Assembly (NCBI GenBank): GCA_947624225.1
Contig: CANQJF010000002.1
Span: 17,347-81,346 of the forward strand
Direction: 5' to 3'
From: an uncultured Clostridia bacterium
GTDB taxonomy: Bacteria > Bacillota > Clostridia > Christensenellales > Borkfalkiaceae
DNA: 64,000 nucleotides
Positions 1 through 64,000 of the stretch are shown here, piece by piece. Below the pieces are notes generated by a model. That model was not told the origin of the DNA and searched no databases. It worked only from the letters and a program-made list of their open reading frames with translations. The position numbers were made by a program, and so were the translations under genes. The number at the start of each line of letters is the position of its first letter. Positions within the stretch are counted from its first letter, which is position 1.

Positions 1-2893
<2,893 letters not shown>

Positions 2894-2911
2894 TGATTCA
2901 CTTCCTCCCTG

Positions 2912-5900
2912 TTAATTGTCGTCGTCCTCGTCTCCGAAGAGATCGCTTGCGGACATGGTATCATCGTCTTCGGTCTTTTCCTCGGTTTCTTCCTTGAAGA
3001 GATCCCCGAAAGAGCCGTCGTCGTCGATGTCCGAGAAGTCGTCGTCATCCTCCTCGTCCTCCTCGCTCTGGAAGAGATCTTGCGAGATGAAGTCCTCATC
3101 CTCGCCCGCATCGTCGAAGATGGAGCCAAGCGTGTCGTCGTCCTCGTCCTCCGTCTCTTGGTCGAAATGGAAGTCGGGTGCGTCGGGATGGGGTTCCTCG
3201 CGGCGGCGGTTGTCGGGCTGGTCGTCATCGTCGAATTCGCGGATGATGAGCTCTTCGTTGTTCTCGGTGAGCACCTTGACGTCAAGCGCAAGGGACTGCA
3301 ACTCTTTGAGGAGCACCTTGAATGCCTCCGGGATCCCCGGTTCGGAGATGTTGTTGCCCTTGACAATGGATTCATACGTCTTGACACGGCCCACGATATC
3401 GTCGGACTTGACGGTCAAGATCTCTTGCAGGATGTGGGCGGCGCCATAGGCTTCGAGGGCCCAGACCTCCATTTCGCCGAAGCGCTGTCCGCCGAACTGT
3501 GCCTTGCCGCCGAGCGGCTGCTGGGTGACCATACTGTACGGGCCGATTGACCGGGCATGGATCTTGTCGTCCACAAGGTGGATGAGCTTGATCATGTACA
3601 TGATCCCGATGGTGACTCTGTTCTCGAAAGGCTCGCCCGTGCGGCCGTCAAAGACCTGGAACTTGCCGTCTACCTTGCCCTCGGGCCCGACGAGGTTGTT
3701 CTCTTCGAACAACTTTTCGATGTCCTGCTCGGTAGCGCCGTCAAACACGGGGGTGGCGATCTTCCAGCCCAGCTGACGGCAGACATAGCCGAGGTGCACT
3801 TCGAGGACCTGCCCGATATTCATACGGGAAGGCACGCCCAAGGGGTTGAGCAAAATTTGCAGGGGAGTACCGTCGGGCAGGAAAGGCATATCCGCCTCGG
3901 GAAGCACGCGGGAGATGACGCCCTTGTTGCCGTGGCGGCCGGCCATCTTGTCGCCGACCTGTATCTTTCTCTTTTGCGCAATATACACGCGCACGAGCTT
4001 GTTGACGCCGGGCGAAAGTTCGTCCTTGTTCTCGCGGGTGAAGATCTTCACATCCACGACGATGCCGCCCTCTCCATGGGGAACGCGGAGCGACGTATCG
4101 CGGACCTCCCTCGACTTCTCTCCGAAGATGGCGCGAAGCAGGCGCTCTTCGGGGGTGAGTTCGGTTTCACCCTTGGGGGTAACTTTGCCGACGAGGATGT
4201 CGCCGCTGCTGACTTCGGCGCCGATGCGCACGATGCCGTTTTCGTCGAGATCCTTTAACGCATCATCGCCCACGTTGGGGATGTCGCGCGTGATCTCCTC
4301 TTCGCCGAGCTTGGTGTCGCGCGCCTCCGTCTCGTGTTCCTCGATGTGGATGGATGTGAATACATCGTCCTGCACGAGCTTTTCGGAGATCAGGATGGCG
4401 TCCTCATAGTTGTAACCCTCCCATTCCATGAATCCGACGAGGATGTTCTTGCCGAGGGCAAGTTCGCCATTGTTGGTGGAGGGGCCGTCTGCAATGACTT
4501 CGCCTTTCTCGACACGGTCGCCCGTGGAGATGATGGGACGCTGGTTGAGGCAGGTCCCCTGGTTGGAACGTTCAAACTTTTTGAGCTTGTATTCGGTCTC
4601 GAAACCCGAATCCTCGCGGATGACGATGCGGTCGGAGGCCACGGCAACCGCAACACCCGCCTCTTTGGCCGTCACCATGACGCCGGAGTCGCGTGCAATG
4701 GCCGCCTCGATGCCGGTAGCCACGATGGAGGGCTCTGTTTTGAGAAGAGGCACGGCCTGCCGCTGCATGTTGGAGCCCATGAGGGCACGGTTGGTATCGT
4801 CGTTTTCGAGGAAAGGAATGAGGGCCGTTGCGACGGAAACGAGCTGCTTGGGGGAAACATCCATGTAGTCGATCCGCTCGCGGGGCATCTCGGTGATGAG
4901 TTCGCGGTAGCGACACCCTACGCGCTCGTGCACGAATCTGCCCTCTTCGTCGAGGGGTTCGTTGGCCTGTGCAACGACATAGCGGTCCTCTTCGTCGGCC
5001 GTCAGATAGTCCACATGGTCTGTGACGATGCCCGTCACCTTGTCCACCTTGCGGTAAGGGGACATGATGAAGCCGTATTCATTGACCTTGGAGAACGTTG
5101 CAAGCGACGAGATGAGGCCGATGTTCTGACCCTCGGGGGTCTCGATGGGGCACATGCGCCCATAGTGGGAGTGGTGAACGTCGCGGACTTCGAAAGTCGC
5201 GCGGTCGCGGTTGAGGCCGCCGGGGCCGAGCGCCGACAGCTTGCGCTTGTGCGTGAGCTCGGCGATGGGATTGGTCTGGTCCATGAACTGCGAGAGCTGG
5301 GAGCTGCCGAAGAATTCACGGATGACGGCGGAGATGGGCCGCACATTGATGAGGTTGGAGGGAGTGACCTCCATGGGATCTGCCGTCGCCATGCGCTCTT
5401 TGATGAGCCTGTCGAGGCGGGACATCCCGATGCGGAGCTGGTTTTGAAGCAATTCGCCCACCGAACGGACCCTGCGGTTGCCGAGGTGGTCGATCTCGTC
5501 GATGGTACCGATGCCATAGCGGAGATCGAGGTTGGTGGAGACGGCGGCAACGATGTCGTCCACGGTGATGCACTTGTGGTTGAGCTTCTCCACGAGGGGC
5601 TTCATCGCCTTTTTCTCGGCGGGAGTGACCCCTTTCACGCGCTTTTCGGCTTCGAGATCGACGGGCGCGTTGGGATCGACGGTGTCGTCGCGGTTCAGGA
5701 TCTCATGGAAAAGGCAGCACGCATGCACGAAAGCAAGACGGCTCATCCTGCGCTTCTCGCGGTTCTTCTTCTCCTCCTGCTTCTCGTCCGCGTCGGGTGC
5801 GGTCTCGCGCGTGTAAAACACGGCATTGATCTCATCCAGAAAATCGTTTGCGACTTCCTCCTCGCTCTTCTGCTTGCAGGCCTCCGCGATCTTCTTGGAG

Positions 5901-7036
5901 AATACGAAGTTGGGATAATAAACTGTCTTTAAGAGGCCGAAAGCCTTGGGATCCTTGTCCGAGAGCGCGGCAAAGTCCACCGTATTGTTGGAGATGATCT
6001 TGTGGCGGATCTCCCCCTCTTCGGGGTCGTTGACGAGCACATACACTTCGCCGATGCCCGCATTCTGAATGGCGCGCGCCTGCTCTTCGGAGACCGTCTT
6101 TCCCTTTTCGGCGAGAAGTTCGCCCGTCTCGGGATGGAAGATATCGTCGGCGATGCGGCAACCGGGCAAGCGGTAGGCAAGGTTGAGTTTCTTGTTGAAC
6201 TTGTAGCGGCCGACCTTGGCAACATCATAGCGGCGCGGGTCGAAGAAGAGGTTGTTGAGATGCTGGCGCACCGATTCCTCGGTGGGGACTTCGCCGGGAC
6301 GGAGCCTCCTGTAAAGGGCAATGAGGCCATCCGATTCCGAACGGACGGGCGGGTTGTCCTTGTCGTCCTTGTCGATGGTGGCGGCGATCATCTTGTCTCC
6401 GCCGAAGAGATCTTCGAGTGCGCGGTTGGACCCATAGCCGAGCGCGCGGAGAAGCACGGTGGCCGTCAGTTTGCGCTTGCGGTCGACATTCACCCAGAGC
6501 ACGCCCTGTGCATCCTGCTTGAATTCCAGCCACGCGCCGCGGCCGGGGATGACCGTCGTCTCATACATCTCCTTGCCGGTCTTGTCCGTCTCGGAGACGT
6601 TGTTGACGCCGGGGGAACGAACGAGCTGGGAAACGATGACGCGCTCCGCTCCGTTGATGATGAAAGATCCGTTTTCCGTCATGAGAGGGAAATCCCCCAT
6701 GAACACGTCGGATTCGATGACCTCATCTTTCACCTTGTTGACAAGGCGCACTTTCACTTTGAGCGGGAGGGAATACGTCGCATCGCGGTTACGGCACTCT
6801 TTTTCATCGTACTTGGGATTCTTGCCGAATTCGTGGTCGAGGAAATAGAGCTCGAAGTGGTCGGAAAAGTCGGTGATGGGCGAGTAGTCCTCGAGGATCT
6901 CTCCAATGCCCTCATTGATGAAAGCATAGTAGCTGTCCTTTTGGATCTCTACGAGGTCGGGAATGTCGATGACCTCGTTGATCTTGCCGAACTTTCTTCG
7001 CTGTGTCTTGCCGTACATTTGGATTGGTAAGTTCAT
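2912..7036 (-). CDS. rpoB: DNA-directed RNA polymerase subunit beta, with an extra acidic C-terminal tail
   Basis: 1374-aa [39 protein letters not shown]... with conserved beta blocks ([52 protein letters not shown]). It lies directly upstream of rpoC. Confidence 0.97.
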
Positions 7037-7334
7037 CCGTCAAATAACTCCTTTGATGTTGTTATCATTTGGCGATTTACCGAGTATATCTTTTCATCGA
7101 TAAAAATCGAAATGTCCGAATAATTTTTGTCCCCTCCCCCTTTACAACGCGGCAAGATCGCGCTATAATATATGGAAAGCGGATAGCCGCGTTCGGGAGC
7201 AAAAAACCACCGAAACGGCACAAAACCTCATTCTAAACATAATGATACAGTATGTTATTATACTGCTTCCAACAAAAGATGTCAACCGCTTTTCAGAGGC
7301 AAAAAAATATTTTTTCGGGATCCGTGAAAAAAAG

Positions 7335-7577
7335 ATGAGAATCGACAAATTTTTGAAAGTATCGCGCATTTTGAAACGGCGCACCGTGGCGCACGACGCG
7401 GCGGAGAGCGGCAAAATTTCCGTGAACGGAAAGGAAGTCAAGCCCTCTTTCCGCCTGAAAGTCGGGGACATCGTGGAGATCTCTTTCATCACCGGCACCT
7501 TAAAATTCCGCGTGTTGGAGCTCAAAGAGACCGTCAAAAAGGATGACGCAAGCAGCCTCTACGAAGTGATCGCATAA
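7335..7577 (+). CDS. rqcP: S4-domain RNA-binding protein, YabO/RqcP (ribosome quality control) type
   Basis: From ATG 7335: MRIDKFLKVSRILKRRTVAHDAAESGKISVNGKEVKPSFRLKVGDIVEISF... closely resembles B. subtilis YabO/RqcP. The ORF-track start at 7242 adds an implausible leader. Confidence 0.8.
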   Translation: MRIDKFLKVSRILKRRTVAHDAAESGKISVNGKEVKPSFRLKVGDIVEISFITGTLKFRVLELKETVKKDDASSLYEVIA

Positions 7578-7655
7578 GGTTACTGCAAAGTTCACGAAAT
7601 TTGTTTTCTGTCGCCCCCTCCATGGGGGGCGGAGCGGCACATGAGCCCCCTCCAT

Positions 7656-7681
7656 GGGAGGGGGTGTAGGGGGTGGGGTGG
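7656..7681 (+). other. G-quadruplex-forming motif (GGG A GGGGG TGTA GGGGG T GGGG T GG)
   Basis: Four or more G-tracts of at least 3 G separated by 1-4 nt, read directly from the sequence. It lies in the rqcP-ispDF intergenic region. Confidence 0.5.
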
Positions 7682-7759
7682 CGACCAACCTTGATGGACA
7701 GCGAATATCCCCCCCCACCACCGCCCTCCGGGCAGAGCCTCCCCCCAAAGGGGTAGGCC

Positions 7760-7889
7760 TTGTTCCTCCGCTGTCATACCGACCCCGTCCACCCGAGGCT
7801 TCTATTGTGGACCAAGGGCGTCACGAGAAGCGCAAGCGACGAAGTAGGCGAAGCCGAGCGGGGAGTGTATCCCCTCAAACGAAGTCCGT
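7760..7889 (+). repeat. Bipartite intergenic repeat, copy A (blocks 7760-7782 and 7863-7889, 80-nt filler)
   Basis: TTGTTCCTCCGCTGTCATACCGA and GAGTGTATCCCCTCAAACGAAGTCCGT both recur in reverse complement at 56100-56165. Confidence 0.75.
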
Positions 7890-7920
7890 CCCCTCCCGGC
7901 TTCAATAAAAAAGGAAAAAT

Positions 7921-9075
7921 ATGATATCCGTCATTCTCTGTGCCGCGGGCAGCGGCTCCCGTGCGGAACTGCCCGACAATAAAATTTTTTTTGAACTCAA
8001 CGGGCTCCCCGTTCTCGCGCACGTGCTCTCGGCTTTTGCGCCCTTTGCGGATGAGCTTGTGGTCGCATGCCGCGAAGAGGACGAGCCGAAGATCCAAACG
8101 CTTCTGTCCCCCTATCCCGTGGCCCGCACCGTGCGGGGCGGGACGACGCGCGCGGAGAGCGTTTATCGCGCTTTAAAGACGGTAACCGCGGACATGGTAT
8201 TGGTCCATGATGCCGCCCGTCCCTTTGTCACCCCCAAAGTCATTCAAGATTGTATCGATTGCGTGAGGGCTTACGGCAGCGGCATCTGTGCTCTTCCCGC
8301 CACGGACACGACCGTGTTCGCCAAGAATATGCGGGAAATGGGCGTGCGCATGAACCGTTCCGACCTCTATACGGTTCAGACGCCGCAGGGGTTTTATACC
8401 CAAGAATTGCGCGCTGCATACGCGCACGCGGCGGCCGAGAACAGGCTCGGGGAATACACCGACGACAGCATGCTCTACAATGAGCACACGGGTAAACAGC
8501 CCCGCCTCTTTTTGGGCGATCCCGTGAACCGGAAGCTCACTTATCCCGCGGACTTTGCGCCCGCCGAACGCGTGGGGTTTGGCGCGGACACGCACGCGTT
8601 TGCCCACCTCGACGAGCTCGAACACGGCATTGCGCGGCTGAACCTGAACTATATCAAGCTGGGCGGAGTGGTCATCCCCTCGGACCGCGCACTGATGGCA
8701 CACAGCGACGGCGACGTCGTCTGCCACGCGCTCATGGACGCCCTTCTCACCGCCATCGGCGAGCGGGACATCGGCTATCATTTTCCCGACACGGACCCCG
8801 CTTTTGAGGGGGCAGACAGCATGCAATTGCTCGCACGCGTCTTAGACATGGTATGGGGAAAGAAGCTTTCCGTGAAGAATGTGAGCATCTCCATCCTCGC
8901 CGAACATCCCCGCCTTTCGCCCTACATCCCGGCAATGCGGAATAAGCTCGCGGCGGCATTGCGGTGTGAAGATGTGGGCATTGCGGCGGGCACGAACGAA
9001 AAATTGGGCTATGTCGGCGAGGGCAAGGGCATCACCGTCTATGCTATGGCGCTCTTGACAGCCAACCGCGGATAG
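7921..9075 (+). CDS. ispDF: Bifunctional 2-C-methyl-D-erythritol 4-phosphate cytidylyltransferase / MEcPP synthase (IspD-IspF fusion)
   Basis: The N-terminal half has the IspD signature (MISVILCAAGSGSR..., VLVHDAARPF). The C-terminal half is IspF (GFGADTHAF..., SDGDVVCHALMDALL, DIGYHFPDTDP). Confidence 0.9.
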   Translation: MISVILCAAGSGSRAELPDNKIFFELNGLPVLAHVLSAFAPFADELVVACREEDEPKIQTLLSPYPVARTVRGGTTRAESVYRALKTVTADMVLVHDAARPFVTPKVIQDCIDCVRAYGSGICALPATDTTVFAKNMREMGVRMNRSDLYTVQTPQGFYTQELRAAYAHAAAENRLGEYTDDSMLYNEHTGKQPRLFLGDPVNRKLTYPADFAPAERVGFGADTHAFAHLDELEHGIARLNLNYIKLGGVVIPSDRALMAHSDGDVVCHALMDALLTAIGERDIGYHFPDTDPAFEGADSMQLLARVLDMVWGKKLSVKNVSISILAEHPRLSPYIPAMRNKLAAALRCEDVGIAAGTNEKLGYVGEGKGITVYAMALLTANRG

Positions 9076-9187
9076 GCCGCTTTTTCTTCCCCAGCCCCCT
9101 ATAACCATTCCGAAAATTTTTATTTCCGTCGCCATCGCCGGTCCAACGTCCGTGCTCCGGCAAGGCAACATGATCAGGAGTTCTCTC

Positions 9188-10552
9188 ATGGCAAAAAATC
9201 AAACACAGTTCGTTTGCAGCGAATGCGGGTATTCAAGCCCGAAGTGGCTGGGCAGATGCCCCGACTGCGGGAAGTTCAACACCCTCGCCGAGGAGCTCAT
9301 CGCTCCCCCTCCGACCAAAAAGGCGCCTACCATGTCCAAGGTTGGCCCCTCTCGTGCGACGCCGCTCTCGCAAGTGAAGTTCGAAAAATACGAGCGCGTG
9401 TCGTCGGGGAATGCCGAGCTCGACATCGTGCTGGGGGGCGGCATCGTGCGCGGCTCGCTGGTGCTCGTGGGCGGCGATCCCGGCATCGGGAAGTCCACCC
9501 TCCTGACACAGGTGGCGGCCCACCTCGCCAAGGAGCACAAGGTGCTCTACCTCTCCGCGGAGGAGAGCTGTTCGCAAGTCAAACTGCGCTGCGAGCGCCT
9601 CGGCCTCGATTCGGACAACCTGCTCCTGCTCAACGAAACCAGCCTCGATGCCGCCGAAGAAAGTTTTTATGGGGCGGAATACGTCATCGTGGATTCCATC
9701 CAGGCCGTCTACACGGAGGCGCTGTCGTCGGCCGCGGGCAGTGTGGGGCAGGTGCGCGAATGCGCGGCCCGCATCATGCGTATTGCAAAGAGCCGCGGCA
9801 TCACTTTCTTCATCGTGGGGCATGTCACGAAAGAGGGCACGCTCGCCGGGCCCAAGGTCCTCGAACACATCATGGACGCCGTGCTCTACTTCGAGGGAGA
9901 GCGCACGGAGAACTTCAAAATTCTGCGCGCCTATAAAAACCGCTTCGGTTCCGTACAGGAGGTGGGCGTCTTTGAGATGACGGAAAACGGCATCTTCGGC
10001 GTCTCCGATTATTCCTCGCTCTTCCTGTCCGATTCGCGCGGCATTGCGGCGGGCGCCGTCGTCACCCCCTCCGAGACGGGCAACCGCTGCATGATGGTGG
10101 AGATCCAGACGCTCATGACCAAGACTGCCTACGGGCTCCCGCGGAGGATGTCGCTGGGGGTCGATCCAAACCGTCTCATCGTGCTCATTGCCGTGCTCGA
10201 AAAGCGCTGCTCTGTCCCCCTCGGCACGCAAGACGTCTATCTCAACGCCATGGGCGGCATCCGTCTGAACGAGCCGGCGGCCGATCTCGCCGTGTGTGCG
10301 GCCCTCGTCTCCGCCGAGCGCATGATCGCCGTCGATAAATTCACCTCTGTCTTTGGAGAAGTCGGGCTCACGGGGGAGGTGCGCGGCGTGAGTTTTGCCG
10401 ACCGCCGTGTGAACGAATGCATCAAGATGGGATTCAAGCGCATCATCCTGCCCGCCAAGAACATGAAAACGTGCGAAAAGTTCAAAGACCGGGCAGAGCT
10501 CGTGCCCGTCACCTATGTCTCCCAGATGATCAAGGCGCTGTTCCCGCAATAA
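9188..10552 (+). CDS. radA: DNA repair protein RadA/Sms
   Basis: MAKNQTQFVCSECGYSSPKWLGRCPDCGKFNT zinc finger, Walker A GDPGIGKST, KNRFG motif and a Lon-like C-terminal domain. An AGGAG RBS precedes ATG 9188. Confidence 0.95.
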   Translation: MAKNQTQFVCSECGYSSPKWLGRCPDCGKFNTLAEELIAPPPTKKAPTMSKVGPSRATPLSQVKFEKYERVSSGNAELDIVLGGGIVRGSLVLVGGDPGIGKSTLLTQVAAHLAKEHKVLYLSAEESCSQVKLRCERLGLDSDNLLLLNETSLDAAEESFYGAEYVIVDSIQAVYTEALSSAAGSVGQVRECAARIMRIAKSRGITFFIVGHVTKEGTLAGPKVLEHIMDAVLYFEGERTENFKILRAYKNRFGSVQEVGVFEMTENGIFGVSDYSSLFLSDSRGIAAGAVVTPSETGNRCMMVEIQTLMTKTAYGLPRRMSLGVDPNRLIVLIAVLEKRCSVPLGTQDVYLNAMGGIRLNEPAADLAVCAALVSAERMIAVDKFTSVFGEVGLTGEVRGVSFADRRVNECIKMGFKRIILPAKNMKTCEKFKDRAELVPVTYVSQMIKALFPQ

Positions 10553-10580
10553 AAGCCTTTCCCCGCGCCCCAAAACACAA

Positions 10581-10614
10581 AGATCGCCCCGCCGTCTCCA
10601 CGGCGGGGCGATCT
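10581..10614. terminator. Hairpin between convergent radA and the GT2 gene
   Basis: AGATCGCCCCGCCG-tctcca-CGGCGGGGCGATCT. A T-rich tract follows on the minus strand (TTTGTGTTTT). Confidence 0.6.
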
Positions 10615-10628
10615 CAATTCAAAGACGC

Positions 10629-12020
10629 TTATTCAAGTTTTTCGGCAAGAATCTCGGCGGTATCCGTCAAGAATTTTTTGCCTGTAACCTTCTCGATGGT
10701 TTTAATAAAACTCTCATCATACTGCTTATTGCGTTTTGCCGACTTCCACTTGGGATGACTAACCGCCCCGAATGCAATGCCGAGCGCATAGATGATCATA
10801 AACATCGGGAAAGACAGCATGGTCGGAAGCAACTTCCAAAAACCCACGCCGATGCGCTTGTAATCAAGGAGGTAGACGAACATGGCCTGCAAAATAAACG
10901 GGATCACAAATGCGAGAAGCAATATCCATCCGATGAAGAGGAGAACGTTCATCTCCAATCCCGCAAAATTGACGAAGAAGCCGCAATCCGAACATCCCGC
11001 CTCCGGAGACCATCCCCCACCAGACGCAAAATGAAAAATCGTGAGGTAGATATAATATGGCGCAAACCAAAAGACGCACAATACGGCAATTGGCATAAAT
11101 AGCATGGAGAAAAAGACGTCGAGAAGGCTGTAACGCAGGGAAATGAAGAATTTGCCGAAACATCTAAGCCCATGCGTAAAGAACAGCTTGAAAAGGCCGT
11201 TTCCCATGCGATAGTTTCGTTTAAAGAGGTCTTTGAGTGTGCTCGGTTGGTCCTCATACACAATGGCCTCTTTCTGATATGCCGCCTTGCGCTTCTTTAA
11301 GAGCATATCCATGGTGAATTCGGCGTCCTCGCTGATCCCAACCTCCTGCCAACCGTATTGGCGCATGATCTCCGCAGAGAACATCATGCCTCCACCCACC
11401 ATCATCTGCCCGATGCCGAGTGCGGAACGGGCTTGACAATTAAAGCGACAATCACGAATATACCACATCCCGGACACGCCGGCAATGGGATTTTGCATGA
11501 GATTGGTAGAGTGATTGTATCCTCGCGCAAGTTCCACACCGCTATCGAACACATCGTTCATCTTATCGACATAGTCTGGGTGAAGGATGTTGTCCGCATC
11601 AAGACGAATAAAGGCCTCCACGTCCGGATACATCTCCAATATCTTTGGAATTGCGTATCGAAACGCCCAACCCACATTGCGCCTTTTGGGATCCTCTTCT
11701 TCGTGCACAATGACCGTTGCTCCCATCCTTTGAGCAATCGAAGCCGTGTCATCCGTACAGTTGTCAGCAATTACAAAGACGCGGTATTGTTCCTTGGGAT
11801 AGTTGAGAAATTTCAAATTGCGGAGTGTGACGGCAATGACATCCGCCTCATTGTGCGCCGAGATGACGAGTGCAAATCTATGCTTAACCTTTGCGGGCGC
11901 ATATTTCTTGGCAGGCAAAAAGAAGAGAAACAGATAAATGATCTGCACCGCAAACGCGAAAGAAACAATCCATATAATCGCTTGGTTGATGTAGCCCAAT
12001 ATTTGATTCAATAGCTGCAT
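10629..12020 (-). CDS. Membrane-bound family 2 glycosyltransferase (processive, cellulose/PNAG-synthase-like architecture)
   Basis: 463 aa: an N-terminal TM helix, a GT2 core (ALVISAHNEADVI, IADNCTDDT, IRLDADN, GISEDAEF) and a multi-TM C-terminus. Visibly more AT-rich than its neighbours. Confidence 0.75.
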   Translation of the reverse strand: MQLLNQILGYINQAIIWIVSFAFAVQIIYLFLFFLPAKKYAPAKVKHRFALVISAHNEADVIAVTLRNLKFLNYPKEQYRVFVIADNCTDDTASIAQRMGATVIVHEEEDPKRRNVGWAFRYAIPKILEMYPDVEAFIRLDADNILHPDYVDKMNDVFDSGVELARGYNHSTNLMQNPIAGVSGMWYIRDCRFNCQARSALGIGQMMVGGGMMFSAEIMRQYGWQEVGISEDAEFTMDMLLKKRKAAYQKEAIVYEDQPSTLKDLFKRNYRMGNGLFKLFFTHGLRCFGKFFISLRYSLLDVFFSMLFMPIAVLCVFWFAPYYIYLTIFHFASGGGWSPEAGCSDCGFFVNFAGLEMNVLLFIGWILLLAFVIPFILQAMFVYLLDYKRIGVGFWKLLPTMLSFPMFMIIYALGIAFGAVSHPKWKSAKRNKQYDESFIKTIEKVTGKKFLTDTAEILAEKLE

Positions 12021-12129
12021 AACGCCCTCTTTGACTTACTTTCTCAATTATATTGTGTTTGTACGTAAAAGTCAACCAATAATCCCCGCGTCCGAGAAAA
12101 ATGTTTACAGCTTTACATTTGTTTTACAT

Positions 12130-12867
12130 TCAACCTTCTAAAACTTTGCATGCCTCGCACCGTCCCACAGTCATGCCACATGAAAAGTCTAAATTTTTTT
12201 CCGCAATCGCCATGCAGATGGGTTTGCCCTGCGACAGAAAGTTTGCCTCATATTCGGTGACGATATTCCCCTCCGCGTATGCGCTGTGGTGCAAGTCGCG
12301 CGTGCACGCGATCACCCGAAACCCGTTTGCGGCAAATTGTTCGAGGGAATAATCGAAGAAGAAAGCGCTGTCCGTCTTTTGATAAATCCTGCCGTTCTCC
12401 TTTAAAATATCGCGGTAGATGGCAAGAAAGCGCGGGGACGTGAGCCGCTGCCGTTCACAGCCCTTTTCGGGGAGGGGCGTGGAGAAGTTGAGGTAGATCT
12501 CGGAAATACTGCCCGACGGGATATAGCAGGGCAGTGTCTCCGCGGGGATGTTTAAAAACCGGACGTTGGGGAGCCCTTTCGCGCGCATGCGCTCCATCGC
12601 GGTCAAAATGACGTTGGTGCACACTTCGACTGCGAGAAAGCCGACTTCCGGCTCCCGCGCGGCGAGTTCCAAAAGAAATCCCCCGTTCCCGCAACCGACT
12701 TCGAGTTTTACGGGCTTCCCCTCCCCGAAAACGGCAGAAAGATCCAGCAGGGCACGGTAATTTTCCGCCGCCTCTTTGAGGTTGAGGCAGGGCCGCCCGC
12801 GCACGAGAAGAAGATCCCCGCACGCTTGCATGCGAGGCTCTAAGTTGCGTTTTCTGCGCATCCGCAT
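12130..12867 (-). CDS. trmB: tRNA (guanine-N7)-methyltransferase
   Basis: The SAM-binding block LEVGCGNGGFLLELA and the overall TrmB-like sequence. Start chosen at MRMRRKRNLEP; the ORF track extends it to 12921. Confidence 0.8.
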   Translation of the reverse strand: MRMRRKRNLEPRMQACGDLLLVRGRPCLNLKEAAENYRALLDLSAVFGEGKPVKLEVGCGNGGFLLELAAREPEVGFLAVEVCTNVILTAMERMRAKGLPNVRFLNIPAETLPCYIPSGSISEIYLNFSTPLPEKGCERQRLTSPRFLAIYRDILKENGRIYQKTDSAFFFDYSLEQFAANGFRVIACTRDLHHSAYAEGNIVTEYEANFLSQGKPICMAIAEKNLDFSCGMTVGRCEACKVLEG

Positions 12868-12883
12868 GAAGATCCCTCCAAAT

Positions 12884-13162
12884 TTACCCCTCGTAAATTG
12901 CCGGGCGAACGAGGAGCACAAGGTCCGTCTCCTCCGCCTCCACTTCGAAGAAAGGCGTGGGATCGGGGACCGTCCATTCGGGCATGGGTACCACGTGTTC
13001 CTCCAAGACCAAGCGGAGGAGGTCGCAAGCCATCAAAAAGGCCAATTCGAGCGTCTTGCCGCAAGTGCGGAAAGGGATGTCCGGAAAGATGACCTCATAG
13101 CCCTGATAGTCTTTATCCCAACGAAAAATCGCGGGATAGACGGGAAGCGTTTTTTGTTCCAT
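12884..13162 (-). CDS. HicB-like (UPF0150) antitoxin-fold protein, no HicA partner seen
   Basis: 92 aa. YPAIFRWDKDYQGYEVIFPDIPFRTCGKTLELAFLMACDLLRLVLEE matches the usual HicB N-terminal pattern. Confidence 0.55.
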   Translation of the reverse strand: MEQKTLPVYPAIFRWDKDYQGYEVIFPDIPFRTCGKTLELAFLMACDLLRLVLEEHVVPMPEWTVPDPTPFFEVEAEETDLVLLVRPAIYEG

Positions 13163-13174
13163 CGTGCACCTCCG

Positions 13175-13612
13175 TCAGTGCCCCGTCGAGCCGAACCCTC
13201 CCTCGCCGCGCACCGTCTCGCTCAGTTCGTCCGCAAAGCAAAAGCGGCCGGCGTAATAGGGCACAACGAGGAGCTGGGCAATCCGCTCGCCCGAGGAAAT
13301 TTTCTTCGATCCTCTTCCGTGGTTGTGGAGCGCCACCATGATCTCACCGCGGTAATCGCAATCGATGACGCCCACCTTGTTCGCCGGAGCGAGGTCTTGT
13401 TTGCAGGCAAGCCCGCTCCGCGCACAGACGAGCCCTACCGTGCCCGCGGGGAGTTCGATCGCGATCCCCGTATGCACAAAGACGGTCTCTCCCGCGGGGA
13501 TCTCATATTCCCCCACGCAATAGAGATCGGCGCCCGCGGCATGGGGGGACCCATAGGCGGGCAATTGTGCATTCTCCCGAAGTTTTTTTACGTTGATTTG
13601 GAAATTCGTCAT
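13175..13612 (-). CDS. dut: dUTP diphosphatase
   Basis: From ATG 13612: MTNFQINVKKLRENAQLPAYGSPHAAGADLY..., GVIDCDYRGEI, RGEGGFGSTG motifs. Confidence 0.92.
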   Translation of the reverse strand: MTNFQINVKKLRENAQLPAYGSPHAAGADLYCVGEYEIPAGETVFVHTGIAIELPAGTVGLVCARSGLACKQDLAPANKVGVIDCDYRGEIMVALHNHGRGSKKISSGERIAQLLVVPYYAGRFCFADELSETVRGEGGFGSTGH

Positions 13613-13671
13613 ATCTTTCCCGATAAAATCCGATGGATGAAAACCCGACCCGCGGCCGGGGATGGATGGCG

Positions 13672-14556
13672 CTATTCCGCTTTGAGCGGGATGGGCCTCT
13701 TGTCGCCGATAAACAGGACCGCAAGCGTGCCCGGTCCGCAATGCGAACCGATGACGGGCCCCACGGTCTGGCGGCGGATCTGTGCCTCGGGGCGCTTTTC
13801 GCGGATGAGCGCCGCGAGCTTGTCGCCCTCCTCCACACAGTCTGCGTCGAGGACATAGACGGGATATTCGGGCGCCGTCATCTCGTTGATACAGTGTTCG
13901 GCGAGCATGCGCATGGCTTTCTTGCGCCCCATCGCCTTTTCATAGACGCTCAGCCCGCCCTCCTCGTTGAACGTTAAAATGGGTTTGAGGCCGAGCATGG
14001 TGCCCGCCACGGCCGCCGCGGCAGACAGCCTACCCCCTCTCTTCAAGTGCATGAGGTCGTCCACCTCGAAGTAGCAGCCGAGACGGTCGCGGAAGTCATG
14101 CAAAAAGGCGAGGAGCTCCTCATCCGAGGCCCCCGTCTGTTTGAGGCGCGCCGCCGCCTCCACCTGCAAGCCCGCACCCAGCGAGATGGCCTTGGTGTCA
14201 AAGACGGTGCACTTCCTCTCCGGGAACTCCTCTTTGAGCTCTTTGAGCGCAACATCGAGGGAGCCGAACGTCCCGCTCATCGCGTGTGCGAAGCTGAGAT
14301 AGAGCACGTCCTCGCCGCGTGCAAAGTAGGGCCGCAAGAAGTCCTTATAATCCTCGGGATTGAGTGCCATGGTCCGCGGCACCACACCGCCGCGCACGGC
14401 GGAATAAAAGGCCTTGAAATCCGTGTTTTTCCCGAGGTCATAGTAGCATTGCTCTTCGTCCCGATAGATGTAGGGCATGGAAATGTAGTCAAGCCCCAAT
14501 TCCTCGGCATAGGTATACCACAGTTCACAGTTGGAATCGCAAATCAATACGCTCAT
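13672..14556 (-). CDS. DegV family fatty-acid-binding protein
   Basis: 294 aa. DegV-like features throughout (LYLSFAHAMSGTFGS, GRLSAAAAVAGTMLGLKPIL, GSHCGPGTLAV). Confidence 0.85.
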   Translation of the reverse strand: MSVLICDSNCELWYTYAEELGLDYISMPYIYRDEEQCYYDLGKNTDFKAFYSAVRGGVVPRTMALNPEDYKDFLRPYFARGEDVLYLSFAHAMSGTFGSLDVALKELKEEFPERKCTVFDTKAISLGAGLQVEAAARLKQTGASDEELLAFLHDFRDRLGCYFEVDDLMHLKRGGRLSAAAAVAGTMLGLKPILTFNEEGGLSVYEKAMGRKKAMRMLAEHCINEMTAPEYPVYVLDADCVEEGDKLAALIREKRPEAQIRRQTVGPVIGSHCGPGTLAVLFIGDKRPIPLKAE

Positions 14557-14659
14557 GGTTTCCTCCCATATTCTCTATAAATGGATTATAACAAAAGAAT
14601 GCCTCTCTGTCAAGCAAAAAGCCCGACGGCAGGCCGGGCTTCTTGATGCAAACGTTAGG

Positions 14660-16738
14660 TCACTTTACGGAATACAAGAGGTCCGTGTAGGTCGGGAAAG
14701 GCCAATACCGAGAAGCGGTCAACGTCTCCAATTCATCGGCGATCTTGCGGACTTTCTCCATGTCGGGAACGATCACATGCGCCATTGCCTGAGAGGCAGC
14801 GACGTCTCCCGCGGGCACATTTTTGAGGTCATTTTCCAACTCTTTGGTGGAGAGCATCAGCGAATTATTCAGATTGCAGAGCTCTTCCGCCATAACCATG
14901 TCCGTGGAATAGAACATCGTTTTGTTCACAGTGCGCTTGGCCGTGATGGCCGAACAGAGCTCGGCGGCATAGGCGTTGACGGCGGGCCAGATGTCCCGCT
15001 TCACCATCTCCGCCATTGTCTTTGCCTCGATGGCGATGGCTTTCGTGTAGTTTTCGAGCGCGATCTTGGCGCGGGCATGCACCTCCTTTTCGGTGTATAC
15101 GCCCTGCCGCACGAAGAGGTCGATGTTCTCCCGCTTCAAGAGTTCGGGAATGGCGTCGGCCGTCGTCTTGTTGTTGAGCAGGCCCCTCCTCTCGGCTTCG
15201 GGCTCCCAATCCGGGCCGTAACCGTTATAATTGAAGATGATGCGGTAATGCTCTTTCAAGAGCTTTTCGGTGTAAGCCTTGCACGCCTTGGGGAAATCCG
15301 CCGCCCCTTCGAGCACCTCATACGCATCCGAGAACGCCTGTGCCGCCATGGTGTTGAGCACGATGTTGGGGTCGGCGACGGAAGCCCGGGAGCCGAGCAT
15401 GCGGAATTCAAACTTGTTCCCCGTAAAGGCAAAGGGCGAGGTGCGGTTGCGATCCGTCGTATCGATGGGGAAGATGGGCGATTCGGGCACGCCGATGGAG
15501 CCCGGGACGGCCTTTTTGGGGACATATTGCCTGCCCATCACGATGGAATCGACCAATGCGCCGAGCTGGTCGCCGAGGTAGACGGAGATGATGGCGGGCG
15601 GCGCTTCGTCGGCGCCGAGGCGGTGGTCGTTGCCCGCGGACGCGACGCATGCGCGCAATACGCCCTGATATTTATCCACGGCCGCGATGACGCAGGCGAG
15701 GATGAGCATGAAGCGGGGATTCTCCTCGGGATTTTCGCCGGGATCGAGCAGATTGAGGCCCGTATCCGTGGAGAGCGACCAATTGTTGTGCTTGCCCGAG
15801 CCGTTGATGCCCTCGAAAGGCTTCTCGTGAAGCAGGCAGACGAGACCGTGTTTTTTGGCCACTTTCTTCATGAGCTCCATGGTGAGCTGGTTGGCGTCGA
15901 CGGCGACATTGGTCGTCGTAAAGACGGGCGCCAATTCGTGCTGGGCGGGCGCCACCTCGTTGTGCTTGGTCTTGGCAAAGATGCCGTATGACCACAGCGT
16001 CTCGTCGAGATCGCGCATGTATTCGGAGATGCGCGTTTTGAGGCTGCCGAAATAGTGGTCTTCAAGCTCCTGCCCGCGCGTGGAGGGCGCGCCGAAGAGC
16101 GTGCGGCCCGTGAGGATGAGGTCCTTTCTCTTTTCATACACCGCCTCGTCGATGAGGAAGTATTCCTGCTCGGGGCCGACCGTCGTCGCCACCTTTCTGC
16201 ACTCGATGCCGAACAGTTTCAACAGGCGCTTGGCTTGCAGATCGAGGGCGGTCATCGACTTTAAGAGCGGGGCCTTTTTGTCGAGCGTCTCCCCCGTGTA
16301 GGAGACAAAGATGGTGGGGATATAGAGCGTCCCCTCCTTGACAAAGGCGGGAGAGGTGGGATCCCACGCGGTGTAGCCGCGGGCGGCCGAGGTGGCACGG
16401 GAGCCGCCCGAGGGAAAGGAGGATGCGTCGGGCTCGCCGACGATCAGATTCTTCCCCGTCAATTGCATGATCACCCGGTCGCCGTCCGGCTCGATGAAGC
16501 TGTCGTGCTTTTCGGCGGTGAGGTTGGTGAGGGGCTGGAACCAATGCGTGTAGTGGGTCGCGCCCTTGGAGACCGCCCAATCTTTCATGGCGTTTGCAAC
16601 GGCGCCCGCGATGGCAGTGTCGAGCGGTTTGCCCTCGTCGATGGTTTGCCTTAAAGATTTGTAGACCTCCTTAGGGAGCGAATTCTTCATGACTTCGTCG
16701 TGAAAGACATTGCTCGCAAATAGCTCTGTGACGTTCAT
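14660..16738 (-). CDS. glnA: Glutamine synthetase, type III
   Basis: 692 aa. The N-terminus MNVTELFASNVFHDEVMKNSLPKEVYKSL... and the length are typical of GSIII. Conserved HYTHWFQP, NGSGKHNNWS and FEFRMLGS blocks. Confidence 0.92.
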   Translation of the reverse strand: MNVTELFASNVFHDEVMKNSLPKEVYKSLRQTIDEGKPLDTAIAGAVANAMKDWAVSKGATHYTHWFQPLTNLTAEKHDSFIEPDGDRVIMQLTGKNLIVGEPDASSFPSGGSRATSAARGYTAWDPTSPAFVKEGTLYIPTIFVSYTGETLDKKAPLLKSMTALDLQAKRLLKLFGIECRKVATTVGPEQEYFLIDEAVYEKRKDLILTGRTLFGAPSTRGQELEDHYFGSLKTRISEYMRDLDETLWSYGIFAKTKHNEVAPAQHELAPVFTTTNVAVDANQLTMELMKKVAKKHGLVCLLHEKPFEGINGSGKHNNWSLSTDTGLNLLDPGENPEENPRFMLILACVIAAVDKYQGVLRACVASAGNDHRLGADEAPPAIISVYLGDQLGALVDSIVMGRQYVPKKAVPGSIGVPESPIFPIDTTDRNRTSPFAFTGNKFEFRMLGSRASVADPNIVLNTMAAQAFSDAYEVLEGAADFPKACKAYTEKLLKEHYRIIFNYNGYGPDWEPEAERRGLLNNKTTADAIPELLKRENIDLFVRQGVYTEKEVHARAKIALENYTKAIAIEAKTMAEMVKRDIWPAVNAYAAELCSAITAKRTVNKTMFYSTDMVMAEELCNLNNSLMLSTKELENDLKNVPAGDVAASQAMAHVIVPDMEKVRKIADELETLTASRYWPFPTYTDLLYSVK

Positions 16739-16798
16739 ATGGCACTCCTAAAAAAAGATTTTCCCGTTTGGTAAGATCTCCCGCTCATCATAGGCAAC

Positions 16799-16836
16799 AT
16801 TATAAATTTTTTTGACCGCAAAGTCAAATGTTTGAC
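16799..16836 (-). promoter_or_regulatory. Sigma-A-type promoter of glnA with a palindrome over the -35
   Basis: On the minus strand: TTGACT (16822-16827), 17-nt spacer, TATAAT (16799-16804). The inverted repeat GTCAAA-tg-TTTGAC (16823-16836) overlaps the -35. Confidence 0.5.
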
Positions 16837-16856
16837 ATGCGAAAATCAAAGTCCTT

Positions 16857-17555
16857 TTATTCGAGAAAATCCTCCCTTTTGAGCCCCGCGCGGAGCTTTT
16901 CGAGCGCCTTTTTCTCAATTCTCGACACATAGGAGCGGGAGATTTTCAGCTTGGCGGCGACCTCCCGCTGCGCAAGCGGCACGCCCCCGTCGAGCGCATA
17001 GCGCATGCAGATGATCTCGCACTCCCGCACGTTCAGAACGGCCTTGACCGCGGCGAGAAATTTTTCCTGCATGAGCTTCTTCTCAACGCCCGCAAACACC
17101 TTTTCCTCCTTTTCGAAGAGGAGGTCCATGAGGGTGAGTTCGTTGCCGTCTTTGTCCGTTCCGACGGGGTCACTTAAAGACATGGTACCCTTGTATTTCT
17201 TCCCCGCGCGGATGAGCATCAAAATTTCGTTCTCGATGCAGCGCGCCGTATACGTCGCAAGGCGCGTCCCGCGGCCCTGCTCATAGGTGTTGATCGCCTT
17301 GATGAGCCCGATGGAGCCCACGGAGAGCATATCGTCGGTCTCCGCGGCGCCCGCATACTTCTTGGCAATGTGCGCCACGAGCCGCATGTTGTGCCGCACG
17401 AGGATGTCCCGCGCTTCGAGATCCCCCTCCTTTGCAAGTTTCAGATATTTCTCCTCGTCCTCCTGCGAAAGCGGCTTGGGATAGGAACTCCCGTCCGAGA
17501 CCGCTCCGGTAAAAAAGAAAAGCCGCGCGAACAGCGCATACAAATATTGCAGCAT
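16857..17555 (-). CDS. sigK: Sporulation sigma factor K (pro-sigma-K), uninterrupted
   Basis: From ATG 17555: MLQYLYALFARLFFFTGAVSDGSSYPKPLSQEDEEKYLKLAKEGDLEARDILVRHNMRLVAHIAKKY, LATYTARCIENEILMLIRA, ISRSYVSRIEKKAL. The pro-sequence and regions 2-4 match SigK better than SigE. Confidence 0.85.
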   Translation of the reverse strand: MLQYLYALFARLFFFTGAVSDGSSYPKPLSQEDEEKYLKLAKEGDLEARDILVRHNMRLVAHIAKKYAGAAETDDMLSVGSIGLIKAINTYEQGRGTRLATYTARCIENEILMLIRAGKKYKGTMSLSDPVGTDKDGNELTLMDLLFEKEEKVFAGVEKKLMQEKFLAAVKAVLNVRECEIICMRYALDGGVPLAQREVAAKLKISRSYVSRIEKKALEKLRAGLKREDFLE

Positions 17556-17743
17556 AGGCCACCTCTCATACCATTCTATGCAGCGGGGATTTTGTCCTAT
17601 GATGCACGGGCGGCCACATTCGCAAAAAGAGGCGCATTCGTCCCAAATAGGACGCCCCTCTGCTTCTCGGGTTCGAAAAAGGCCGCTACTTCCTCCCCCC
17701 ATTCCTCGGGAGAACAAGCCGCGCGGCCCATCCGAATTTTTGC

Positions 17744-17775
17744 CCAAAAAAACGCCCTGTAAGATTTACAGAGCG
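17744..17775 (-). terminator. Intrinsic terminator downstream of aspS
   Basis: Minus strand: CGCTCTGTAAATCTTACAGGGCG followed by TTTTTTT. Confidence 0.7.
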
Positions 17776-17806
17776 CTTGTTTCGGACATGGGGTGCACTG
17801 ATGACG

Positions 17807-19558
17807 TCAAGACTTCTTTTTGAGTTCAATGTGCACTTCGTCGAGCTGTTTCTTTTCGACGGGCGAGGGCGCGTTCATCATGAGGTCGCGCGCCTTGGCG
17901 TTCATGGGGAAAGCGATGACCTCGCGGATGTTCACGGTGTCCGCAATGAGCATGACCATGCGGTCCACGCCGGGGGCAACGCCTGCGTGCGGGGGCGCAC
18001 CGTATTCGAAAGCGTGATAGAGGGCGGGGAACTTGCTCTCCACCTCTTCTTTGCCGATGCCGACGAGGGAGAATGCTTTGAGCATGATGGCGGGATCGTG
18101 GTTGCGGACGGCGCCCGAGGAGAGCTCCACGCCGTTGCAGACGATGTCGTATTGGTAAGCGAGGATTTCGAGCGGGTCCTTGGTTTCGAGGGCTTCGAGG
18201 CCGCCCTGCGGCATGGAGAATGGATTGTGGCAGAATTCCAGCTCGCCGCTCTCCTCCCCGATCTCATACATGGGGAAGTCCACGATCCAGCAGAAGCGGT
18301 AGACATTCTTTTCGATCAGGTCGAGGCCCGTGCCGAGCATGGTGCGAAGAATTCCCGCGCGCTTTTGAACGGCCTGCAACTTGCTCTCGGCGACGAGGGC
18401 GACGAAAGCATTCTTTTCCGCACCGAGCGCCCGCTTCCACGCGTCGGCATTGCCGGCGACAAACTTTGCGATCCCGCCCGCGGGCGCGCCGTTTTCGTCG
18501 AGCTTGAACCAATACATGGCCCCGCCCTCCGTCTTGACCTTGAAGTCCTCGGCCGTCTTGTCGATCCACTTTCTCGGGACGTTCACGTCCTGCACACAGA
18601 TCGCCTTGACGCGCTTGCCCTGAATGGGCTCGAAGCCGCAATCGGCACACAGTTCGGTGACGTCCTTGATGATGAGCGGGTTGCGAAGATCGGGCTTATC
18701 CGTGCCGTAATCTTCGAGTGCGGTGAGGTACGGGATGCGTTTAAAGGGGGGCATGTCCGCGTTCCACCCCGAATATTTGGCAAAGACGGGCGGCAGGACG
18801 CGCTCCAAAACGGCAAACACATCCTCCTGCGTCGCGAACGCCATCTCGATATCCAATTGATAGAATTCTCCCGGAGAGCGGTCGGCGCGGGCGTCCTCGT
18901 CGCGGAAACAGGGCGCGATCTGGAAGTACTTATCGAAGCCCGAGCACATCAACAGCTGCTTGTACTGCTGCGGGGCCTGCGGGAGCGCATAGAACTCGCC
19001 GGGATAGATGCGGCTGGGCACGATGTAGTCGCGGGCGCCCTCGGGCGACGAGGAGGTGAGGATGGGCGTGGCGATCTCAAAGAAGCCCTCCTCCATCATC
19101 AGTTTGCGGAGGTCGGCGACGATCTTCGAGCGCAAGACGATCTTGTCGCGGACGGCGCTGTTGCGGAGGTCCAAAAAGCGGTAGCGGAGCCTTGCATCCT
19201 CCCCCGCCTCCGTCGAATGCGAGACCTCAAAGGGCAGCGCCTGCGTGGTGCGGCGGCCCAACACCTCCACGATCTCGGGAATGATCTCGATCTTTCCCGT
19301 GGGGAGTTTGTCGTTGGGAGCAGAGCGGAGGACGACGGTCCCCTCCACGCTGATGGTGGATTCCGTGGGGATATCGCGGAAAGCGGAGAGCATGGGCTCC
19401 TCCGAGCAGACCACCTGCGTGACGCCGTAAAAATCGCGGATCACGGCAAAGAGCAGGCCGCCCTTGTCGCGCTTGCTGTCGAGCCAGCCGGCGATCTTGA
19501 CTTTCTGCCCGACATGCTCCTCGCGGAGCTCGTTGCAGTTGTGTGTTCTAAAATACAT
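17807..19558 (-). CDS. aspS: Aspartate--tRNA ligase
   Basis: From ATG 19558: MYFRTHNCNELREEHVGQKVKIAGWLDSKRDKGGLLFAVIRDFYG..., with class II motifs (FRDEDARADR, GGGIAKF-type insertion, AFPM). Confidence 0.95.
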   Translation of the reverse strand: MYFRTHNCNELREEHVGQKVKIAGWLDSKRDKGGLLFAVIRDFYGVTQVVCSEEPMLSAFRDIPTESTISVEGTVVLRSAPNDKLPTGKIEIIPEIVEVLGRRTTQALPFEVSHSTEAGEDARLRYRFLDLRNSAVRDKIVLRSKIVADLRKLMMEEGFFEIATPILTSSSPEGARDYIVPSRIYPGEFYALPQAPQQYKQLLMCSGFDKYFQIAPCFRDEDARADRSPGEFYQLDIEMAFATQEDVFAVLERVLPPVFAKYSGWNADMPPFKRIPYLTALEDYGTDKPDLRNPLIIKDVTELCADCGFEPIQGKRVKAICVQDVNVPRKWIDKTAEDFKVKTEGGAMYWFKLDENGAPAGGIAKFVAGNADAWKRALGAEKNAFVALVAESKLQAVQKRAGILRTMLGTGLDLIEKNVYRFCWIVDFPMYEIGEESGELEFCHNPFSMPQGGLEALETKDPLEILAYQYDIVCNGVELSSGAVRNHDPAIMLKAFSLVGIGKEEVESKFPALYHAFEYGAPPHAGVAPGVDRMVMLIADTVNIREVIAFPMNAKARDLMMNAPSPVEKKQLDEVHIELKKKS

Positions 19559-19611
19559 AACTTGCCTCGTGAGACATTTTTTTCTATTATTGTAATCTTT
19601 CCGGCGCGCCT

Positions 19612-19660
19612 TGTCAACAAAATGCGCGCCCCGTTTTTCAAAAGAAAACGGGGCGCGCAC
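19612..19660 (-). terminator. Intrinsic terminator downstream of the RecD-like helicase gene
   Basis: Minus strand: TGCGCGCCCCGTTTT-cttttga-AAAACGGGGCGCGCA followed by TTTTGTTG. Confidence 0.7.
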
Positions 19661-19685
19661 GGCTTCCGAAAAAAATTTTTGCCCC

Positions 19686-20954
19686 TCACCGGATGATGAC
19701 GAGCTTTTGTTTGGCGCGGGTGATGGCGGTGTAGAGCCATGAGGCGCCGTCCTCGAACAGTCTGCTCTCGTCAAAGATGACGACATAGTCATATTCCGAG
19801 CCCTGCGCCTTGTGGCAGGTGACGGCATAGGCGAACTCGAAGCGGCAAATGGTATCCTCCCGCTTGACTTTCAGGCGGCGCAACACCTCAAAATTGCCCT
19901 CGTGCACCATCATGCCCCCTTCGAGCAGACATGCCTTGTCGCCGTATCCGTGGAAATATCTGCCCTCGGTAAAAATGCCCGCGTCGAAAGGAAGATTCTT
20001 CACGGGCTTGTCGAGGAAGTCGGCGACAAAGTCGAGCTGGCCCAGCCCATCCTCCTGCTCCCGTATGTGATAGCAAGTCCCGATGATGCCGTTGACAAGA
20101 TGAAAGTTCCCCTTTTCATCCAGCGGTTTGGACCAATCGTTAAGCGTGCAGATGAGTTTTTCCCCGTCGATGGGGAGCTGCGCCTCTGTCGGAATCCCGC
20201 GGAGAATGCGCGATTCGCGGTTGATGCGGCTGCGCGTCTTGTTGGTCCCCACGATGACGATGTCCGCTTCGAGAAGCAGACGGCGGCGCATTTCGGGGGA
20301 GATCCGCCGCTCCGAGACGACGGCGGCCCTGCTCCCGTAACTGCCGTAAGAGAGCCTCCCCCCGCCGCGCACGATCTCCGCCATCTGCACGATGGGATTG
20401 CCGAGCTCCTGCCGCACGATCTCTTGCAGGGTGATTGCGGGCACGGCCAGCACGGAATTGGTCCCCCCGACGGGAGGGAGCTGGGCGGGGTCGCCGCAAA
20501 GCAGGCATTTTACGCCAAAGGACAGGAGGTCCCGAAGCAGGTCGTCGGAGACCATCGAGGTCTCATCCACCACGATGAGTTTGAGCTCTTTTGGCAGACT
20601 TTCCCGCCGCACGAAGCGCAAAAAGCGCTCGGAGATGATCTCCCCGTCCTCGTTGACTTCCACATCCTCTTCCCGGATATAGATGAGGCTGTGCACCGTG
20701 CCCGCGGGCGTGCCGTTTCGGATGAGCACGGAGGCGGCTTTCCCCGTCGGGGCGACAAAGGCGACGCTCTCCCCGGGGATGAGGCCGAGGCTCCTCACGA
20801 CGTGATCGACCAAAAAGGTCTTGCCCGTTCCCGCATAGCCGCAAAGCACAAAGATCTGGGTGTTTAAATGCAGATACCATTCCTTGATGAACTCGGCGGC
20901 CTCCGCTTGGTCGTGCGTCAGCTTTACCTCCGGCGCAAGTGTTTTTTTCTCCAT
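19686..20954 (-). CDS. SF1 RecD/Dda-like ATP-dependent DNA helicase (single gene)
   Basis: 422 aa. Walker A GYAGTGKTF, motif II VVDETSMV, GDPAQLPPV and C-terminal AYAVTCHKAQGSEYDYV. Confidence 0.78.
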   Translation of the reverse strand: MEKKTLAPEVKLTHDQAEAAEFIKEWYLHLNTQIFVLCGYAGTGKTFLVDHVVRSLGLIPGESVAFVAPTGKAASVLIRNGTPAGTVHSLIYIREEDVEVNEDGEIISERFLRFVRRESLPKELKLIVVDETSMVSDDLLRDLLSFGVKCLLCGDPAQLPPVGGTNSVLAVPAITLQEIVRQELGNPIVQMAEIVRGGGRLSYGSYGSRAAVVSERRISPEMRRRLLLEADIVIVGTNKTRSRINRESRILRGIPTEAQLPIDGEKLICTLNDWSKPLDEKGNFHLVNGIIGTCYHIREQEDGLGQLDFVADFLDKPVKNLPFDAGIFTEGRYFHGYGDKACLLEGGMMVHEGNFEVLRRLKVKREDTICRFEFAYAVTCHKAQGSEYDYVVIFDESRLFEDGASWLYTAITRAKQKLVIIR

Positions 20955-21017
20955 GCAACCATTATAACAGATACAGGAAGAAATTGCAAACTTTTGTTCA
21001 CGCCTTTGGAAAAAAAT

Positions 21018-21419
21018 TTATCCGATGCGGAATTCCGCGAGAAGCGGGCGGCCGAAGAAATTCTCGTCGATATAGATGACGCCTCGCTCGAAGTGATAGG
21101 TCCGCGAATACGTTTCCGAGCCTTTCACCGCGGACATGGTTATCTCCTCTTCTGTCTCATCCACCGTATACGTTCCTCCCCACTCCCCGAACGCACCGTC
21201 TTTGCTCCGATAGGACAGCGTGAAGTCCCCGCCGTATTCGAGTTCCAGAGAGAGGGTGTAATCGTCGATGACCTCTCCGCCGAGGCGGATCCCATCACAT
21301 GTGTACACACCTGCATACGGGCAGGAAATTTCCGAGAGCGTGCTCATTCTTTGCACGTCGCAACCCGCCATGGTACAGACGGAAAACAGCAAGCCGACGG
21401 TCAGACATAATTTCCACAT
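21018..21419 (-). CDS. Small lipoprotein, function unknown
   Basis: 133 aa. Signal peptide with a lipobox (LLFSVCTMAGC). Confidence 0.6.
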   Translation of the reverse strand: MWKLCLTVGLLFSVCTMAGCDVQRMSTLSEISCPYAGVYTCDGIRLGGEVIDDYTLSLELEYGGDFTLSYRSKDGAFGEWGGTYTVDETEEEITMSAVKGSETYSRTYHFERGVIYIDENFFGRPLLAEFRIG

Positions 21420-21470
21420 GCAGGCAGTTTTTGCAAGCGGGGGCCAAACTATGCACCCCGCCCATCCCGC

Positions 21471-22391
21471 TCAATCTCTCCGCTTCCCCTTTTTTGCGGC
21501 AATGGCGATCATAAAAATGCCGAGCGCCACGGTGAGCGCACAGACGATTGCCCCCGTGATCGCGTTCATGGTGGCGACATTGACGGAATCCCCCGCATCG
21601 AACTCATGGAACATGGCCGTCTGCAAAGCGAGAATGGAGACCATCGCGTCGGCAAGGTTGATATTTTTCGCCGCCCGCACCGTCATTTCACTTCCCCGCC
21701 TCGTCTTGACAACGTTATAGACGGACACGATGATCTTATAAAAGGCGTAAATCGCATAGACATAGATCGTGATGCCCGTGTGGACGAAAGCATTGTTTGC
21801 GCGCACCATCTGCAAGATGGCGAATGAAAGCGCAATCGGGAGCAACAGCAAGACGATCCCGCAAATGCAGTAAATGCGCGTATCTTTCCGCTCGGTCATA
21901 TCTTCCGTTTGCCCCGCTTTGACAGCTTTTCTGCGGAAAACGTGATAGACAAGAATGATCCCGCGAAGCACGATTAAAAGAATATAGTAAGCGGCGAGCG
22001 CGCCAAACCAAACAGAGCCGATGAGAATGGCGACCGTGCCGTTGTAGACGGCGAACGCGAGATTGATTGCAAACGAGCCGACGGAGAATAAGATCGCGCG
22101 GAAGCCGTATTCCGTGAAAACTCTGTTCCAGAACGGCTTGTTTTCAGACCATTTCAAAATTCTCTCATTTAAATCGGGAAATGTCTTGATAAAGCCGTAA
22201 ATGCAGTAAGAGAGGCCCACGCACATCACGCCGAGAAAGGCATAGCCCGCCACGGTATACCCCGACAAGCTCTCTTGCGTCAAAAACAGCGTGCCGCCCA
22301 CCGCCCCGCCGATTCCGATGACGGCGAGAACAATTAAAAACCACAGCGGCGGTCTTTTTAGGAATTCAAAAAATTTCTGCATGGTTTTCAT
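21471..22391 (-). CDS. Polytopic membrane protein, function unknown, translationally coupled to the TetR gene
   Basis: From ATG 22391: MKTMQKFFEFLKRPPLWFLIVLAVIGIGG... with about 7 hydrophobic segments. Its start overlaps the TetR stop (TAATG). Confidence 0.6.
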   Translation of the reverse strand: MKTMQKFFEFLKRPPLWFLIVLAVIGIGGAVGGTLFLTQESLSGYTVAGYAFLGVMCVGLSYCIYGFIKTFPDLNERILKWSENKPFWNRVFTEYGFRAILFSVGSFAINLAFAVYNGTVAILIGSVWFGALAAYYILLIVLRGIILVYHVFRRKAVKAGQTEDMTERKDTRIYCICGIVLLLLPIALSFAILQMVRANNAFVHTGITIYVYAIYAFYKIIVSVYNVVKTRRGSEMTVRAAKNINLADAMVSILALQTAMFHEFDAGDSVNVATMNAITGAIVCALTVALGIFMIAIAAKKGKRRD

Positions 22392-22882
22392 TACAAAGCC
22401 GCTTTCATCGTGGGGCGCACACAGATGGAGATGACTTCGCAAATGAACAGGATATCGTCCTCGCACCCCCGCTTCACCCACTCCATTGTGATGGCTGTGA
22501 CGCCGCTGATGAAGTAACGGGACATATACTCCACGACTTTTCTTTCCGTCACGCCGTTTTTTGCATAGATCGGGACAAAGATGTTTTCAATGAGCTGCTG
22601 ATCCATTTCCCCGATCTGGAATGCCCCCGAATTATTGTAGACCTCGTAAAGCCGCCTGTTCTTCTTGACAAAGGTAAGATACGGCACAAGGTATTGCGGG
22701 GAGATGAAGATGAGCTCGTCCGCCGACATTTTGGAAATATCGACGACACCCACGGTCGAACTGAGGGAGGCGAAAAATTCCGACACGGCGCGCTCCTGTG
22801 TCTCCTTTAAGAGGTCGTATAAATTGTCATAGTGCGCATAAAAGGTGGAGCGGTTGACGCCCGCCCTCTCGCACACATCCAT
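22391..22882 (-). CDS. TetR/AcrR family regulator (N-terminal helix apparently cut off by a frameshift, see findings)
   Basis: MDVCERAGVNRSTFYAHYDNLYDLLKE is the TetR HTH recognition region. The same frame continues upstream as RRENDDALVALLEQKEFKDISI without a start codon. An ATG with a good context sits at 22980 in another frame. Confidence 0.7.
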   Translation of the reverse strand: MDVCERAGVNRSTFYAHYDNLYDLLKETQERAVSEFFASLSSTVGVVDISKMSADELIFISPQYLVPYLTFVKKNRRLYEVYNNSGAFQIGEMDQQLIENIFVPIYAKNGVTERKVVEYMSRYFISGVTAITMEWVKRGCEDDILFICEVISICVRPTMKAAL

Positions 22883-23067
22883 AATGGAAATATCCTTGAA
22901 CTCTTTCTGTTCGAGCAGGGCGACGAGCGCGTCGTCATTTTCACGGCGGTGTTATGGAATTTCGCTTCGGATTTGTTCATGTGTTGGTCTCCTTCATTCG
23001 CATTATATCAAACCGTTCCGCAAAATACAACCAAAAAAACGAATTTTTGAGGGGATTAAAACAAAAA

Positions 23068-23115
23068 TTTTTTTCAGAAACCAACAAAAATCGGAATTTG
23101 TGTTGTGGCGTTTCG
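23068..23115 (+). promoter_or_regulatory. 48-nt operator-like element, copy 1 (imperfect inverted repeat GAAACCAACA-N14-TGTTGTGGCGTTTC)
   Basis: About 85 % identical by eye to 26623-26670. It lies between the divergent TetR gene and ORF 23158. Confidence 0.55.
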
Positions 23116-23157
23116 AAAAAACCTGCGTTAAAATTTTATCGAGAACGCGGAGGAAAT

Positions 23158-23808
23158 ATGGCGAAGCTCATCAAAATCATAACATTGTCGACGGGAGCGG
23201 GATCCGAGGACGATTCCGGGCTCACCATTGACGACTTGAACGAATTTCTGTCGGCAAAGACCTATGAAGAGCAATTCGGAATTCTCTTAAAGCATTCCGA
23301 AAAAAATAAAAAATTTATAGAAATAAGGAGAAAACAGAAAATGGAAAACTACAATGCGGACTATGCAGTCAGCCAAGAAGAGATCGCGAAGCAATTTGAA
23401 GAGTTTTGTAAGACAAAAGGCATCGTCGCAAAATTCAAGGTGGCGTTCGAGCAAATGGGCGACAACGCCCGCCGCCAGCACGAACAGGACAAGGCGAATC
23501 TCGAAGCCGTGAAAAACTCCGAGGAAAACAAGGAATTCCGCGAATTTTTGCACACCAAAGGCTTCAAAGCAAAGTGCCGCCTCGTCATTGAGAACATCCA
23601 GCGCGGCGCGGCAAACGCGAACGCGGACACCGCAAGAAAGCTCGATGAGCTTCACGCAAAGACGCAGGCGAGCATCCGTGCGCACAGCGTAACCCCCGGC
23701 GCAAAGCCCGCCGAATACTCCGCCGAAGAGCTTGCTGCCGAGTTCAACGCCTTTTTGAAAGAGCGCGGACTCGACGAAAAGTATGCCGTTCAAATCGTGG
23801 AGGAATGA
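23158..23808 (+). CDS. Hypothetical protein with three ~20-aa internal repeats
   Basis: A GGAGG RBS precedes ATG 23158. Repeats: EEIAKQFEEFCKTKGIVAKFKV / NKEFREFLHTKGFKAKCRLV / AEELAAEFNAFLKERGLDEKYAV. The stop overlaps the next start (ATGA). Confidence 0.6.
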   Translation: MAKLIKIITLSTGAGSEDDSGLTIDDLNEFLSAKTYEEQFGILLKHSEKNKKFIEIRRKQKMENYNADYAVSQEEIAKQFEEFCKTKGIVAKFKVAFEQMGDNARRQHEQDKANLEAVKNSEENKEFREFLHTKGFKAKCRLVIENIQRGAANANADTARKLDELHAKTQASIRAHSVTPGAKPAEYSAEELAAEFNAFLKERGLDEKYAVQIVEE

Positions 23809-24368
23809 GCATGACCGAACTCGAAAAAGCGCTTTCGGGCGAACAGTTCGACCGCAGGGACAAAGAAGTATCTCTTTTCCAAAGCAAGATAAAGGATATG
23901 CTCCACGAGTTTCACAGCTTGAAACCGTCCGATCCCAAAAGAGCGGAGATCATCAAGGAACTTGTGACGGGCTATAACGAATATGTCTTTATCGAGGACG
24001 GATTCCGTTGCAGTTTCGGCAAGAATATCCGCTTTCACGGAATGGCAATGATAAATTATGACTGCACGTTCCTCGACACAAATTTTATCGACATCGGAAG
24101 TTGCGCCCTTATAGGTCCCAATTGCAGGCTCATTTGCACCAATCATTCGATTGACCCCGACGAGCGCTTAAAAGGCGTGTTTCACGACAAGCCCATCAAA
24201 ATCGGCAACAACGTTTGGCTGGGCGCAAACGTGACTGTCTTGCCGGGCGTGACCATCGGAGACAACGCGGTGATCGGCGCTGGCTCGGTCGTCACGAAAG
24301 ATATTCCCGCTTCTGTCGTCGCTGTCGGCAATCCCTGCCGCGTGGTTAAGGAAATTGCCGAGAAATAA
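23805..24368 (+). CDS. maa: Maltose/galactoside O-acetyltransferase (hexapeptide repeat)
   Basis: 187 aa with Mac N-terminal domain features and a left-handed beta-helix (IGNNVWLGANVTVLPGVTIGDNAVIGAGSVVTKDIP). Confidence 0.8.
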   Translation: MSMTELEKALSGEQFDRRDKEVSLFQSKIKDMLHEFHSLKPSDPKRAEIIKELVTGYNEYVFIEDGFRCSFGKNIRFHGMAMINYDCTFLDTNFIDIGSCALIGPNCRLICTNHSIDPDERLKGVFHDKPIKIGNNVWLGANVTVLPGVTIGDNAVIGAGSVVTKDIPASVVAVGNPCRVVKEIAEK

Positions 24369-24389
24369 ATTCAAACCGAGGATAGGATT

Positions 24390-25952
24390 TTGAAAAAGAC
24401 CTTCGAAGTCATGGAGAACGGAGTTAAAAAGGAGAGGGTCGTATCTTACATCCCTCTCCGTTATCTCTTGAATATTCTTCTTATCTTCTTTGAAATCGCC
24501 GCCGTGATTGCCATTTTGAGCCTTATCACGATCTATGTCCCCTATTTTTATTTTGCCGTCGTCGCAACACAAGTTGGCGTTGCGATCAGCATCATCGCAC
24601 GAAACGATAACCCCGATTATAAGCTCCCGTGGCTGTTCTTCGTATTGCTCATTCCCATCATCGGGTTCATGCTCTACTTCATGTTTTATGATAGAAAGCT
24701 CAACCGCAAACAGCGAAAAAATGTGGAACGGGCAAAATCCGAGACAACGGGAAAAGACGATTCGGCGGAATTTCTCGCCTTAAAAGAGCAGGACGAACTC
24801 GTATATTCGCAGGCGGTTTCTCTTACAAAACTTTCCGCGTCCCGCCTCTACTTCGGAACGGCAATTCAATATTTCCCCCTCGGCGACGAGCTGTTCCCCG
24901 CACTTATTGAGGACTTGAAGAAAGCCGAAAAGTTTATCTTTATGGAATACTTCATCATCGAGGGCGGGCTGTTCTGGGATTCCATTCTTCATGTCTTGAA
25001 AGAAAAGGCAACGGCGGGCGTGGAGGTTCGCGTCGTCTATGACGACATCGGGTGCATGATGACGCTCCCCGGCAATTATTACAAGCAACTTGCAAAGGCG
25101 GGGATCAAATGCGTTCCGTTCTCCAAGCTCGGCGGGCAGGCGAACAACAAATTCAACAACCGAAGCCACCGAAAGATCACCGTCATCGACGGAAAAGTGG
25201 GCTACACGGGCGGCGTCAACCTTGCCGACGAATACATCAACCGCATCGTAAAACACGGGCATTGGAAGGATGTCGGGTTGCGCCTCGAAGGCGAAGCGGT
25301 GAACGAGCTGACGAGGCTGTTCCTCATTGATTACAATCAGAACGTCAAAAAGCCGACGGACGCCTTCGGGAGCTATTATGGGCATACCATGTCCGAGGGA
25401 GAGGGCTACTGTATTCCGTTCGGCGACGGTCCGAAGCCCATTTACGACAGGCAGGTTTCCAAGACGGCGATCATGAATTTATTAAACGGCGCAAAACGGT
25501 ATGTCTATATCACGACGCCCTATCTCATTATCGACAATGAGCTTGCCTCGGCAATCGAAAATACCGCGCTTCGCGGCGTGGATGTACGCATCATCACACC
25601 GCACATTCCCGATAAAAAGCTCGTCTTTTTGATGACGAGAAGCTACTATCCGCGCCTTATGGCGGCGGGCGTAAAGATTTTCGAGTACGAGAAGGGCTTT
25701 ATTCACGCAAAGACCTATTCGGCGGACGGCGAGGCGGCAATCGTCGGCACCGTAAACCTTGACTACCGTTCGCTCGTCCACCACTTTGAAAACGGCGTGT
25801 GGATGTACCAAAGCTCTGCAATCGCAGACATGGAAAAGGACTTCCTCGCTACGCAAAATCGGTCAATCGAATATCACAGCGAAATGCTCAAACAAAATGT
25901 ATGGCGGCGGTTCGTGGGCGCACTCGTAAAGATTTTCGCTCCGCTTCTATAA
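24390..25952 (+). CDS. cls: Cardiolipin synthase
   Basis: Two N-terminal TM helices and two HKD motifs (HRKITVIDGKVGYTGGVN and HAKTYSADGEAAIVGTVN). Start is TTG 24390, or possibly ATG 24411. Confidence 0.9.
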   Translation: MKKTFEVMENGVKKERVVSYIPLRYLLNILLIFFEIAAVIAILSLITIYVPYFYFAVVATQVGVAISIIARNDNPDYKLPWLFFVLLIPIIGFMLYFMFYDRKLNRKQRKNVERAKSETTGKDDSAEFLALKEQDELVYSQAVSLTKLSASRLYFGTAIQYFPLGDELFPALIEDLKKAEKFIFMEYFIIEGGLFWDSILHVLKEKATAGVEVRVVYDDIGCMMTLPGNYYKQLAKAGIKCVPFSKLGGQANNKFNNRSHRKITVIDGKVGYTGGVNLADEYINRIVKHGHWKDVGLRLEGEAVNELTRLFLIDYNQNVKKPTDAFGSYYGHTMSEGEGYCIPFGDGPKPIYDRQVSKTAIMNLLNGAKRYVYITTPYLIIDNELASAIENTALRGVDVRIITPHIPDKKLVFLMTRSYYPRLMAAGVKIFEYEKGFIHAKTYSADGEAAIVGTVNLDYRSLVHHFENGVWMYQSSAIADMEKDFLATQNRSIEYHSEMLKQNVWRRFVGALVKIFAPLL

Positions 25953-25984
25953 GGAACTTTTCTGAAAGAAAAGAGGAGAATAAA

Positions 25985-26623
25985 ATGCAAAAAAAATTTC
26001 TTCGCACATTCTTGGACTATCTCCCCGCCATTGTAACGGCGATTTTGACAGTCGTCACGCTCATTCTCTATGCGACGGTCATTGAAGAGCATGAAGTGAG
26101 CGATTTTGTGGTCGTCAGTCTGATGCCCCTCGTGCCGCTTGCGCTGATCTTCATCAACCGTCGGTGGAAATTCGGCATTCCGCGGTATCTTATTATTCTC
26201 GTCTGCCTACATCTTATTTTGTCGGCAGATGCGGGGACGGCGATGGGACTTTACGGGAGGCTTCCGTGGTGGGACCTCATGATCCACGGGTTCTTTGGAC
26301 TTTTGGGGTGTGCGTTTTTTTACTATCTCTATTTCCACTTTGAAAAGCAATCGCCAAAGCCTCTCCATTACATCGTGTTTGTGCTCCTGACGATTTCACT
26401 TGCGGGGATTTGGGAGATTTACGAGTTCATTGCGGATCTTGTTCTTCACAGCGATATGCAGTGTGTAGAGGAAGCGCTGGCGCAGGGCATTTCCCCGCTC
26501 ACCGATACCATTACGGATATGATGATCGCCGTAGCCGGTGCGCTGATATTTTATGTGGTGCTGTTCGTGATAAAGGTAATTTCGATACACAAAACGACAT
26601 CCGACGGGAAGAATCATTCTTAA
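25985..26623 (+). CDS. Integral membrane protein (possibly YjdF/DUF2238-like)
   Basis: From ATG 25985 (RBS AGAGGAG): MQKKFLRTFLDYLPAIVTAIL... with 6 hydrophobic segments. The family assignment is a tentative recollection. Confidence 0.55.
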   Translation: MQKKFLRTFLDYLPAIVTAILTVVTLILYATVIEEHEVSDFVVVSLMPLVPLALIFINRRWKFGIPRYLIILVCLHLILSADAGTAMGLYGRLPWWDLMIHGFFGLLGCAFFYYLYFHFEKQSPKPLHYIVFVLLTISLAGIWEIYEFIADLVLHSDMQCVEEALAQGISPLTDTITDMMIAVAGALIFYVVLFVIKVISIHKTTSDGKNHS

Positions 26624-26670
26624 ATTTTTCAGAAACCAACACTTTTCGGGATTTATGTTGTGGTGTTTCT
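26623..26670 (+). promoter_or_regulatory. 48-nt operator-like element, copy 2, upstream of the ABC exporter operon
   Basis: TTTTTCAGAAACCAACActtttcggGATTTaTGTTGTGGtGTTTC matches 23068-23115. A TATAAT follows at about 26685. Confidence 0.55.
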
Positions 26671-26715
26671 CCCTCGAAGGTTTTATAATTGAAGTATCAA
26701 AACAAGGAGGCGGCT

Positions 26716-27615
26716 ATGAACGCCATCGAAATTCGCAACCTCACCAAGAGTTTCCGCGGCATGTATGCGCTCGACGGCCTCGATATGACCGTCCCGCAAG
26801 GGGCCATTTACGGCTTCATCGGCGAAAACGGCAGCGGAAAATCGACCACCGAAAAGTGCATTTGCGGGCATCTCGTGCCCGACAAGGGCGAAATCACGCT
26901 GTTCGGCAAGCCGTATACCGACGCGGGCGTTCGGGCAAAAGTGGGCGCACTCATTGAAAATGCGGGGTGCTTCCCCTCGTCGAGCGTGTATAGTAACCTC
27001 ATGATGCAGGCCATCAATTTGGGTCTGAAAGACCGTGCGGGCGAGATACAAAGAGTTTTGAAGATCGTCCGCATGGAGGACAACGCGCGGCTCACGTTTA
27101 AAAAGTGTTCGCTGGGTATGAAACAACGCATCGGCATTGCCATGGCGCTCTTGGGAGATCCCGCGCTCCTCATTCTCGATGAGCCCATCAACGGGCTGGA
27201 CACCGACGGAATGCGGCTCATGCGGGAGATCCTCGTGGACATCACCAAAAATTACGGCTGCACCGTGCTCATTTCCTCGCACATCCTCGGGGAGCTCGAA
27301 AAGATCGCCACACACTACGGCATTCTCCGTCAGGGCAAGATGATAAAAGAGATCGCCGCCTCGGAAATGGACAGCCGCTCGCAAGTCTACGTTTCCCTCA
27401 AAACGAGGGACGATAAGGCCGCGGCAGAGTTCCTGCGGCGGGGCGGGCGCAACGTGAAGTTTGCAGAGGGCGAGCTTCGCGTCTATGACGAGGACGACAC
27501 GGCCAAACTCTCCGCCTATCTTTTGCAGAACGGCTTCGCCTTACGCGAACTCAAAAAGCACAAGATCGGGCTGGAAGAATACTACGTTTCGCTCATGAGC
27601 GATGAGGCGGTGTGA
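26716..27615 (+). CDS. ABC transporter ATP-binding protein (BcrA / lantibiotic-immunity type), copy 1
   Basis: MNAIEIRNLTKSF..., Walker A GENGSGKST, signature CSLGMKQR, Walker B LLILDEP. An AGGAGG RBS precedes it. Confidence 0.88.
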   Translation: MNAIEIRNLTKSFRGMYALDGLDMTVPQGAIYGFIGENGSGKSTTEKCICGHLVPDKGEITLFGKPYTDAGVRAKVGALIENAGCFPSSSVYSNLMMQAINLGLKDRAGEIQRVLKIVRMEDNARLTFKKCSLGMKQRIGIAMALLGDPALLILDEPINGLDTDGMRLMREILVDITKNYGCTVLISSHILGELEKIATHYGILRQGKMIKEIAASEMDSRSQVYVSLKTRDDKAAAEFLRRGGRNVKFAEGELRVYDEDDTAKLSAYLLQNGFALRELKKHKIGLEEYYVSLMSDEAV

Positions 27616-27616
27616 C

Positions 27617-28435
27617 ATGGAAAACGCGAAAGCATTGCAATTCGAACAACCGAGCTTCTTCCAAAGATTAAAGGGGATGCTCGGCGTGGATTTCTACCGT
27701 CTCTTCCACACGCCCCTCTTCTACATCTTCATCACAATTGCCGCCATCATTCCCGCGCTCGTCTCCATGGGAGCAATGGGCGAGGGAGAGACTGCGGGGA
27801 TGTTCACAAACGCTTGGCAGATCATCGCGGCAGACAGCCCGCTGTATGTCATCCACGACATGGGCGAGTATGCCAACATGAACATGGTGTTCATCTTCGG
27901 CGGCATCATGGTGTCCATCTTCATCGGGCACGACTACCGGAGCGGGTACGTCAAGCAGCTCTTCACCACCCACGCCAAGAAAGAGGACTACATGATAAGC
28001 AAAACCCTCGTCTCCGCGTTCTCGATGGTGTGTATGTGCTTTACCTACCTCATCGGCGGCATGATTGCGGGGGCTGCGACGGGGCTTCCGTTCACGGTGA
28101 ATGCGGGTTCGCTTCTCTGCGCCATTTTGGGCAAAATGATCATGAGCCTCGGCTGGGCGAGTCTCTACACTTTCATCAACGTCATTTTCAGAAGAAAGTT
28201 CGGCATCTCCATTGCCCTCTGCTTTGTGCTCGGCACGGGCATCCCTGTCATCGGCGCGGCGGCACTTGTCGGCAATACGGCGGCTCTCAATATCTTCCTC
28301 TACGGCTCGTCGGTGCAGGCATGTTTGAGTTCAAACTTTGTGTCCGTCGTGATCTGCCTCATGAATTCTGTCGTGTGGGCGGTCGTCTATAACGTCCTCG
28401 GTGCGGTGATTTTATATCATCGGGACGTCTATTGA
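27617..28435 (+). CDS. ABC-2 type permease, copy 1
   Basis: 272 aa with 6 predicted TM segments. The start lies 1 nt after the ATPase stop. Confidence 0.75.
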   Translation: MENAKALQFEQPSFFQRLKGMLGVDFYRLFHTPLFYIFITIAAIIPALVSMGAMGEGETAGMFTNAWQIIAADSPLYVIHDMGEYANMNMVFIFGGIMVSIFIGHDYRSGYVKQLFTTHAKKEDYMISKTLVSAFSMVCMCFTYLIGGMIAGAATGLPFTVNAGSLLCAILGKMIMSLGWASLYTFINVIFRRKFGISIALCFVLGTGIPVIGAAALVGNTAALNIFLYGSSVQACLSSNFVSVVICLMNSVVWAVVYNVLGAVILYHRDVY

Positions 28436-28444
28436 GGTGAAGCT

Positions 28445-29347
28445 ATGAACGCCATCGAAATCAGAAATTTAACCAAAGCATTCGGGGACAAGTTGGCAGT
28501 AAACGGGCTAACCATGTCCGTACCGGAGGGCGCAATTTACGGTTTTATCGGCGAAAACGGCAGCGGAAAATCGACCACCGAAAAGTGCATTTGCGGCCTC
28601 ATTCAGCCGAGTAGCGGAGAGATCAAACTTTGGGGGAAAGATTACCGGGATCAGGGCGCCCGCGCGCAAATCGGCGTTCTCATCGAGGCCCCCGGGTGCT
28701 TCCCCAACTACTCCGTCTGGAACAATATGAAACTGCAAGCCGCCAACCTCGGGATCAAGAACGAGGACGAGGAGATACGGCGCGTTCTACACCTCGTCCG
28801 CATGGACGGCGCGGCTTCGAACAAGTTCAAAAACTGCTCGCTCGGCATGAAACAACGCATAGGAATTGCCTTTGCACTTCTCGGAAATCCAAAACTGCTC
28901 GTTCTCGACGAGCCCATCAACGGGCTGGATGCCGACGGGATGCGCATCATGCGGGAGATTTTGTTGGATCTCTCGCACCGCGGCACGTCCGTGCTCATCT
29001 CCTCGCACATCTTGGGCGAGCTCGAAAAGATCGCCACCCACTACGGCATCATCCGCGGCGGCAAAATGCTTCGTGAAATGACCGCCTCGGAGCTCAACGC
29101 GAACTGCCCGACCTATGTCGCCCTCAAAACGAACGAGACCGAAAGGGCGCGGGACATCTTACAGCAGGCATATGGCAGAGCCGAGATTGACGAACAGACG
29201 GGCGAGGTCCGCGTCTATGGAGCGTATGCAGAAGATGTCGCAAAATATCTGTTCGGAAACTTCGGGATCGCCGTGAGCGAGATCCGCACGGCAAAAATCA
29301 GCCTCGAAGAATACTATGTGGGGCTCATGCAGGAGGGAAGAAGATGA
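28445..29347 (+). CDS. ABC transporter ATP-binding protein (BcrA / lantibiotic-immunity type), copy 2
   Basis: A paralogue of 26716-27615, sharing MNAIEIRNLTK, GAIYGFIGENGSGKSTTEKCICG and ISSHILGELEKIATHYGI. Confidence 0.88.
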   Translation: MNAIEIRNLTKAFGDKLAVNGLTMSVPEGAIYGFIGENGSGKSTTEKCICGLIQPSSGEIKLWGKDYRDQGARAQIGVLIEAPGCFPNYSVWNNMKLQAANLGIKNEDEEIRRVLHLVRMDGAASNKFKNCSLGMKQRIGIAFALLGNPKLLVLDEPINGLDADGMRIMREILLDLSHRGTSVLISSHILGELEKIATHYGIIRGGKMLREMTASELNANCPTYVALKTNETERARDILQQAYGRAEIDEQTGEVRVYGAYAEDVAKYLFGNFGIAVSEIRTAKISLEEYYVGLMQEGRR

Positions 29348-30147
29348 GCGCGAATCTTAAAACCGATGACTTTGGAAAACGCCTGAAAACAATGCTCAAA
29401 GTGGACTTTCGGAGAATGTTTACGATGCCGACTGTGTGGATCATGCTCGGCATTTCTCTCGCACTCCCCATCCTTATCTTGGTGATGACCTCATTCGTGG
29501 GGGGCATGTCCGCGGTTGACCCTCAGACAGGCTTGGAAACGGAGATGGAGAGTTTCACGAACGTCTGGCAGGCGATTGGCTCGGCAGGCGGAAGCGCCAT
29601 GAGCATGGACCTCACGGGCATGTGCAATATCAATCTCCTGTACTTCCTTGTGGCGATCTTCGTGTGTCTCTTTGTGGGCGAAGATTTCCGGAGCGGATAC
29701 GTCAAGAACCTTTTCACCGTGCGCGCGAAGAAGCTCGATTATGTCCTCTCCAAAACCGTCGTTTTGTTTGCGGCATCCGTCGGGATGTTCGTCCTCTACT
29801 TTGTGGGCGCGATGATCGGCGGCGGGATCGCGGGGCTCTCTTTCGACCTCGCGGAGGTGGGCGCAAGCGCGGGCAGCATCGTCCTCTGCATGGTGAGCAA
29901 AGTGTTCTTTGCGCTCGTCTTTGTGTCGATTGCCCTGACGCTTTCAACCGTCGGGAAGCAAACATTGTGGCTCTCCATCCTCGGCTCTCTCGCGGCGGGC
30001 ATGCTCCTCTTCACCATGATCCCCATGATGACGCCCCTCAATGCGGGCGCATTCCACGTCATCCTCTGTGTCGTCGGCGGCCCGCTGTTCGCCGCCGGGC
30101 TCGGGGCGGTCAGCACCGTCATTTTAAGCAAGACGAATTTGATCTGA
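29344..30147 (+). CDS. ABC-2 type permease, copy 2
   Basis: A paralogue of 27617-28435, sharing the DFRSGYVK..LFT..AKK.DY..SKT block. It overlaps the ATPase stop. Confidence 0.75.
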   Translation: MSANLKTDDFGKRLKTMLKVDFRRMFTMPTVWIMLGISLALPILILVMTSFVGGMSAVDPQTGLETEMESFTNVWQAIGSAGGSAMSMDLTGMCNINLLYFLVAIFVCLFVGEDFRSGYVKNLFTVRAKKLDYVLSKTVVLFAASVGMFVLYFVGAMIGGGIAGLSFDLAEVGASAGSIVLCMVSKVFFALVFVSIALTLSTVGKQTLWLSILGSLAAGMLLFTMIPMMTPLNAGAFHVILCVVGGPLFAAGLGAVSTVILSKTNLI

Positions 30148-30224
30148 ACGGTCTTTGTCCGTCCCCGTCCGCTCCCATCCTTTGCCCACCCTCGGACTTT
30201 GTCCGCGCAACAACACTTCCGACG

Positions 30225-30256
30225 AGAAAAAAACCGCACACGGTGCGGTTTTTTTA
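30225..30256. terminator. Bidirectional intrinsic terminator
   Basis: AAAAAAA-CCGCACACGGTGCGG-TTTTTTT between convergent genes. Confidence 0.75.
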
Positions 30257-30278
30257 CGGAATAGATGTTACGAGCCCC

Positions 30279-30725
30279 TCAGTCGAGCCGCCCCGCCTCT
30301 TGCAGAGCGCGCTCCAAGATGTCTGCCGAGTCAAAGACGAGTTCGGCACAGGGCCGCTTTTTGTAATACTCCGCCGTGCGCGCTTGAGCGTTGGGGGAGG
30401 CATCATACTGCACGCCCGCACCCGTCAAAAGTTCGCCGCAGACAAAGCTGCCGTTGCGCTCGCGAAAGGCATTCGCGTGCCGTTGGATGCGCGCATAGAT
30501 CTCGCTCTTGCCCTCTTCGGGAAAGAGCAATCCGTACAGCACGGCCGCACCCGAAACGGCGCCGCACACGCTCCTGAGCCTACCCATGCCCGCGCCGAGG
30601 CCTATGGAAACGCGCGAGAGAACGCCCTCGTCCGCACCCGTCAGATCGGCAAACGCACAGACGATTGCCTGTGCGCAATTGTAGCCCTGTAAAAACAGCT
30701 CTCTTGCCCGTTCTGCTCTCGTCAT
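30279..30725 (-). CDS. C_GCAxxG_C_C family (putative redox-active) protein
   Basis: From ATG 30725: MTRAERARELFLQGYNCAQAIVCAFADL... with the family-defining cysteine pattern (NCAQ, SVCGAVSG, FVCGELL, RPCAELV). Confidence 0.75.
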   Translation of the reverse strand: MTRAERARELFLQGYNCAQAIVCAFADLTGADEGVLSRVSIGLGAGMGRLRSVCGAVSGAAVLYGLLFPEEGKSEIYARIQRHANAFRERNGSFVCGELLTGAGVQYDASPNAQARTAEYYKKRPCAELVFDSADILERALQEAGRLD

Positions 30726-30812
30726 GATGTCCTTCCCGGGGGTACTCCCCCCTTTTTGCACGAAAACCGCTCTGCCGTTGACAAACGCGGCGGCCTGTGG
30801 TAAGATAAAGAT

Positions 30813-31295
30813 ATGAAGATCTACTACACGCGCACCCCCGCGGAGGGGTTTCTCCGAGAAGCGCTCGCGCGGGAATACGACGGCCCCATAAGGCTCTTGC
30901 GAACGAATCGCGGCAAGCCCTATCTCCCCGAGGCGGATGCGCCCAAATTCAGCCTCACACACACCGACGGACTGCTCGCCGTCGCGATCGGGCCCCGTGA
31001 AGTCGGGCTGGATGCGGAAAAACGGGCGCCGCGCAACGTGCAAGCGGTGCTCGCCCGCCTGACCCCCGCCGAGAGACGGGAGGATTTCTTTGCGCTGTGG
31101 ACGGCCAAGGAGAGCTTTATCAAGTATTGCGGCAACACGCTCGCCGTCATGTATCGCCGCCTCGTCTATGCCGACGGAGTGCTCCTCTTGGACGGCATTC
31201 CCCAAGCCGTGAGTTTGCAGCATTTCGAGCTCGCGGGATGCACGCTGTGCCTTTGCACCGCGGCGCCAGAGGAGACGAACTTCCTCGAACTTTGA
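30813..31295 (+). CDS. 4'-phosphopantetheinyl transferase superfamily protein
   Basis: 160 aa. FSLTHTDGLLAVAI, VGLDAE and WTAKESFIKYCG correspond to PPTase motifs 1-3. Confidence 0.75.
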   Translation: MKIYYTRTPAEGFLREALAREYDGPIRLLRTNRGKPYLPEADAPKFSLTHTDGLLAVAIGPREVGLDAEKRAPRNVQAVLARLTPAERREDFFALWTAKESFIKYCGNTLAVMYRRLVYADGVLLLDGIPQAVSLQHFELAGCTLCLCTAAPEETNFLEL

Positions 31296-31340
31296 CTAAT
31301 TCCACCGCTTTTCGGCATACCATGTCCGAAAGAAAGCCTC

Positions 31341-32120
31341 TCAAACTTCATACCACACCCCTTCCTCGGGTATGATCGTGCGTGCCTCGGGAAGGGATTT
31401 TTTTACGGTCGGAACAAATTTCTTGACGTTCATCCGATGCGTGTAGGGCGGGAAAGCGTTGTCGAAGTGGTCGATCATCACGCCTTTCGGCTCAAACAGC
31501 GGGAGGAATTTCTTCAAATAGCGGTGCATGCCCGTGCGCCCCTGGTAGGGAAAGATCATGAGATCGCACCCCTTGGGATACTTCTCATCCCCTTGGTAGC
31601 CCGCCGAGCCGAGGATCATGACGCGGCTGCCGCCGTCCGACACCTCAATCGCATAAATATCGCCGTAAATGCGGTAGCGCTTGGTCTCCTCGATGCGCTT
31701 GACCCCGGGCTTAAAATATTTGAAATAGGTCTTGGGCGAGAGGGCCACGCCGAGCACCGTCCAAAGGTCGAAAATGCAGTGACGGCTCCGATAAGTTTTC
31801 ACGGTAAAAGGCCCCACTTCGAAGCGCTCATCCGCGGACATGGGTACCATGCAATCGGTGTTGCACCCATTTTCCCGTGCAATGCGGATGCCGTTTTCGG
31901 AGACATAGACGCGCCGCACGCCGCCCTCTCTCGTGAAAGCGTCGATGTCGATGAAATGGTCGAAATGCGGATGCGTGATGAAGATGGCGTCTGCCGTTCT
32001 TGCCTCCGCGACATCCACGGGCGAGAGCGCGGGATTGCGCCTTAAATACGGGTCGAAAAGAAGGCGCGTTTCTCCGCTTTCGAGAAGAAGCGAGGCCGTG
32101 CCATACCATTTGATTTTCAT
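31341..32120 (-). CDS. MBL-fold metallo-hydrolase
   Basis: From ATG 32120: MKIKWYGTASLLLESGETRLLFDPY...ADAIFITHPHFDHF (HxHxDH motif). Confidence 0.78.
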   Translation of the reverse strand: MKIKWYGTASLLLESGETRLLFDPYLRRNPALSPVDVAEARTADAIFITHPHFDHFIDIDAFTREGGVRRVYVSENGIRIARENGCNTDCMVPMSADERFEVGPFTVKTYRSRHCIFDLWTVLGVALSPKTYFKYFKPGVKRIEETKRYRIYGDIYAIEVSDGGSRVMILGSAGYQGDEKYPKGCDLMIFPYQGRTGMHRYLKKFLPLFEPKGVMIDHFDNAFPPYTHRMNVKKFVPTVKKSLPEARTIIPEEGVWYEV

Positions 32121-32217
32121 TTGCAACTCCCAATTGCCCTCATTATAGCACATTGCAAAGTGATTGACAAGGCTTTCGCCTCAGAGAATATGAAAAAATC
32201 CTCCCGCAAGGAAGGAT

Positions 32218-32430
32218 TCACTCCCGCATATCGAAGAGTTCGTTCGGCGTGATGTCGAGCAGTTTGCAGAGCGCGAGGATCTGTTCATAATTCAATTGAA
32301 AGATGCCGTTTTCAAAGCGGCTATACTGCTGTTGCGTCATGAGCATCTTCATTGCCACTTCTTTTTGCGTGAGGCCTGCATCCCTCCGCGCCTGTTTCAA
32401 ATTTTCACCCACCCTTTTTGCCGCTTCCAT
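32218..32430 (-). CDS. XRE-family HTH transcriptional regulator
   Basis: 70 aa. LKQARRDAGLTQKEVAMKMLMTQQQYSRFENG is a classical Cro/C1 HTH. Confidence 0.82.
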   Translation of the reverse strand: MEAAKRVGENLKQARRDAGLTQKEVAMKMLMTQQQYSRFENGIFQLNYEQILALCKLLDITPNELFDMRE

Positions 32431-32449
32431 GTTAGGTTTATTACCACAA

Positions 32450-32493
32450 AGTGATGTAAAATTCTTGACTTACATCATTTAGTGATGTAAAAT
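32450..32493 (+). promoter_or_regulatory. Promoter of the collagen/BspA gene with repeated operator half-sites
   Basis: TTGACT (32465-32470), 17-nt spacer, TAAAAT (32488-32493). AGTGATGTAAAAT is repeated at 32450-32462 and 32481-32493, with an inverted TTACATCAT at 32470-32478. Confidence 0.6.
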
Positions 32494-32526
32494 ATATGGT
32501 AGAAATCATATTCTCAGGAGGACATC

Positions 32527-35500
32527 ATGAAAAAACTTCGTGCACTATTGGTTATGCTCTTTGCGCTCTGTCTCTGTCTCGGGATCGCGGCCTGTGACCT
32601 CGACATTCAGACAGGGAACAAAGACAAAGATGAGGTGTGGACAATCGAGCGCGTCTATTCCACCGCCAAAGAGCTTGGTTTCGAGGGTTCACTCGAAGAT
32701 TTGATCGCCGAATTCAAGGGCGAACGAGGTGCCGACGGTATAAACGGCACCGATGGCCAAGACGGCAAGGACGGAAAAGACGGCGCCGACGGCAAAAACG
32801 GCATCGGAATCAAAAAAATCTATGTCAACGAGAACGACGAGCTCATCGTGGAACTCACTGAGGGAGCCCCCATCAATCTTGGCATCGTAAAGGGACTCAA
32901 AGGTGACCAAGGTGAGCCCGGAGACAAAGGTGCCAAGGGCGATCAAGGCGAACCCGGGGAGAAAGGCGAAAAGGGCGACCCGGGCGAACCCGGCCAAGAT
33001 GGCAAGAGCGCCTATGACATTTGGAAGGAAAACGGCCACACGGGCACGGAGGAAGATTTTCTTACATGGCTCCGGGGGGACGATTCGGCGAATCTCCGCT
33101 TTGTGCTCAACCACGATAAGACAGAATACATCGTCGGCGGCATCGGGGACTATGAGAGTGTAGACGTCGTCATACCTACCCAATATAAAGACAAGCCGGT
33201 TACCTCAATTGCCGCAAGAGCGTTTTCCGGCAATACTTTCATAGAATCGGTGTATATCCCCGATAGCATCAAGTGCATCGGCGATTCTGCATTTAACGGC
33301 TGCTCGAATCTTTCGACCATCGATATTTCCGACGAGGTGACCTCGATTGGTTTCAAGGCATTTGAGGAGACGGCGTACGTTCAGGATCCCAAAAACTTGG
33401 ACGAGGACAATGTAATCTATATTGGGAATCATTTAATCGAAGCATCTTCTGTACCATCAATGTACACCGTTCGCAAGGGCACCAAGACCATTGCGGGAGG
33501 AGCATTTGACAAAAATCACGGCACGCTACAAACTGTTCACCTCCCGGACAGCGTGGTCTCAATCGGAACGGAAGCATTTTATTCATGCACATTGAGAAGT
33601 ATTACCCTCGGCAACGGTCTGCTTTCAATCGGAGATCGGGCTTTTTGGGGATGTCAACTTGTTGATATGCCCGAATTGAAGATTCCGGACAGCGTGACCG
33701 AAATCGGTTCGGGCGCGTTTGCGTATTGCATCGGACTGACGCGTATTTCCATCGGGAAAAGCGTAACCTCAATGGGCGATAAAGCGTTCGAGTCCTGTAA
33801 CCAGATCGAAGAATATATTGTAAATACAGAAAACTCCGTATATAGCAGTCATGATAAAATTTTGTATGATAAGGCTCAAATGAGGATTATCTGTGCACCG
33901 TATATGATCAAGGGCGAACTTGTCATTCCCGATAGCGTGACCGAAATCGACAGTAATGCTTTTTATGGGTGTAGCGGGCTCATAGGGACTTTAAAGATCC
34001 CCGATAATGTGACAAAAATCGGAGATTCTGCATTCTATGGATGTAGCGGATTGACCGAGCTAATCATCGGCAAAGGGCTCCGACGAATAGGAAATAGAGT
34101 ATTCGAATTCTGTTCGGGATTGCTAGGCGAGTTAAAAATTCCCGATAACGTGACTTCCATAGGAGAGGAGGCATTCTCCCAATGTAGTGCAACAAGCGTT
34201 TCCATTGGGAACGGCGTGACCGAAATTCAAGCATCGGCATTTTACATGTGCCGCAATCTAACAGGCGAGTTGAAAATCCCCGATAACGTGACCAAGATCG
34301 GAGATTGTGCATTCGCCGAATGTAGTGCGCTGACGAGCATTTCCACCGGGAACGGCGTGACCGAAATCTGTTCGGGTGCATTTTCGTATTGCGACGAACT
34401 GACGCGCATTTCCATCGGGAAAGGCGTAACCTCAATTGGGTATGCTGCGTTCGAAGATTGCAGCAGACTTAAAGAATTCATTGTGGATGCAGAGAACGCT
34501 ACTTACAGCAGTCGGGGCAACATTTTATATGATAGGGCGCAAACAAAAATCATCTATGTTCCGCGTACAATCGAGGGTACACTCATCCTGCCGGATACTT
34601 TGACTGAAATCGGTACCGGAGTATTCGATGGGTGTAGCGGACTCATAGGAGCATTAAAGATCCCCGATAATGTGACCAAGATCGGAGATTCCGCATTCTC
34701 CGGATGCGGCGGATTGACCGAGCTAATCATCGGCCAAAATGTCAAGAAAATAGGCTTCTATGCGTTCTACGGCTGCACTGGGCTAATGGGTGAATTGCGT
34801 ATCCCCGATAGCGTGACTTTTATCGATTCCGGCGCATTCCAAGATTGTACCGGATTGACAAGTGTCAAAATCGGAAACGGCTTGACTGAAATCGGCTCTC
34901 AGGCATTCAATGGTTGCAATATGCTCGAAAAAATCATCGTGGATGGGAAAAACACCGCTTTTAGCGCTCAAGACGGCATTTTATATGACAAAGCCCAAAC
35001 TCAAATCCTCCTTGTGCCACGGATGATTGCGGGCGATCTCATCTTACCGGAGGCTCTAATTGAAATCAGCGACAACGCATTTTCTTTGCGCAGTGAACTG
35101 ACAAGCGTTGTCATCGGCAATCACGTCGAGATAATAGGCAATGAGGCCTTCTCCTATTGTATCGGGCTGACAAGCGTCGTCATCGGTGATAACGTCGAGA
35201 TAATAGGATATCAAGCCTTCTCGCATTGTCACGGACTGACAAACGTTGTAATCGGCGATAGCGTCACAACAATAGGGTCGCGTGCTTTTGAGAACTGCAT
35301 TGAACTTGCGGAAATCACCTTTGGTAAAAATGTAACCACTTTGGAATGGGGTGCGTTCGCGAACTGCAACAACTTAACAAAAATTCACTTCAAAGGTACC
35401 ATGGATGAATGGAAAACCATGGAGGGAAAATGGATGGAAGATTGGGATAGTTTCTTATATGACTACACCGTGGAGTGCAACAACGGAACCCTCGGGAGAG

Positions 35501-35532
35501 ATGGCTCCGAAATCTTTCCCCAAGATCCCTAA
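32527..35532 (+). CDS. Surface lipoprotein with a collagen-like G-X-Y region and BspA-type leucine-rich repeats
   Basis: Lipobox MKKLRALLVMLFALCLCLGIAAC. G-X-Y runs (GERGADGINGTDGQDGKDGKDGADGKNG; GLKGDQGEPGDKGAKGDQGEPGEKGEKGDPGEPGQDG). More than 25 repeats of the IPDSVTxIGxxAFxxCxxLTSI type. Confidence 0.85.
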   Translation: MKKLRALLVMLFALCLCLGIAACDLDIQTGNKDKDEVWTIERVYSTAKELGFEGSLEDLIAEFKGERGADGINGTDGQDGKDGKDGADGKNGIGIKKIYVNENDELIVELTEGAPINLGIVKGLKGDQGEPGDKGAKGDQGEPGEKGEKGDPGEPGQDGKSAYDIWKENGHTGTEEDFLTWLRGDDSANLRFVLNHDKTEYIVGGIGDYESVDVVIPTQYKDKPVTSIAARAFSGNTFIESVYIPDSIKCIGDSAFNGCSNLSTIDISDEVTSIGFKAFEETAYVQDPKNLDEDNVIYIGNHLIEASSVPSMYTVRKGTKTIAGGAFDKNHGTLQTVHLPDSVVSIGTEAFYSCTLRSITLGNGLLSIGDRAFWGCQLVDMPELKIPDSVTEIGSGAFAYCIGLTRISIGKSVTSMGDKAFESCNQIEEYIVNTENSVYSSHDKILYDKAQMRIICAPYMIKGELVIPDSVTEIDSNAFYGCSGLIGTLKIPDNVTKIGDSAFYGCSGLTELIIGKGLRRIGNRVFEFCSGLLGELKIPDNVTSIGEEAFSQCSATSVSIGNGVTEIQASAFYMCRNLTGELKIPDNVTKIGDCAFAECSALTSISTGNGVTEICSGAFSYCDELTRISIGKGVTSIGYAAFEDCSRLKEFIVDAENATYSSRGNILYDRAQTKIIYVPRTIEGTLILPDTLTEIGTGVFDGCSGLIGALKIPDNVTKIGDSAFSGCGGLTELIIGQNVKKIGFYAFYGCTGLMGELRIPDSVTFIDSGAFQDCTGLTSVKIGNGLTEIGSQAFNGCNMLEKIIVDGKNTAFSAQDGILYDKAQTQILLVPRMIAGDLILPEALIEISDNAFSLRSELTSVVIGNHVEIIGNEAFSYCIGLTSVVIGDNVEIIGYQAFSHCHGLTNVVIGDSVTTIGSRAFENCIELAEITFGKNVTTLEWGAFANCNNLTKIHFKGTMDEWKTMEGKWMEDWDSFLYDYTVECNNGTLGRDGSEIFPQDP

Positions 35533-35577
35533 GCCCCACAGAGCCTTGAAGCAAACACTTTGAGCTCCTAAAATAGT

Positions 35578-35612
35578 TGCGCGCCGCACGGCTTGTTGCC
35601 GTGCGGCGCGTC
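35578..35612. terminator. Hairpin terminator between the convergent BspA and MATE genes
   Basis: GCGCGCCGCACGGC-ttgt-TGCCGTGCGGCGCG followed by TCTTT. Confidence 0.65.
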
Positions 35613-35666
35613 TTTCTATCCGTTTCTATCCGTTTCTATCCGTGTCTCTATCGTTACATTTCTATC
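35613..35666. repeat. 10-bp tandem repeat TTTCTATCCG (3 perfect plus about 2 degenerate units)
   Basis: Read directly: tttctatccg tttctatccg tttctatccg tgtctctatcg ttaca tttctatc. Confidence 0.8.
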
Positions 35667-35691
35667 TTATTTCCCCTTGTCTCTTACTACA

Positions 35692-37103
35692 TCAAGTTTG
35701 AAGAGAAGAACCCGCCGTGATTTCTTTTTCTTGCGAGCCGAGTTTTTTCCACACCCATACCATGACAGGCAGAGTGATGAGGATCGCCGCTGCGTCTGCA
35801 ATGGGAGCTGCCCACGCTACGCCCATGACGCCGAGCCCGAGGGGAACGAGGAACGCGAAGAGTATCAACAGAATATCCCGAAGAAACGCGAGCGGCGCGG
35901 CGAGCTTTGCGCGCCCGATAGACTGCAAAAAGATGGAACAGACCTTTTGCAGACAGGTAAACACGATGAACATCAAGTAGATCCTGAGGCAGGGAATTGC
36001 AAATTGCATATAAAGTTCGGTATCGAGCCCCTCTGAGCCTCCTCCTGCGCCAAACATGGAGATGAACGCACGGGGAAGCGCCTCAAACAGAACGGTAAAC
36101 ACGAGACAAATTCCCGCCGTCCATAGGAGAACAAGTTTTAAGAGCTGTTTCACTCTGCCATATTGTTTTGCACCGTAATTATATCCGACAATGGGCTGTG
36201 CGCCCGCGGCGATCCCAATCGCCACATTGAGCACGATCTGGAAGAGTTTCATGATGACGACGAATGCCGCAAGCGGAATATCTGCCCCGAACTCGCTCGC
36301 CATACCGTAACGCACAAACAGTACGTTATTGACAATCGTCGTGGCGACGATGCAAAGCTGTGTGAGAAAACTCGACGTGCCGAGTGCCATGATTTTAGGC
36401 AGAATTTTGAAGTCGGGGACAAAACTATGCCATTGGATCTTGAAAGTTTTGCTTCGCACGAGATAGCAAGCACAGATGACAAAACTGACAAACTGCCCGA
36501 GAATCGTCGCATAAGCCGCCCCTTGGATGCCGAGATCGAGTGCATAAATGGCGACGGGATCGCCGATGATATTGAGGACTGCACCCACGATCATAGCGAA
36601 CATGGCATATCCTGGCGCGCCATCGGCACGGATAATTGCCGCGAGACAGTTCTGCACGAGCGCAAGCGGCATCATGGCATAGATGATCGTGCCATAATCA
36701 TGTGCAAGGGAGATGTTTGCCTCCGTTCCCCCGAGGAGCATCAAGAGGTTATCACCCCAAAGATAGGCAATGAGAATGACGAATGAGCCCGATAAAAAGG
36801 AAGCGAGCATGGCGTTCCCGACGCCGCGGTGGATATTTTCGCCTTTCCCCTCACCTAAGGAGACGGAGAGCCATGCCGCCGCCCCATCCCCGAAGAACAG
36901 GGAAAGCCCCCACCCGACGACCGTGATCGGGAAGATGACGCCCGTTGCCGCATTGCCCAAGTACCCCACCTTGCTATTGCCGACAAAGATCTGGTCTACA
37001 ATGTTGTAGAGACAGGAAATGATGAGGGAAAGAATACACGGAACGGCAAACTTTACGAGAAGTTTCCCAACCTTTTCTTTGCCGAGATGTCACTGTTTTC
37101 CAT
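35692..37103 (-). pseudogene. MATE family efflux transporter with a frameshift about 5 codons after the start
   Basis: GGAGG RBS plus ATG 37103 gives MENSD..., which terminates after 16 codons. The -1 frame continues HLGKEKVGKLLVKFAVPCILSLIISCLYNIVDQIFVGNSKVGYLGNAATG..., which is the normal MATE N-terminus. The remaining 425 aa are intact. Confidence 0.7.
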
Positions 37104-37155
37104 AAAAAACCTCCAAAAAAGAGCAAAACGGCACAAAACTACGCGTGCCGCCAAC

Positions 37156-37226
37156 AAAAAAACGACACTCCTAAGCGCTTGCGTACCGTAATCAGATTTA
37201 CGCGCATGGGCGCCACATGTGTCGTT
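37156..37226 (-). terminator. Long imperfect hairpin plus U7 inside the MATE 5' leader (attenuator candidate)
   Basis: Minus strand: AACGACAC...(inner stems GGCGC/GCGCU, UGCG/CGCA, CGUAA/UUACG)...GUGUCGUUUUUUU. It lies between the promoter and the RBS. Confidence 0.5.
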
Positions 37227-37249
37227 AAGCTCAATGAAATTATGCCGAT

Positions 37250-37278
37250 ATTTTATCAAAATCCGCCGGAATTGTCAA
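37250..37278 (-). promoter_or_regulatory. Sigma-A-type promoter for the MATE gene
   Basis: Minus strand: TTGACA (37273-37278), 17-nt spacer, TAAAAT (37250-37255). Confidence 0.55.
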
Positions 37279-37565
37279 GCAAATTTCGCATATTTTCCTG
37301 CTTCATCAAGTTTAATTAAAATAACTCCGCGCGACAACGAGAATCTGTCAAATATCGCGGAACTCCGCGAGAAAAATTTTTACCCGCTTCTTTGATCAAG
37401 GGCAGAACAAAGTGTCCCAAGGTAACCGCGGTAAAGTTTTTGCGAAAGGGCAGGCATTACTTTGTCTGAGTTTTTTGACAGGGATTACTTCAATACCCCG
37501 GAGGATGATGAATAACACAAAGACCCGAAATCCGTGAGGACATCGGGCCTTTTTTCTTCAACTTC

Positions 37566-38813
37566 TTATTTCCCCTTGACGCGGGCGACGTCGACGTTGT
37601 CTTTCTTGCGGTCGGCAAGCGCCTTAACGGGGTGATCGGGATTCTGGATGCGGTAGTCCTGCCCGAGCTTGGCAATGGCCTTTTCGATGACGGTGTGCGT
37701 CCCCACCGACGTGGGCTTGCCGTTGATCTTGGAATTGTAGCCGAAATAGCGGAAGCTATCGGGCACCTTGTCGAGCTCTTCCCAGCCCTCCTCTACGCCC
37801 GTGAGCCGCACGCTCTTCAAAACCCCGCGGATATACTCCTTCTGCGGACGGAGCTTTAATAGTTCGGGGAACTCCCCGCCCTCGGGGAGCACCTGCTGCC
37901 ACACCTTGCCCTCATAGGTTTTGAGCAGATCGGCCGCCTCGTGAAGGTGCGCCACTTCCTCCTCGAAATGCTGTTCCCAAATGGCCTTGATGCGCTCGTC
38001 TTTCTCATCTTCATAGCATGAATAATAGAGGTAACACTCGGTGTATTCATTCATTAAGAGACACTCAAACTCGGACATGGTAGGGTCCTTTAAGCTCCCG
38101 TATCCCGTGACGTGCTGTTCCTCGATCATTGCGATCTCGTTGTAGAGTTTGCGCCCCAAGGGGCTCGCATAGAGGTTGGCGACGTTCATATAGAAGTTCA
38201 TCGTCTGCTGTTCGGCGCCCGTGATGATGTTGATGTTGAGCTTGGTTTTGAGATCGTTGAGATAGTTGTTGATATAGAAGTCGACGTCGTCGTCCGGATG
38301 GCGATATTCGGCGACGGTCGGCCGCCCCGGCATGATCTCGGTGTAACTGCCGACAAGCCGCTTGGGATCCCCGCCCTTTTCGAGCTCCATGAGGTCGGAA
38401 TAGCGGTAGAGGTGGTCGAAATCTTCGAGGAGGGCGAAATCCAGTTGCTTCTTCACATAGGAATTCTTCTCCGTGATGGCGAGATTGGCGGTGAGGTCGA
38501 CAGCGAGCTGTTCATAGCCGATGGTGTGTTCCAAGATGGTCTCGTTTGCGGGTTTTAAGGCGGCCACGCGCTTTTGTTGGATCTGCTCTCCGCGGCGGAT
38601 GCGCGCAAGACGGCGCCGCACGTCGTTGTTGGCGCACATGCGGGTGAACGAATGCCCGAGGCGCACGCTCTCGAACTCCGTGCCGGACATGAGGATGACG
38701 CGCGTTCGCGTGTAGGGATCGACGGCGTTCTTGTCGTAAGGCTTGACGAGCACTTTGTTCCAATTGGTAAAGATCTTGTCCGCTTTCTGCGGCTTCAATT
38801 CAAACGGATTCAT
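37566..38813 (-). CDS. Ferritin-like (di-iron ExxH motifs) protein of unknown function
   Basis: From ATG 38813 (RBS AAGGAGG): MNPFELKPQKADKIF... It contains IEEQHVTGY and EEEVAHLHEA motifs. I do not recognise a named family. Confidence 0.6.
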   Translation of the reverse strand: MNPFELKPQKADKIFTNWNKVLVKPYDKNAVDPYTRTRVILMSGTEFESVRLGHSFTRMCANNDVRRRLARIRRGEQIQQKRVAALKPANETILEHTIGYEQLAVDLTANLAITEKNSYVKKQLDFALLEDFDHLYRYSDLMELEKGGDPKRLVGSYTEIMPGRPTVAEYRHPDDDVDFYINNYLNDLKTKLNINIITGAEQQTMNFYMNVANLYASPLGRKLYNEIAMIEEQHVTGYGSLKDPTMSEFECLLMNEYTECYLYYSCYEDEKDERIKAIWEQHFEEEVAHLHEAADLLKTYEGKVWQQVLPEGGEFPELLKLRPQKEYIRGVLKSVRLTGVEEGWEELDKVPDSFRYFGYNSKINGKPTSVGTHTVIEKAIAKLGQDYRIQNPDHPVKALADRKKDNVDVARVKGK

Positions 38814-38868
38814 TTGAACCTCCTTTTGCGAAGGTTGTTCCCTTTCGCGAAAAGAAGTATTCATCCAT

Positions 38869-38897
38869 TTGCCAAGCCGCGAAAAATATGTTATAAT
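38869..38897 (+). promoter_or_regulatory. Near-consensus extended -10 promoter driving the non-coding region upstream of mtnN
   Basis: TTGCCA (38869-38874), 17-nt spacer, TGtTATAAT (38889-38897). Confidence 0.55.
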
Positions 38898-38904
38898 GAT
38901 TTAC

Positions 38905-39300
38905 GGTGGAGCCCGTGTGTCCGTCATTTGGGGACGGCTACTTCGCGCCACGCGCTCGTGTCGACCTAGTAGCACAATCAGAGCCTCGGTCGGTCGAAAT
39001 GTTGTACTACCAAGCGTGGTCGCAATAAGATTTCTCGCGGATGAGCAATCCGTTGATACTCAAACCCTGTCGGCTCGAAATGACATACTTCGGACATGGT
39101 CCACAGAAAACACAAGGTCGACGAAGTAGCGCGCCGCAAATGTGTGCTGCGGGGAACCGTTAAAACGCATAGTTGCAAGCGGGACGAGGAGAACGCGGCT
39201 TTCCGATGGGGAGTGTACTATGGACGTACATGACCCGAGGAAAACGCAAGGTCGACGAAGTAGCGCGCCGCAAATGTGCGTTTCGCATAATGAAAACAGA
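38905..39300 (+). ncRNA. Candidate structured leader/ncRNA with a duplicated 3' arm (unclassified)
   Basis: The 5' arm GCTACTTCG...TCGACCT (38937-38967) is complementary to AGGTCGACGAAGTAGC at 39115-39130 and again at 39249-39264. A 51-nt direct repeat spans 39094-39144 and 39228-39278 (45/51 identical). No ORF here has an RBS. Confidence 0.35.
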
Positions 39301-39310
39301 GAGGTATATT

Positions 39311-39970
39311 ATGATTGGTTGTGTCATCGCCATGGACCGCGAAGCCGAGCTCCTGCTCGAAAGCATGGAGCTGGAAAATATCCGCACGATGTTCGGAAAG
39401 ACGATGCACATCGGGAAAGCATTCGGGCAAGACGTTGCGCTCGTCGTCTGCGGGGTGGGCAAGGTGAATGCCGCCGCGGGGACGTGTGCCGCCATCGCAC
39501 AGGGGGCAGACCTTGTGTTAAACTTTGGCGTGGCGGGCGGTCTGAAAGCGGAGCGCACGGAGGTCGGCGAGATGTATCTCATCGACAGGGCCGTGCAATA
39601 CGACTTCGATTGCACCCAACTCAACGGCTTGCCCATCGGCACGCTCGACGGGGAGACGGAAAACTTTCTCCCCCTCTTCTGCCCGCCCTCTCTCCGGCTC
39701 CCCCGGAGGGCGCTCGGCACGGGAGACCGCTTCAACGATTCTCCCGCCGATCATGCCCTGCTGCTCGAACTCGGCTGCGACATCCGCGAGATGGAGGCAG
39801 GCGCCATGGCCGAGGTGTGCAAGTATGCGGGCGTGCCTTTCTGCTCCGTAAAGGCCATCTCCGACGTGTACGGCTCGGGCTCGACGACCGAGCAATTCCG
39901 CAAGAACTGCAAAATCGCCCTGCTCGAACTCAAATCCAACCTCAAAGAAATTTTTCAAAGTTTGCAATAA
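39311..39970 (+). CDS. mtnN: 5'-methylthioadenosine/S-adenosylhomocysteine nucleosidase
   Basis: From ATG 39311: MIGCVIAMDREAELLLESM..., VVCGVGKVNAAAGT, GTGDRF, EMEAGAMAEVC. Confidence 0.85.
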   Translation: MIGCVIAMDREAELLLESMELENIRTMFGKTMHIGKAFGQDVALVVCGVGKVNAAAGTCAAIAQGADLVLNFGVAGGLKAERTEVGEMYLIDRAVQYDFDCTQLNGLPIGTLDGETENFLPLFCPPSLRLPRRALGTGDRFNDSPADHALLLELGCDIREMEAGAMAEVCKYAGVPFCSVKAISDVYGSGSTTEQFRKNCKIALLELKSNLKEIFQSLQ

Positions 39971-40159
39971 AACCCTCTTTGAAAAAAGCCCGCACGCGGG
40001 GGCAAACCACGGCGCCGCGCTCCGTTTCTATTGGAAAGCGGCGCTCTGCGCGTTCGATCTCAAACAAATCGGATATTTCCGTTTTAAGGAGATGGGCAGA
40101 AAAAGGGCGCCGAAAAGGCAGGCGCTTTGCAGCCCAAGAACGAATAAGGAGAAACATCT

Positions 40160-40831
40160 ATGATCGATTTAGGCGATTGGAACGAGGTTTTGCGGCCCCT
40201 CTTTTCGGATGCGCGCTACCTCAAAATCCGGGAATTTTTGAAGTATGAATACTCGCACTGCACGGTGTATCCCGACATGTACGACCTCTACAACTGCTTC
40301 CGCTACACGCCCTTTGCCAACGTAAAGGCCGTGCTGCTCGGGCAGGACCCCTACCACGAGCCGGGGCAGGCGCACGGACTGTGCTTCTCCGTGCCAAAGG
40401 GGGTACCCATGCCCCCGTCGCTCGTCAACATGTTAAAAGAGTTGAAAGATGACTTGGGCTACGATCCCCCTCGCTCGGGCGATCTCACCAAGTGGGCAAA
40501 GGAGGGCGTGCTGCTCATGAACACGGCGCTGACCGTGCGCGCGCACCAGGCCAATTCGCATGCGAACTGTGGGTGGAGCTGGTTTACGGACTCCGTCATC
40601 GAGCTGTTGTCGCGCGAGAAAGAGCACCTCGTGTTCCTGCTGTGGGGAGGCAATGCACGGAGAAAAAAGCCGCTCATCGACGCGCGCAAACATCTCGTGC
40701 TCGAATGCGCGCATCCCTCGCCGCTTTCGGCCTACAACGGCTTCTTCGGCTGCCGCCACTTCTCCAAAACCAACGAATATTTAACGTCTTGCGGCATTGC
40801 GCCCATCGATTGGGACCTCAATCATACATAA
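40160..40831 (+). CDS. ung: Uracil-DNA glycosylase (family 1)
   Basis: GQDPYHEPGQAHGLCFSV, LLMNTALTV and HPSPLSAYNGFFGCRHF motifs. Confidence 0.95.
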   Translation: MIDLGDWNEVLRPLFSDARYLKIREFLKYEYSHCTVYPDMYDLYNCFRYTPFANVKAVLLGQDPYHEPGQAHGLCFSVPKGVPMPPSLVNMLKELKDDLGYDPPRSGDLTKWAKEGVLLMNTALTVRAHQANSHANCGWSWFTDSVIELLSREKEHLVFLLWGGNARRKKPLIDARKHLVLECAHPSPLSAYNGFFGCRHFSKTNEYLTSCGIAPIDWDLNHT

Positions 40832-40863
40832 AACGAGCATACCATGTCCGAAACAAGATATTC

Positions 40864-40902
40864 AAAAGCCGCCCGAAGCGATGCGCTTCGGGCGGCTTTT
40901 TT
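40864..40902. terminator. Bidirectional intrinsic terminator between ung and clpC
   Basis: AAAA-GCCGCCCGAAGCG-at-GCGCTTCGGGCGGC-TTTTTT. Confidence 0.8.
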
Positions 40903-40911
40903 AACATTTTG

Positions 40912-43389
40912 CTATTCGATTTTAAAGACGAAATCCCCGCCCTCGTAATCGACGAGCACGGAGGCCTCATCGGAAATATTGCGCTTTAAAAGTTCCTCGG
41001 AGAGGCGGTCCTCGACGAGCCGTTGCAGCGTCCGTTTGAGAGGCCGTGCGCCCATCTCCTCGTTGTATCCCTCCTCCACGAGCTGTGCCTTGGCGCGTGC
41101 GGTCACGCGCATGGAGACGCCGCGCTCTTTCAGGCGTTCGGCCAGCCCGTTCAAGAGGCGGTCGCAAATCTTGGTCGCATCTTCTTTAGAGAGCTTGTGA
41201 AAGACGACGATCTCGTCAATCCTGTTCAAGAATTCGGGCTTGAACTGCTTTTTGAGCGCTTCCTCGATGTGCTCTTTCATCTCCTCGTGCTCGCTACTCT
41301 CCTCCTTGATGCCAAACCCGAGGGCGGTATCCCGCACCTCGTGTGCACCCACATTGGAGGTGAGGATGATGACGGTATTCTTGAAAGAGACCACCCGTCC
41401 GCGGCTGTCCGAGAGCCTGCCGTCATCAAGGATTTGGAGGAGGATGTTGAACACGTCGGGGTGTGCTTTCTCGATCTCATCGAAGAGCACGACGGAGTAG
41501 GGCTTGCGCCTGACGCGCTCGGTGAGGCAACCCTGTGTGTCGTCGTATCCCACATATCCCGGGGGGGCGCCGATGATCTTGGTGACCGAACCTTTCTCCA
41601 TGAACTCCGACATGTCGAGGCGGATCATCATGCGCTCGTCGCCGAACATGCTCTCGGCGAGCGCCTTGGAGAGGTCCGTCTTGCCGACGCCCGTCGGCCC
41701 GACAAAGATAAAGGAGCCGATGGGCCGGTTGGGATCGGACAGCCCCGCCCGCGCCCTACGGATGGCCCTTGCGACAGCGGACACTGCGTCATCCTGCCCC
41801 ACGATGCGGCGGTGCAGGTCCTCTTCAAGCGTCATGAGGCGGGCGCTCTCGGCCTCGGTGAGCTTGGAGACGGGCACCCCCGTCCAGTCGCTCACGATCT
41901 CCGCGATCTCCTCTGTTCCGATGGAGAGGTGGGTGTTGTTGCGCTTTTGCTCCCATTCGGCGCGCAATGCGTCCCGCTTCTTTTCCAACTCCTCGATCTG
42001 CTTGGAGAGATTGGCGGCGCGGCCATAGTCCTGCCACCGTGCGGCACGCGACCGGTCTGCCGAGAGCCGCGCGATCTTATCGTCGAGCTCGTGTAACTCC
42101 GCGGGGCCGTTGTAGGAATTGAGCCGCGCACGCGAGGCCGCCTCGTCGATGAGGTCGATGGCCTTGTCGGGCAAAAATCGATCCGTGACATAGCGGTCGG
42201 AAAGTCTCACGGCCGCCTCGATCGCGGCATCCGTGATGACCACATTATGATGGGCCTCATACTTATCTTTGAGCCCCTGTAAAATGATGATGGCGTCGTC
42301 CACGCTCGGCTGTTCGACGATGACGGGCGTGAACCTGCGTTCGAGGGCGGCATCCTTTTCGATGAACTTGCGGTACTCCTCCGTCGTCGTGGCGCCTACC
42401 GTCTGCAATTCGCCGCGGGCGAGCATGGGCTTTAAGATATTGGCCGCATCCATGTTGTTTTCGCTGGAAGAGCCCGCCCCCACGATCATGTGGATCTCAT
42501 CGATGAAGAGGATGATGGATTTATCCTTCATGATGGCATCCGTGACGACCTTTAAGCGCTCCTCAAAGTCGCCGCGGTATTTCGCGCCCGCGAGAAGCTC
42601 GGAGATGTTGAGGGAGAACACTTTTTTGCCGATGAGCAACTCGGGGACCTCCCCCGCAACGATGGCCCGCGCAAGCCCCTCGATGACGGCGCTCTTGCCC
42701 ACGCCCGGCTCCCCGATGAGCACGGGATTGTTCTTCGTGCGGCGGGAGAGGATCTGGATGACCTTTTCGATCTCCTTATGCCTGCCGATGACGGGGTCCA
42801 ATTTCCCCTCGCGCGCAAGTTTGGTGAGATCGGTGCCGTATTTGAGGTAGGGCAGCGATTCCTCGGGCTCGGGCGGGAATGCGGGGATGGGACGGTAAGG
42901 CGAAAACCGCTCTGTCGGGCGGGAGGACGGGGGCGGCGTAAACTTCATGTCCTCGTCATCCGTGTTGACAAAGGAGCTCAGCCGTTTTTCCAGCTCGTCG
43001 ATGTCCACGCCGATAGCGCGCAAGATGGAGACGGCGAGGCACTCGTCGAGCATGGTCACGGCAAGCAGCATGTGTTCGGTCCCGACGAGCGTGTGGTAAT
43101 CCCCTCCCTGCAAGGCGAGTTCGAGGGCGCGGTCGAAGAGCTTTTTGGTGCGCGGCGTATAGCCATAGACGGGCGTCTCGGGGCGAACGGTGCGCTTAAA
43201 CATCTCCGTATAGCGCTCCAAGGAGGCCCCCGCCTCCGCGAGCAGGCGCCCCGCCGTGCAATCGCTCACGCACAGCATCCCGAGCACGATGTGCTCGCTG
43301 CCGATATACGTCGTCTGATAGCGCTTGGCCGCCTCTTCCGCGACAAGCACCACCTGTTCGAGGTGTTCGGAAAACTTGGATGTATCCAT
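40912..43389 (-). CDS. clpC: ATP-dependent Clp protease ATP-binding subunit ClpC
   Basis: 825 aa: Clp_N repeats, two AAA+ modules (GEPGVGKSA, GPTGVGKTD) and a UVR linker. It is downstream of mcsA-mcsB. Confidence 0.95.
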   Translation of the reverse strand: MDTSKFSEHLEQVVLVAEEAAKRYQTTYIGSEHIVLGMLCVSDCTAGRLLAEAGASLERYTEMFKRTVRPETPVYGYTPRTKKLFDRALELALQGGDYHTLVGTEHMLLAVTMLDECLAVSILRAIGVDIDELEKRLSSFVNTDDEDMKFTPPPSSRPTERFSPYRPIPAFPPEPEESLPYLKYGTDLTKLAREGKLDPVIGRHKEIEKVIQILSRRTKNNPVLIGEPGVGKSAVIEGLARAIVAGEVPELLIGKKVFSLNISELLAGAKYRGDFEERLKVVTDAIMKDKSIILFIDEIHMIVGAGSSSENNMDAANILKPMLARGELQTVGATTTEEYRKFIEKDAALERRFTPVIVEQPSVDDAIIILQGLKDKYEAHHNVVITDAAIEAAVRLSDRYVTDRFLPDKAIDLIDEAASRARLNSYNGPAELHELDDKIARLSADRSRAARWQDYGRAANLSKQIEELEKKRDALRAEWEQKRNNTHLSIGTEEIAEIVSDWTGVPVSKLTEAESARLMTLEEDLHRRIVGQDDAVSAVARAIRRARAGLSDPNRPIGSFIFVGPTGVGKTDLSKALAESMFGDERMMIRLDMSEFMEKGSVTKIIGAPPGYVGYDDTQGCLTERVRRKPYSVVLFDEIEKAHPDVFNILLQILDDGRLSDSRGRVVSFKNTVIILTSNVGAHEVRDTALGFGIKEESSEHEEMKEHIEEALKKQFKPEFLNRIDEIVVFHKLSKEDATKICDRLLNGLAERLKERGVSMRVTARAKAQLVEEGYNEEMGARPLKRTLQRLVEDRLSEELLKRNISDEASVLVDYEGGDFVFKIE

Positions 43390-43449
43390 ATGTCCTCCTT
43401 ATTAGAGATGGCTTCCGCGAAGATCTGCCGCGGAAGTTGTAAAAGTAGC

Positions 43450-44499
43450 TTATAATATAAAGTGCAGAGAGCTTATCTTCTTGCGTACATATTCCGCCCG
43501 GAACGACAGCCCCTCTTCTTCCGTCAACTTGCGTTTTGCGAGGCGATCCATCCCCGCGGGACGGAGCTCCATGGCAATGTTATCCAGCGTCTCCAAGCGG
43601 CGGTCCTGCCCCGCCTCCGCGCCGAAAAAGCCCAAGGCAACTCCGAGCTTGACGTCGGCAATGCGGCGGGCGAGCTCCTTTTCATCGAGCAGACAACAGC
43701 TGAGCAGGATCCCCAGCGAACGGCGGAGCCGATCTTTGAGCGCCATGCCCTCTTCCGCCATCATGCGCTCGCGCTCCAAGAGCTCGGCCTCCACGATGAC
43801 GCTCACCGCCTGTTCGACCCCGAAGAGCACCTCCTCCTCGGAGAGACCGAGCGTCACCTCGTTGCTGATCTGAAAGAGGTCTCCGTCTGCCCCGCTCCCC
43901 TCTCCGAATACGCCGCGCACCGTGAGACCGAGGCGCGTGAGCGTGGGGATGAGCTTCTTCATGAGCCCCCGCCGTGCGAGGGCGGGCAAGAACAGCATCA
44001 CCGACGCCCGCAACCCGGTGCCGAGGTTGGAGGGACAGGCCGTAAGATATCCCAGCTCTCTATCATATGCAAAGGGGATGGAATCGGAAATGATATCGTC
44101 GATGCCCGCGATCCGCTCATAGGCACGCTTTAAATCAAATCCTTTCATGAAGTACTGTTCGCGGATGTGATCTTCCTCGTTGATCATCACGGAAATGGTC
44201 TGGTCGAGGGAGACGAGGGCCGCCGAGATCATGCGGTGCCTCAAAAGGTCGCGGGAAATGAGATAGCGCTCGATGAGAAAGGCGGCCGTCTCTGCGGGGA
44301 TATCCGCCATCTCGAAGAGGTGGAACTCCTCCATGCTGGTCAGCTCCGCCGTGATGAGACGGATGATCTCGCTCGCCTGTTCCGCGGCATGGGTATCTTT
44401 GAGCAGGCGCCCGGGGAAAGGATAGTCCTTAAAATTGCGCGCCAGCCGTATGCGTGTGGAGACGGCGACGCTCTCATAATCGGCGAGCTGCACCATCAT
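43450..44499 (-). CDS. mcsB: Protein arginine kinase McsB
   Basis: Phosphagen-kinase-like core (NEEDHIR, CPSNLGTGLRASVMLFLPAL) in the operon position. Confidence 0.9.
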   Translation of the reverse strand: MMVQLADYESVAVSTRIRLARNFKDYPFPGRLLKDTHAAEQASEIIRLITAELTSMEEFHLFEMADIPAETAAFLIERYLISRDLLRHRMISAALVSLDQTISVMINEEDHIREQYFMKGFDLKRAYERIAGIDDIISDSIPFAYDRELGYLTACPSNLGTGLRASVMLFLPALARRGLMKKLIPTLTRLGLTVRGVFGEGSGADGDLFQISNEVTLGLSEEEVLFGVEQAVSVIVEAELLERERMMAEEGMALKDRLRRSLGILLSCCLLDEKELARRIADVKLGVALGFFGAEAGQDRRLETLDNIAMELRPAGMDRLAKRKLTEEEGLSFRAEYVRKKISSLHFIL

Positions 44500-44984
44500 G
44501 CCCCCTCCCCGCCATAGAGGCGCTTGTTTACGGCATCCAGACGGGCACGGAGGCGCTTGACCTCCTCGGTATCCCCCGCCTGCTCTGCCGCCGAGACTTC
44601 TGCGCGGAGGCGCTCCTGCACCTCCACGAGTTCGCGGACGGTATCATAGTTCTCGTCGGCGGTGCCGCTCGGGACCTTCCCCTCATGCTGCAATTTCCCC
44701 TGCACATAGCGGATGGTGGGCAGCAATTCTTCGCGGAAAGCCGTATAACAATAGGCGCATCCGAGTAGCCCCGTGTGGCGGAACTCTTCGAGCGTCGTCC
44801 CGCATCCCTCACACGCCTTGCTCCCCTTGGTGCGCCCCATAAAGGAGGTGAAGAAATCCCCGCTCCCCTCCTCGGGATATAGTTTTCGGTAACAAGAAGG
44901 ACAGACGGTGAGCGTCGTCTCCCGCCCGTCCGTTATCCGTTGATAAACCTTGGCATTGTCGCTTCCGCAAACATTGCAACGCAT
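44496..44984 (-). CDS. mcsA: McsA (zinc-finger/UVR-domain activator of McsB)
   Basis: From ATG 44984 (GGAGG RBS): MRCNVCGSDNA..CPSCY..CEGCG..CAYCY cysteine pairs plus a C-terminal UVR-like helix. Confidence 0.8.
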   Translation of the reverse strand: MRCNVCGSDNAKVYQRITDGRETTLTVCPSCYRKLYPEEGSGDFFTSFMGRTKGSKACEGCGTTLEEFRHTGLLGCAYCYTAFREELLPTIRYVQGKLQHEGKVPSGTADENYDTVRELVEVQERLRAEVSAAEQAGDTEEVKRLRARLDAVNKRLYGGEGA

Positions 44985-45045
44985 GTCTGCCTCCGATATC
45001 TCCCGTGCGCAACGTGACGCGGTCGTCACGGGTTGCGGCGAAAGG

Positions 45046-46131
45046 TCATTCTCCCTCGATCTTATCGGGATAATTTTTCAGCAAGAATTCCCACGCGCCC
45101 TGCGGCAGGGGGAAACGGTAGGCGCCGTATGTGCACCTCGCAACGATTGCACGGTAGCCCTCTCCCTCCGCACGGGAGAGCGCCTCGATCTCTTCCCACT
45201 TCAAAAAGAGGCTGTCCGTGCGCCCCGCCGCCGTCCAATACATCCCCTCCTCATAAAAAGCGAGAAGTTCGCGGGCACGGAATAGGCCGACAAAGCCGCG
45301 GAAGAGCAAAGCCAGCCCAAAGACCAACAGCACCAGGCCCGCCCACAGTCCGACGAAAATGGCGACGAGGATGCCGGCCACCGCGAGCAGACCGCCGCCC
45401 GTGAGAAGAAAGAGGGCGCGCCGTTTGAGCTTTGCATCAGGGGTGAAGAACATCTCTTGGACTTTAAACCGCCCGCTCTTTTTGCCCCGCTCCGCCTCGG
45501 GAGGGCGCTCCTCCCCGACCAATTCCAGCCCGTGAGCGGCAATGGTCTCGATGAGGCGGTCCTTGCGGTCTGTCTGGATGAGGGCGTTCCCGCCCGCGCC
45601 CTTGCCGTCCTTGGCGAGGTAAGAAGTGGGCACTTCGATCACGACCGACCACTCCCCCTCCTCCCGCGCCCGCTTGCGCGAGCAGACGGAGATGAAACGC
45701 ATCCGACTGTACGGGATATCGATCACGGGTCCCTTTTCGGCATGCAGACGGATGCCGCTTTCCGTAAACGTCGCAAGCGTTCCCTCGCCCACGAAGAAGC
45801 TCTCGTCGGAATCGCACCGTTCGAGAAAATCCTTCCTTCGCACCTCGATGCGCCCCGAAACGCGTACAAGGAAAAAGGCGGCGAGGGCACAGACGAGCGT
45901 CCCGCCCGCAAAACTGCCGAGGAGGATGATGAAGAGCTGCAAGCCCAATTGGTCGAATTCATAGAGAAATAGGACGACGACCACGCCGATCAATGCAAAA
46001 ATGGCCAAAATGGCAAGCACGAACGCGGAAACTCCCGCCGCCGCATTGCGCACCGCGAGCGCGTCGGCCCGCTTCTTTTGAAGCTCGGGCGAGGTCGGGA
46101 TTATCTTATCAAACATGTTCTTCTCGGACAT
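45046..46131 (-). CDS. Membrane protein with two TM pairs, each followed by a soluble module (bPH/YdbT-like architecture?)
   Basis: 361 aa, starting MSEKNMFDK with a GGAGG RBS. It ends 61 nt upstream of the mcsA start on the same strand. Confidence 0.6.
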   Translation of the reverse strand: MSEKNMFDKIIPTSPELQKKRADALAVRNAAAGVSAFVLAILAIFALIGVVVVLFLYEFDQLGLQLFIILLGSFAGGTLVCALAAFFLVRVSGRIEVRRKDFLERCDSDESFFVGEGTLATFTESGIRLHAEKGPVIDIPYSRMRFISVCSRKRAREEGEWSVVIEVPTSYLAKDGKGAGGNALIQTDRKDRLIETIAAHGLELVGEERPPEAERGKKSGRFKVQEMFFTPDAKLKRRALFLLTGGGLLAVAGILVAIFVGLWAGLVLLVFGLALLFRGFVGLFRARELLAFYEEGMYWTAAGRTDSLFLKWEEIEALSRAEGEGYRAIVARCTYGAYRFPLPQGAWEFLLKNYPDKIEGE

Positions 46132-46192
46132 GGTACCTCCGTTTAACGTCTGATCGCAAAATCAATGCCCCCGAAAACGCACAGGGCTCTCC

Positions 46193-46804
46193 CTATTTTT
46201 CGGGGGAAGTTCTCTTCCACCAAACAAAAAAGAAGAGTGCCAACAGTTGGAGCGGGATCCCGATCAGGAAGATGAGCCACAGCGTGGGGTGCGGGCCATG
46301 GACGGCAAACACGGTGAGATAGGCGCACGCGAGCACGGTCCAGATGAGCACCGAGAGGCTCAGGATGCGGTAGACCTTATACCGCCAAATGCAACTGAAA
46401 ATGAGGACCACGATGGCCGAAGCGGGCACCGCATAGACAAATGCGAGCCACAGAAAATGGGTATCCGGGGAAATGATGCCGCCGAGCACAAAGCTGACGA
46501 CTGCGGTGAGCCAGCAGAGGCCCACCGAGAGCAAAATGATGATGAGACGGCGGATCCCCCTCGTCTTTTTGGGCATGACCGGCTTCTCCTTGTGTTCGTG
46601 CACAAGGTCGTCGAGGCTGACATTGAAGAATTCCGCGATCTGCATGAGCGTGCGCACATCGGGGATCCCGTTCCCCTGTTCCCACTTGGAGATGGATTTA
46701 TCGGAATACCCGAGTTTTTCGGCAAGTTCGAGCTGCGTCATGTTCGTCACCTTGCGGAGACGCATGATGTTCGTTCCGATGATTTGGGCAATATCTTCTT
46801 CCAT
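46193..46804 (-). CDS. Membrane-anchored XRE-family HTH regulator
   Basis: From ATG 46804: MEEDIAQIIGTNIMRLRKVTNMTQLELAEKLGYSDKSISKWEQG (HTH), followed by 4 hydrophobic segments. Confidence 0.75.
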   Translation of the reverse strand: MEEDIAQIIGTNIMRLRKVTNMTQLELAEKLGYSDKSISKWEQGNGIPDVRTLMQIAEFFNVSLDDLVHEHKEKPVMPKKTRGIRRLIIILLSVGLCWLTAVVSFVLGGIISPDTHFLWLAFVYAVPASAIVVLIFSCIWRYKVYRILSLSVLIWTVLACAYLTVFAVHGPHPTLWLIFLIGIPLQLLALFFFVWWKRTSPEK

Positions 46805-46922
46805 AGTCGGTATTATAGCGTAAAAATGCGCAAATGTCAACGGTTCTACCGAGAGTAGAGATAAAGATTCACATTCTACCGCGCCTTTTCACAAAAAGAG
46901 AGCCCGAAAAAGCAAGAGTAGG

Positions 46923-47040
46923 TTGCAATTTGGGCCGCACCGATGGTACAATTTGAGACGAAGAACGGGTGGTCCCAGCCGCCCGCTTCACTCTCCCAAT
47001 TGAATAAGCCCGCGTGATTCACGACGGGCTTATTTCCTTA
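46923..47040 (+). ncRNA. Candidate ~85-nt small RNA (promoter plus two hairpins plus terminator)
   Basis: TTGCAA (46923-46928), 18-nt spacer, TACAAT (46947-46952). Hairpin CGGGTGG-tcccag-CCGCCCG. Terminator AAGCCCGCGTG-att-CACGaCGGGCTT followed by a T-rich tract. Confidence 0.3.
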
Positions 47041-47252
47041 TTTATATATTTTGTTGATCATATTTTTGTTGATCGATTCGCCGCCTCGCAAATTTGTCCT
47101 CTCCCAATCGGTTGTAAAAAATGCCATGCTGCCCCACTCTTTCTCCTTTTTGCGACATTTCCTATATAGCATATGTCTAATGCGGATGAAAACAATTCTA
47201 TCATATCCAAACGACAATGTCTATATAGTAACGTCGTTTTGCGGAGAAAAAA

Positions 47253-47705
47253 ATGAGAATTTCCACCCAATTTCAAAATCGTTTCAAGGAGCTCATGCAG
47301 GACGGGGAGTATCCCACCAAGACTTTGGCCGCAGAGGGTCTCGGCATCACATATGTCACATTCTCGAAAGCGTATAACTATGGAATCGTCCCCAAGACGG
47401 CGATCCTGATCAAAATTTCCGACCACTTCCATATCTTGGTCGAATACCTCTTAGGTACGTCGAACGATGACGGGTTTGCCTGCTCGTCGGACGCGACGTT
47501 TCAAGAGCGCTTGGAGCAGTTGAGGTGCGAAAAGCATATCCGCACGGTCTATGAACTTGCCGAGCGCCTGCACATCCACCGCAACAACATTGCACAATGG
47601 GTGAAGAAAGGATATCTGCCCGAGCTGGAAAATTTAGAGATCGTTGCCGATTTCTTCAACGTGTCCTTGGATTACCTGCTCGGCCGCACCGATTACCGAA
47701 AATAA
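47253..47705 (+). CDS. Tandem-HTH XRE-family regulator
   Basis: 150 aa containing two Cro/C1-like HTH units (KTLAAEGLGITYVTFSKAYN and VYELAERLHIHRNNIAQWVKKG). Confidence 0.7.
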   Translation: MRISTQFQNRFKELMQDGEYPTKTLAAEGLGITYVTFSKAYNYGIVPKTAILIKISDHFHILVEYLLGTSNDDGFACSSDATFQERLEQLRCEKHIRTVYELAERLHIHRNNIAQWVKKGYLPELENLEIVADFFNVSLDYLLGRTDYRK

Positions 47706-47728
47706 AGTTCCCCTCCGGGGACACCGCC

Positions 47729-47768
47729 GCGCCCTCGAAAGTCGCCCCGCTTTCGAGGGCGCTTTTTT
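47729..47768 (+). terminator. Intrinsic terminator after the tandem-HTH gene
   Basis: GCGCCCTCGAAAG-tcgccccg-CTTTCGAGGGCGC followed by TTTTTT. Confidence 0.8.
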
Positions 47769-47954
47769 CATGGGGTTTGGCATTTTATACATCATTTTTG
47801 CATAAATTCGGAATAAACGGCAAATTTTTATAAAATTATTCCAAAAAAATCCATTTTACCCCCGAAAAATAGTTGCACTTTCCCAAGCATTGTGATATGA
47901 TATGCTTGCTTTTGAACGAGAAATAAAAATTTTATCCAAGAAGGAAGGTAAACC

Positions 47955-48872
47955 ATGAAGAAAACAATTTTGATCCCCATCGCCCTTACGATGGCCGCCG
48001 TGTGCATCTTTGCCGGTGCTTGCGCGGGCGGGAATGCGAACTATGTCTCTAATGACGCGCAAGATCTTCTCCAAGAGGACTTTGGCATCGCGCTAAAAAA
48101 GGGCGACACGGAGATGGTAGCGGCCGTGAATGCCGTCGTGGATGCGTGGGTAGACGACGGAACGATGGACAAATATTTCGAGTATTACAGCGACCTCGCC
48201 GATGAGAACAGCAATCCCACGGCCCCCACCGGTCTCAAACTGACGTGGGACCTCGACGAGTACACCGACACGCTCGATATGTATACCGAGTCGGGCTTTG
48301 CCCCCTATGAGTTCCTGAATTCGAACGGATACACCGTCTCGGACGGCAATGCAGAGGAGGGCGCCTATGCGGTTGCCGGCCTCGACGTTGCTATTGCCTG
48401 CCAGGTCGCAGAAAACCTCCATTGCAAGCTCGTGATCCACGACGTCGCTTTCGATGATATCATCACCAACCTCAAACAGAATTCGGGCAAGGCCATTGCC
48501 GCGGCGGGCCTCACCATCAACGAAGAGCGCCTCCAAGAGGTGGATTTCAGCAACATCTACTCCTCCTCCACGCTCTCCATCGTCTGTGCCGAGGATGCAA
48601 ATTATCACAATTTAAAGGACCTCGACGGGCTCAAAATCGGCGTGCAGAAGGGCACGAGCGGCGACCTCATTGCCAGTGCCGCCAAGACTTCCGCCGGCTA
48701 CACCTATGAAGTTGAGGACGCCCCCTCCGTTACGATCAAACTCAGCTCCTCCGATACGGAGATCGTGACATACGAGACCTATGCCGCTGCGCTTGCCGCA
48801 TTGCAGACGGGCAAGATCGACGTCATCTTCATGGACAAGGTACCCTCCTTGCTCCTCCTTGCAAATATATGA
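47955..48872 (+). CDS. Amino-acid ABC transporter substrate-binding lipoprotein, apparently circularly permuted
   Basis: Lipobox IFAGAC. Residues ~40-80 (EDFGIALKKGDTEMVAAVNAVVDAWVDDGTMDKYFEYY) look like the usual C-terminal end of SBP_bac_3 proteins. The normal N-terminal part (GFAPYEF..., GLTINEERLQEVDFS, GVQKGTSG, IDVIFMD) follows it. Confidence 0.8.
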   Translation: MKKTILIPIALTMAAVCIFAGACAGGNANYVSNDAQDLLQEDFGIALKKGDTEMVAAVNAVVDAWVDDGTMDKYFEYYSDLADENSNPTAPTGLKLTWDLDEYTDTLDMYTESGFAPYEFLNSNGYTVSDGNAEEGAYAVAGLDVAIACQVAENLHCKLVIHDVAFDDIITNLKQNSGKAIAAAGLTINEERLQEVDFSNIYSSSTLSIVCAEDANYHNLKDLDGLKIGVQKGTSGDLIASAAKTSAGYTYEVEDAPSVTIKLSSSDTEIVTYETYAAALAALQTGKIDVIFMDKVPSLLLLANI

Positions 48873-49645
48873 TGTTGACGCTTCTCAATGCAAAAACGCT
48901 GGCCGAAAGATTTCGGTCAGCGTTTATTGTGGATGAAAGATGGTTGCTCTATCTGAACGGGCTCAAAAACACATTGATCATCGCGCTGCTCGCGGTGGTG
49001 ATTGGCATCCTCCTCGGGTTCCTCATTGCGGCGGTCGTGTATACAAAGAAAAAGACGGGCAAGCTCAAAATCCTCTCCTTTGTCTGCAACATCTACGTCA
49101 CGATCATCCGCGGCACGCCCGTCGTGTTGCAGCTGTTCATCATGTACTTCATCGTCCTTGCGACCATGAAAAACGGCATCTTGGTCGGCGGGATCACATT
49201 TGGGCTCAACAGCGCGGCCTATGTCTCCGAGATCGCGCGCGCCGGGCTCGAATCCATCGACGAAGGGCAAATGGAGGCGGGCCGCTCGCTCGGGCTGTCC
49301 TATTCCAAGACCATGCTGAAAATCATCCTGCCGCAAGCTCTTCGAAACATCATCCCCGCCCTCTTCAATGAGTTCATCACGCTCGTGAAAGAGACGTCCG
49401 TCGCCGGATACGTGGGGATCTTGGAGCTGGGAAAGGTGCCGGGGCTCATTCAATCGCGCACGTTCGACTATCTCTTCCCCCTCCTCATTGCCTCTGTCAT
49501 GTACCTTGTGGTCGTCTATCTGCTCACGCTCGTGGAAAAGGTCATCGAGAAGATCCTCGCCAAGAGCGACCGCAGCGCGGGCAACGTAAAAATCACGGGA
49601 GGTAGAAAGAAATGCAAGAAAAAAGCACAAAAGAGCCTCTCATAA
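48869..49645 (+). CDS. Amino-acid ABC transporter permease (HisM/GlnP family)
   Basis: 258 aa with the EAA-type loop ([22 protein letters not shown]). Confidence 0.88.
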
Positions 49646-50397
49646 AGACAGTCGGCCTCAAAAAATCCTTTGGAGAACTGTGCGTGCTCGACGGCGTGAG
49701 CGTGGACATCTTCGAGGGGGAGAAAGTCGTCGTCATCGGCCCCTCGGGGAGCGGGAAATCCACCTTTCTCCGATGCCTCAACCGCCTCGAAACGCCGACG
49801 GACGGCGCAATTTACTTTGAGGGCAACGAATTGACGCCCACGACCGATCTCGAAGAATACCGCAAAAAGATGGGCATGGTGTTCCAGCACTTCAACCTGT
49901 TCCCGCATCTGACGGTGCTGAAAAATATCACGCTCGCGGCCGTGGAAGCGCGGCTTCACGAAAAGAAGAAGAAAAAGCTCAAAATCTCCAAGCGGCAGAT
50001 CAAGGCCGAGGAAAAGGCACGCGCCATGAAACTCTTGACGCGCATCGGGCTCCAAGACAAGGCGGACGCCTATCCCTCCACCCTCTCGGGGGGGCAAAAA
50101 CAGCGCATTGCCATTGTGCGCGCGCTCGCCGTGGGACCCAAAGTGATGCTCTTCGACGAGCCCACCTCCGCGCTCGACCCTGAGATGGTGGGAGAAGTGC
50201 TCTCGCTGATGAAAGAGCTCGCCGACGAGGGCATGACGATGATCGTCGTGACCCATGAGATGCGGTTTGCGCGGGAAGTCGCCACGCGCGTGCTGTTCAT
50301 GGATGCGGGCAAGATCGTGGCGGACGGTCCCCCCGAAAGCATCTTCGGCGCACCCAAGGACGAACGCCTCAAAAGTTTCCTCGCAAAAGTGCTTTGA
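49612..50397 (+). CDS. Amino-acid ABC transporter ATP-binding protein (GlnQ-like)
   Basis: Walker [10 protein letters not shown], signature LSGGQKQR, Walker [12 protein letters not shown]. It carries a lysine-rich ~12-aa insertion ([14 protein letters not shown]). Confidence 0.9.
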
Positions 50398-50420
50398 GCG
50401 CTCCCCTTTCGGACATGGTA

Positions 50421-50450
50421 CCCACCTGCCTCGTGCGAGGTGGGTTTTTT
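50421..50450 (+). terminator. Intrinsic terminator of the amino-acid ABC operon
   Basis: CCCACCTGCCTCG-tg-CGAGGTGGG followed by TTTTTT. Confidence 0.8.
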
Positions 50451-50696
50451 ATGCACATTTGCACACTCATTTTACACACTCTCTTATGCACTCTTTTTTT
50501 GCAGCGCGGCCCCGCATCTCGGAATTTGTCTAAAAATCCCGGGATTCTCCTCGCCATCTCATAATTTCCGACAAGATGCAAAAAGCACGGCGCTTGCCGT
50601 GCTTCTTTTTGGTGTGTTACGGGGAGTGCCCGAAAGAACGGGGCGTCTCCCGGTGCGGTGCGCGACGATCGCGTGCGCTTGCCGCGGCCTCGGAAC

Positions 50697-51221
50697 TTAC
50701 TTGCCGAAATAGCGTTTGAGCAGGCCCTTGAACCCTGCACCGTGGCGGGCTTCATCCTTGGCCATCTCGTGCACGGTGTCGTGAATGGCGTCATAGCCGA
50801 GCTCTTTCGCGCGCTTTGCAAGCATCAGCTTGCCCTCGCACGCACCCGCTTCGGCGGCCGCACGGAGTTCGAGATTCTTCTTCGTGGAATCGGTGACGAC
50901 CTCGCCCAACAGTTCGGCGAACTTGGATGCGTGATCGGCTTCCTCATAGGCATAGCGCTTGTAGGCCTCGGCGATCTCGGGATACCCCTCCCGCTCGGCG
51001 ACGCGCGCCATGGCAAGGTACATGCCCACCTCGCAACACTCGCCGTTGAAGTTGGCGCGGAGCCCATCCATCACTTCCTTGTCCTCGACGATGCCGTCGC
51101 CGACATGGTGCTCGCAGGCAAATGCCTTCTCCTCGATGGGTTCAAACTTTCTTGCTTTGCAGACAGGGCAGACCTCGCAATCGTCGGGTACGATCTCGCC
51201 GCATACAGCACAACGTTTCAT
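50697..51221 (-). CDS. Reverse rubrerythrin (N-terminal rubredoxin-like CxxC pairs plus a ferritin-like domain)
   Basis: [21 protein letters not shown], then EEADH and DEARH di-iron motifs. Confidence 0.85.
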
Positions 51222-51336
51222 ATTGTTATCTCCTCCTAAGAAATCTTAACCGTATTATATCACAATCCGCCGCGGATAGCAACGGCTTTCCCGAAATTTT
51301 TCTCCGATTTTTTTGGGGAAACGCTACGGGCTATCC

Positions 51337-51978
51337 TCACAATAACTCCGACAAAATCTCTCGCAGTTCTTGGGGATCGCGGGCAAAGCGCCTTGCGCCC
51401 GCCGCCTCCAAAACTTCCCGCTTGCGATATCCCCAGAGCACGGAGACGGGTACCATGCCCGCGTTCAGGGCCGTCACAACGTCTGTTTCGCCGTCCCCGA
51501 CAAAGATGCTCTTCCCGAGAGGGACGCGCATCGTGAGCGCGGCATAGCGCGTCAGCGAGGGGTCGGGCTTACACGGGAACGAGCCGTCGTCCCCGCCGAT
51601 GAAGTCAAAGATGCCGGGATAGAAGCGCGCCATCAGCTTTTCCGTGGAGGGCTGCAATTTGTTGGTCACGACCGCCAGCTTCACGCCGCGCGCTTTGAGC
51701 CATGCGAGCAGTTCCTGCATGCCCGCATACGGCAGGGTCAGCACACTCTCCGAGGCATTGTAATAGGCCGCAAACAGCGCAAGCAGTTTTTCGTGGTCCC
51801 CCGCGGGCGCCGCGCGTTCGACCAACCTCCGCGCCCCGTTGCCCACATAGGAGACCGTCTCCTCGTAGCTCACGGGAGAAAATCCGCAGTCCGCAAGGGC
51901 ACGGTTGAGCGCACTTTGAATGTCGGGCACGGTGTCGAGCAGGGTGCCGTCAAGATCGAAAAATACCGCGGCCATCAC
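51337..51978 (-). CDS. HAD-IA hydrolase (phosphoglycolate phosphatase-like)
   Basis: FFDLDGTLLDT, VVTNK and VGDGETDV motifs. Confidence 0.8.
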   Translation of the reverse strand: MMAAVFFDLDGTLLDTVPDIQSALNRALADCGFSPVSYEETVSYVGNGARRLVERAAPAGDHEKLLALFAAYYNASESVLTLPYAGMQELLAWLKARGVKLAVVTNKLQPSTEKLMARFYPGIFDFIGGDDGSFPCKPDPSLTRYAALTMRVPLGKSIFVGDGETDVVTALNAGMVPVSVLWGYRKREVLEAAGARRFARDPQELREILSELL

Positions 51979-53666
51979 ATTTTATCGGGCACGCCGATGC
52001 CGAGGAGCGTCAAGGCGTTGGTGAGCACGGCGAGCGCCGCATCGCACAGTTTGAGACGGAATGCCCGGAGCGCCTCCGTCTCCGCCTGCATGATCTTGCA
52101 ATCGATGTAAAATTTATTAAACTTCTGTGCCGTCCCGACGGCATAGCGCGCAATGACGGAGGGCTCGTAGGTCGCTGCCGCCGTTTTGACGGTGTCGGGG
52201 AACTCCGCGAGCGCCTTGATGAGCTCAAACTCCGCGGGGCAGAGCTCGCACACTTGGGCATCCGCATAGCCGATCCCTCCCTCCGCGGCTTTCGTTAGAA
52301 CGGAACGGGCGCGCGCACATGTGTATTGCACATATACGCTCGTCTCTCCGTCAAAGTTAAGAGCCTTGTCGTAGGAAAAAACGATGTCCTTGATCTTGTT
52401 GTTGTAGAGTGCGCCGAACACGACGGCTCCCACGCCCACTTTCTCGGCGACATCCTCCTTGTTTTCGAGGGCGGGATTCTTCTCCTCCAAGACGGCCGCC
52501 GCTTTCTCCACACAGCGGCTGAGCACATCTTCCAGCCAAACCACTTTCCCCTTTCTCGTGGACATGGCCCCGTCTTCGAGGCTCACCATGCCGTAAGCGA
52601 CATGCACGAGGTCCTTTGCCCAGGGCTCGCCCATGAGCTCGATGACCTTGAAGAGCTGTTTGAAGTGCAGATTTTGCTGGTACGCGACGACGTAGAGGCA
52701 CTTGTCGAAATCATAGGTCCTCTTGCGGTAAAAGGCCGCGGCGAGATCGCGCGTGGCATAGAGGGACGCGCCGTCCGAACGCAGCACGATGAATGGCGGC
52801 ATCCCATACTGTTCAAGGTCGACGACCTGTGCTCCCCGGCTCTCCACGAGCAGCCCCTTGGCTTTGAGTTCATCGATGACGGGCTGCATCTTGTCGATGT
52901 AGAAGCGCTCGCCCGCGTAACTGTCGAAAGTGATGTGCAGGCGGTCGTAAATTTTTTGGACATACGCCATCGTGAGCGACTTGAACCAATCGAAAAGCTC
53001 GTTCGCCTCGCGGTCCCCACTCTCGATGAGGCGGAAATATTCGCGCGCCTCGGCCTGCATCTCCTCCGTGGCCTCCTCGTTGAAGCGCACGTAGAGGGCG
53101 TTGATGGCGTGAATGCCCCCCTCCTCTACCTCCTCGCGCTTGCCCCAATGCTTGTAGGCCGAGATGAGCTTGCCGAACTGTGTGCCGTAATCGCCAAGAT
53201 GGTTGATGCCCACAACCGTGTAGCCGAGGGCCTTGAAGATGCGGTAGAGACTGCCGCCGAGCACCGTCGTGGAGAGGTGCCCGATGTGGAAAGGCTTGGC
53301 AATGTTGACCGACGAATAGTCGATGCAGACGGTTTTGCCCCTACCCATGTCCGAGGCCCCATATTGGCTTTTCTCCTCTAAGATGCGGGCGAGCGTCTCC
53401 TCGGCGAGGCGCTCTTTGCCGATGCGGAAGTTGAGATATCCGTTCACCGCCACCACCTCGGGGATGACCTCGTCGGTGGGATAGGCCGCCGCGAGTTCCT
53501 CCGCGATCTTCGCGGGGGGCTTCCTCATGAGCTTCGCAAATTTGAAGCAGGGGAGGGCGTAATCGCCGAGTGCGGTATCGGGGGGAATGGCGATGGCCGC
53601 CGCGATCTCTTCCTCCCCCATGCCCTCCACGGGGAGGCGCGCCGCGATGTATGCTCTGTAATCCAT
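51975..53666 (-). CDS. argS: Arginine--tRNA ligase
   Basis: 563 aa: HIGH-type PFHIGHL, MSTRKG, and a DALR anticodon-binding C-terminus. Confidence 0.95.
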   Translation of the reverse strand: MDYRAYIAARLPVEGMGEEEIAAAIAIPPDTALGDYALPCFKFAKLMRKPPAKIAEELAAAYPTDEVIPEVVAVNGYLNFRIGKERLAEETLARILEEKSQYGASDMGRGKTVCIDYSSVNIAKPFHIGHLSTTVLGGSLYRIFKALGYTVVGINHLGDYGTQFGKLISAYKHWGKREEVEEGGIHAINALYVRFNEEATEEMQAEAREYFRLIESGDREANELFDWFKSLTMAYVQKIYDRLHITFDSYAGERFYIDKMQPVIDELKAKGLLVESRGAQVVDLEQYGMPPFIVLRSDGASLYATRDLAAAFYRKRTYDFDKCLYVVAYQQNLHFKQLFKVIELMGEPWAKDLVHVAYGMVSLEDGAMSTRKGKVVWLEDVLSRCVEKAAAVLEEKNPALENKEDVAEKVGVGAVVFGALYNNKIKDIVFSYDKALNFDGETSVYVQYTCARARSVLTKAAEGGIGYADAQVCELCPAEFELIKALAEFPDTVKTAAATYEPSVIARYAVGTAQKFNKFYIDCKIMQAETEALRAFRLKLCDAALAVLTNALTLLGIGVPDKM

Positions 53667-53816
53667 AGACGTGTGTACTCCTTTTCGCGACTATTCTACC
53701 ACAATTCCCGAAATCAAGCAACCGAAAGGCTTGATGTTTGCGGAAAAAAGTTGTATAATGAGGAAAGAAATGCAAAGCTTTCCCGCGGGCAAGCGGCGGG
53801 AAAAGGAGTTTTTACC

Positions 53817-54917
53817 ATGAAATTAGGTGTCGTAGGATTGCCCAACGTCGGCAAATCCACGCTGTTCAACGCCATCACCCGTGCGGGCGCCGAAGCCGCC
53901 AACTATCCCTTTTGCACCATCGAGCCCAATGTGGGCGTCGTGGCCGTGCCCGATGAACGCCTCGACAAGCTCGCCGCCCTCTATGCGAGCAAGAAAGTGA
54001 CGCCCGCCGTCGTGGAATTTGTCGACATCGCCGGTCTTGTCAAGGGCGCCAGCCGCGGGGAGGGGCTCGGCAACAAGTTCCTCTCCCACATCCGCGAGGT
54101 GGACGCCATCGTGCACGTCGTGAGATGCTTTGAGGACGCCAACGTGACGCACGTCGAGAACACGGTGGACCCCGTCCGCGACATCACGACCATCAATCTG
54201 GAACTCATTCTTGCCGACCTCGAAGCCGTCGACAAGCGGCGCGACCGCATCCGTAACGCCGCCCGCGGGGGAGCAGACAAGGCCGCCGCGGCGGAGTTTG
54301 CGTTCCTCGATAAGCTCTACCGTCATCTCGAAGAGGAGCAGCCCGCTTCGTCGCTCGACGTAACGGAAGAGGAACAGGCCCTGCTCGACAACCTCTTCCT
54401 GCTCTCTTCCAAGCCCGTCATCTATTGCGCGAACATCTCCGAAGCGGACATGGGTATCCCCGAAGATGCGCTTCCCCTCGTGCAGGCGGTGAAAACGTAT
54501 GCGAGCGCCCACGGTGCGGAGACCATCGTCGTCTGTGCCAAGACGGAGGCCGAGCTCGCTGAGCTGTCGGATGAGGACAAGGCGGTATTTTTGGAGGAAT
54601 TCGGACTCAAAGAGAGCGGGCTCTCAAAGCTCATCAAGGCGTCGTATTCCCTCCTCGGGCTCATTTCCTACCTCACCGCGGGCGAGAAAGAGACGCGCGC
54701 ATGGACCATCGTGAAGGGCACCAAGGCGCCGCAAGCCGCCGGGAAGATCCACACCGACTTCGAAAAGGGTTTTATCCGCGCGGAGGTCGTGGACTATGAG
54801 ACCCTCCTCGAATGCGGCGGGCTCACGGGCGCGCGCGAAAAGGGCAAGGTGCGCTCGGAGGGCAAGGACTATGTGATGAAAGACGGCGACGTCGTTCTTT
54901 TCCGCTTCAACGTGTGA
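53817..54917 (+). CDS. ychF: Redox-regulated/ribosome-binding ATPase YchF
   Basis: From ATG 53817 (AAGGAG RBS): MKLGVVGLPNVGKSTLFNAIT...; the C-terminal TGS domain ends DGDVVLFRFNV. Confidence 0.95.
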   Translation: MKLGVVGLPNVGKSTLFNAITRAGAEAANYPFCTIEPNVGVVAVPDERLDKLAALYASKKVTPAVVEFVDIAGLVKGASRGEGLGNKFLSHIREVDAIVHVVRCFEDANVTHVENTVDPVRDITTINLELILADLEAVDKRRDRIRNAARGGADKAAAAEFAFLDKLYRHLEEEQPASSLDVTEEEQALLDNLFLLSSKPVIYCANISEADMGIPEDALPLVQAVKTYASAHGAETIVVCAKTEAELAELSDEDKAVFLEEFGLKESGLSKLIKASYSLLGLISYLTAGEKETRAWTIVKGTKAPQAAGKIHTDFEKGFIRAEVVDYETLLECGGLTGAREKGKVRSEGKDYVMKDGDVVLFRFNV

Positions 54918-54997
54918 CGGCATTCCCCCCTACCATGTCTGAAAGACGCACGAAGAAAACATCCGAATAGCACAAGCGGACGGCCTCGCCGTTCGCT

Positions 54998-55189
54998 TTA
55001 TTCTTTGATGAACACGATGATATCCTCCACGCGGCAATCGAGGATCTTGCAAAAATCATCTATTTTTGCTGTGCTGATCCCGTTGCCTTTTTTCATGCGA
55101 TCAATCGTCGCACTGCTAATGCCGTACCTCTGAATTAAGGTATAGGTCGATATTTTTTTTGCTTTTGAGTGTTTCCCAAAATGGCCCAT
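54998..55189 (-). CDS. Small XRE-family HTH regulator
   Basis: From ATG 55189: MGHFGKHSKAKKISTYTLIQRYGISSATIDRMKKGNGISTAKIDDFCKILDCRVEDII. Confidence 0.65.
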   Translation of the reverse strand: MGHFGKHSKAKKISTYTLIQRYGISSATIDRMKKGNGISTAKIDDFCKILDCRVEDIIVFIKE

Positions 55190-55982
55190 ACTTCGATTGG
55201 AAGCCGTGCATTCGAGAATTGCTATAAAATCATCGAAGTATGGAATCATTCCGAATTACCAATCGCACTCGCTTCAAGTGATTACGGCAGTATAGCTATA
55301 TTTGCAAAACATGTCTACACAGGAGAGGAGAAAGGATGCCAAACGGTAACCCAAGATGGCTATCGGTTCTACGAAGATGGAAATGAGAACTATCTTCTCG
55401 CTTACTACGGCAATGAAACGGAACTGACCCTCCCCCAAAAGAGCCCGAACGGAAAGCCCTATGAAATCTATCAGCGTGCATTCTATCAGTGTAGCAATTT
55501 GACAAGCGTGGTGATTCCCAACTGCGTGACTATAATCGGATATGGCGCATTTACGGGTTGCGGCAGCTTGACGAGCATTTGAGATTCCCGATAGCGTGAC
55601 CTCGATCGGAAGTGAAGCGTTCTCAGCTTGTATCAGCTTGACGAGCATTGAAATTCCCGAAGGTGTTACTTCAATTGAGAACGGTACGTTCTATCGGTGC
55701 GAGGGTCTCACGAGCATTACCATTCCCGACAGCGTAAAATGGATCTGGGCTGAGGCGTTCTTAAATTGCAGAAGTTTGACGAGCGTTTACTACAAGGGAA
55801 CGCCCGACAAATGGAGTAAAATTCTCATTCACAACTCTAATAGCGGTTTCACCGATGCTACCCGTTATTATTTTTCCGAGGAAGCGCCCGATGAGGCGAA
55901 GTGGCAGGAGAGCAAAAATTGGTGGCACTATGATGCCGACGGAGAAATTGTCATTTGGAAAAAGTCCGATGCTGTTTCGTGA
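55169..55982 (+). pseudogene. Remnant of a BspA-type LRR protein gene (5'-truncated, +1 frameshift at about 55580)
   Basis: There is no signal peptide and the 5' end overlaps the XRE gene. The reading frame breaks at agcatTTTgag (LTSI*), but shifting one base restores ...SIEIPDSVTSIGSEAF... The C-terminal end resembles that of 32527-35532. Confidence 0.7.
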
Positions 55983-56057
55983 AAGCAATAAAGCAGAGGC
56001 CTTTGGTCGAAAATGACGGATGCTTTGCGGGCATGGTCCCATTTGAGTGTGTGAAAA

Positions 56058-56092
56058 GCCCCCGCGGCAGAATGGCCGCGGGGGTGATTTTT
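56058..56092 (+). terminator. Intrinsic terminator after the BspA remnant
   Basis: GCCCCCGCGGC-cagaat-GGCCGCGGGGGT followed by GATTTTT. Confidence 0.7.
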
Positions 56093-56099
56093 CTGTTGA

Positions 56100-56165
56100 A
56101 CGGACTTCGTTTGAGGGGATACACTCAAAGGGCGTTGCCCTTTTCGGTATGACAGTGGGGAACAA
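56100..56165 (-). repeat. Bipartite intergenic repeat, copy B (inverted relative to 7760-7889, 17-nt filler)
   Basis: ACGGACTTCGTTTGAGGGGATACACTC (56100-56126) is the reverse complement of 7863-7889. TCGGTATGACAGTGGGGAACAA (56144-56165) matches the reverse complement of 7760-7782 at about 19/22 positions. The filler is the palindrome AAAGGGC-gtt-GCCCTTT. Confidence 0.75.
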
Positions 56166-56206
56166 TGCCTCGGGCGGGCGGAATGGCGGGAGGGCCAGCG
56201 GAGAGG

Positions 56207-56452
56207 CTACTCGCCGATCTCCTCTCCCAACGCGCGAAAAACATCCGTATCGAAAAATTCGGCAATGGAAATGCCCAGCCCGTCACAGAGCATTTTCAGC
56301 GTGACGACGCCGGGATTTACACTTTTTCCATACAGGATATTTTTGATCGTGGAGGGCGGAACGGATGACGCGATGGCCAATGCGTGAACCGACATCCTCC
56401 TCTCCCCGAGGAGCCCAAGCAACCGTTCCTTGACAGCAGAATACGTTTTCAT
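56207..56452 (-). CDS. XRE-family HTH regulator
   Basis: 81 aa. LLGLLGERRMSVHALAIASSVPPSTIKNILYGKS is a Cro/C1 HTH. Confidence 0.8.
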   Translation of the reverse strand: MKTYSAVKERLLGLLGERRMSVHALAIASSVPPSTIKNILYGKSVNPGVVTLKMLCDGLGISIAEFFDTDVFRALGEEIGE

Positions 56453-56485
56453 TGTTTTCCTGCATCAAATGTATCACAAAAACAC

Positions 56486-56531
56486 TTGACAAAGTGGGCT
56501 ATATATGATACAATTTGTCTAAATATAGCCC
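56486..56531 (+). promoter_or_regulatory. Consensus promoter bracketed by a 9-bp inverted repeat (operator)
   Basis: TTGACA (56486-56491), 17-nt spacer, TACAAT (56509-56514). GGGCTATAT (56496-56504) pairs with ATATAGCCC (56523-56531). Confidence 0.6.
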
Positions 56532-56547
56532 ATGATGAGAGAAAACA

Positions 56548-56799
56548 ATGAACGATGAAATGATGCGTGAATTTTTAAAGATGGTGGCAAAAAAATTAGC
56601 GGAGGATTCGGAGATGGACGGCCCAAAAGCGCCACCTGTGACAGTGGGAGATATCCTGCTCGACTTTAAGATTTTTGCAAATGATGTTTATGAAGGGAGG
56701 GTAACGGAGGAGGACGAAGATTCCTTGGTAGTCGTCTTTCGAAACGGTCAAAAATTTCGCGTTACCATAAGAGAGATCAAAATGAAATTATCCGAATGA
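56548..56799 (+). CDS. Small acidic hypothetical protein, divergent from the XRE gene
   Basis: 83 aa, MNDEMMREFLKMVAKKLAEDSEMDG... I recognise no family. Confidence 0.5.
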   Translation: MNDEMMREFLKMVAKKLAEDSEMDGPKAPPVTVGDILLDFKIFANDVYEGRVTEEDEDSLVVVFRNGQKFRVTIREIKMKLSE

Positions 56800-56841
56800 G
56801 GAAACGCCGCCGAGAGAGACACTCGGCGGCGCTGGTTTTTT

Positions 56842-57501
56842 CTATTGTTTTATCACGGTTGTGTGCTGTTTTACGATACAGTTTTCGGGGTAACAGCCGC
56901 GGCAGAGGGTGAGGGGATAGACCGTCGCGTTGCGGCCGACCACCGTCCCCGGGCACAGCACAGCGTTGCAGCCCACTTCGACGCCGTCCCCCAAAAACGC
57001 GCCGCACTTTTTCAGCCCCGTGTCCGCTTTTGCATCGTCCGCGCGGATGAGAACGCGCCCGCGGTCCGCCCGAAGATTGGAGGTCACCGCCCCCGCTCCG
57101 AGATGCGCGCGATAGCCCAAAATGCTGTCGCCGACATAGTTGAAGTGGGGCACCTGCACGCCGTCGAACAGAATGCAGTTTTTGAGCTCGGAGGAATTGC
57201 CGACCACACAATTTTTGCCCACGAGCACGCTCCCGCGGACGAATGCGCCCGTCCGCACTTCGCTCCCCTCTCCGATGACGGCGGGACCGATAATCGTGGC
57301 CGTCGGCGCAACTTTGGCGGCGCGGTGGACGTAAACGCCCCCACCCATGTCCGCGAAGTCGTCGTCAAAACGTAAATTTTCCAAAAAATCTTTGAGCCCC
57401 GCGAGCGCTTCCCACGGGTAGAAAAATTCTTCGAGATATGCCTCTGCCGCCGTATGGCGTAAATCAAAGAGCGCCGAAATTTTGCAATCCGAAATGTTCA
57501 T
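56842..57501 (-). CDS. Left-handed beta-helix (hexapeptide) transferase, GlmU C-terminal-domain-like
   Basis: From ATG 57501: MNISDCKISALFDL... with hexapeptide repeats (IIGPAVIGEGSEVRTGAFVRGSVLVGKNCVVGNSSELKNCILFDGVQV). Confidence 0.7.
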   Translation of the reverse strand: MNISDCKISALFDLRHTAAEAYLEEFFYPWEALAGLKDFLENLRFDDDFADMGGGVYVHRAAKVAPTATIIGPAVIGEGSEVRTGAFVRGSVLVGKNCVVGNSSELKNCILFDGVQVPHFNYVGDSILGYRAHLGAGAVTSNLRADRGRVLIRADDAKADTGLKKCGAFLGDGVEVGCNAVLCPGTVVGRNATVYPLTLCRGCYPENCIVKQHTTVIKQ

Positions 57502-57602
57502 AGTCCATTGTATGCGGCCCGCCTTCCTCCTGCCTCTTTTATTTTCCACTCTGTTTTCAATGCGCGCTTCTGCGGCGCGACGGAAATATGGGCGCACCTC
57601 AG

Positions 57603-57637
57603 ACGGAAAGAAACCCGACGTTGAAAAACGTCGGGCC
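57603..57637 (-). terminator. Intrinsic terminator after two small minus-strand ORFs
   Basis: Minus strand: CCCGACG-tttttcaa-CGTCGGG followed by TTTCTTTCC. Confidence 0.6.
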
Positions 57638-57684
57638 TCAAAATTTTCCCTTCACAATGCCGCAACCATTTTGCGGCGCTCGGC

Positions 57685-57807
57685 CTACGACTGTCCCGTC
57701 GAGGCGATATCTTCGTCGTCGCGCTCCTCGCTGTCCGGCATGATCATGCAGTAGTGCGGGTTGTGCGCATAAGTTACATCTCTTTCGCGTTTGTTTTTCT
57801 TTGCCAT
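57685..57807 (-). CDS. Possible 40-aa ORF (MAKKNKRERDVTYAHNPHYCMIMPDSEERDDEDIASTGQS)
   Basis: Found by manual translation; it is below the ORF-track cutoff and has no clear RBS. Confidence 0.25.
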   Translation of the reverse strand: MAKKNKRERDVTYAHNPHYCMIMPDSEERDDEDIASTGQS

Positions 57808-57838
57808 CTCGCTGAAAGTATGCGCAAAGACGAAAAAA

Positions 57839-57985
57839 TTATTCCTTTTCCTTGGTTTCCTTCTCTTCGTCGGGGTCGTTGCCCGTCATCTCCGCAATGG
57901 CTTCCCGCTCGCGGCGGACGCGTTCTTCTTCGCGTTTTTGCGCGTCACGGCCAATGCGTTCGGCCTTTACTTTCTTATCTTCCAT
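57839..57985 (-). CDS. Possible 48-aa highly charged protein (MEDKKVKAERIGRDAQKREEERVRREREAIAEMTGNDPDEEKETKEKE)
   Basis: Found by manual translation. A GGAGG sits 7 nt upstream of ATG 57985. It is downstream of the cotF-like pair. Confidence 0.35.
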   Translation of the reverse strand: MEDKKVKAERIGRDAQKREEERVRREREAIAEMTGNDPDEEKETKEKE

Positions 57986-58039
57986 CCAAGCGCCTCCGAG
58001 CTGTCTTGTGAAAGATTATACCTTTTCCCCCGCCGCTTG

Positions 58040-58339
58040 TCAAGCACTTGCCGTGGACATCTGCTTTTTTGCCTTGGAAAATTTTTCCGCGTTTTGATCG
58101 ATCATCATCTTGGGCGCGGGCTGCACTTCATAGTATCCGCGCGAAAGCATCTGTTCAAAGACAGAAAATTGCGTCTTTTCGTGGGCCGTATAATTTTTGA
58201 GGATCTCCTTGCGAAATGCCGTGCTGCTGCCCTCCGTGAGCGCCACGGAGTAGTAATTCATGAGAAGTTTTTCGATGTCGAGCATGTCTTGCAGGGCATC
58301 TTTCTCCGAAAGCATGATATCCTTTTTCGACTGTTTCAT
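58040..58339 (-). CDS. Spore coat protein F (CotF)-like protein
   Basis: 99 aa. LSEKDALQDMLDIEKLLMNYYSVALTEGSS..FRKEILKNYT is typical of the Coat_F domain. Confidence 0.7.
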   Translation of the reverse strand: MKQSKKDIMLSEKDALQDMLDIEKLLMNYYSVALTEGSSTAFRKEILKNYTAHEKTQFSVFEQMLSRGYYEVQPAPKMMIDQNAEKFSKAKKQMSTASA

Positions 58340-58530
58340 CCCTTCCCTCCCAACAAATGGAAGAGCGCTTCGAAGCGCTGCTCGTGTTGCATCGCGACCT
58401 CATTCATCGTCTCGGCGAGCGCCGCGTCGGTGAGCGTGTTGGCGTAAATGCGCGCCTTTTTGCATGCCATTTCCTCTCCCGTGAGAACGTGCGTCAGAAC
58501 ATCCAGATCTTTTGCGGTCAGATTGGTCAT
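58336..58530 (-). CDS. Small protein co-transcribed with the cotF-like gene
   Basis: From ATG 58530 (GGAGG RBS): MTNLTAKDLDVLTHVLTGEEMACKKARIYANTLTD... Its stop overlaps the cotF-like start. Confidence 0.5.
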   Translation of the reverse strand: MTNLTAKDLDVLTHVLTGEEMACKKARIYANTLTDAALAETMNEVAMQHEQRFEALFHLLGGKG

Positions 58531-58614
58531 AAAAATACCTCCTTGCATGTTTTTTGGCCCATGCGAGAGGTTTTTATACACGCTTTTTGAGGCTATATTG
58601 CGGACATGGGTGGC

Positions 58615-59241
58615 TCATTTGTGTTCTTCATAATATTTACATAGACCTTTGAGCGTGCACTCGGAACAGGCGGGGCGCTGAGAATGGCAGACGCGCCTCC
58701 CGTGCCAGATGAGGAGGTGGTGCGCCTTTGACCACATTGCCTCGGGGATGACTTTCATGAGCCCCTCCTCGACGGCTTCGGGCGTCTTGCCCTCGGCGAT
58801 GCCCAAGCGGTTGGAGACGCGGAACACGTGCGTGTCGACGGCGATGGCATTGCCCCCGAAAGCGACCGCATAGACGACGTTGGCCGTCTTTCTGCCCACT
58901 CCCGCAAGCGTTCTGAGCTCTTCGAGCGTGGAGGGGACTTCCCCGCCGAACTTCTCCAAAATATCCCGCGAGGCGGACAGAATATGGGCGGCCTTGTTGC
59001 GGTAAAACCCACAGGAGAAGATATAGCCCTCCAACTGCTCCTGCGAGAGCGTCACCATGGCGGCAGGGGTGTTATACCCCTCGAACAGCACCTTTGTGAC
59101 CTTGTTGACGCGCTCATCCGTGCACTGGGCGGAGAGAATGACCGCGACGAGAAGTTCATAGGGCGTGCGGTAGACGAGCGCCGGGCGGGCGTCCGGATAG
59201 AGGCGGTCGAGTTCCGTGAGAATTTCCGAGATCTTGTCCAT
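58615..59241 (-). CDS. nth: Endonuclease III
   Basis: HhH-GPD (LRTLAGVGRKTANVV) and the C-terminal 4Fe-4S cluster CHSQRPACSECTLKGLC. Confidence 0.92.
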   Translation of the reverse strand: MDKISEILTELDRLYPDARPALVYRTPYELLVAVILSAQCTDERVNKVTKVLFEGYNTPAAMVTLSQEQLEGYIFSCGFYRNKAAHILSASRDILEKFGGEVPSTLEELRTLAGVGRKTANVVYAVAFGGNAIAVDTHVFRVSNRLGIAEGKTPEAVEEGLMKVIPEAMWSKAHHLLIWHGRRVCHSQRPACSECTLKGLCKYYEEHK

Positions 59242-59280
59242 GCGGCCATCATAGCACATTTTTTTTAAAAACGCAAGCGC

Positions 59281-59517
59281 TTACACAAACCCGCCGCCCT
59301 GTCCTCTCAAAAATCCGGCAAATGCGGAATAGGGCCGCTTGGCAAGCACGGCCTTTGCGCGAAAGAGCATGCGCTCATCAAATTTTACGGAGATCCCGCA
59401 TCCTACGCCGGCCTCCTTGGGCGTCGAGACCGCCTGCGCCACCACTCCCGCCGCTTTCAACGCGGAGAGGAAGTCCAGCGACTGCGCGCGCGAACGAAAT
59501 ACCGCCAATACCGTCAT
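59281..59517 (-). CDS. DUF3343-like small protein (putative S/Se carrier associated with cysteine desulfurases)
   Basis: 78 aa. AVFRSRAQSLDFLSALKAAGVVAQAVSTPKEAGVGCGISVKF fits my recollection of the DUF3343 pattern. It is divergent from a class V aminotransferase. Confidence 0.5.
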   Translation of the reverse strand: MTVLAVFRSRAQSLDFLSALKAAGVVAQAVSTPKEAGVGCGISVKFDERMLFRAKAVLAKRPYSAFAGFLRGQGGGFV

Positions 59518-59572
59518 ATCACTTCGACCTGCCTTCGTATATTATAGCATAAAAAATCCGTGGAGAATGCCT

Positions 59573-60685
59573 ATGATCTATCTCGACAATGCCGCCACGG
59601 GCGGCACCAAACCCTCCTCCGTACAAAGCGCCGTGCTCGCCTCCATGAAACAGTGCGCAAATCCGGGCAGGAGCGGGCACCGCCTCTCCATCGCCCAAAG
59701 CGAACACGTGCTCGCCTGCCGCAACTTTCTCTCCGAGCTCTTCGACGGCTACGGCTTTGAGCGCGTCGTCTTTACGAGGAGCTGCACCGAGGCGCTCAAC
59801 TATGCCATTTTGGGCATTCTCAAAGAGGGGGACCACGCCGTGTGCTCTTCCCTCGAACACAACTCCGTGCTGCGCCCCTTGGAGCATCTCAAAAGGACGA
59901 GGAATGTCTCCTACGATGTCGTCCCCCTCGATGAAAACGGAGGGATAGATGCGGACATGGTGGCATCGTTTGTGACGGATAAGACCAAACTCGTCTGCAT
60001 CACCGCCGCCTCCAACGTGACGGGATTCGCCCCCGATCTGAGGGCCGTCCGCGCAAAACTTCCCCCGCACGTCTTTTTACTTGCCGATGGCGCACAGGCC
60101 GCGGGGCACATTCCCCTCCGCATGCGGGAGATGGGCATCGATGCGCTGGCGATCGCGGGGCACAAGGGCATGCACGCCATACAGGGCGCCGCCGCCCTCC
60201 TCTTCTCCGACCGCTTCGATCCCGCCCCCGTGCTCTTCGGGGGAACGGGCAGCGAGAGCTTCAATTTAGACATGCCCTCTTTCTATCCCGACCGCCTCGA
60301 AGCGGGGACCCTCTCCTATCCCGCCGTGTGCTCGCTCTTCGAGGGCGCACTGCTCGTCAAGGCGCGCCGCGCAAGGGATGCAGAGCACCTCCTCTCGCTG
60401 ACGGCCGCTCTGCACGGGCAGTTGCAAGAGATCGGCTGCGTCCCCTACTCCGCACCCAATGCGTGCGGGATCCTCTCCTTTCGGCATCCCAAATATGATT
60501 CCGAGGAGGCCGCAACGCTCCTTTCCGACCGCTTCGACATCGCCGTGCGCGGGGGTCTGCACTGCGCTCCGCTCGTGCACCGCGCCCTCCGCACTTTCCC
60601 CGAGGGGCTCGTGCGCGCCTCCTTTTCTCCCTTTCAGGGCTTACGGGAGGGACAGGCGCTGATCGCCGCACTCAAACGGCTGTGA
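59573..60685 (+). CDS. Class V aminotransferase / cysteine desulfurase family protein
   Basis: From ATG 59573: MIYLDNAATGGTKP..., SLEHNSV, the PLP-lysine context AIAGHKGMH, GGLHCAPL. Confidence 0.85.
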   Translation: MIYLDNAATGGTKPSSVQSAVLASMKQCANPGRSGHRLSIAQSEHVLACRNFLSELFDGYGFERVVFTRSCTEALNYAILGILKEGDHAVCSSLEHNSVLRPLEHLKRTRNVSYDVVPLDENGGIDADMVASFVTDKTKLVCITAASNVTGFAPDLRAVRAKLPPHVFLLADGAQAAGHIPLRMREMGIDALAIAGHKGMHAIQGAAALLFSDRFDPAPVLFGGTGSESFNLDMPSFYPDRLEAGTLSYPAVCSLFEGALLVKARRARDAEHLLSLTAALHGQLQEIGCVPYSAPNACGILSFRHPKYDSEEAATLLSDRFDIAVRGGLHCAPLVHRALRTFPEGLVRASFSPFQGLREGQALIAALKRL

Positions 60686-60955
60686 TCACATGCGTTTGAG
60701 CTGCTCAACGAGCTTTTTGAGGCGCTTTTTCTTGAAAGCGTCGAGCAGCGGGGAAAAGCGGTCGTAAAAAGCATCGATCTGTTCATTGGTAAGCGTTCCC
60801 TCCCGCTTGCCCTGCACGGCGCGCGCATAGATGGCACTCAGGATCTCTCCCTCGCTACGGCCTCCGTACTCCTTTAAGAGCGCATCTGCCTCTTTGAGCC
60901 ACTCCTCGTCCGATCTCTTCTTGGGGGAAAAATTCGCAAAATCGTCCATAGTCAC
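60686..60955 (-). CDS. Hypothetical protein
   Basis: 89-aa ORF. The helical, charged sequence matches no family I recognise. Confidence 0.45.
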   Translation of the reverse strand: MTMDDFANFSPKKRSDEEWLKEADALLKEYGGRSEGEILSAIYARAVQGKREGTLTNEQIDAFYDRFSPLLDAFKKKRLKKLVEQLKRM

Positions 60956-61011
60956 CTCTTCTATATCCTATGCCCGAACATCGCATTTTGTCCGTCGCAT
61001 AAAATGAGAGC

Positions 61012-61269
61012 ATGGAAACTTTCGTGCTCTTATTTTTACTCACCTATGCGGGCGGCGACGAAGAGACGCGCGGACGGCTCCGTTCCCTCCTCGATTTTTA
61101 TCGGGAAAACAGAGAGCTCATCACCGCATTGACGCAAAATCAAGCACCCATGTCCGAAACAGCGCTTCACGTTCCCCCCAAAGAGAAATGCGACCCTCAA
61201 AAAAACCGACCCCCGGAAGGGGTCGGCGATATGGATGTTCTCCTGCGCTATCTCGGCGGACTTCACTGA
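61012..61269 (+). CDS. Hypothetical protein (weak call)
   Basis: 85-aa ORF. Its 3' end overlaps the convergent S41 protease gene by 7 nt. Confidence 0.3.
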   Translation: METFVLLFLLTYAGGDEETRGRLRSLLDFYRENRELITALTQNQAPMSETALHVPPKEKCDPQKNRPPEGVGDMDVLLRYLGGLH

Positions 61270-62573
61270 ATGCTCGCAAAGACCTGCTGTAAAAATACGT
61301 CCGTCTCCGACGGGATGTCGGGCGCCTCGACGGCCGCTGCGCCGTCCTCCGTTCTCACGCCGATGCCGTGGATGGTCGTCCCGTTGGGCCAAAACATCTG
61401 CGCACTCGTCAGTTTGAGAACGTTCCCCGCACTGTCGGTATAGGCGGACTGCATGATCCCCTTTCCGTACGTCTTGCCCGTCTCCGCGCGCAAAAAGATG
61501 CGCTCGTATGGCGTCGTGCCATAGGAAACGAGGGCTCCGATGAGGCACTCCGAGGCCGAGGCCGTCATCTCGTCCGCGAGGATGTAGATCTTGCAATCCT
61601 CCCCGAAGAACTCGCGGAACCTGTTCGCGGGCGCGCGCCACACCGTCTCCTTGCCGCGGTTGTCGCGGGAGTAGGCGACGACGGGCGTCCTTTCCTCTGC
61701 ATTTCTCAAAAGGAGCGCGGCGATCTCCTGAAAGACGGAGAGGTAGCCGCCGCCGTTGCTGCGGAGATCGAGGATGAGAGCGTGCTTCCCGCGCGCTTTC
61801 ATGGCGGAGAGTGCGGCCGTCATCTCGGAGGCCGCCGTGCCGTAAAACTCGTCGAGGCGGATATATGCCGTGTCCGCGGGGATGCCCGCAAGGGCGCCGA
61901 GGGCGGGTTTGCCCTCTCCCACAAAGCGCAACGCCCCCTCCCCGTCGCGATACAATACGGCAGAGGCCGAATAATCTTCCCGCTCGATCTCATACAAACG
62001 GGCGTCCGTCCCCTCTGGGTCGTACCCGCAACGCAAGACCACGCTGTCCAGCCCCGAGACGAAAGTTCGGAAGTCGGACAGGCCCCCCGTTTTGAGATTT
62101 TCCCCGTCCTTTCCATAGGCGAGCACATACATGCCCCCGGAGATCCCCGCCCGCTCGGCGGGAGAGTTCCCGACCGTGCGCACAATGCGCAACGCCTCCC
62201 CCTCCGCACGGAATTGGAGGCCGAAATCCGCATGATTGCCCGCATGCTGGGAATATAAACTTTCATATTCTTCGCGCGTGTAATACTCTGAATAGGGGTC
62301 GAGCGAGAAGTCGTCGAAGAACTTGTTGTAGAGCTCGTCCTCCGTAATGTTGCCGTAAAAGTGGTTCTCGGCCGTCTTTACCGCCCAAAGCAGGCTGCGC
62401 GCATTGTCCCCGAGCGAGAGGATGTGGCAAAACCAGCCCGCCGTGAAAAAGAAAAAGGCCGCAAGCACGATGCACGCGCCGGCCAAAATTTTTTTCCCGA
62501 AATTCTTTTTTTGCTTTGCGCCCGTCTCGGACGCCCTTTCCTGTTTTTTCTCCATATGCCTCCGAAATAACAT
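61263..62573 (-). CDS. S41 family C-terminal processing peptidase
   Basis: An N-terminal TM anchor, a PDZ-like region, LILDLRSNGGGYL and ASASECLIGAL motifs. The start is uncertain (ATG 62573 or ATG 62555). Confidence 0.85.
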   Translation of the reverse strand: MLFRRHMEKKQERASETGAKQKKNFGKKILAGACIVLAAFFFFTAGWFCHILSLGDNARSLLWAVKTAENHFYGNITEDELYNKFFDDFSLDPYSEYYTREEYESLYSQHAGNHADFGLQFRAEGEALRIVRTVGNSPAERAGISGGMYVLAYGKDGENLKTGGLSDFRTFVSGLDSVVLRCGYDPEGTDARLYEIEREDYSASAVLYRDGEGALRFVGEGKPALGALAGIPADTAYIRLDEFYGTAASEMTAALSAMKARGKHALILDLRSNGGGYLSVFQEIAALLLRNAEERTPVVAYSRDNRGKETVWRAPANRFREFFGEDCKIYILADEMTASASECLIGALVSYGTTPYERIFLRAETGKTYGKGIMQSAYTDSAGNVLKLTSAQMFWPNGTTIHGIGVRTEDGAAAVEAPDIPSETDVFLQQVFASIQ

Positions 62574-62668
62574 CAAGCCTTGGTTTTCCCCCGCGCGGAC
62601 CGCGGCGCCGGCATTCGGGGCGCTTCTACGCCCTCTTCTACGGCAGTTTTGCCCTATTTGACGGCGGT

Positions 62669-63634
62669 TTATGCCCGATCCAGCAGTTTATAGAGGATGG
62701 AAAGCACGCGGAAAGTGACCGCATCCGAAAATTTGCGGATGTTGAGCCCCGTCGCGCGTTCGATCTTGTCGAGCCGGTAGGTGAGCGTGTTGCGGTGCAT
62801 AAAGAGGTTGCGGCTGGTCTCGGAGATGTTCAGGCTGCTTTCGAGGAACTCCTCGGCCGTCGCCGTCATCTCTTCGTCCTCGAACACTTCCCCCGCGCCC
62901 TCCACATGGAACTGCTCCATGTAATCCATGAGGCGGCTCCGCGGCACATCTTCGAGAAGCCGCACGAGGAGGTATTCGCGGTAGGAGTGCACCTCCCCCT
63001 CGCCGTGGAAGAGGTTGCTCATGCGCACCGCCGCGGCTGCCTGCGCGTAAGAGGAGGCGATCTCGCGGAAAGACTTCACCTCACACCCGACGCCCACGCT
63101 GGCCCGCACGCCCAGCTCTTCATAGAGCGATTGGGCGAGGAAAGTGCCGAATTCAAAGGCCGTCTGGTCCTCCTCCACGAATTTTACGATGGCAATGCGC
63201 CCCTCGCCGACGGACAGCGCAGCGTCGCGCTCCTCCTCGATGAGCATGGAGATCTGGGCGAGCGTCTCCTCCGCAAGGCGGTCGGGGACCACCTCCACGG
63301 CAAAACACGCGCCGTCGGGCACGTTGTACTTATTCATATAGCGAAAGACGCGCCAATTGCCCCCCTCGCCGAGCAGGACCTCCCGAAGTTCTTCACGGCG
63401 GTCGGCATAGGGCTCCCGTGCGCACACCGAGACGAGATAGGCCGCGAGCTTGGCGCTCTTTTCCGCCTGCTCGCCGGTGCCCGCCACATAGGCCTCGACC
63501 GTGCGCCCCTCCGCACGAAGAGAAAAGCAGGTCTCTTCGCCGCCGCGCGGCTGCAAATAAATTTCCACGCCCGTCTTTTTCCGGATGTCGTCGAGGAGCG
63601 CGAGCAGCGCATTTTGATGGTCGTGTGCTTCCAT
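62669..63634 (-). CDS. PucR/CdaR-family transcriptional regulator
   Basis: From ATG 63634: MEAHDHQNALLALL... with a C-terminal PucR HTH (ISETSRNLFMHRNTLTYRLDKIERATGLNIR). Confidence 0.8.
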   Translation of the reverse strand: MEAHDHQNALLALLDDIRKKTGVEIYLQPRGGEETCFSLRAEGRTVEAYVAGTGEQAEKSAKLAAYLVSVCAREPYADRREELREVLLGEGGNWRVFRYMNKYNVPDGACFAVEVVPDRLAEETLAQISMLIEEERDAALSVGEGRIAIVKFVEEDQTAFEFGTFLAQSLYEELGVRASVGVGCEVKSFREIASSYAQAAAAVRMSNLFHGEGEVHSYREYLLVRLLEDVPRSRLMDYMEQFHVEGAGEVFEDEEMTATAEEFLESSLNISETSRNLFMHRNTLTYRLDKIERATGLNIRKFSDAVTFRVLSILYKLLDRA

Positions 63635-63864
63635 GGTATCTCCCGTCCCCGCATTGGGGGACCACGATATGAGTATACCACTTGACGGGGAAAAATGCAA
63701 GGGGGTTTTCCCAATTCTTTTGCCGAAAGGAATTTCTTCCTGCATTTTCCTAAGAAAAAAGAGGAAAGATTTTGTATTTTTTTAAATCGGGTTATTGACA
63801 CATTTATATTTTCATGTTATAATAGTCCATGAACTATGGTTTTCAACGAAAACGGAGGTTATTT

Positions 63865-64000
63865 ATGAGCAAAACTGTTTACACGGCAGGCTCGGTCCCC
63901 ACGCTGAGATATCGCGTCCTCGCGATCGTCTTTTTCCTGTTGGCGGTCGCCGGTCTCTTCCTCGGCCTTTTGGGGCAATATGTCCCCATCTTCTCGCACA
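63865..64000 (+). CDS. 5' end of a membrane protein gene (runs off the right edge)
   Basis: Not in the ORF track. A GGAGG RBS precedes ATG 63865: MSKTVYTAGSVPTLRYRVLAIVFFLLAVAGLFLGLLGQYVPIFSH... Confidence 0.45.
   Translation, partial: MSKTVYTAGSVPTLRYRVLAIVFFLLAVAGLFLGLLGQYVPIFSH

Follow-up and report, generated by a model that had tools for sequence, protein, structure and literature searches.

The DNA analyzed comes from an uncultured Clostridia gut bacterium placed near Candidatus Gallimonas; its nearest kin are rabbit-gut MAGs. The window, a stretch of 64 kb, contains 20 exact copies of the 9-mer CCATGTCCG/CGGACATGG, 12 on one strand and 8 on the other, which lie mainly inside unrelated genes or in the short spaces that follow them (Table 1). 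All 20 of the coordinates given for exact copies in the original prediction were correct. Some of its subsidiary sites required revision: the position 17178, proposed as a one-mismatch copy, has two mismatches (AAGACATGG), and sigK, radA and the ferritin-like ORF, listed as carriers of the word, hold mismatched copies only. The copy at 61148 is exact, but the ORF around it (61012-61269) is doubtful and the copy is therefore probably non-coding; similar flanking peptides occur in short ORFs of several relatives, so this copy appears to be conserved.

Table 1. Copies of the word in the 64-kb window, with their genomic context and their orientation relative to the gene named.
Context	Position	Strand	Remarks
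rpoB, acidic C-terminal tail	2950..2958	-	exact; forward
ispDF	8189..8197	-	exact; reverse, TA-D-M-V
type III glutamine synthetase gene	14896..14904	+	exact; reverse, ST-D-M-V
non-coding, 15 nt past aspS stop	17783..17791	-	forward; terminator hairpin begins 6 nt on
133-aa ORF without Pfam match	21131..21139	-	exact; forward, EIT-M-S-A
cardiolipin synthase-like (PLD) gene	25387..25395	+	exact; forward, GHT-M-S-E
ABC ATPase gene	28512..28520	+	exact; forward, GLT-M-S-V
non-coding, 12 nt past stop of MBL-fold gene	31320..31328	+	reverse; within imperfect palindrome TTTTCGGCATaccATGTCCGAAA, 31308-31332
MBL-fold hydrolase gene	31835..31843	-	exact; forward, VP-M-S-A
432-aa ORF without Pfam match	38072..38080	-	exact; forward, DPT-M-S-E
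non-coding, 308-nt gap between two divergent genes	39091..39099	-	
non-coding, 10 nt past ung stop	40842..40850	+	forward; followed by terminator hairpin
overlaps start codon of gene 45046-46131	46125..46133	-	aaacGGAGGtaCC-ATG-TCC-GAG
non-coding, 12 nt past stop of ABC ATPase gene	50410..50418	-	reverse; terminator-like hairpin (stem 50424-50445) 5 nt on
argS	53345..53353	+	exact; reverse, AS-D-M-G-R
ychF	54445..54453	-	exact; reverse, EA-D-M-G
15 nt past ychF stop, ahead of terminator	54933..54941	+	one mismatch, CCATGTCTG, with extended flanks
hexapeptide-repeat transferase gene	57345..57353	+	exact; reverse, FA-D-M-G-G
non-coding, 5 nt past stop of endonuclease III-like (HhH-GPD) gene	58601..58609	-	forward
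class V aminotransferase gene	59952..59960	-	exact; reverse, DA-D-M-V
doubtful 85-aa ORF, about 50 nt beyond terminator of S41 peptidase gene	61148..61156	+	

The number of exact copies is far above the mean of 0.44 (maximum 2) found in dinucleotide shuffles of the window, and the word ranks first among all 9-mers there. When one mismatch was allowed, 55 copies were found against 17.7 expected. The 13 copies within called genes compare with 0.81 ± 0.79 when codon order was permuted inside genes, and with 2.9 ± 1.5 when the proteins were held fixed and synonymous codons were resampled. These counts exclude chance as the origin of the abundance. The strong over-representation originally claimed is thus borne out by shuffles, codon-aware controls and rank, and it is specific to this word.

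Comparison of copies from the window and from 20-kb loci of relatives (MAG DNA) indicated that the 9-mer is the invariant core of a longer motif, asymmetric and spanning about 30 bp, which consists of G-A-C-G, an A-rich stretch, G.G and then (A/C)CCATGTCCG(A/C)(A/G)(A/G). Among 80 non-orthologous sites, 60% have A at position -16, 55% have C at -15 and 54% have G at -7 and -5, and the flank signal extends to -17. Copies show no strand skew: in the loci tested, 61 of 102 lie in the majority orientation, against 65 ± 3 under no bias. With respect to transcription, 31 of the distinct coding sites run forward and 27 run in reverse; of the 22 distinct non-coding sites, 9 are forward and 13 reverse relative to the upstream gene. 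Within the window, copies are spaced more evenly than random (CV 0.61, P = 0.012). Non-coding copies are mostly single and adjacent to terminator hairpins, and in two loci of relatives (L014 and L078) a copy lies within the terminator stem or loop. The inverted pairs near terminators that had been reported are rare. Several copies do adjoin or enter hairpins, but we found only one perfect pair among the 22 sites, in a relative (L068, 886-909), and the one pair in the window (31308-31332) is imperfect.

In all coding copies of the window the central ATG is in frame, giving x-M-S in 8 cases and D-M-G/V in 6. The fixed frame noted in the original prediction is therefore real for the window, but it is not absolute, as a third frame, encoding H-V-R, occurs at 8 distinct sites in relatives. 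Nor can it serve as an independent hallmark of an uptake signal, because codon usage alone would place 89% of chance copies in the ATG frame. The word also leaves an imprint on proteins: the tripeptides PMS, DMG, DMV, HVR, SDM and ADM are enriched 3- to 15-fold, whereas reversed and similar control tripeptides showed no enrichment. Coding copies fall on variable protein residues, in agreement with the suggestion that these positions are poorly conserved. For USS and DUS, Findlay and Redfield described a tripeptide imprint of the same kind, as well as a bias in frame that follows codon usage (PMC2817400).

Alignment with orthologs lacking the word shows that copies originate through point substitution rather than insertion. 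In argS, ychF and the aminotransferase gene, the word stands in place of ordinary codons with no indel, and orthologs without it are equally long. Word-free relatives have S-D-L-G-A at the argS site, again with no indel, and the ychF copy arose via replacement of K/R by A before a conserved DMG. Copies are retained at orthologous sites much better than the sequence around them. Of 60 alignable sites, 42 retain the word between flanks that are just 68-84% identical, and the argS copy is retained in 11 of 14 (79%) independently chosen word-rich species, which is the 99th percentile for argS 9-mers. The one-off variants found in excess are transitions. The commonest, CCATGTCTG (the T variant), also shows the strongest enrichment among decay products (18 against 0), and species differ most often by a transition within the CpG that the word contains.

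The word is abundant in some relatives and absent from others. Word-rich relatives and the window together (21 sources) contain 122 copies in 452 kb, while 307 kb from word-free relatives, with ArgS identity similar to that of the word-rich ones, contain none. Under an order-3 Markov model, the three richest pools (A-C) are enriched 25- to 43-fold and pool D about 17-fold; P-values calculated on pooled orthologous loci are inflated by the dependence between sites. A search of the word-free relatives for a substitute 'dialect' word found none at the depth sampled. The word is confined to one species group, with apparent loss, though both loss and patchy gain remain readings of its absence because the relatedness tree is a neighbor-joining tree of a single gene.

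The best reading of these observations, which we hold tentatively and with somewhat less than even confidence, is that the word is a candidate DUS/USS-like sequence maintained by biased DNA uptake and recombination. Its origin by substitution, conservation at orthologous sites, tripeptide imprint, restricted distribution, motif of about 30 bp and spacing all point the same way, as do the transitions among decay variants and the association with terminator hairpins. The original prediction had also proposed a signal of this type, or else a HIP1-like genome word. Its case holds for the abundance, the equal orientations, the location in or just after genes and the variable residues, but is weaker for the frame and the inverted pairs. 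The motif would function as double-stranded DNA, marking fragments as 'self' for a group of species in the manner of a DNA uptake sequence. A sequence-specific receptor belonging to the competence machinery, perhaps a minor competence pilin or a ComEA-like protein, would bind fragments bearing it, and these would be preferentially imported and then recombined into the chromosome, so that point mutations creating or improving a copy would be over-transmitted (molecular drive). C-to-T decay would eliminate copies, selection at the protein level would limit coding copies to codon-compatible frames and variable residues, and non-coding copies would gather in the small space left free after a stop codon and before its terminator. 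Competence of the host, the receptor and biased uptake are the steps that we infer in this scheme; Pfam scans of 50 window proteins identified radA as the only competence gene in the window, with no com genes. The prior for an uptake signal is low, because Neisseriaceae and Pasteurellaceae are the only families for which sequence-specific uptake has been described, and Gram-positive DNA uptake, so far as studied, is not known to be sequence-specific. If the reading is true, the word would be a self-DNA tag of a kind not known in Gram-positive bacteria.

It should be noted that all the population-genomic hallmarks would equally be expected if selection for a binding protein acted at each site, or if repair were biased in this sequence context. 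These are the two main rival readings. In the first, the word would be bound by an abundant sequence-specific protein of the chromosome (nucleoid-associated, or related to compaction or sporulation), and ordinary selection would preserve each site for the sake of regular spacing in chromosome organization. This explanation is unlikely but fits much of the data: highly specific recognition over about 30 bp, a typical footprint size, more even spacing than random, conserved orthologous positions and use independent of orientation. The reverse complement of the word also comes within one mismatch of the SpoIIID core, GGACAAG. No nucleoid protein is known, however, to impose an exact 9-mer site about every 3 kb on coding DNA at an amino-acid cost, and the known organizing motifs KOPS, SRS and parS are strand-skewed or few. 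Moreover, whole sub-groups among close relatives lack any copy, which suits a drive system that can be dispensed with better than it suits a requirement of chromosome architecture. We give rather little credence to a HIP1-like by-product, in which a methyltransferase and mismatch or very-short-patch-type repair with an unusually long context would turn near-matches into a functionless word. Origin by substitution, near-variants that are transitions and the prevalence of the CpG transition between species agree with it, and the species distribution is compatible with gain and loss of an enzyme. CTAG (O/E 0.02) and CCGG (0.2) are extremely avoided in these genomes, pointing to active pressure from restriction, modification or repair. 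Yet repair restoring C at the CpG predicts that CCATGTCTG should be rare, when it is in fact the most enriched decay product, and CATG frequency is ordinary (O/E 1.06). VSP systems are known to recognize 4-5 bp rather than 9 bp with flanks to -17, and the word, unlike HIP1 and typical methylase sites, is not palindromic.

Two further explanations were considered. A signal at the RNA level, whether for processing or stabilizing the 3' UTR or for starting translation internally, would fit the resemblance of the extended motif to an A-rich stretch, GGAGG, a spacer and ATG TCC GAA. The upstream flank is often Shine-Dalgarno-like at the right distance from the ATG, the copy at 46125 is a real gene start, and 6 window copies lie 5-15 nt past stop codons. 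This reading, including the 3'-UTR processing alternative raised originally, is largely refuted by the nearly equal orientations in genes (31 and 27) and in non-coding DNA (9 and 13); the upstream flank is in many cases rich in C instead of G, no Rfam match was found within the window, and we consider it very improbable. We attach the least weight of all to an origin of the copies as pieces of a single family of mobile repeats (REP/BIME, MITE or Rickettsia-type in-frame palindromic elements), or to a polar motif (Chi, KOPS, SRS), even though the word is very abundant, some copies are near terminators, and hairpin repeats of unrelated soil bacteria happen to hold the same 9-mer as inverted pairs. 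The repeat around copies never exceeds the motif and has neither a hairpin nor terminal repeats, and orthologs without the word show no insertion. Insertion of such elements was rejected for the sampled sites on the equal length of the orthologs at argS, ychF and the aminotransferase gene, as was the original refuting case of a single mobile family; a polar motif was rejected on the lack of strand skew within loci.

Among known systems, Chi, KOPS and SRS are, like the word, over-represented short oligomers within genes, but their strong replication-strand skew has no counterpart here, and their over-representation is just a few-fold compared with an excess of about 40-fold. HIP1 of cyanobacteria (GCGATCGC) is likewise a hyper-abundant short word, spread by substitution through genes and spacers, and a link to a methylase is suspected. 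It is a palindromic octamer, however, whereas CCATGTCCG differs from its own reverse complement and has asymmetric flanks, and the HIP1-like identity considered originally fails on this point. The USS of Pasteurellaceae (9-bp core AAGTGCGGT, motif of about 30 bp) shares with the word an invariant non-palindromic 9-bp core with weaker, partly A-rich flanks, a frequency of about one copy per few kb in both orientations, even spacing, and coding copies made by substitution in codon-compatible frames, with enriched tripeptides at variable residues. The H. influenzae genome, about 1.8 Mb in size, contains 1,471 USS, or roughly 0.8 per kb compared with 0.3 per kb for the word. The two differ in sequence and in phylum, the host of the word belonging to the Bacillota, which have no outer membrane; the word also has few inverted pairs, and its role in uptake is putative.

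The DUS of Neisseriaceae (the 10-12-mer ATGCCGTCTGAA and its dialects) resembles the word in being lineage-specific, present, absent or altered from one related species to the next, in its frequency at terminators and gene 3' ends, in its conserved orthologous sites and in decay variants that are single transitions. About half of DUS/USS (DUES) copies, and more than 90% of those in inverted repeats, are located within terminators (preprint 10.1101/2025.10.24.684340). Terminators built from inverted pairs are frequent for both DUS and USS but rare for the word, and DUS is read by the minor pilin ComP, whereas the receptor of the word is putative. In every respect computed, the word appears to match the 'self-DNA tags' by which Neisseria and Haemophilus import their own DNA, and it is a candidate for the same function.

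The 9-mer CGGACATGG and its reverse complement CCATGTCCG were counted in the window and compared with 100 dinucleotide-preserving shuffles of the same DNA. All 20 copies of the original prediction were confirmed at the coordinates it gave, against a shuffle mean of 0.44 and a maximum of 2, and no other 9-mer in the window is as frequent; with up to one mismatch, 55 copies were found where 17.7 are expected. Coding sequence holds 13 copies, whereas permutation of codon order within genes gave 0.81 +/- 0.79, and resampling of synonymous codons with the proteins held fixed gave 2.9 +/- 1.5. Since both codon controls fall below 13, amino-acid choice and synonymous choice are both bent toward the word. 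The predicted over-representation held up under shuffles, codon-aware models and order-3 Markov models, and chance or codon usage is excluded as its source by the shuffles and codon-aware controls. Within the window, the copies are spaced more evenly than expected at random (CV 0.61, P = 0.012).

Genes were called in the window with a self-trained codon model and checked with Pfam. Those identified were rpoC, rpoB, ispDF, radA, glnA (type III), a sigma factor, aspS, cls, ABC transporters, an MBL-fold hydrolase, ung, clpC, mcsB, argS, ychF, nth, a class V aminotransferase, an S41 peptidase and CotF. Called ORFs contain fourteen copies, and in every one the central ATG is in frame, as had been claimed; eight are read as xCC-ATG-TCC-G (T/P-M-S) and six as xCG-GAC-ATG-G (D-M-G/V). 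The fixed frame had also been taken as a hallmark of uptake words. A single frame is indeed used within the window, but codon usage predicts it: under a codon-aware model the observed frame takes 89% of chance copies in each orientation, the remaining frames requiring the rare codons TGT, CAT, TGG and ACA. Therefore, any process that respects codon usage yields a single frame, and Findlay and Redfield concluded likewise for USS and DUS, the DNA uptake words of Pasteurellaceae and Neisseriaceae (PMC2817400). Six copies in the window are non-coding, and five of these lie 5-15 nt past a stop codon beside a terminator hairpin, in agreement with the predicted placement between stop codon and terminator; the one-mismatch copy at 54933 is placed in the same way. 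Of the other sites listed as one-mismatch copies, 17178 differs from the word by two.

In the window and the loci of about 20 kb of its relatives (L001-L080), 145 copies reduce to 80 distinct sites. Forward coding copies occupy 22 sites in the x-M-S frame and 8 in the H-V-R frame (as in the NEEDHVR motif that McsB has in ten species), reverse coding copies occupy 24 sites in the D-M-x frame, and 4 sites are in other frames of ORFs that are partly spurious; 22 sites are non-coding, and with respect to the gene upstream 9 of these are forward and 13 reverse. No larger repeat was found surrounding the copies. The flanks are non-random across non-orthologous sites, with G at -17 (49%), A at -16 (60%), C at -15 (55%), G at -14 (49%), an A-rich segment from -12 to -9, G at -7 and at -5 (54% each) and A or C at -1 (85%); directly 3' of the core are A or C and then two purine-rich positions, and A is found at +24 and +25. 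We conclude that the functional unit spans ~30 bp and is asymmetric, with an invariant 9-bp core. Because GC skew tracks the orientation of genes and so gives no direction of replication, the balance of orientations within loci was used; the majority orientation accounted for 61 of 102 copies, compared with 65 +/- 3 expected without bias. With no strand skew, a polar motif of the Chi, KOPS or SRS type is excluded.

Most non-coding copies lie between a stop codon and a hairpin, and two are built into terminator hairpins. The inverted pairs predicted near terminators are represented by one perfect pair, but they are rare overall. When metagenomes were searched for pairs of the form CCATGTCCG-N(0-30)-CGGACATGG, the matches listed were mostly unrelated soil hairpin repeats in which the 9-mer happens to occur as an inverted pair (contigs L111, L128, L139, L142, L155, L156, L162, L164, L173, L187, L197, L200 and others; for example, CCATGTCCGCTTTACCCCCGAAAGCGGACATGG and CCATGTCCGGGGTCTGACCCCGGACATGG), which resemble REP-type elements belonging to unrelated bacteria. 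The metagenome contig Ga0137306_103595 (L115, GC 65%), from a higher-GC, Firmicute-looking bacterium, has six copies in 11.3 kb. Its flanks (gCCATGTCCGc) are unlike the motif of the window and loci, and the copies could be due to chance from GCC-ATG-TCC codon usage or could represent a second word-bearing lineage.

The closest relatives of the window ArgS (93-72% identity) are uncultured Clostridia MAGs, mainly from rabbit gut ('Lapin' bins), chicken gut (Candidatus Gallimonas species, Clostridia incertae sedis in NCBI) and mouse gut (bins labelled Christensenella or Christensenellaceae); an exact-protein look-up gave no identical ArgS on record. The proposed search of related genomes for the same word found it in about 20 species of the 80 loci, at 0.14-0.55 copies per kb, with zero copies in many other species at equal ArgS distance. 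In a single-gene NJ tree, the word-rich species make up most of one large clade, inside which a word-free sub-clade (L010, L016, L018, L022, L025, L038) and L004 are nested; two Gallimonas species (L052, L068) are moderately word-rich. Word-rich relatives and the window together total 122 copies in 451,634 bp versus 0 in 306,941 bp for word-free relatives. Under an order-3 Markov model, word-rich pools A, B, C and D had 36, 25, 18 and 15 copies for expectations of 0.84, 0.66, 0.73 and 0.90, respectively, and the word-free sub-clade had none in 127 kb for 0.99 expected. No replacement ('drifted') word was detected in word-free lineages at the sampled depth, where the only strong words are extended -10 promoter boxes. 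The sequence TCAGAATGA, considered as a 'dialect' word of some relatives, was rejected as part of a longer non-coding repeat family. Among 120 loci from a scan of viral contigs for TACCATGTCCGAAA, 111 were single-copy, consistent with chance, and there was no word-rich phage.

At the argS site, word-rich species have TCG GAC ATG GGT AGG GG (S-D-M-G-R-G) and word-free relatives have TCC GAC CTC GGC GCG GG (S-D-L-G-A-G), of equal length. In ychF, the residue in front of a conserved D-M-G is K, R or F in word-free species but A (GCG) in word-rich ones, a change that completes the word, and the aminotransferase site likewise has clustered substitutions. Copies therefore arise through point substitutions, some of which replace an amino acid, rather than through insertion of an element. 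A synonymous-codon conservation test at argS was partly circular and was replaced by a test on 14 species picked independently by their word count outside argS; 11 keep the argS copy, which ranks 28 of 1,648 nine-mers in the gene for conservation, although among outgroups this position varies. When related species are compared in pairs, 42 of 60 alignable sites keep the intact word, with the surrounding 300 nt 68-84% identical. The commonest difference between species, at 8 of 18 differing sites or about half, is the CpG transition CGGACATGG to CAGACATGG (equivalently CCATGTCCG to CCATGTCTG), seen at 54933-54941 and at orthologous sites in L001, L002, L005, L013 and L043; a hint that this CpG may be methylated and prone to deamination. 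One-off variants in excess are likewise transitions: CCATGCCCG occurs 32 times in the word-rich pool versus a scaled 7.4 in the word-free pool, CCATGTCTG 18 versus 0, and CCATGTTCG 9 versus 1.5. The tripeptides PMS, DMG, DMV, HVR, SDM and ADM are 3- to 15-fold commoner in proteins of word-rich than of word-free loci, with P-values that are optimistic because the sites are non-independent; reversed or similar control tripeptides are unchanged in frequency.

Other features of these genomes are included in the table. A second, unrelated repeat family is present in the window as two perfect inverted 27-nt copies of GAGTGTATCCCCTCAAACGAAGTCCGT. Its core ACGAAGTCCG is repeated 18 times over 21.7 kb in L001, inside mosaic intergenic modules (for example, GCGTCATCCTGAGCCGTAATGAC...GAAGGATCCCGAAG...ACGAAGTCCG), GATTCTTCGC..GCTCAGAATGAC modules occur in other relatives, and the second family was also noted for L063, L024, L037, L027 and L031; it resembles a REP/BIME-like mosaic built from short hairpin units. 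Tetramers were counted in the window and L001-L080 pooled (759 kb). CTAG is almost absent (5 in 452 kb of word-rich sequence, O/E 0.02; 3 in 307 kb of word-free sequence), and CCGG (O/E about 0.2) and GGCC (0.3-0.56) are strongly depleted in word-rich and word-free species alike, which suggests that these tetramers are under strong pressure from restriction or repair.

Coordinates of word copies and other features in the window, related loci and one metagenome contig
Feature	Sequence	Position	Remark
rpoB	window	2912-7036	RpoB unusually long (1374 aa); acidic, low-complexity C-terminal tail holds one copy of the word
Second repeat family, copy 1	window	7863-7889	
Second repeat family, copy 2	window	56100-56126	
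Word-free interval	window	31843-38072	6.2 kb, second-longest of the window
1001-aa protein gene	window	32527-35532	BspA-type leucine-rich repeats and collagen-like repeat; low-GC stretch (48.5% vs 55.6%) within the word-free interval, may be recently acquired DNA
Gene starting with the word	window	45046-46131	start codon is one of the 14 ORF copies
Short LRR fragment	window	about 55500-55800	near 55.5 kb; related to the 1001-aa protein
ORF	window	61012-61269	counted among the 14; doubtful
Perfect inverted pair	L068	886-909	
Copy in terminator hairpin	L014	10173	
Copy in terminator hairpin	L078	9035	
Terminator	L115	9072-9097	perfect inverted pair

Several explanations of the word fail on these data. 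Insertion elements of the REP, MITE or in-frame kind are excluded, since hairpins, indels and any longer repeat are absent, and fragments of one mobile repeat family, an alternative the original prediction had allowed for, are contradicted by the lack of a longer repeat and of indels at the orthologous sites sampled. The 3'-UTR processing signal that it had also put forward is argued against by an orientation that is unbiased with respect to transcription and by an Rfam scan of the window, which gave zero matches; an RNA-level 3'-UTR signal or an internal start is an unlikely explanation. The non-coding copies and the use of both orientations exclude selection for a peptide motif, and reading the extended motif as a promoter (sigma-70, ECF, SigK) fails on spacing, in-gene location and the use of both orientations.

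We tentatively favour the reading that the word is a self-DNA tag, maintained by biased uptake and homologous recombination, because its computable properties match those described for DUS and USS. It is possible, and put forward with more reserve, that this asymmetric ~30-bp motif is the first sequence-specific uptake signal of a Gram-positive lineage (Bacillota, Clostridia), lost in close relatives. The word might instead be the site of an abundant chromosomal DNA-binding protein, which we think unlikely. The suggested likeness to HIP1, a palindromic cyanobacterial word, fails as to membership, since the word is non-palindromic; that it is a HIP1-like product of context-specific methylation or repair bias is doubtful, and this reading is weakened by the enrichment, rather than depletion, of the C-to-T variant at the CpG. 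Minor options, even taken together, are improbable.

To our knowledge, sequence-biased DNA uptake is known only from two Gram-negative families, and we know of no identified receptor for USS. Literature searches gave no report of the word (the raw word retrieved only primer sequences) and no Gram-positive (Bacillota) case of uptake sequences beyond the two known families. If the self-DNA tag is real, it would be a third independent case, in which 'self-preferring' transformation evolved in Gram-positive bacteria, and natural transformation would be active in abundant, uncultured bacteria of animal guts. The finding is worth following up mainly because the responsible protein should be findable by comparative genomics: contrasting the gene content of word-rich and word-free sister species could identify it, or the receptor. 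Whatever its function, the word has a measurable effect on protein sequences and serves as a marker of this lineage in metagenomes. In silico it behaves like DUS and USS and may belong to that class. The predicted likeness covers the computable properties; inverted-pair terminators are rare for this word. As described for DUS and USS (PMC2817400; preprint 10.1101/2025.10.24.684340), the word is dense, evenly spaced and present in both orientations, with an extended motif around a strict core; its copies arise by substitution, lie at variable residues and gene ends, use frames as codon usage dictates and enrich the corresponding tripeptides; and it is lineage-specific, conserved among related species and accompanied by transition-type decay variants.

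Follow-up and report, generated by a model that had tools for sequence, protein, structure and literature searches.

Hairpin-forming interspersed repeats as the probable source of a long mtnN leader in an uncultured Clostridia bacterium

Whether an unusually long, non-coding leader in front of an mtnN gene is a regulatory RNA dedicated to that gene or the product of an insertion is the question raised by the locus described here, which lies in a 64,000-nt stretch of DNA from an uncultured Clostridia bacterium (referred to below as the window). A preliminary description, made from the sequence alone, identified in this leader one 5' arm able to pair with either of two 3' arms, and read it as a structured RNA that might switch between mutually exclusive helices in the service of methionine salvage. 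Comparison with related genomes leads us to a different answer: the region is probably a lineage-specific insertion of non-coding, hairpin-forming interspersed repeats in an mtnN 5' UTR that is normally short.

The mtnN promoter and its native leader

The native parts of the promoter-to-gene junction, given with their window coordinates, are the following.

38869..38897, plus strand: sigma-70-type mtnN promoter (TTGCCA, 17-nt spacer, TGtTATAAT), conserved in relatives
38898..38908, plus strand: first part of the native short 5' UTR (GATTTACG...), retained just left of the insertion edge
39288..39310, plus strand: 3' remainder of the native short UTR, including the ribosome-binding site (RBS) AGAGAGG at 39298-39304; the counterpart of the AGAAAAAGAGGTGTATT-ATG stretch of relatives
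39311..39970, plus strand: mtnN-like nucleosidase gene of the PNP_UDP_1 family (Pfam PF01048, E = 2.6e-30)

The near-consensus promoter that had been proposed stands up well to comparison, since it matches 11 of 12 consensus positions, has a TG extension of its -10 box, and is represented upstream of mtnN in 74/81 related loci by the pattern TTGCnn-N14-TGTTATAAT. The -10 box and the mtnN ATG are separated by 17-35 nt in 37 related loci versus 413 nt in the window, and 497 nt lie between the divergent 415-aa gene and mtnN here, where 45 of 78 loci have 100-160 nt. When the leader was compared by BLAST with 80 mtnN loci the promoter was recovered, but otherwise only pieces at other positions and in other orientations were found. 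In essentially all 80 related species the mtnN leader lacks the block of ~380 nt. The comparison shows that the insert interrupts an otherwise compact and conserved promoter-to-gene junction. Exact-protein look-ups returned no record for MtnN, and those with the 415-aa protein and UDG led to contigs of the same species.

An empty site, L047, has the sequence TGTTATAATAATTTACGAAAAG...ATG, and L001 has TGTTATAATGATTTATGGG followed by a repeat block of its own; from such alignments we infer the position of the left insertion boundary to within a few nt. At the other end of the insert, the native 39288..39310 region carries a 13-nt tandem duplication in strains L084 and L085. In transcripts of mtnN the whole region would form the 5' UTR. 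No credible ORF was found in the leader, in agreement with the preliminary description, and the plus strand of the leader has no terminator-like site; in the predicted leader fold the RBS at 39298-39304 falls outside the helices.

Two tandem copies of one palindromic unit

According to the explanation we favour, the ~380 nt would comprise two tandem members of one family, of which the downstream member is intact and the upstream member composite. A family unit consists of a hairpin of ~121 nt and a linker of 10-28 nt.

38909..39161 (left edge approximate), plus strand: copy 1, a family member of composite structure, with a 5' arm complementary to its 3' half
38934..39008, plus strand: module X, nested within the copy 1 apex, an unrelated interspersed repeat with matches in L001
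39014..39089, plus strand: module Y, a second nested interspersed repeat, with matches in L001
39091..39151, plus strand: 3' half of copy 1, the upstream member of a 61-nt direct repeat, 84% identical to 39225-39285
39163..39283, plus strand: unit 2, an intact 121-nt irregular hairpin and canonical family member, with homologues and covariation
39279..39287, plus strand: the conserved 3' terminal motif of the family, GCGTTTCGC, which also ends units in L082 and L095

Of the structured leader RNA that had been proposed, what stands is unit 2. This is the only exceptional fold within the leader (MFE -48.6 kcal/mol, z = -4.4, where family units range from -4.4 to -7.4), whereas the fold of the leader as a whole is unremarkable (z = -1.7), as is that of its first 252 nt (z = -1.5), and copy 1 reaches a z-score of only -1.5. 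Homologues of unit 2 are present in L013, L014, L018, L019, L082, L081, L095, L096 and L097. In an alignment of 10 unit copies 94% of the cells are paired and 12 of the 41 pairs show double (compensatory) changes, a result equalled by none of 500 shuffles; the hairpin is shown in this way to be kept by compensatory change. Counts of 18 G.U-type cells and 3 A.C-type cells favour the plus strand as the folded one. Among four species unit 2 is 89-97% identical, as compared with 54-78% in the third codon positions of the genes that flank it; its loops show almost no variation, and nor do ~35 nt of its 3' half, unpaired bases included. Conservation above that of third codon positions, together with the invariant loops, argues for a sequence-specific function beyond 'junk'.

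The duplicated 3' arm is confirmed as a direct repeat of 61 nt (39091-39151 and 39225-39285, 84% identity) with an exact core of 31 nt (39114-39144 and 39248-39278), and it is far beyond chance: the core was matched in 0 of 100 shuffles. Both copies have this identical 31-nt 3' arm, and the proposed 5' arm can indeed pair with either of them, since 38925-38945 is 81% complementary to 39122-39142 and equally so to 39256-39276. A second arm pairing joins 38960-38970 to 39112-39122. The smaller features that had been described are also present, namely a hairpin CCGTC/GACGG at 38921-38937, read directly from the sequence, and the sub-repeats TCGAAATGTTGTACT at 38994 and TCGAAATGACATACT at 39075. 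A 9-bp perfect inverted match in ~500 nt, for which a rough count gives a chance expectation of roughly 0.5, is for that reason not significant alone.

That a single 5' arm can pair with either 3' arm would follow from the presence of two tandem copies of one palindromic repeat, as a product of tandem duplication of the palindromic unit. The idea of a mutually exclusive switching helix is not supported, as the arm geometry follows from the tandem palindromic copies. The long-range TCGACCT/AGGTCGA helix fares no better, with 2-3 bp broken in sister strains and no compensating change. A long-range helix not conserved in relatives, or a degraded mobile element, had been named in advance as an outcome that would speak against the first interpretation, and such an outcome is what the comparison returned.

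Copy 1 combines a degenerate 5' arm (about 38921-38967) with an intact 3' half and a linker of 10 nt, and modules X and Y are nested in it. The first array members in L082, L095 and L088 have the same layout, their 5' half being divergent and their 3' half intact. Module X, which supplies the GCTACTTCG arm of the preliminary description, matches L001 with 87% identity at 1181-1113 (minus strand) and 76% at 3239-3310 (plus strand), and more weakly at 209-294. Module Y matches the same locus at 386-319 (74% identity) and 1237-1177 (69%), both on the minus strand, and the relationship of its 3' end to the 3' end of module X accounts for the sub-repeats. Both modules are multi-copy in L001, where they occur in both orientations and at least 3 times, and the L001 modules are scattered across at least 11 other species. 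Within the 3' half of copy 1, 6 of about 12 positions just 5' of the core differ in the sister strains L084 and L085, differences which suggest that gene conversion took place between the two copies in one lineage.

Dispersal of the family and gain or loss of whole units

Homologues of unit 2 occur at six independent sites, one of which is the mtnN leader of the window. The remaining sites are the junction of ung and its upstream 'gene X' (L013, L014, L018 and L019), an intergenic region between convergent genes (L082), the dnaN-rpmH gap, where the unit lies antisense after dnaN (L081), a position upstream of a YpsA-like gene (L081 and L089), and the 3' region of a 221-aa gene (L095-L097), which holds a tandem array of 2.5 copies with a period of 149 nt. 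These sites show that the repeat family is dispersed and that it can form tandem arrays. Within the 64-kb window the family is present at this one locus only, its multi-copy status having been seen in relatives. A metagenome pattern scan found it in two contigs only, and the repeat family is therefore narrow.

Units come and go as wholes. The array in L095 has one unit more than those in L096 and L097; a 261-nt unit present in L081 and L089, where it is flanked by a 9-nt direct repeat of GCGTTTCGC, is missing from L088 and L090; and the dnaN-rpmH gap provides another whole-unit indel. Filled and empty alleles exist here inside a single species. Gain or loss of whole units at the terminal motif of the family is thereby shown. 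The gene X-ung junction presents a decay series, which runs from no element through basal-stem hairpins of 16, 21 and 30 nt and a 3' remnant to the full 121 nt. Every end-truncated copy (copy 1 of the window, L082 3598-3647, L008, L093 and the first unit of the L095 array) retains its 3' end. Non-orthologous intergenic non-coding copies, empty sites and an imperfect-palindrome fold, by which interspersed palindromic repeats are recognised, were all found.

As regards the ends of the element, the stem at its base, AAACGC.../...GCGTTT, serves as a terminal inverted repeat, and no combination of such a repeat with a target-site duplication recurs consistently from site to site. In the one filled/empty pair the flanking 9-nt repeat coincides with the end of the element itself, and a deletion at microhomology could explain it equally well; no duplication like it was found at the window or ung sites. 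Signs of a target-site duplication at the window and gene X-ung junctions are ambiguous: ATAATGA is present at both window junctions, but the insert-free L047 already has ATTTACG after its -10 box.

The leader had been thought to belong to no known RNA family, and covariance-model searches bear this out at all thresholds used: Rfam 15, whose models cover riboswitches, T-box, 6S, SRP, tmRNA, RNase P, ribozymes and OLE, ROOL, GOLLD and HEARO RNAs among others, gave no match at the gathering score in the 64-kb window, none at E<=10 in 38700-39450, and none at E<=0.1 in nine related loci with copies of the repeats. Two further identities were considered for the unit and rejected. Its ATG, ACATGACC, opens frames that stop at, near or fused to the ung/mtnN start, but a leader peptide or translational coupling is not supported, given that all window-L019 differences in the frame are non-synonymous, 2 of 3 frames stop at ATGATAG, and both the AUG and the SD-like GGAG are paired within helices. 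The 149-nt repeat is likewise not a CRISPR-like or type III antitoxin array, as its linkers are near-identical rather than spacers and it has no toxin or cas neighbours.

If the repeats entered the mtnN junction by insertion, they would be co-transcribed from the mtnN promoter and give an mRNA with long, stable hairpins. By analogy with ERIC, BOX and Correia elements, such hairpins may alter mRNA stability or translation. Any effect of this kind on expression would be a by-product of insertion and not the action of a ligand-sensing switch.

Alternative readings and comparison with known systems

It is possible, although on the whole unlikely, that the 121-nt element is a useful duplicated RNA module (an mRNA stabiliser, RNase site, protein platform or multi-copy sRNA) and that its mtnN copy is adaptive. 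A constraint stronger than that on the synonymous sites of its neighbours, the nearly invariant ~35 nt of the 3' half with their unpaired bases, and the excess of G.U over A.C cells are in keeping with such a role. So are the placement of the elements at the ung sites, where they end 3-38 nt ahead of the RBS, and the RNA-level effects documented for ERIC and Correia (PMC3184786). At two of the six independent sites the unit stands ahead of an operon that includes ung. The unit lies in sense to the flanking gene at 5/6 independent sites; however, this bias is not significant (p about 0.1, our own calculation), and one site is antisense. Moreover, the element is dispensable, being missing or decayed at orthologous sites of close relatives and polymorphic among strains, it has no conserved promoter or terminator of its own, and its conservation could be explained by gene conversion among copies or by mobilisation constraints.

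Because constraint exceeds that at synonymous sites, units are added at GCGTTTCGC and truncated copies keep the 3' half, the unit might be thought of as a self-targeting, tandem-amplifying element. It could then be either a 3'-anchored mobile RNA (e.g. RT-dependent and SINE-like) or a protein-partnered RNA module that tunes adjoining genes, here mtnN-ung. We regard this as quite doubtful.

A structure that acts at the DNA level, with RNA folding irrelevant, is very improbable. Such a structure would be either a single-stranded hairpin that serves as a recombinase substrate (attC-like or IS200/IS605/REP-RAYT-like) or a 3'-anchored retro-element. Strand-asymmetric wobble pairs are likewise expected of ssDNA hairpins, insertion or expansion takes place at the element's own motif GCGTTTCGC, the 3' end is kept by all end-truncated copies, and the size is like that of Vibrio-type attC repeats, which are about 120 nt. 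Against this, the attC consensus is missing from the ends of the element, which in the window are ...GTTAAAACGC and GCGTTTCGC. An attC site was rejected on the same grounds, as the R''/R' boxes (RYYYAAC...GTTRRRY) are lacking, the ends read CCGTTAAAACGC... and ...GCGTTTCGC, and the context is not one of promoterless cassettes: the neighbours of the repeat sites (mtnN, ung, dnaN, rpmH and rsmG) are housekeeping genes. In addition, the related loci examined, of 5-21 kb, contain no transposase, HUH transposase, integrase or reverse transcriptase. Plasmid, phage and viral collections also gave no matches, whether to the leader in sensitive blastn searches of plasmids and phages or to unit and module X motifs in three IMG/VR pattern scans.

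A dedicated cis-regulatory RNA of ~390 nt, riboswitch-like or a mutually exclusive switch, that senses a methionine-salvage metabolite on behalf of mtnN is extremely improbable and is largely refuted by the comparative sequence data: a strong promoter, a location directly upstream of mtnN, the absence of an ORF, a single 5' arm with two identical 3' partners, and the covariation and invariant loop nucleotides of unit 2 can be cited for it, but the block is missing before mtnN in relatives, the element recurs at unrelated places (in tandem arrays, in a gap between convergent genes and in antisense orientation to dnaN), its conserved inner part is deleted at the orthologous ung site in sister species, sister strains weaken the long-range helix without compensation, there is no terminator or RBS-sequestering expression platform, and neither an exceptional whole-leader fold nor an Rfam match was obtained.

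The reading of the region as inserted interspersed repeats averts a false annotation of an 'orphan riboswitch upstream of mtnN', and it yields a covariance model and coordinates for an undescribed repeat family of uncultured Christensenellales-like gut Clostridia (rabbit, chicken and other gut metagenomes). The intergenic regions of these genomes are inflated and reshuffled by mosaic hairpin repeats that differ by strain, which affects MAG assembly and strain typing and may also touch the expression of housekeeping genes such as mtnN, ung and dnaN. Tightly conserved and with natural filled and empty alleles, the 121-nt unit offers a tractable test of selfish DNA versus recruited RNA module.

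Among known systems, leaders with SAM-I/S-box, SAH or SAM-SAH riboswitches have only position in common with the present one, as structured 5' UTRs before a methionine-salvage gene; unlike them, it has no covariance-model match at E<=10, no conservation among mtnN leaders and no expression platform. REP/BIME/REPIN and Correia (CREE) elements are closer. They form mosaic palindromic intergenic clusters, in both orientations and co-transcribed, and are hotspots of recombination and nested insertion that affect neighbouring expression (PMC3184786, PMC3116915). However, REPs are 20-40 nt and linked to RAYT transposases, a link not found here, and the 26-bp TIRs and TA duplication of Correia elements were likewise not found. 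The BOX elements of Streptococcus pneumoniae (and RUP/SPRITE) are modular, mosaic Firmicute repeats that are transcribed, with a stable RNA predicted, that insert in 5' and 3' UTRs, and that vary in module number (PMC3184786), all of which recalls the family described here. The module sequences and sizes differ, and the boxA-boxB-boxC organisation is not seen.

Compensatory substitutions in ERIC hairpins were reportedly described by Wilson and Sharp in 2006. ERIC sequences (IRU) of Enterobacteriaceae are 127-bp imperfect palindromes that are co-transcribed and affect mRNA decay (PMC3184786). The family resembles them in its size (about 120-127 nt) and in forming one long irregular hairpin, in occupying transcribed intergenic sites (UTRs and operon junctions), in having size variants produced by internal insertions and deletions, and in being patchy among relatives yet conserved where present; ERIC, too, can change the fate of an mRNA (PMC3184786). 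Unlike ERIC, it occurs in another host phylum and shows no sequence similarity to 5,426 E. coli genomes (sensitive blastn with 39091-39290), it forms head-to-tail tandem arrays with a 149-nt period, and it does not show the TA-flanked TIR/TSD pattern that has been reported in ERIC-type MITEs.

MIRU elements, for their part, are 40-100 bp and are not long hairpins held by covariation, and they are described as having small ORFs that stay in phase with their neighbours, whereas the ATG frame here shows only non-synonymous differences. In their behaviour the MIRU-VNTR of Mycobacterium tuberculosis nevertheless provide a close likeness, as interspersed units and short tandem arrays in operon junctions with strain-variable copy number, where a junction of a few bp may grow to several hundred bp in one lineage only; an example upstream of the DNA glycosylase gene fpg went from 6 bp to 358 bp (PMC2734929). 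We take the hairpin repeats to be a family not described before, with behaviour like that of ERIC, BOX or MIRU repeats.

An insertion in the mtnN leader

The gene 3′ of the leader encodes a PNP_UDP_1 nucleosidase (mtnN), whose other neighbours are UDG, a MatE transporter and a divergent 415-aa protein. The mtnN promoter proposed in the preliminary description (38869-38897; TTGCCA, 17-nt spacer, TATAAT with TG extension) is present with a score of 11/12, and no credible ORF was found in the leader that follows it. We compared this region with 80 related mtnN loci (numbered with the prefix L) from MAGs of uncultured gut Clostridia, some labelled Candidatus Gallimonas or Christensenellaceae. When upstream sequences were read and measured, a promoter of the form TTGCnn-N14-TGTTATAAT was present in 74 of 81 mtnN loci. 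The distance from promoter end to mtnN ATG is 17-35 nt in 37 loci but 413 nt in the window, and from the 415-aa gene to mtnN 45 of 78 loci have a start-to-start distance of 100-160 nt, the window one of 497 nt. The L047 leader reads TGTTATAATAATTTACGAAAAGTTGAATGTGAGGTTCCTATG; that of the window reads TGTTATAATGATTTACG, about 380 nt and then GAAAACAGAGAGGTATATTATG. BLAST of the leader against the 80 loci matched only the promoter in the orthologous place (L001, L047, L058), the remaining pieces matching elsewhere and in other orientations. Thus 38869-38897 is the ordinary mtnN promoter, and the ‘structured region’ first described is an insertion into a short mtnN leader. The insert is present at 98% identity in L083-L085, from the window's own species. 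At the orthologous spot L001, the closest other species, has a different set of repeat modules, about 900 nt in length, and the mtnN leaders of L010, L015 and L029 are likewise laden with repeats. The best-supported reading, which we consider probable, is that the insert belongs to a family of small non-coding, hairpin-forming interspersed repeats.

Several further features were observed around the gene. About 60 nt upstream of mtnN, L009 and L017 have a 30-nt tandem duplication spanning the -10 box, RBS and ATG (GTTATAATAGAAAAAGAGGTGTATTATGA twice), and in the sister strains L084 and L085 13 nt are duplicated immediately 5′ of the mtnN RBS; this junction appears slippage-prone. The mtnN stop nearly abuts the ung start in L001, L002, L004, L006 and L020, so the mtnN-ung spacer of the window (39971-40159; 190 nt, GC-rich hairpins) probably represents a second non-coding insertion into this operon that is specific to the lineage. 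The 415-aa protein (37566-38813, - strand) is conserved clade-wide without a Pfam match; translation truly begins at the ATG of MNPFELK (38813), which has an AAGGAGG RBS, and not at the start of the longer ORF from 38864. In our reading its EEQH and EVAH motifs resemble di-iron carboxylate (ferritin-like) sites. Downstream of this gene, inside the AT-rich 36970-37565 gap, a 147-nt non-coding block (37157-37303) shares 87% identity with L001 7-153 and recurs in L083 and L084, conservation that is unusual for intergenic DNA of the clade. Rfam has no match for the block, which may represent a small RNA or an element of a 3′ UTR.

Tandem units and the pairing of their arms

Repeat features of the mtnN leader
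~38909-39160: copy 1, composite family member
38934-39008: module X, an interspersed repeat in the copy 1 apex
39014-39089: module Y, another interspersed repeat in the copy 1 apex
39091-39151: 3′ half of copy 1, the duplicated arm
39163-39283, + strand folded: unit 2, a 121-nt irregular hairpin

The direct repeat reported earlier extends over 61 nt (39091-39151 and 39225-39285, 84% identity), with an exact 31-nt core that no shuffle reproduced. The 5′ arm at 38925-38945 has 81% complementarity to each of two 3′ arms, and the further pairing of 38960-38970 with 39112-39122 is present. The statistical weight of these features is uneven: the fold of the leader as a whole is just slightly better than that of shuffles (z = -1.7), its first 252 nt give z = -1.5, and unit 2 alone gives z = -4.4. 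Because a tandem pair of palindromic units gives such pairing automatically, the geometry of one 5′ arm and two 3′ arms is the automatic outcome of two tandem copies. On inspection, the copy 1 5′ end, CCGTCATTTG-GGGACGG, resembles AACGCATAGTTGCAAGCGGGACGAGG of unit 2 with numerous deletions, and the putative GCTACTTCG arm is part of module X. Relatives show the same arrangement, in which canonical unit(s) come after a first unit whose 5′ half is divergent and whose 3′ half is intact (L082 3598-3647, then 3675-3794; L095; the dnaN-rpmH gap of L088 and L090). The proposed TCGACCT/AGGTCGA helix loses 2-3 bp without a compensating change in the sister strains L084 and L085, where the copy 1 arm has GGAAAAGGTAACATCGAC in place of CAGAAAACACAAGGTCGAC. 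Modules X and Y occur in at least three copies in L001, in both orientations and on both sides of a 427-aa gene. This gene and its promoter are also flanked by an inverted duplication of a ~375-nt repeat mosaic (454-833 and 3417-3791, 93-99% identity), which could lead to inversion of the gene segment via homologous recombination.

Unit 2 has homologues directly 5′ of ung, not mtnN (L013, L014, L018, L019), between convergent genes (L082), antisense in the dnaN-rpmH gap (L081), 5′ of a YpsA-like gene, there with another apex of ~150 nt (L081, L089), and as a tandem array of 149-nt period behind a 221-aa gene (L095-L097). Among seven copies 93% of cells are paired, with double changes in 10 of 41 pairs, and among ten copies 94%, with double changes in 12 of 41; in an alignment that had been fitted to the model, these values were reached by 0 of 500 shuffles, and slid controls collapse. 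G.U-type cells outnumber A.C-type cells (18 vs 3) and folding of the + strand is more favourable by 10 kcal/mol than that of the - strand; the folded strand is therefore the + strand. Full units are 89-97% identical between species, as against only 54-78% at third codon positions of ung and mtnN, which requires that the full unit be under some constraint or be homogenised between its copies. Strong constraint, invariant unpaired bases, sense orientation at 5 of 6 sites and a position just 5′ of ribosome-binding sites would also suit a recruited functional RNA module, an alternative that we regard as unlikely.

Gain, loss and decay of units

The interspersed repeat family can also amplify in tandem, and sits among other mosaic modules littering intergenic regions of the clade. 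A 261-nt unit present in L081 and L089 is missing in L088 and L090 despite the same DnaN protein; this indel has the direct repeat GCGTTTCGC at its borders, a 9-mer identical with the 3′ terminal motif of the family itself (window 39279-39287). A second indel of unit size lies at an ACGCGTTTCG junction, and the L095 array has one unit more than those of L096 and L097. L095 and L096, whose DnaN proteins are identical, differ in the dnaN-rpmH gap by 198 nt of GC-rich hairpin modules (L095 11270-11290 vs L096 11270-11490), an indel bounded by two copies of a CTCCCTTTGCACAAGGGAG hairpin. An inverted copy, CGAAACG, usually comes after the terminal GCGTTTCG(C) of the last unit in an array; the resulting small hairpin (L081 1893-1920; L088 8322-8360; L082 3787-3816) uses bases of the unit's basal stem, so that the two structures compete.

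Across species, the orthologous junction of ung with its preceding gene forms a decay series. All 121 nt are kept in L013, L014, L018 and L019, 30 nt in L031, 21 nt in L003, a 16-nt hairpin (AACCGCATAGGCGGTT) in L009 and the 3′ remnant alone in L008; in most species the stop and start codons overlap. The conserved interior of the unit is therefore dispensable for ung expression. A different repeat type, a tandem array of four ~27-nt units (AAAACAAGCCGTCAACAGAATGACGCGG-like), fills the same operon junction about 170 nt upstream of ung in L033.

Retention of the 3′ end in all end-truncated copies and addition of units at the element's own 3′ motif might point to a DNA-level hairpin substrate or a 3′-anchored, retro-mobilised element; attC boxes are absent, however, and no transposase, integrase or reverse transcriptase was found in any fetched locus, and we judge this very improbable. 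No consistent target duplication was seen across insertion sites. A dedicated mtnN riboswitch or switch, as suggested in the preliminary description, is very improbable, being contradicted by empty leaders, other sites and strain dynamics in the comparative data and lacking an expression platform. The sequence features first reported stand, and their interpretation is partly supported. A leader peptide was ruled out, as the differences in its frame are without exception non-synonymous and helices enclose both the SD and the AUG.

Proposed consequences and comparison with known repeat families

Under the interspersed-repeat reading, two units with nested modules would have been inserted into the mtnN 5′ UTR of the window's species. 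Transcription from the mtnN promoter presumably runs through them, which would place stable hairpins in the mtnN mRNA; no terminator was found in the leader between promoter and gene. ERIC, BOX and Correia elements suggest by analogy that mRNA stability or translation may change (PMC3184786).

Rfam gave 0 matches at the gathering score across the 64-kb window and 0 at E<=10 over the leader locus. Searches of E. coli genomes, plasmids and phages gave no sequence membership in ERIC, BOX or MIRU-VNTR, and we found no description of such repeats in Christensenellales in the literature searched. The likeness is one of organisation: the units resemble ERIC in size, long imperfect palindrome, transcribed junctions and size variants, BOX in their mosaic modules in a Firmicute, and MIRU-VNTR in being both interspersed and tandem, strain-polymorphic, and in inflating an operon junction in one lineage (PMC2734929).
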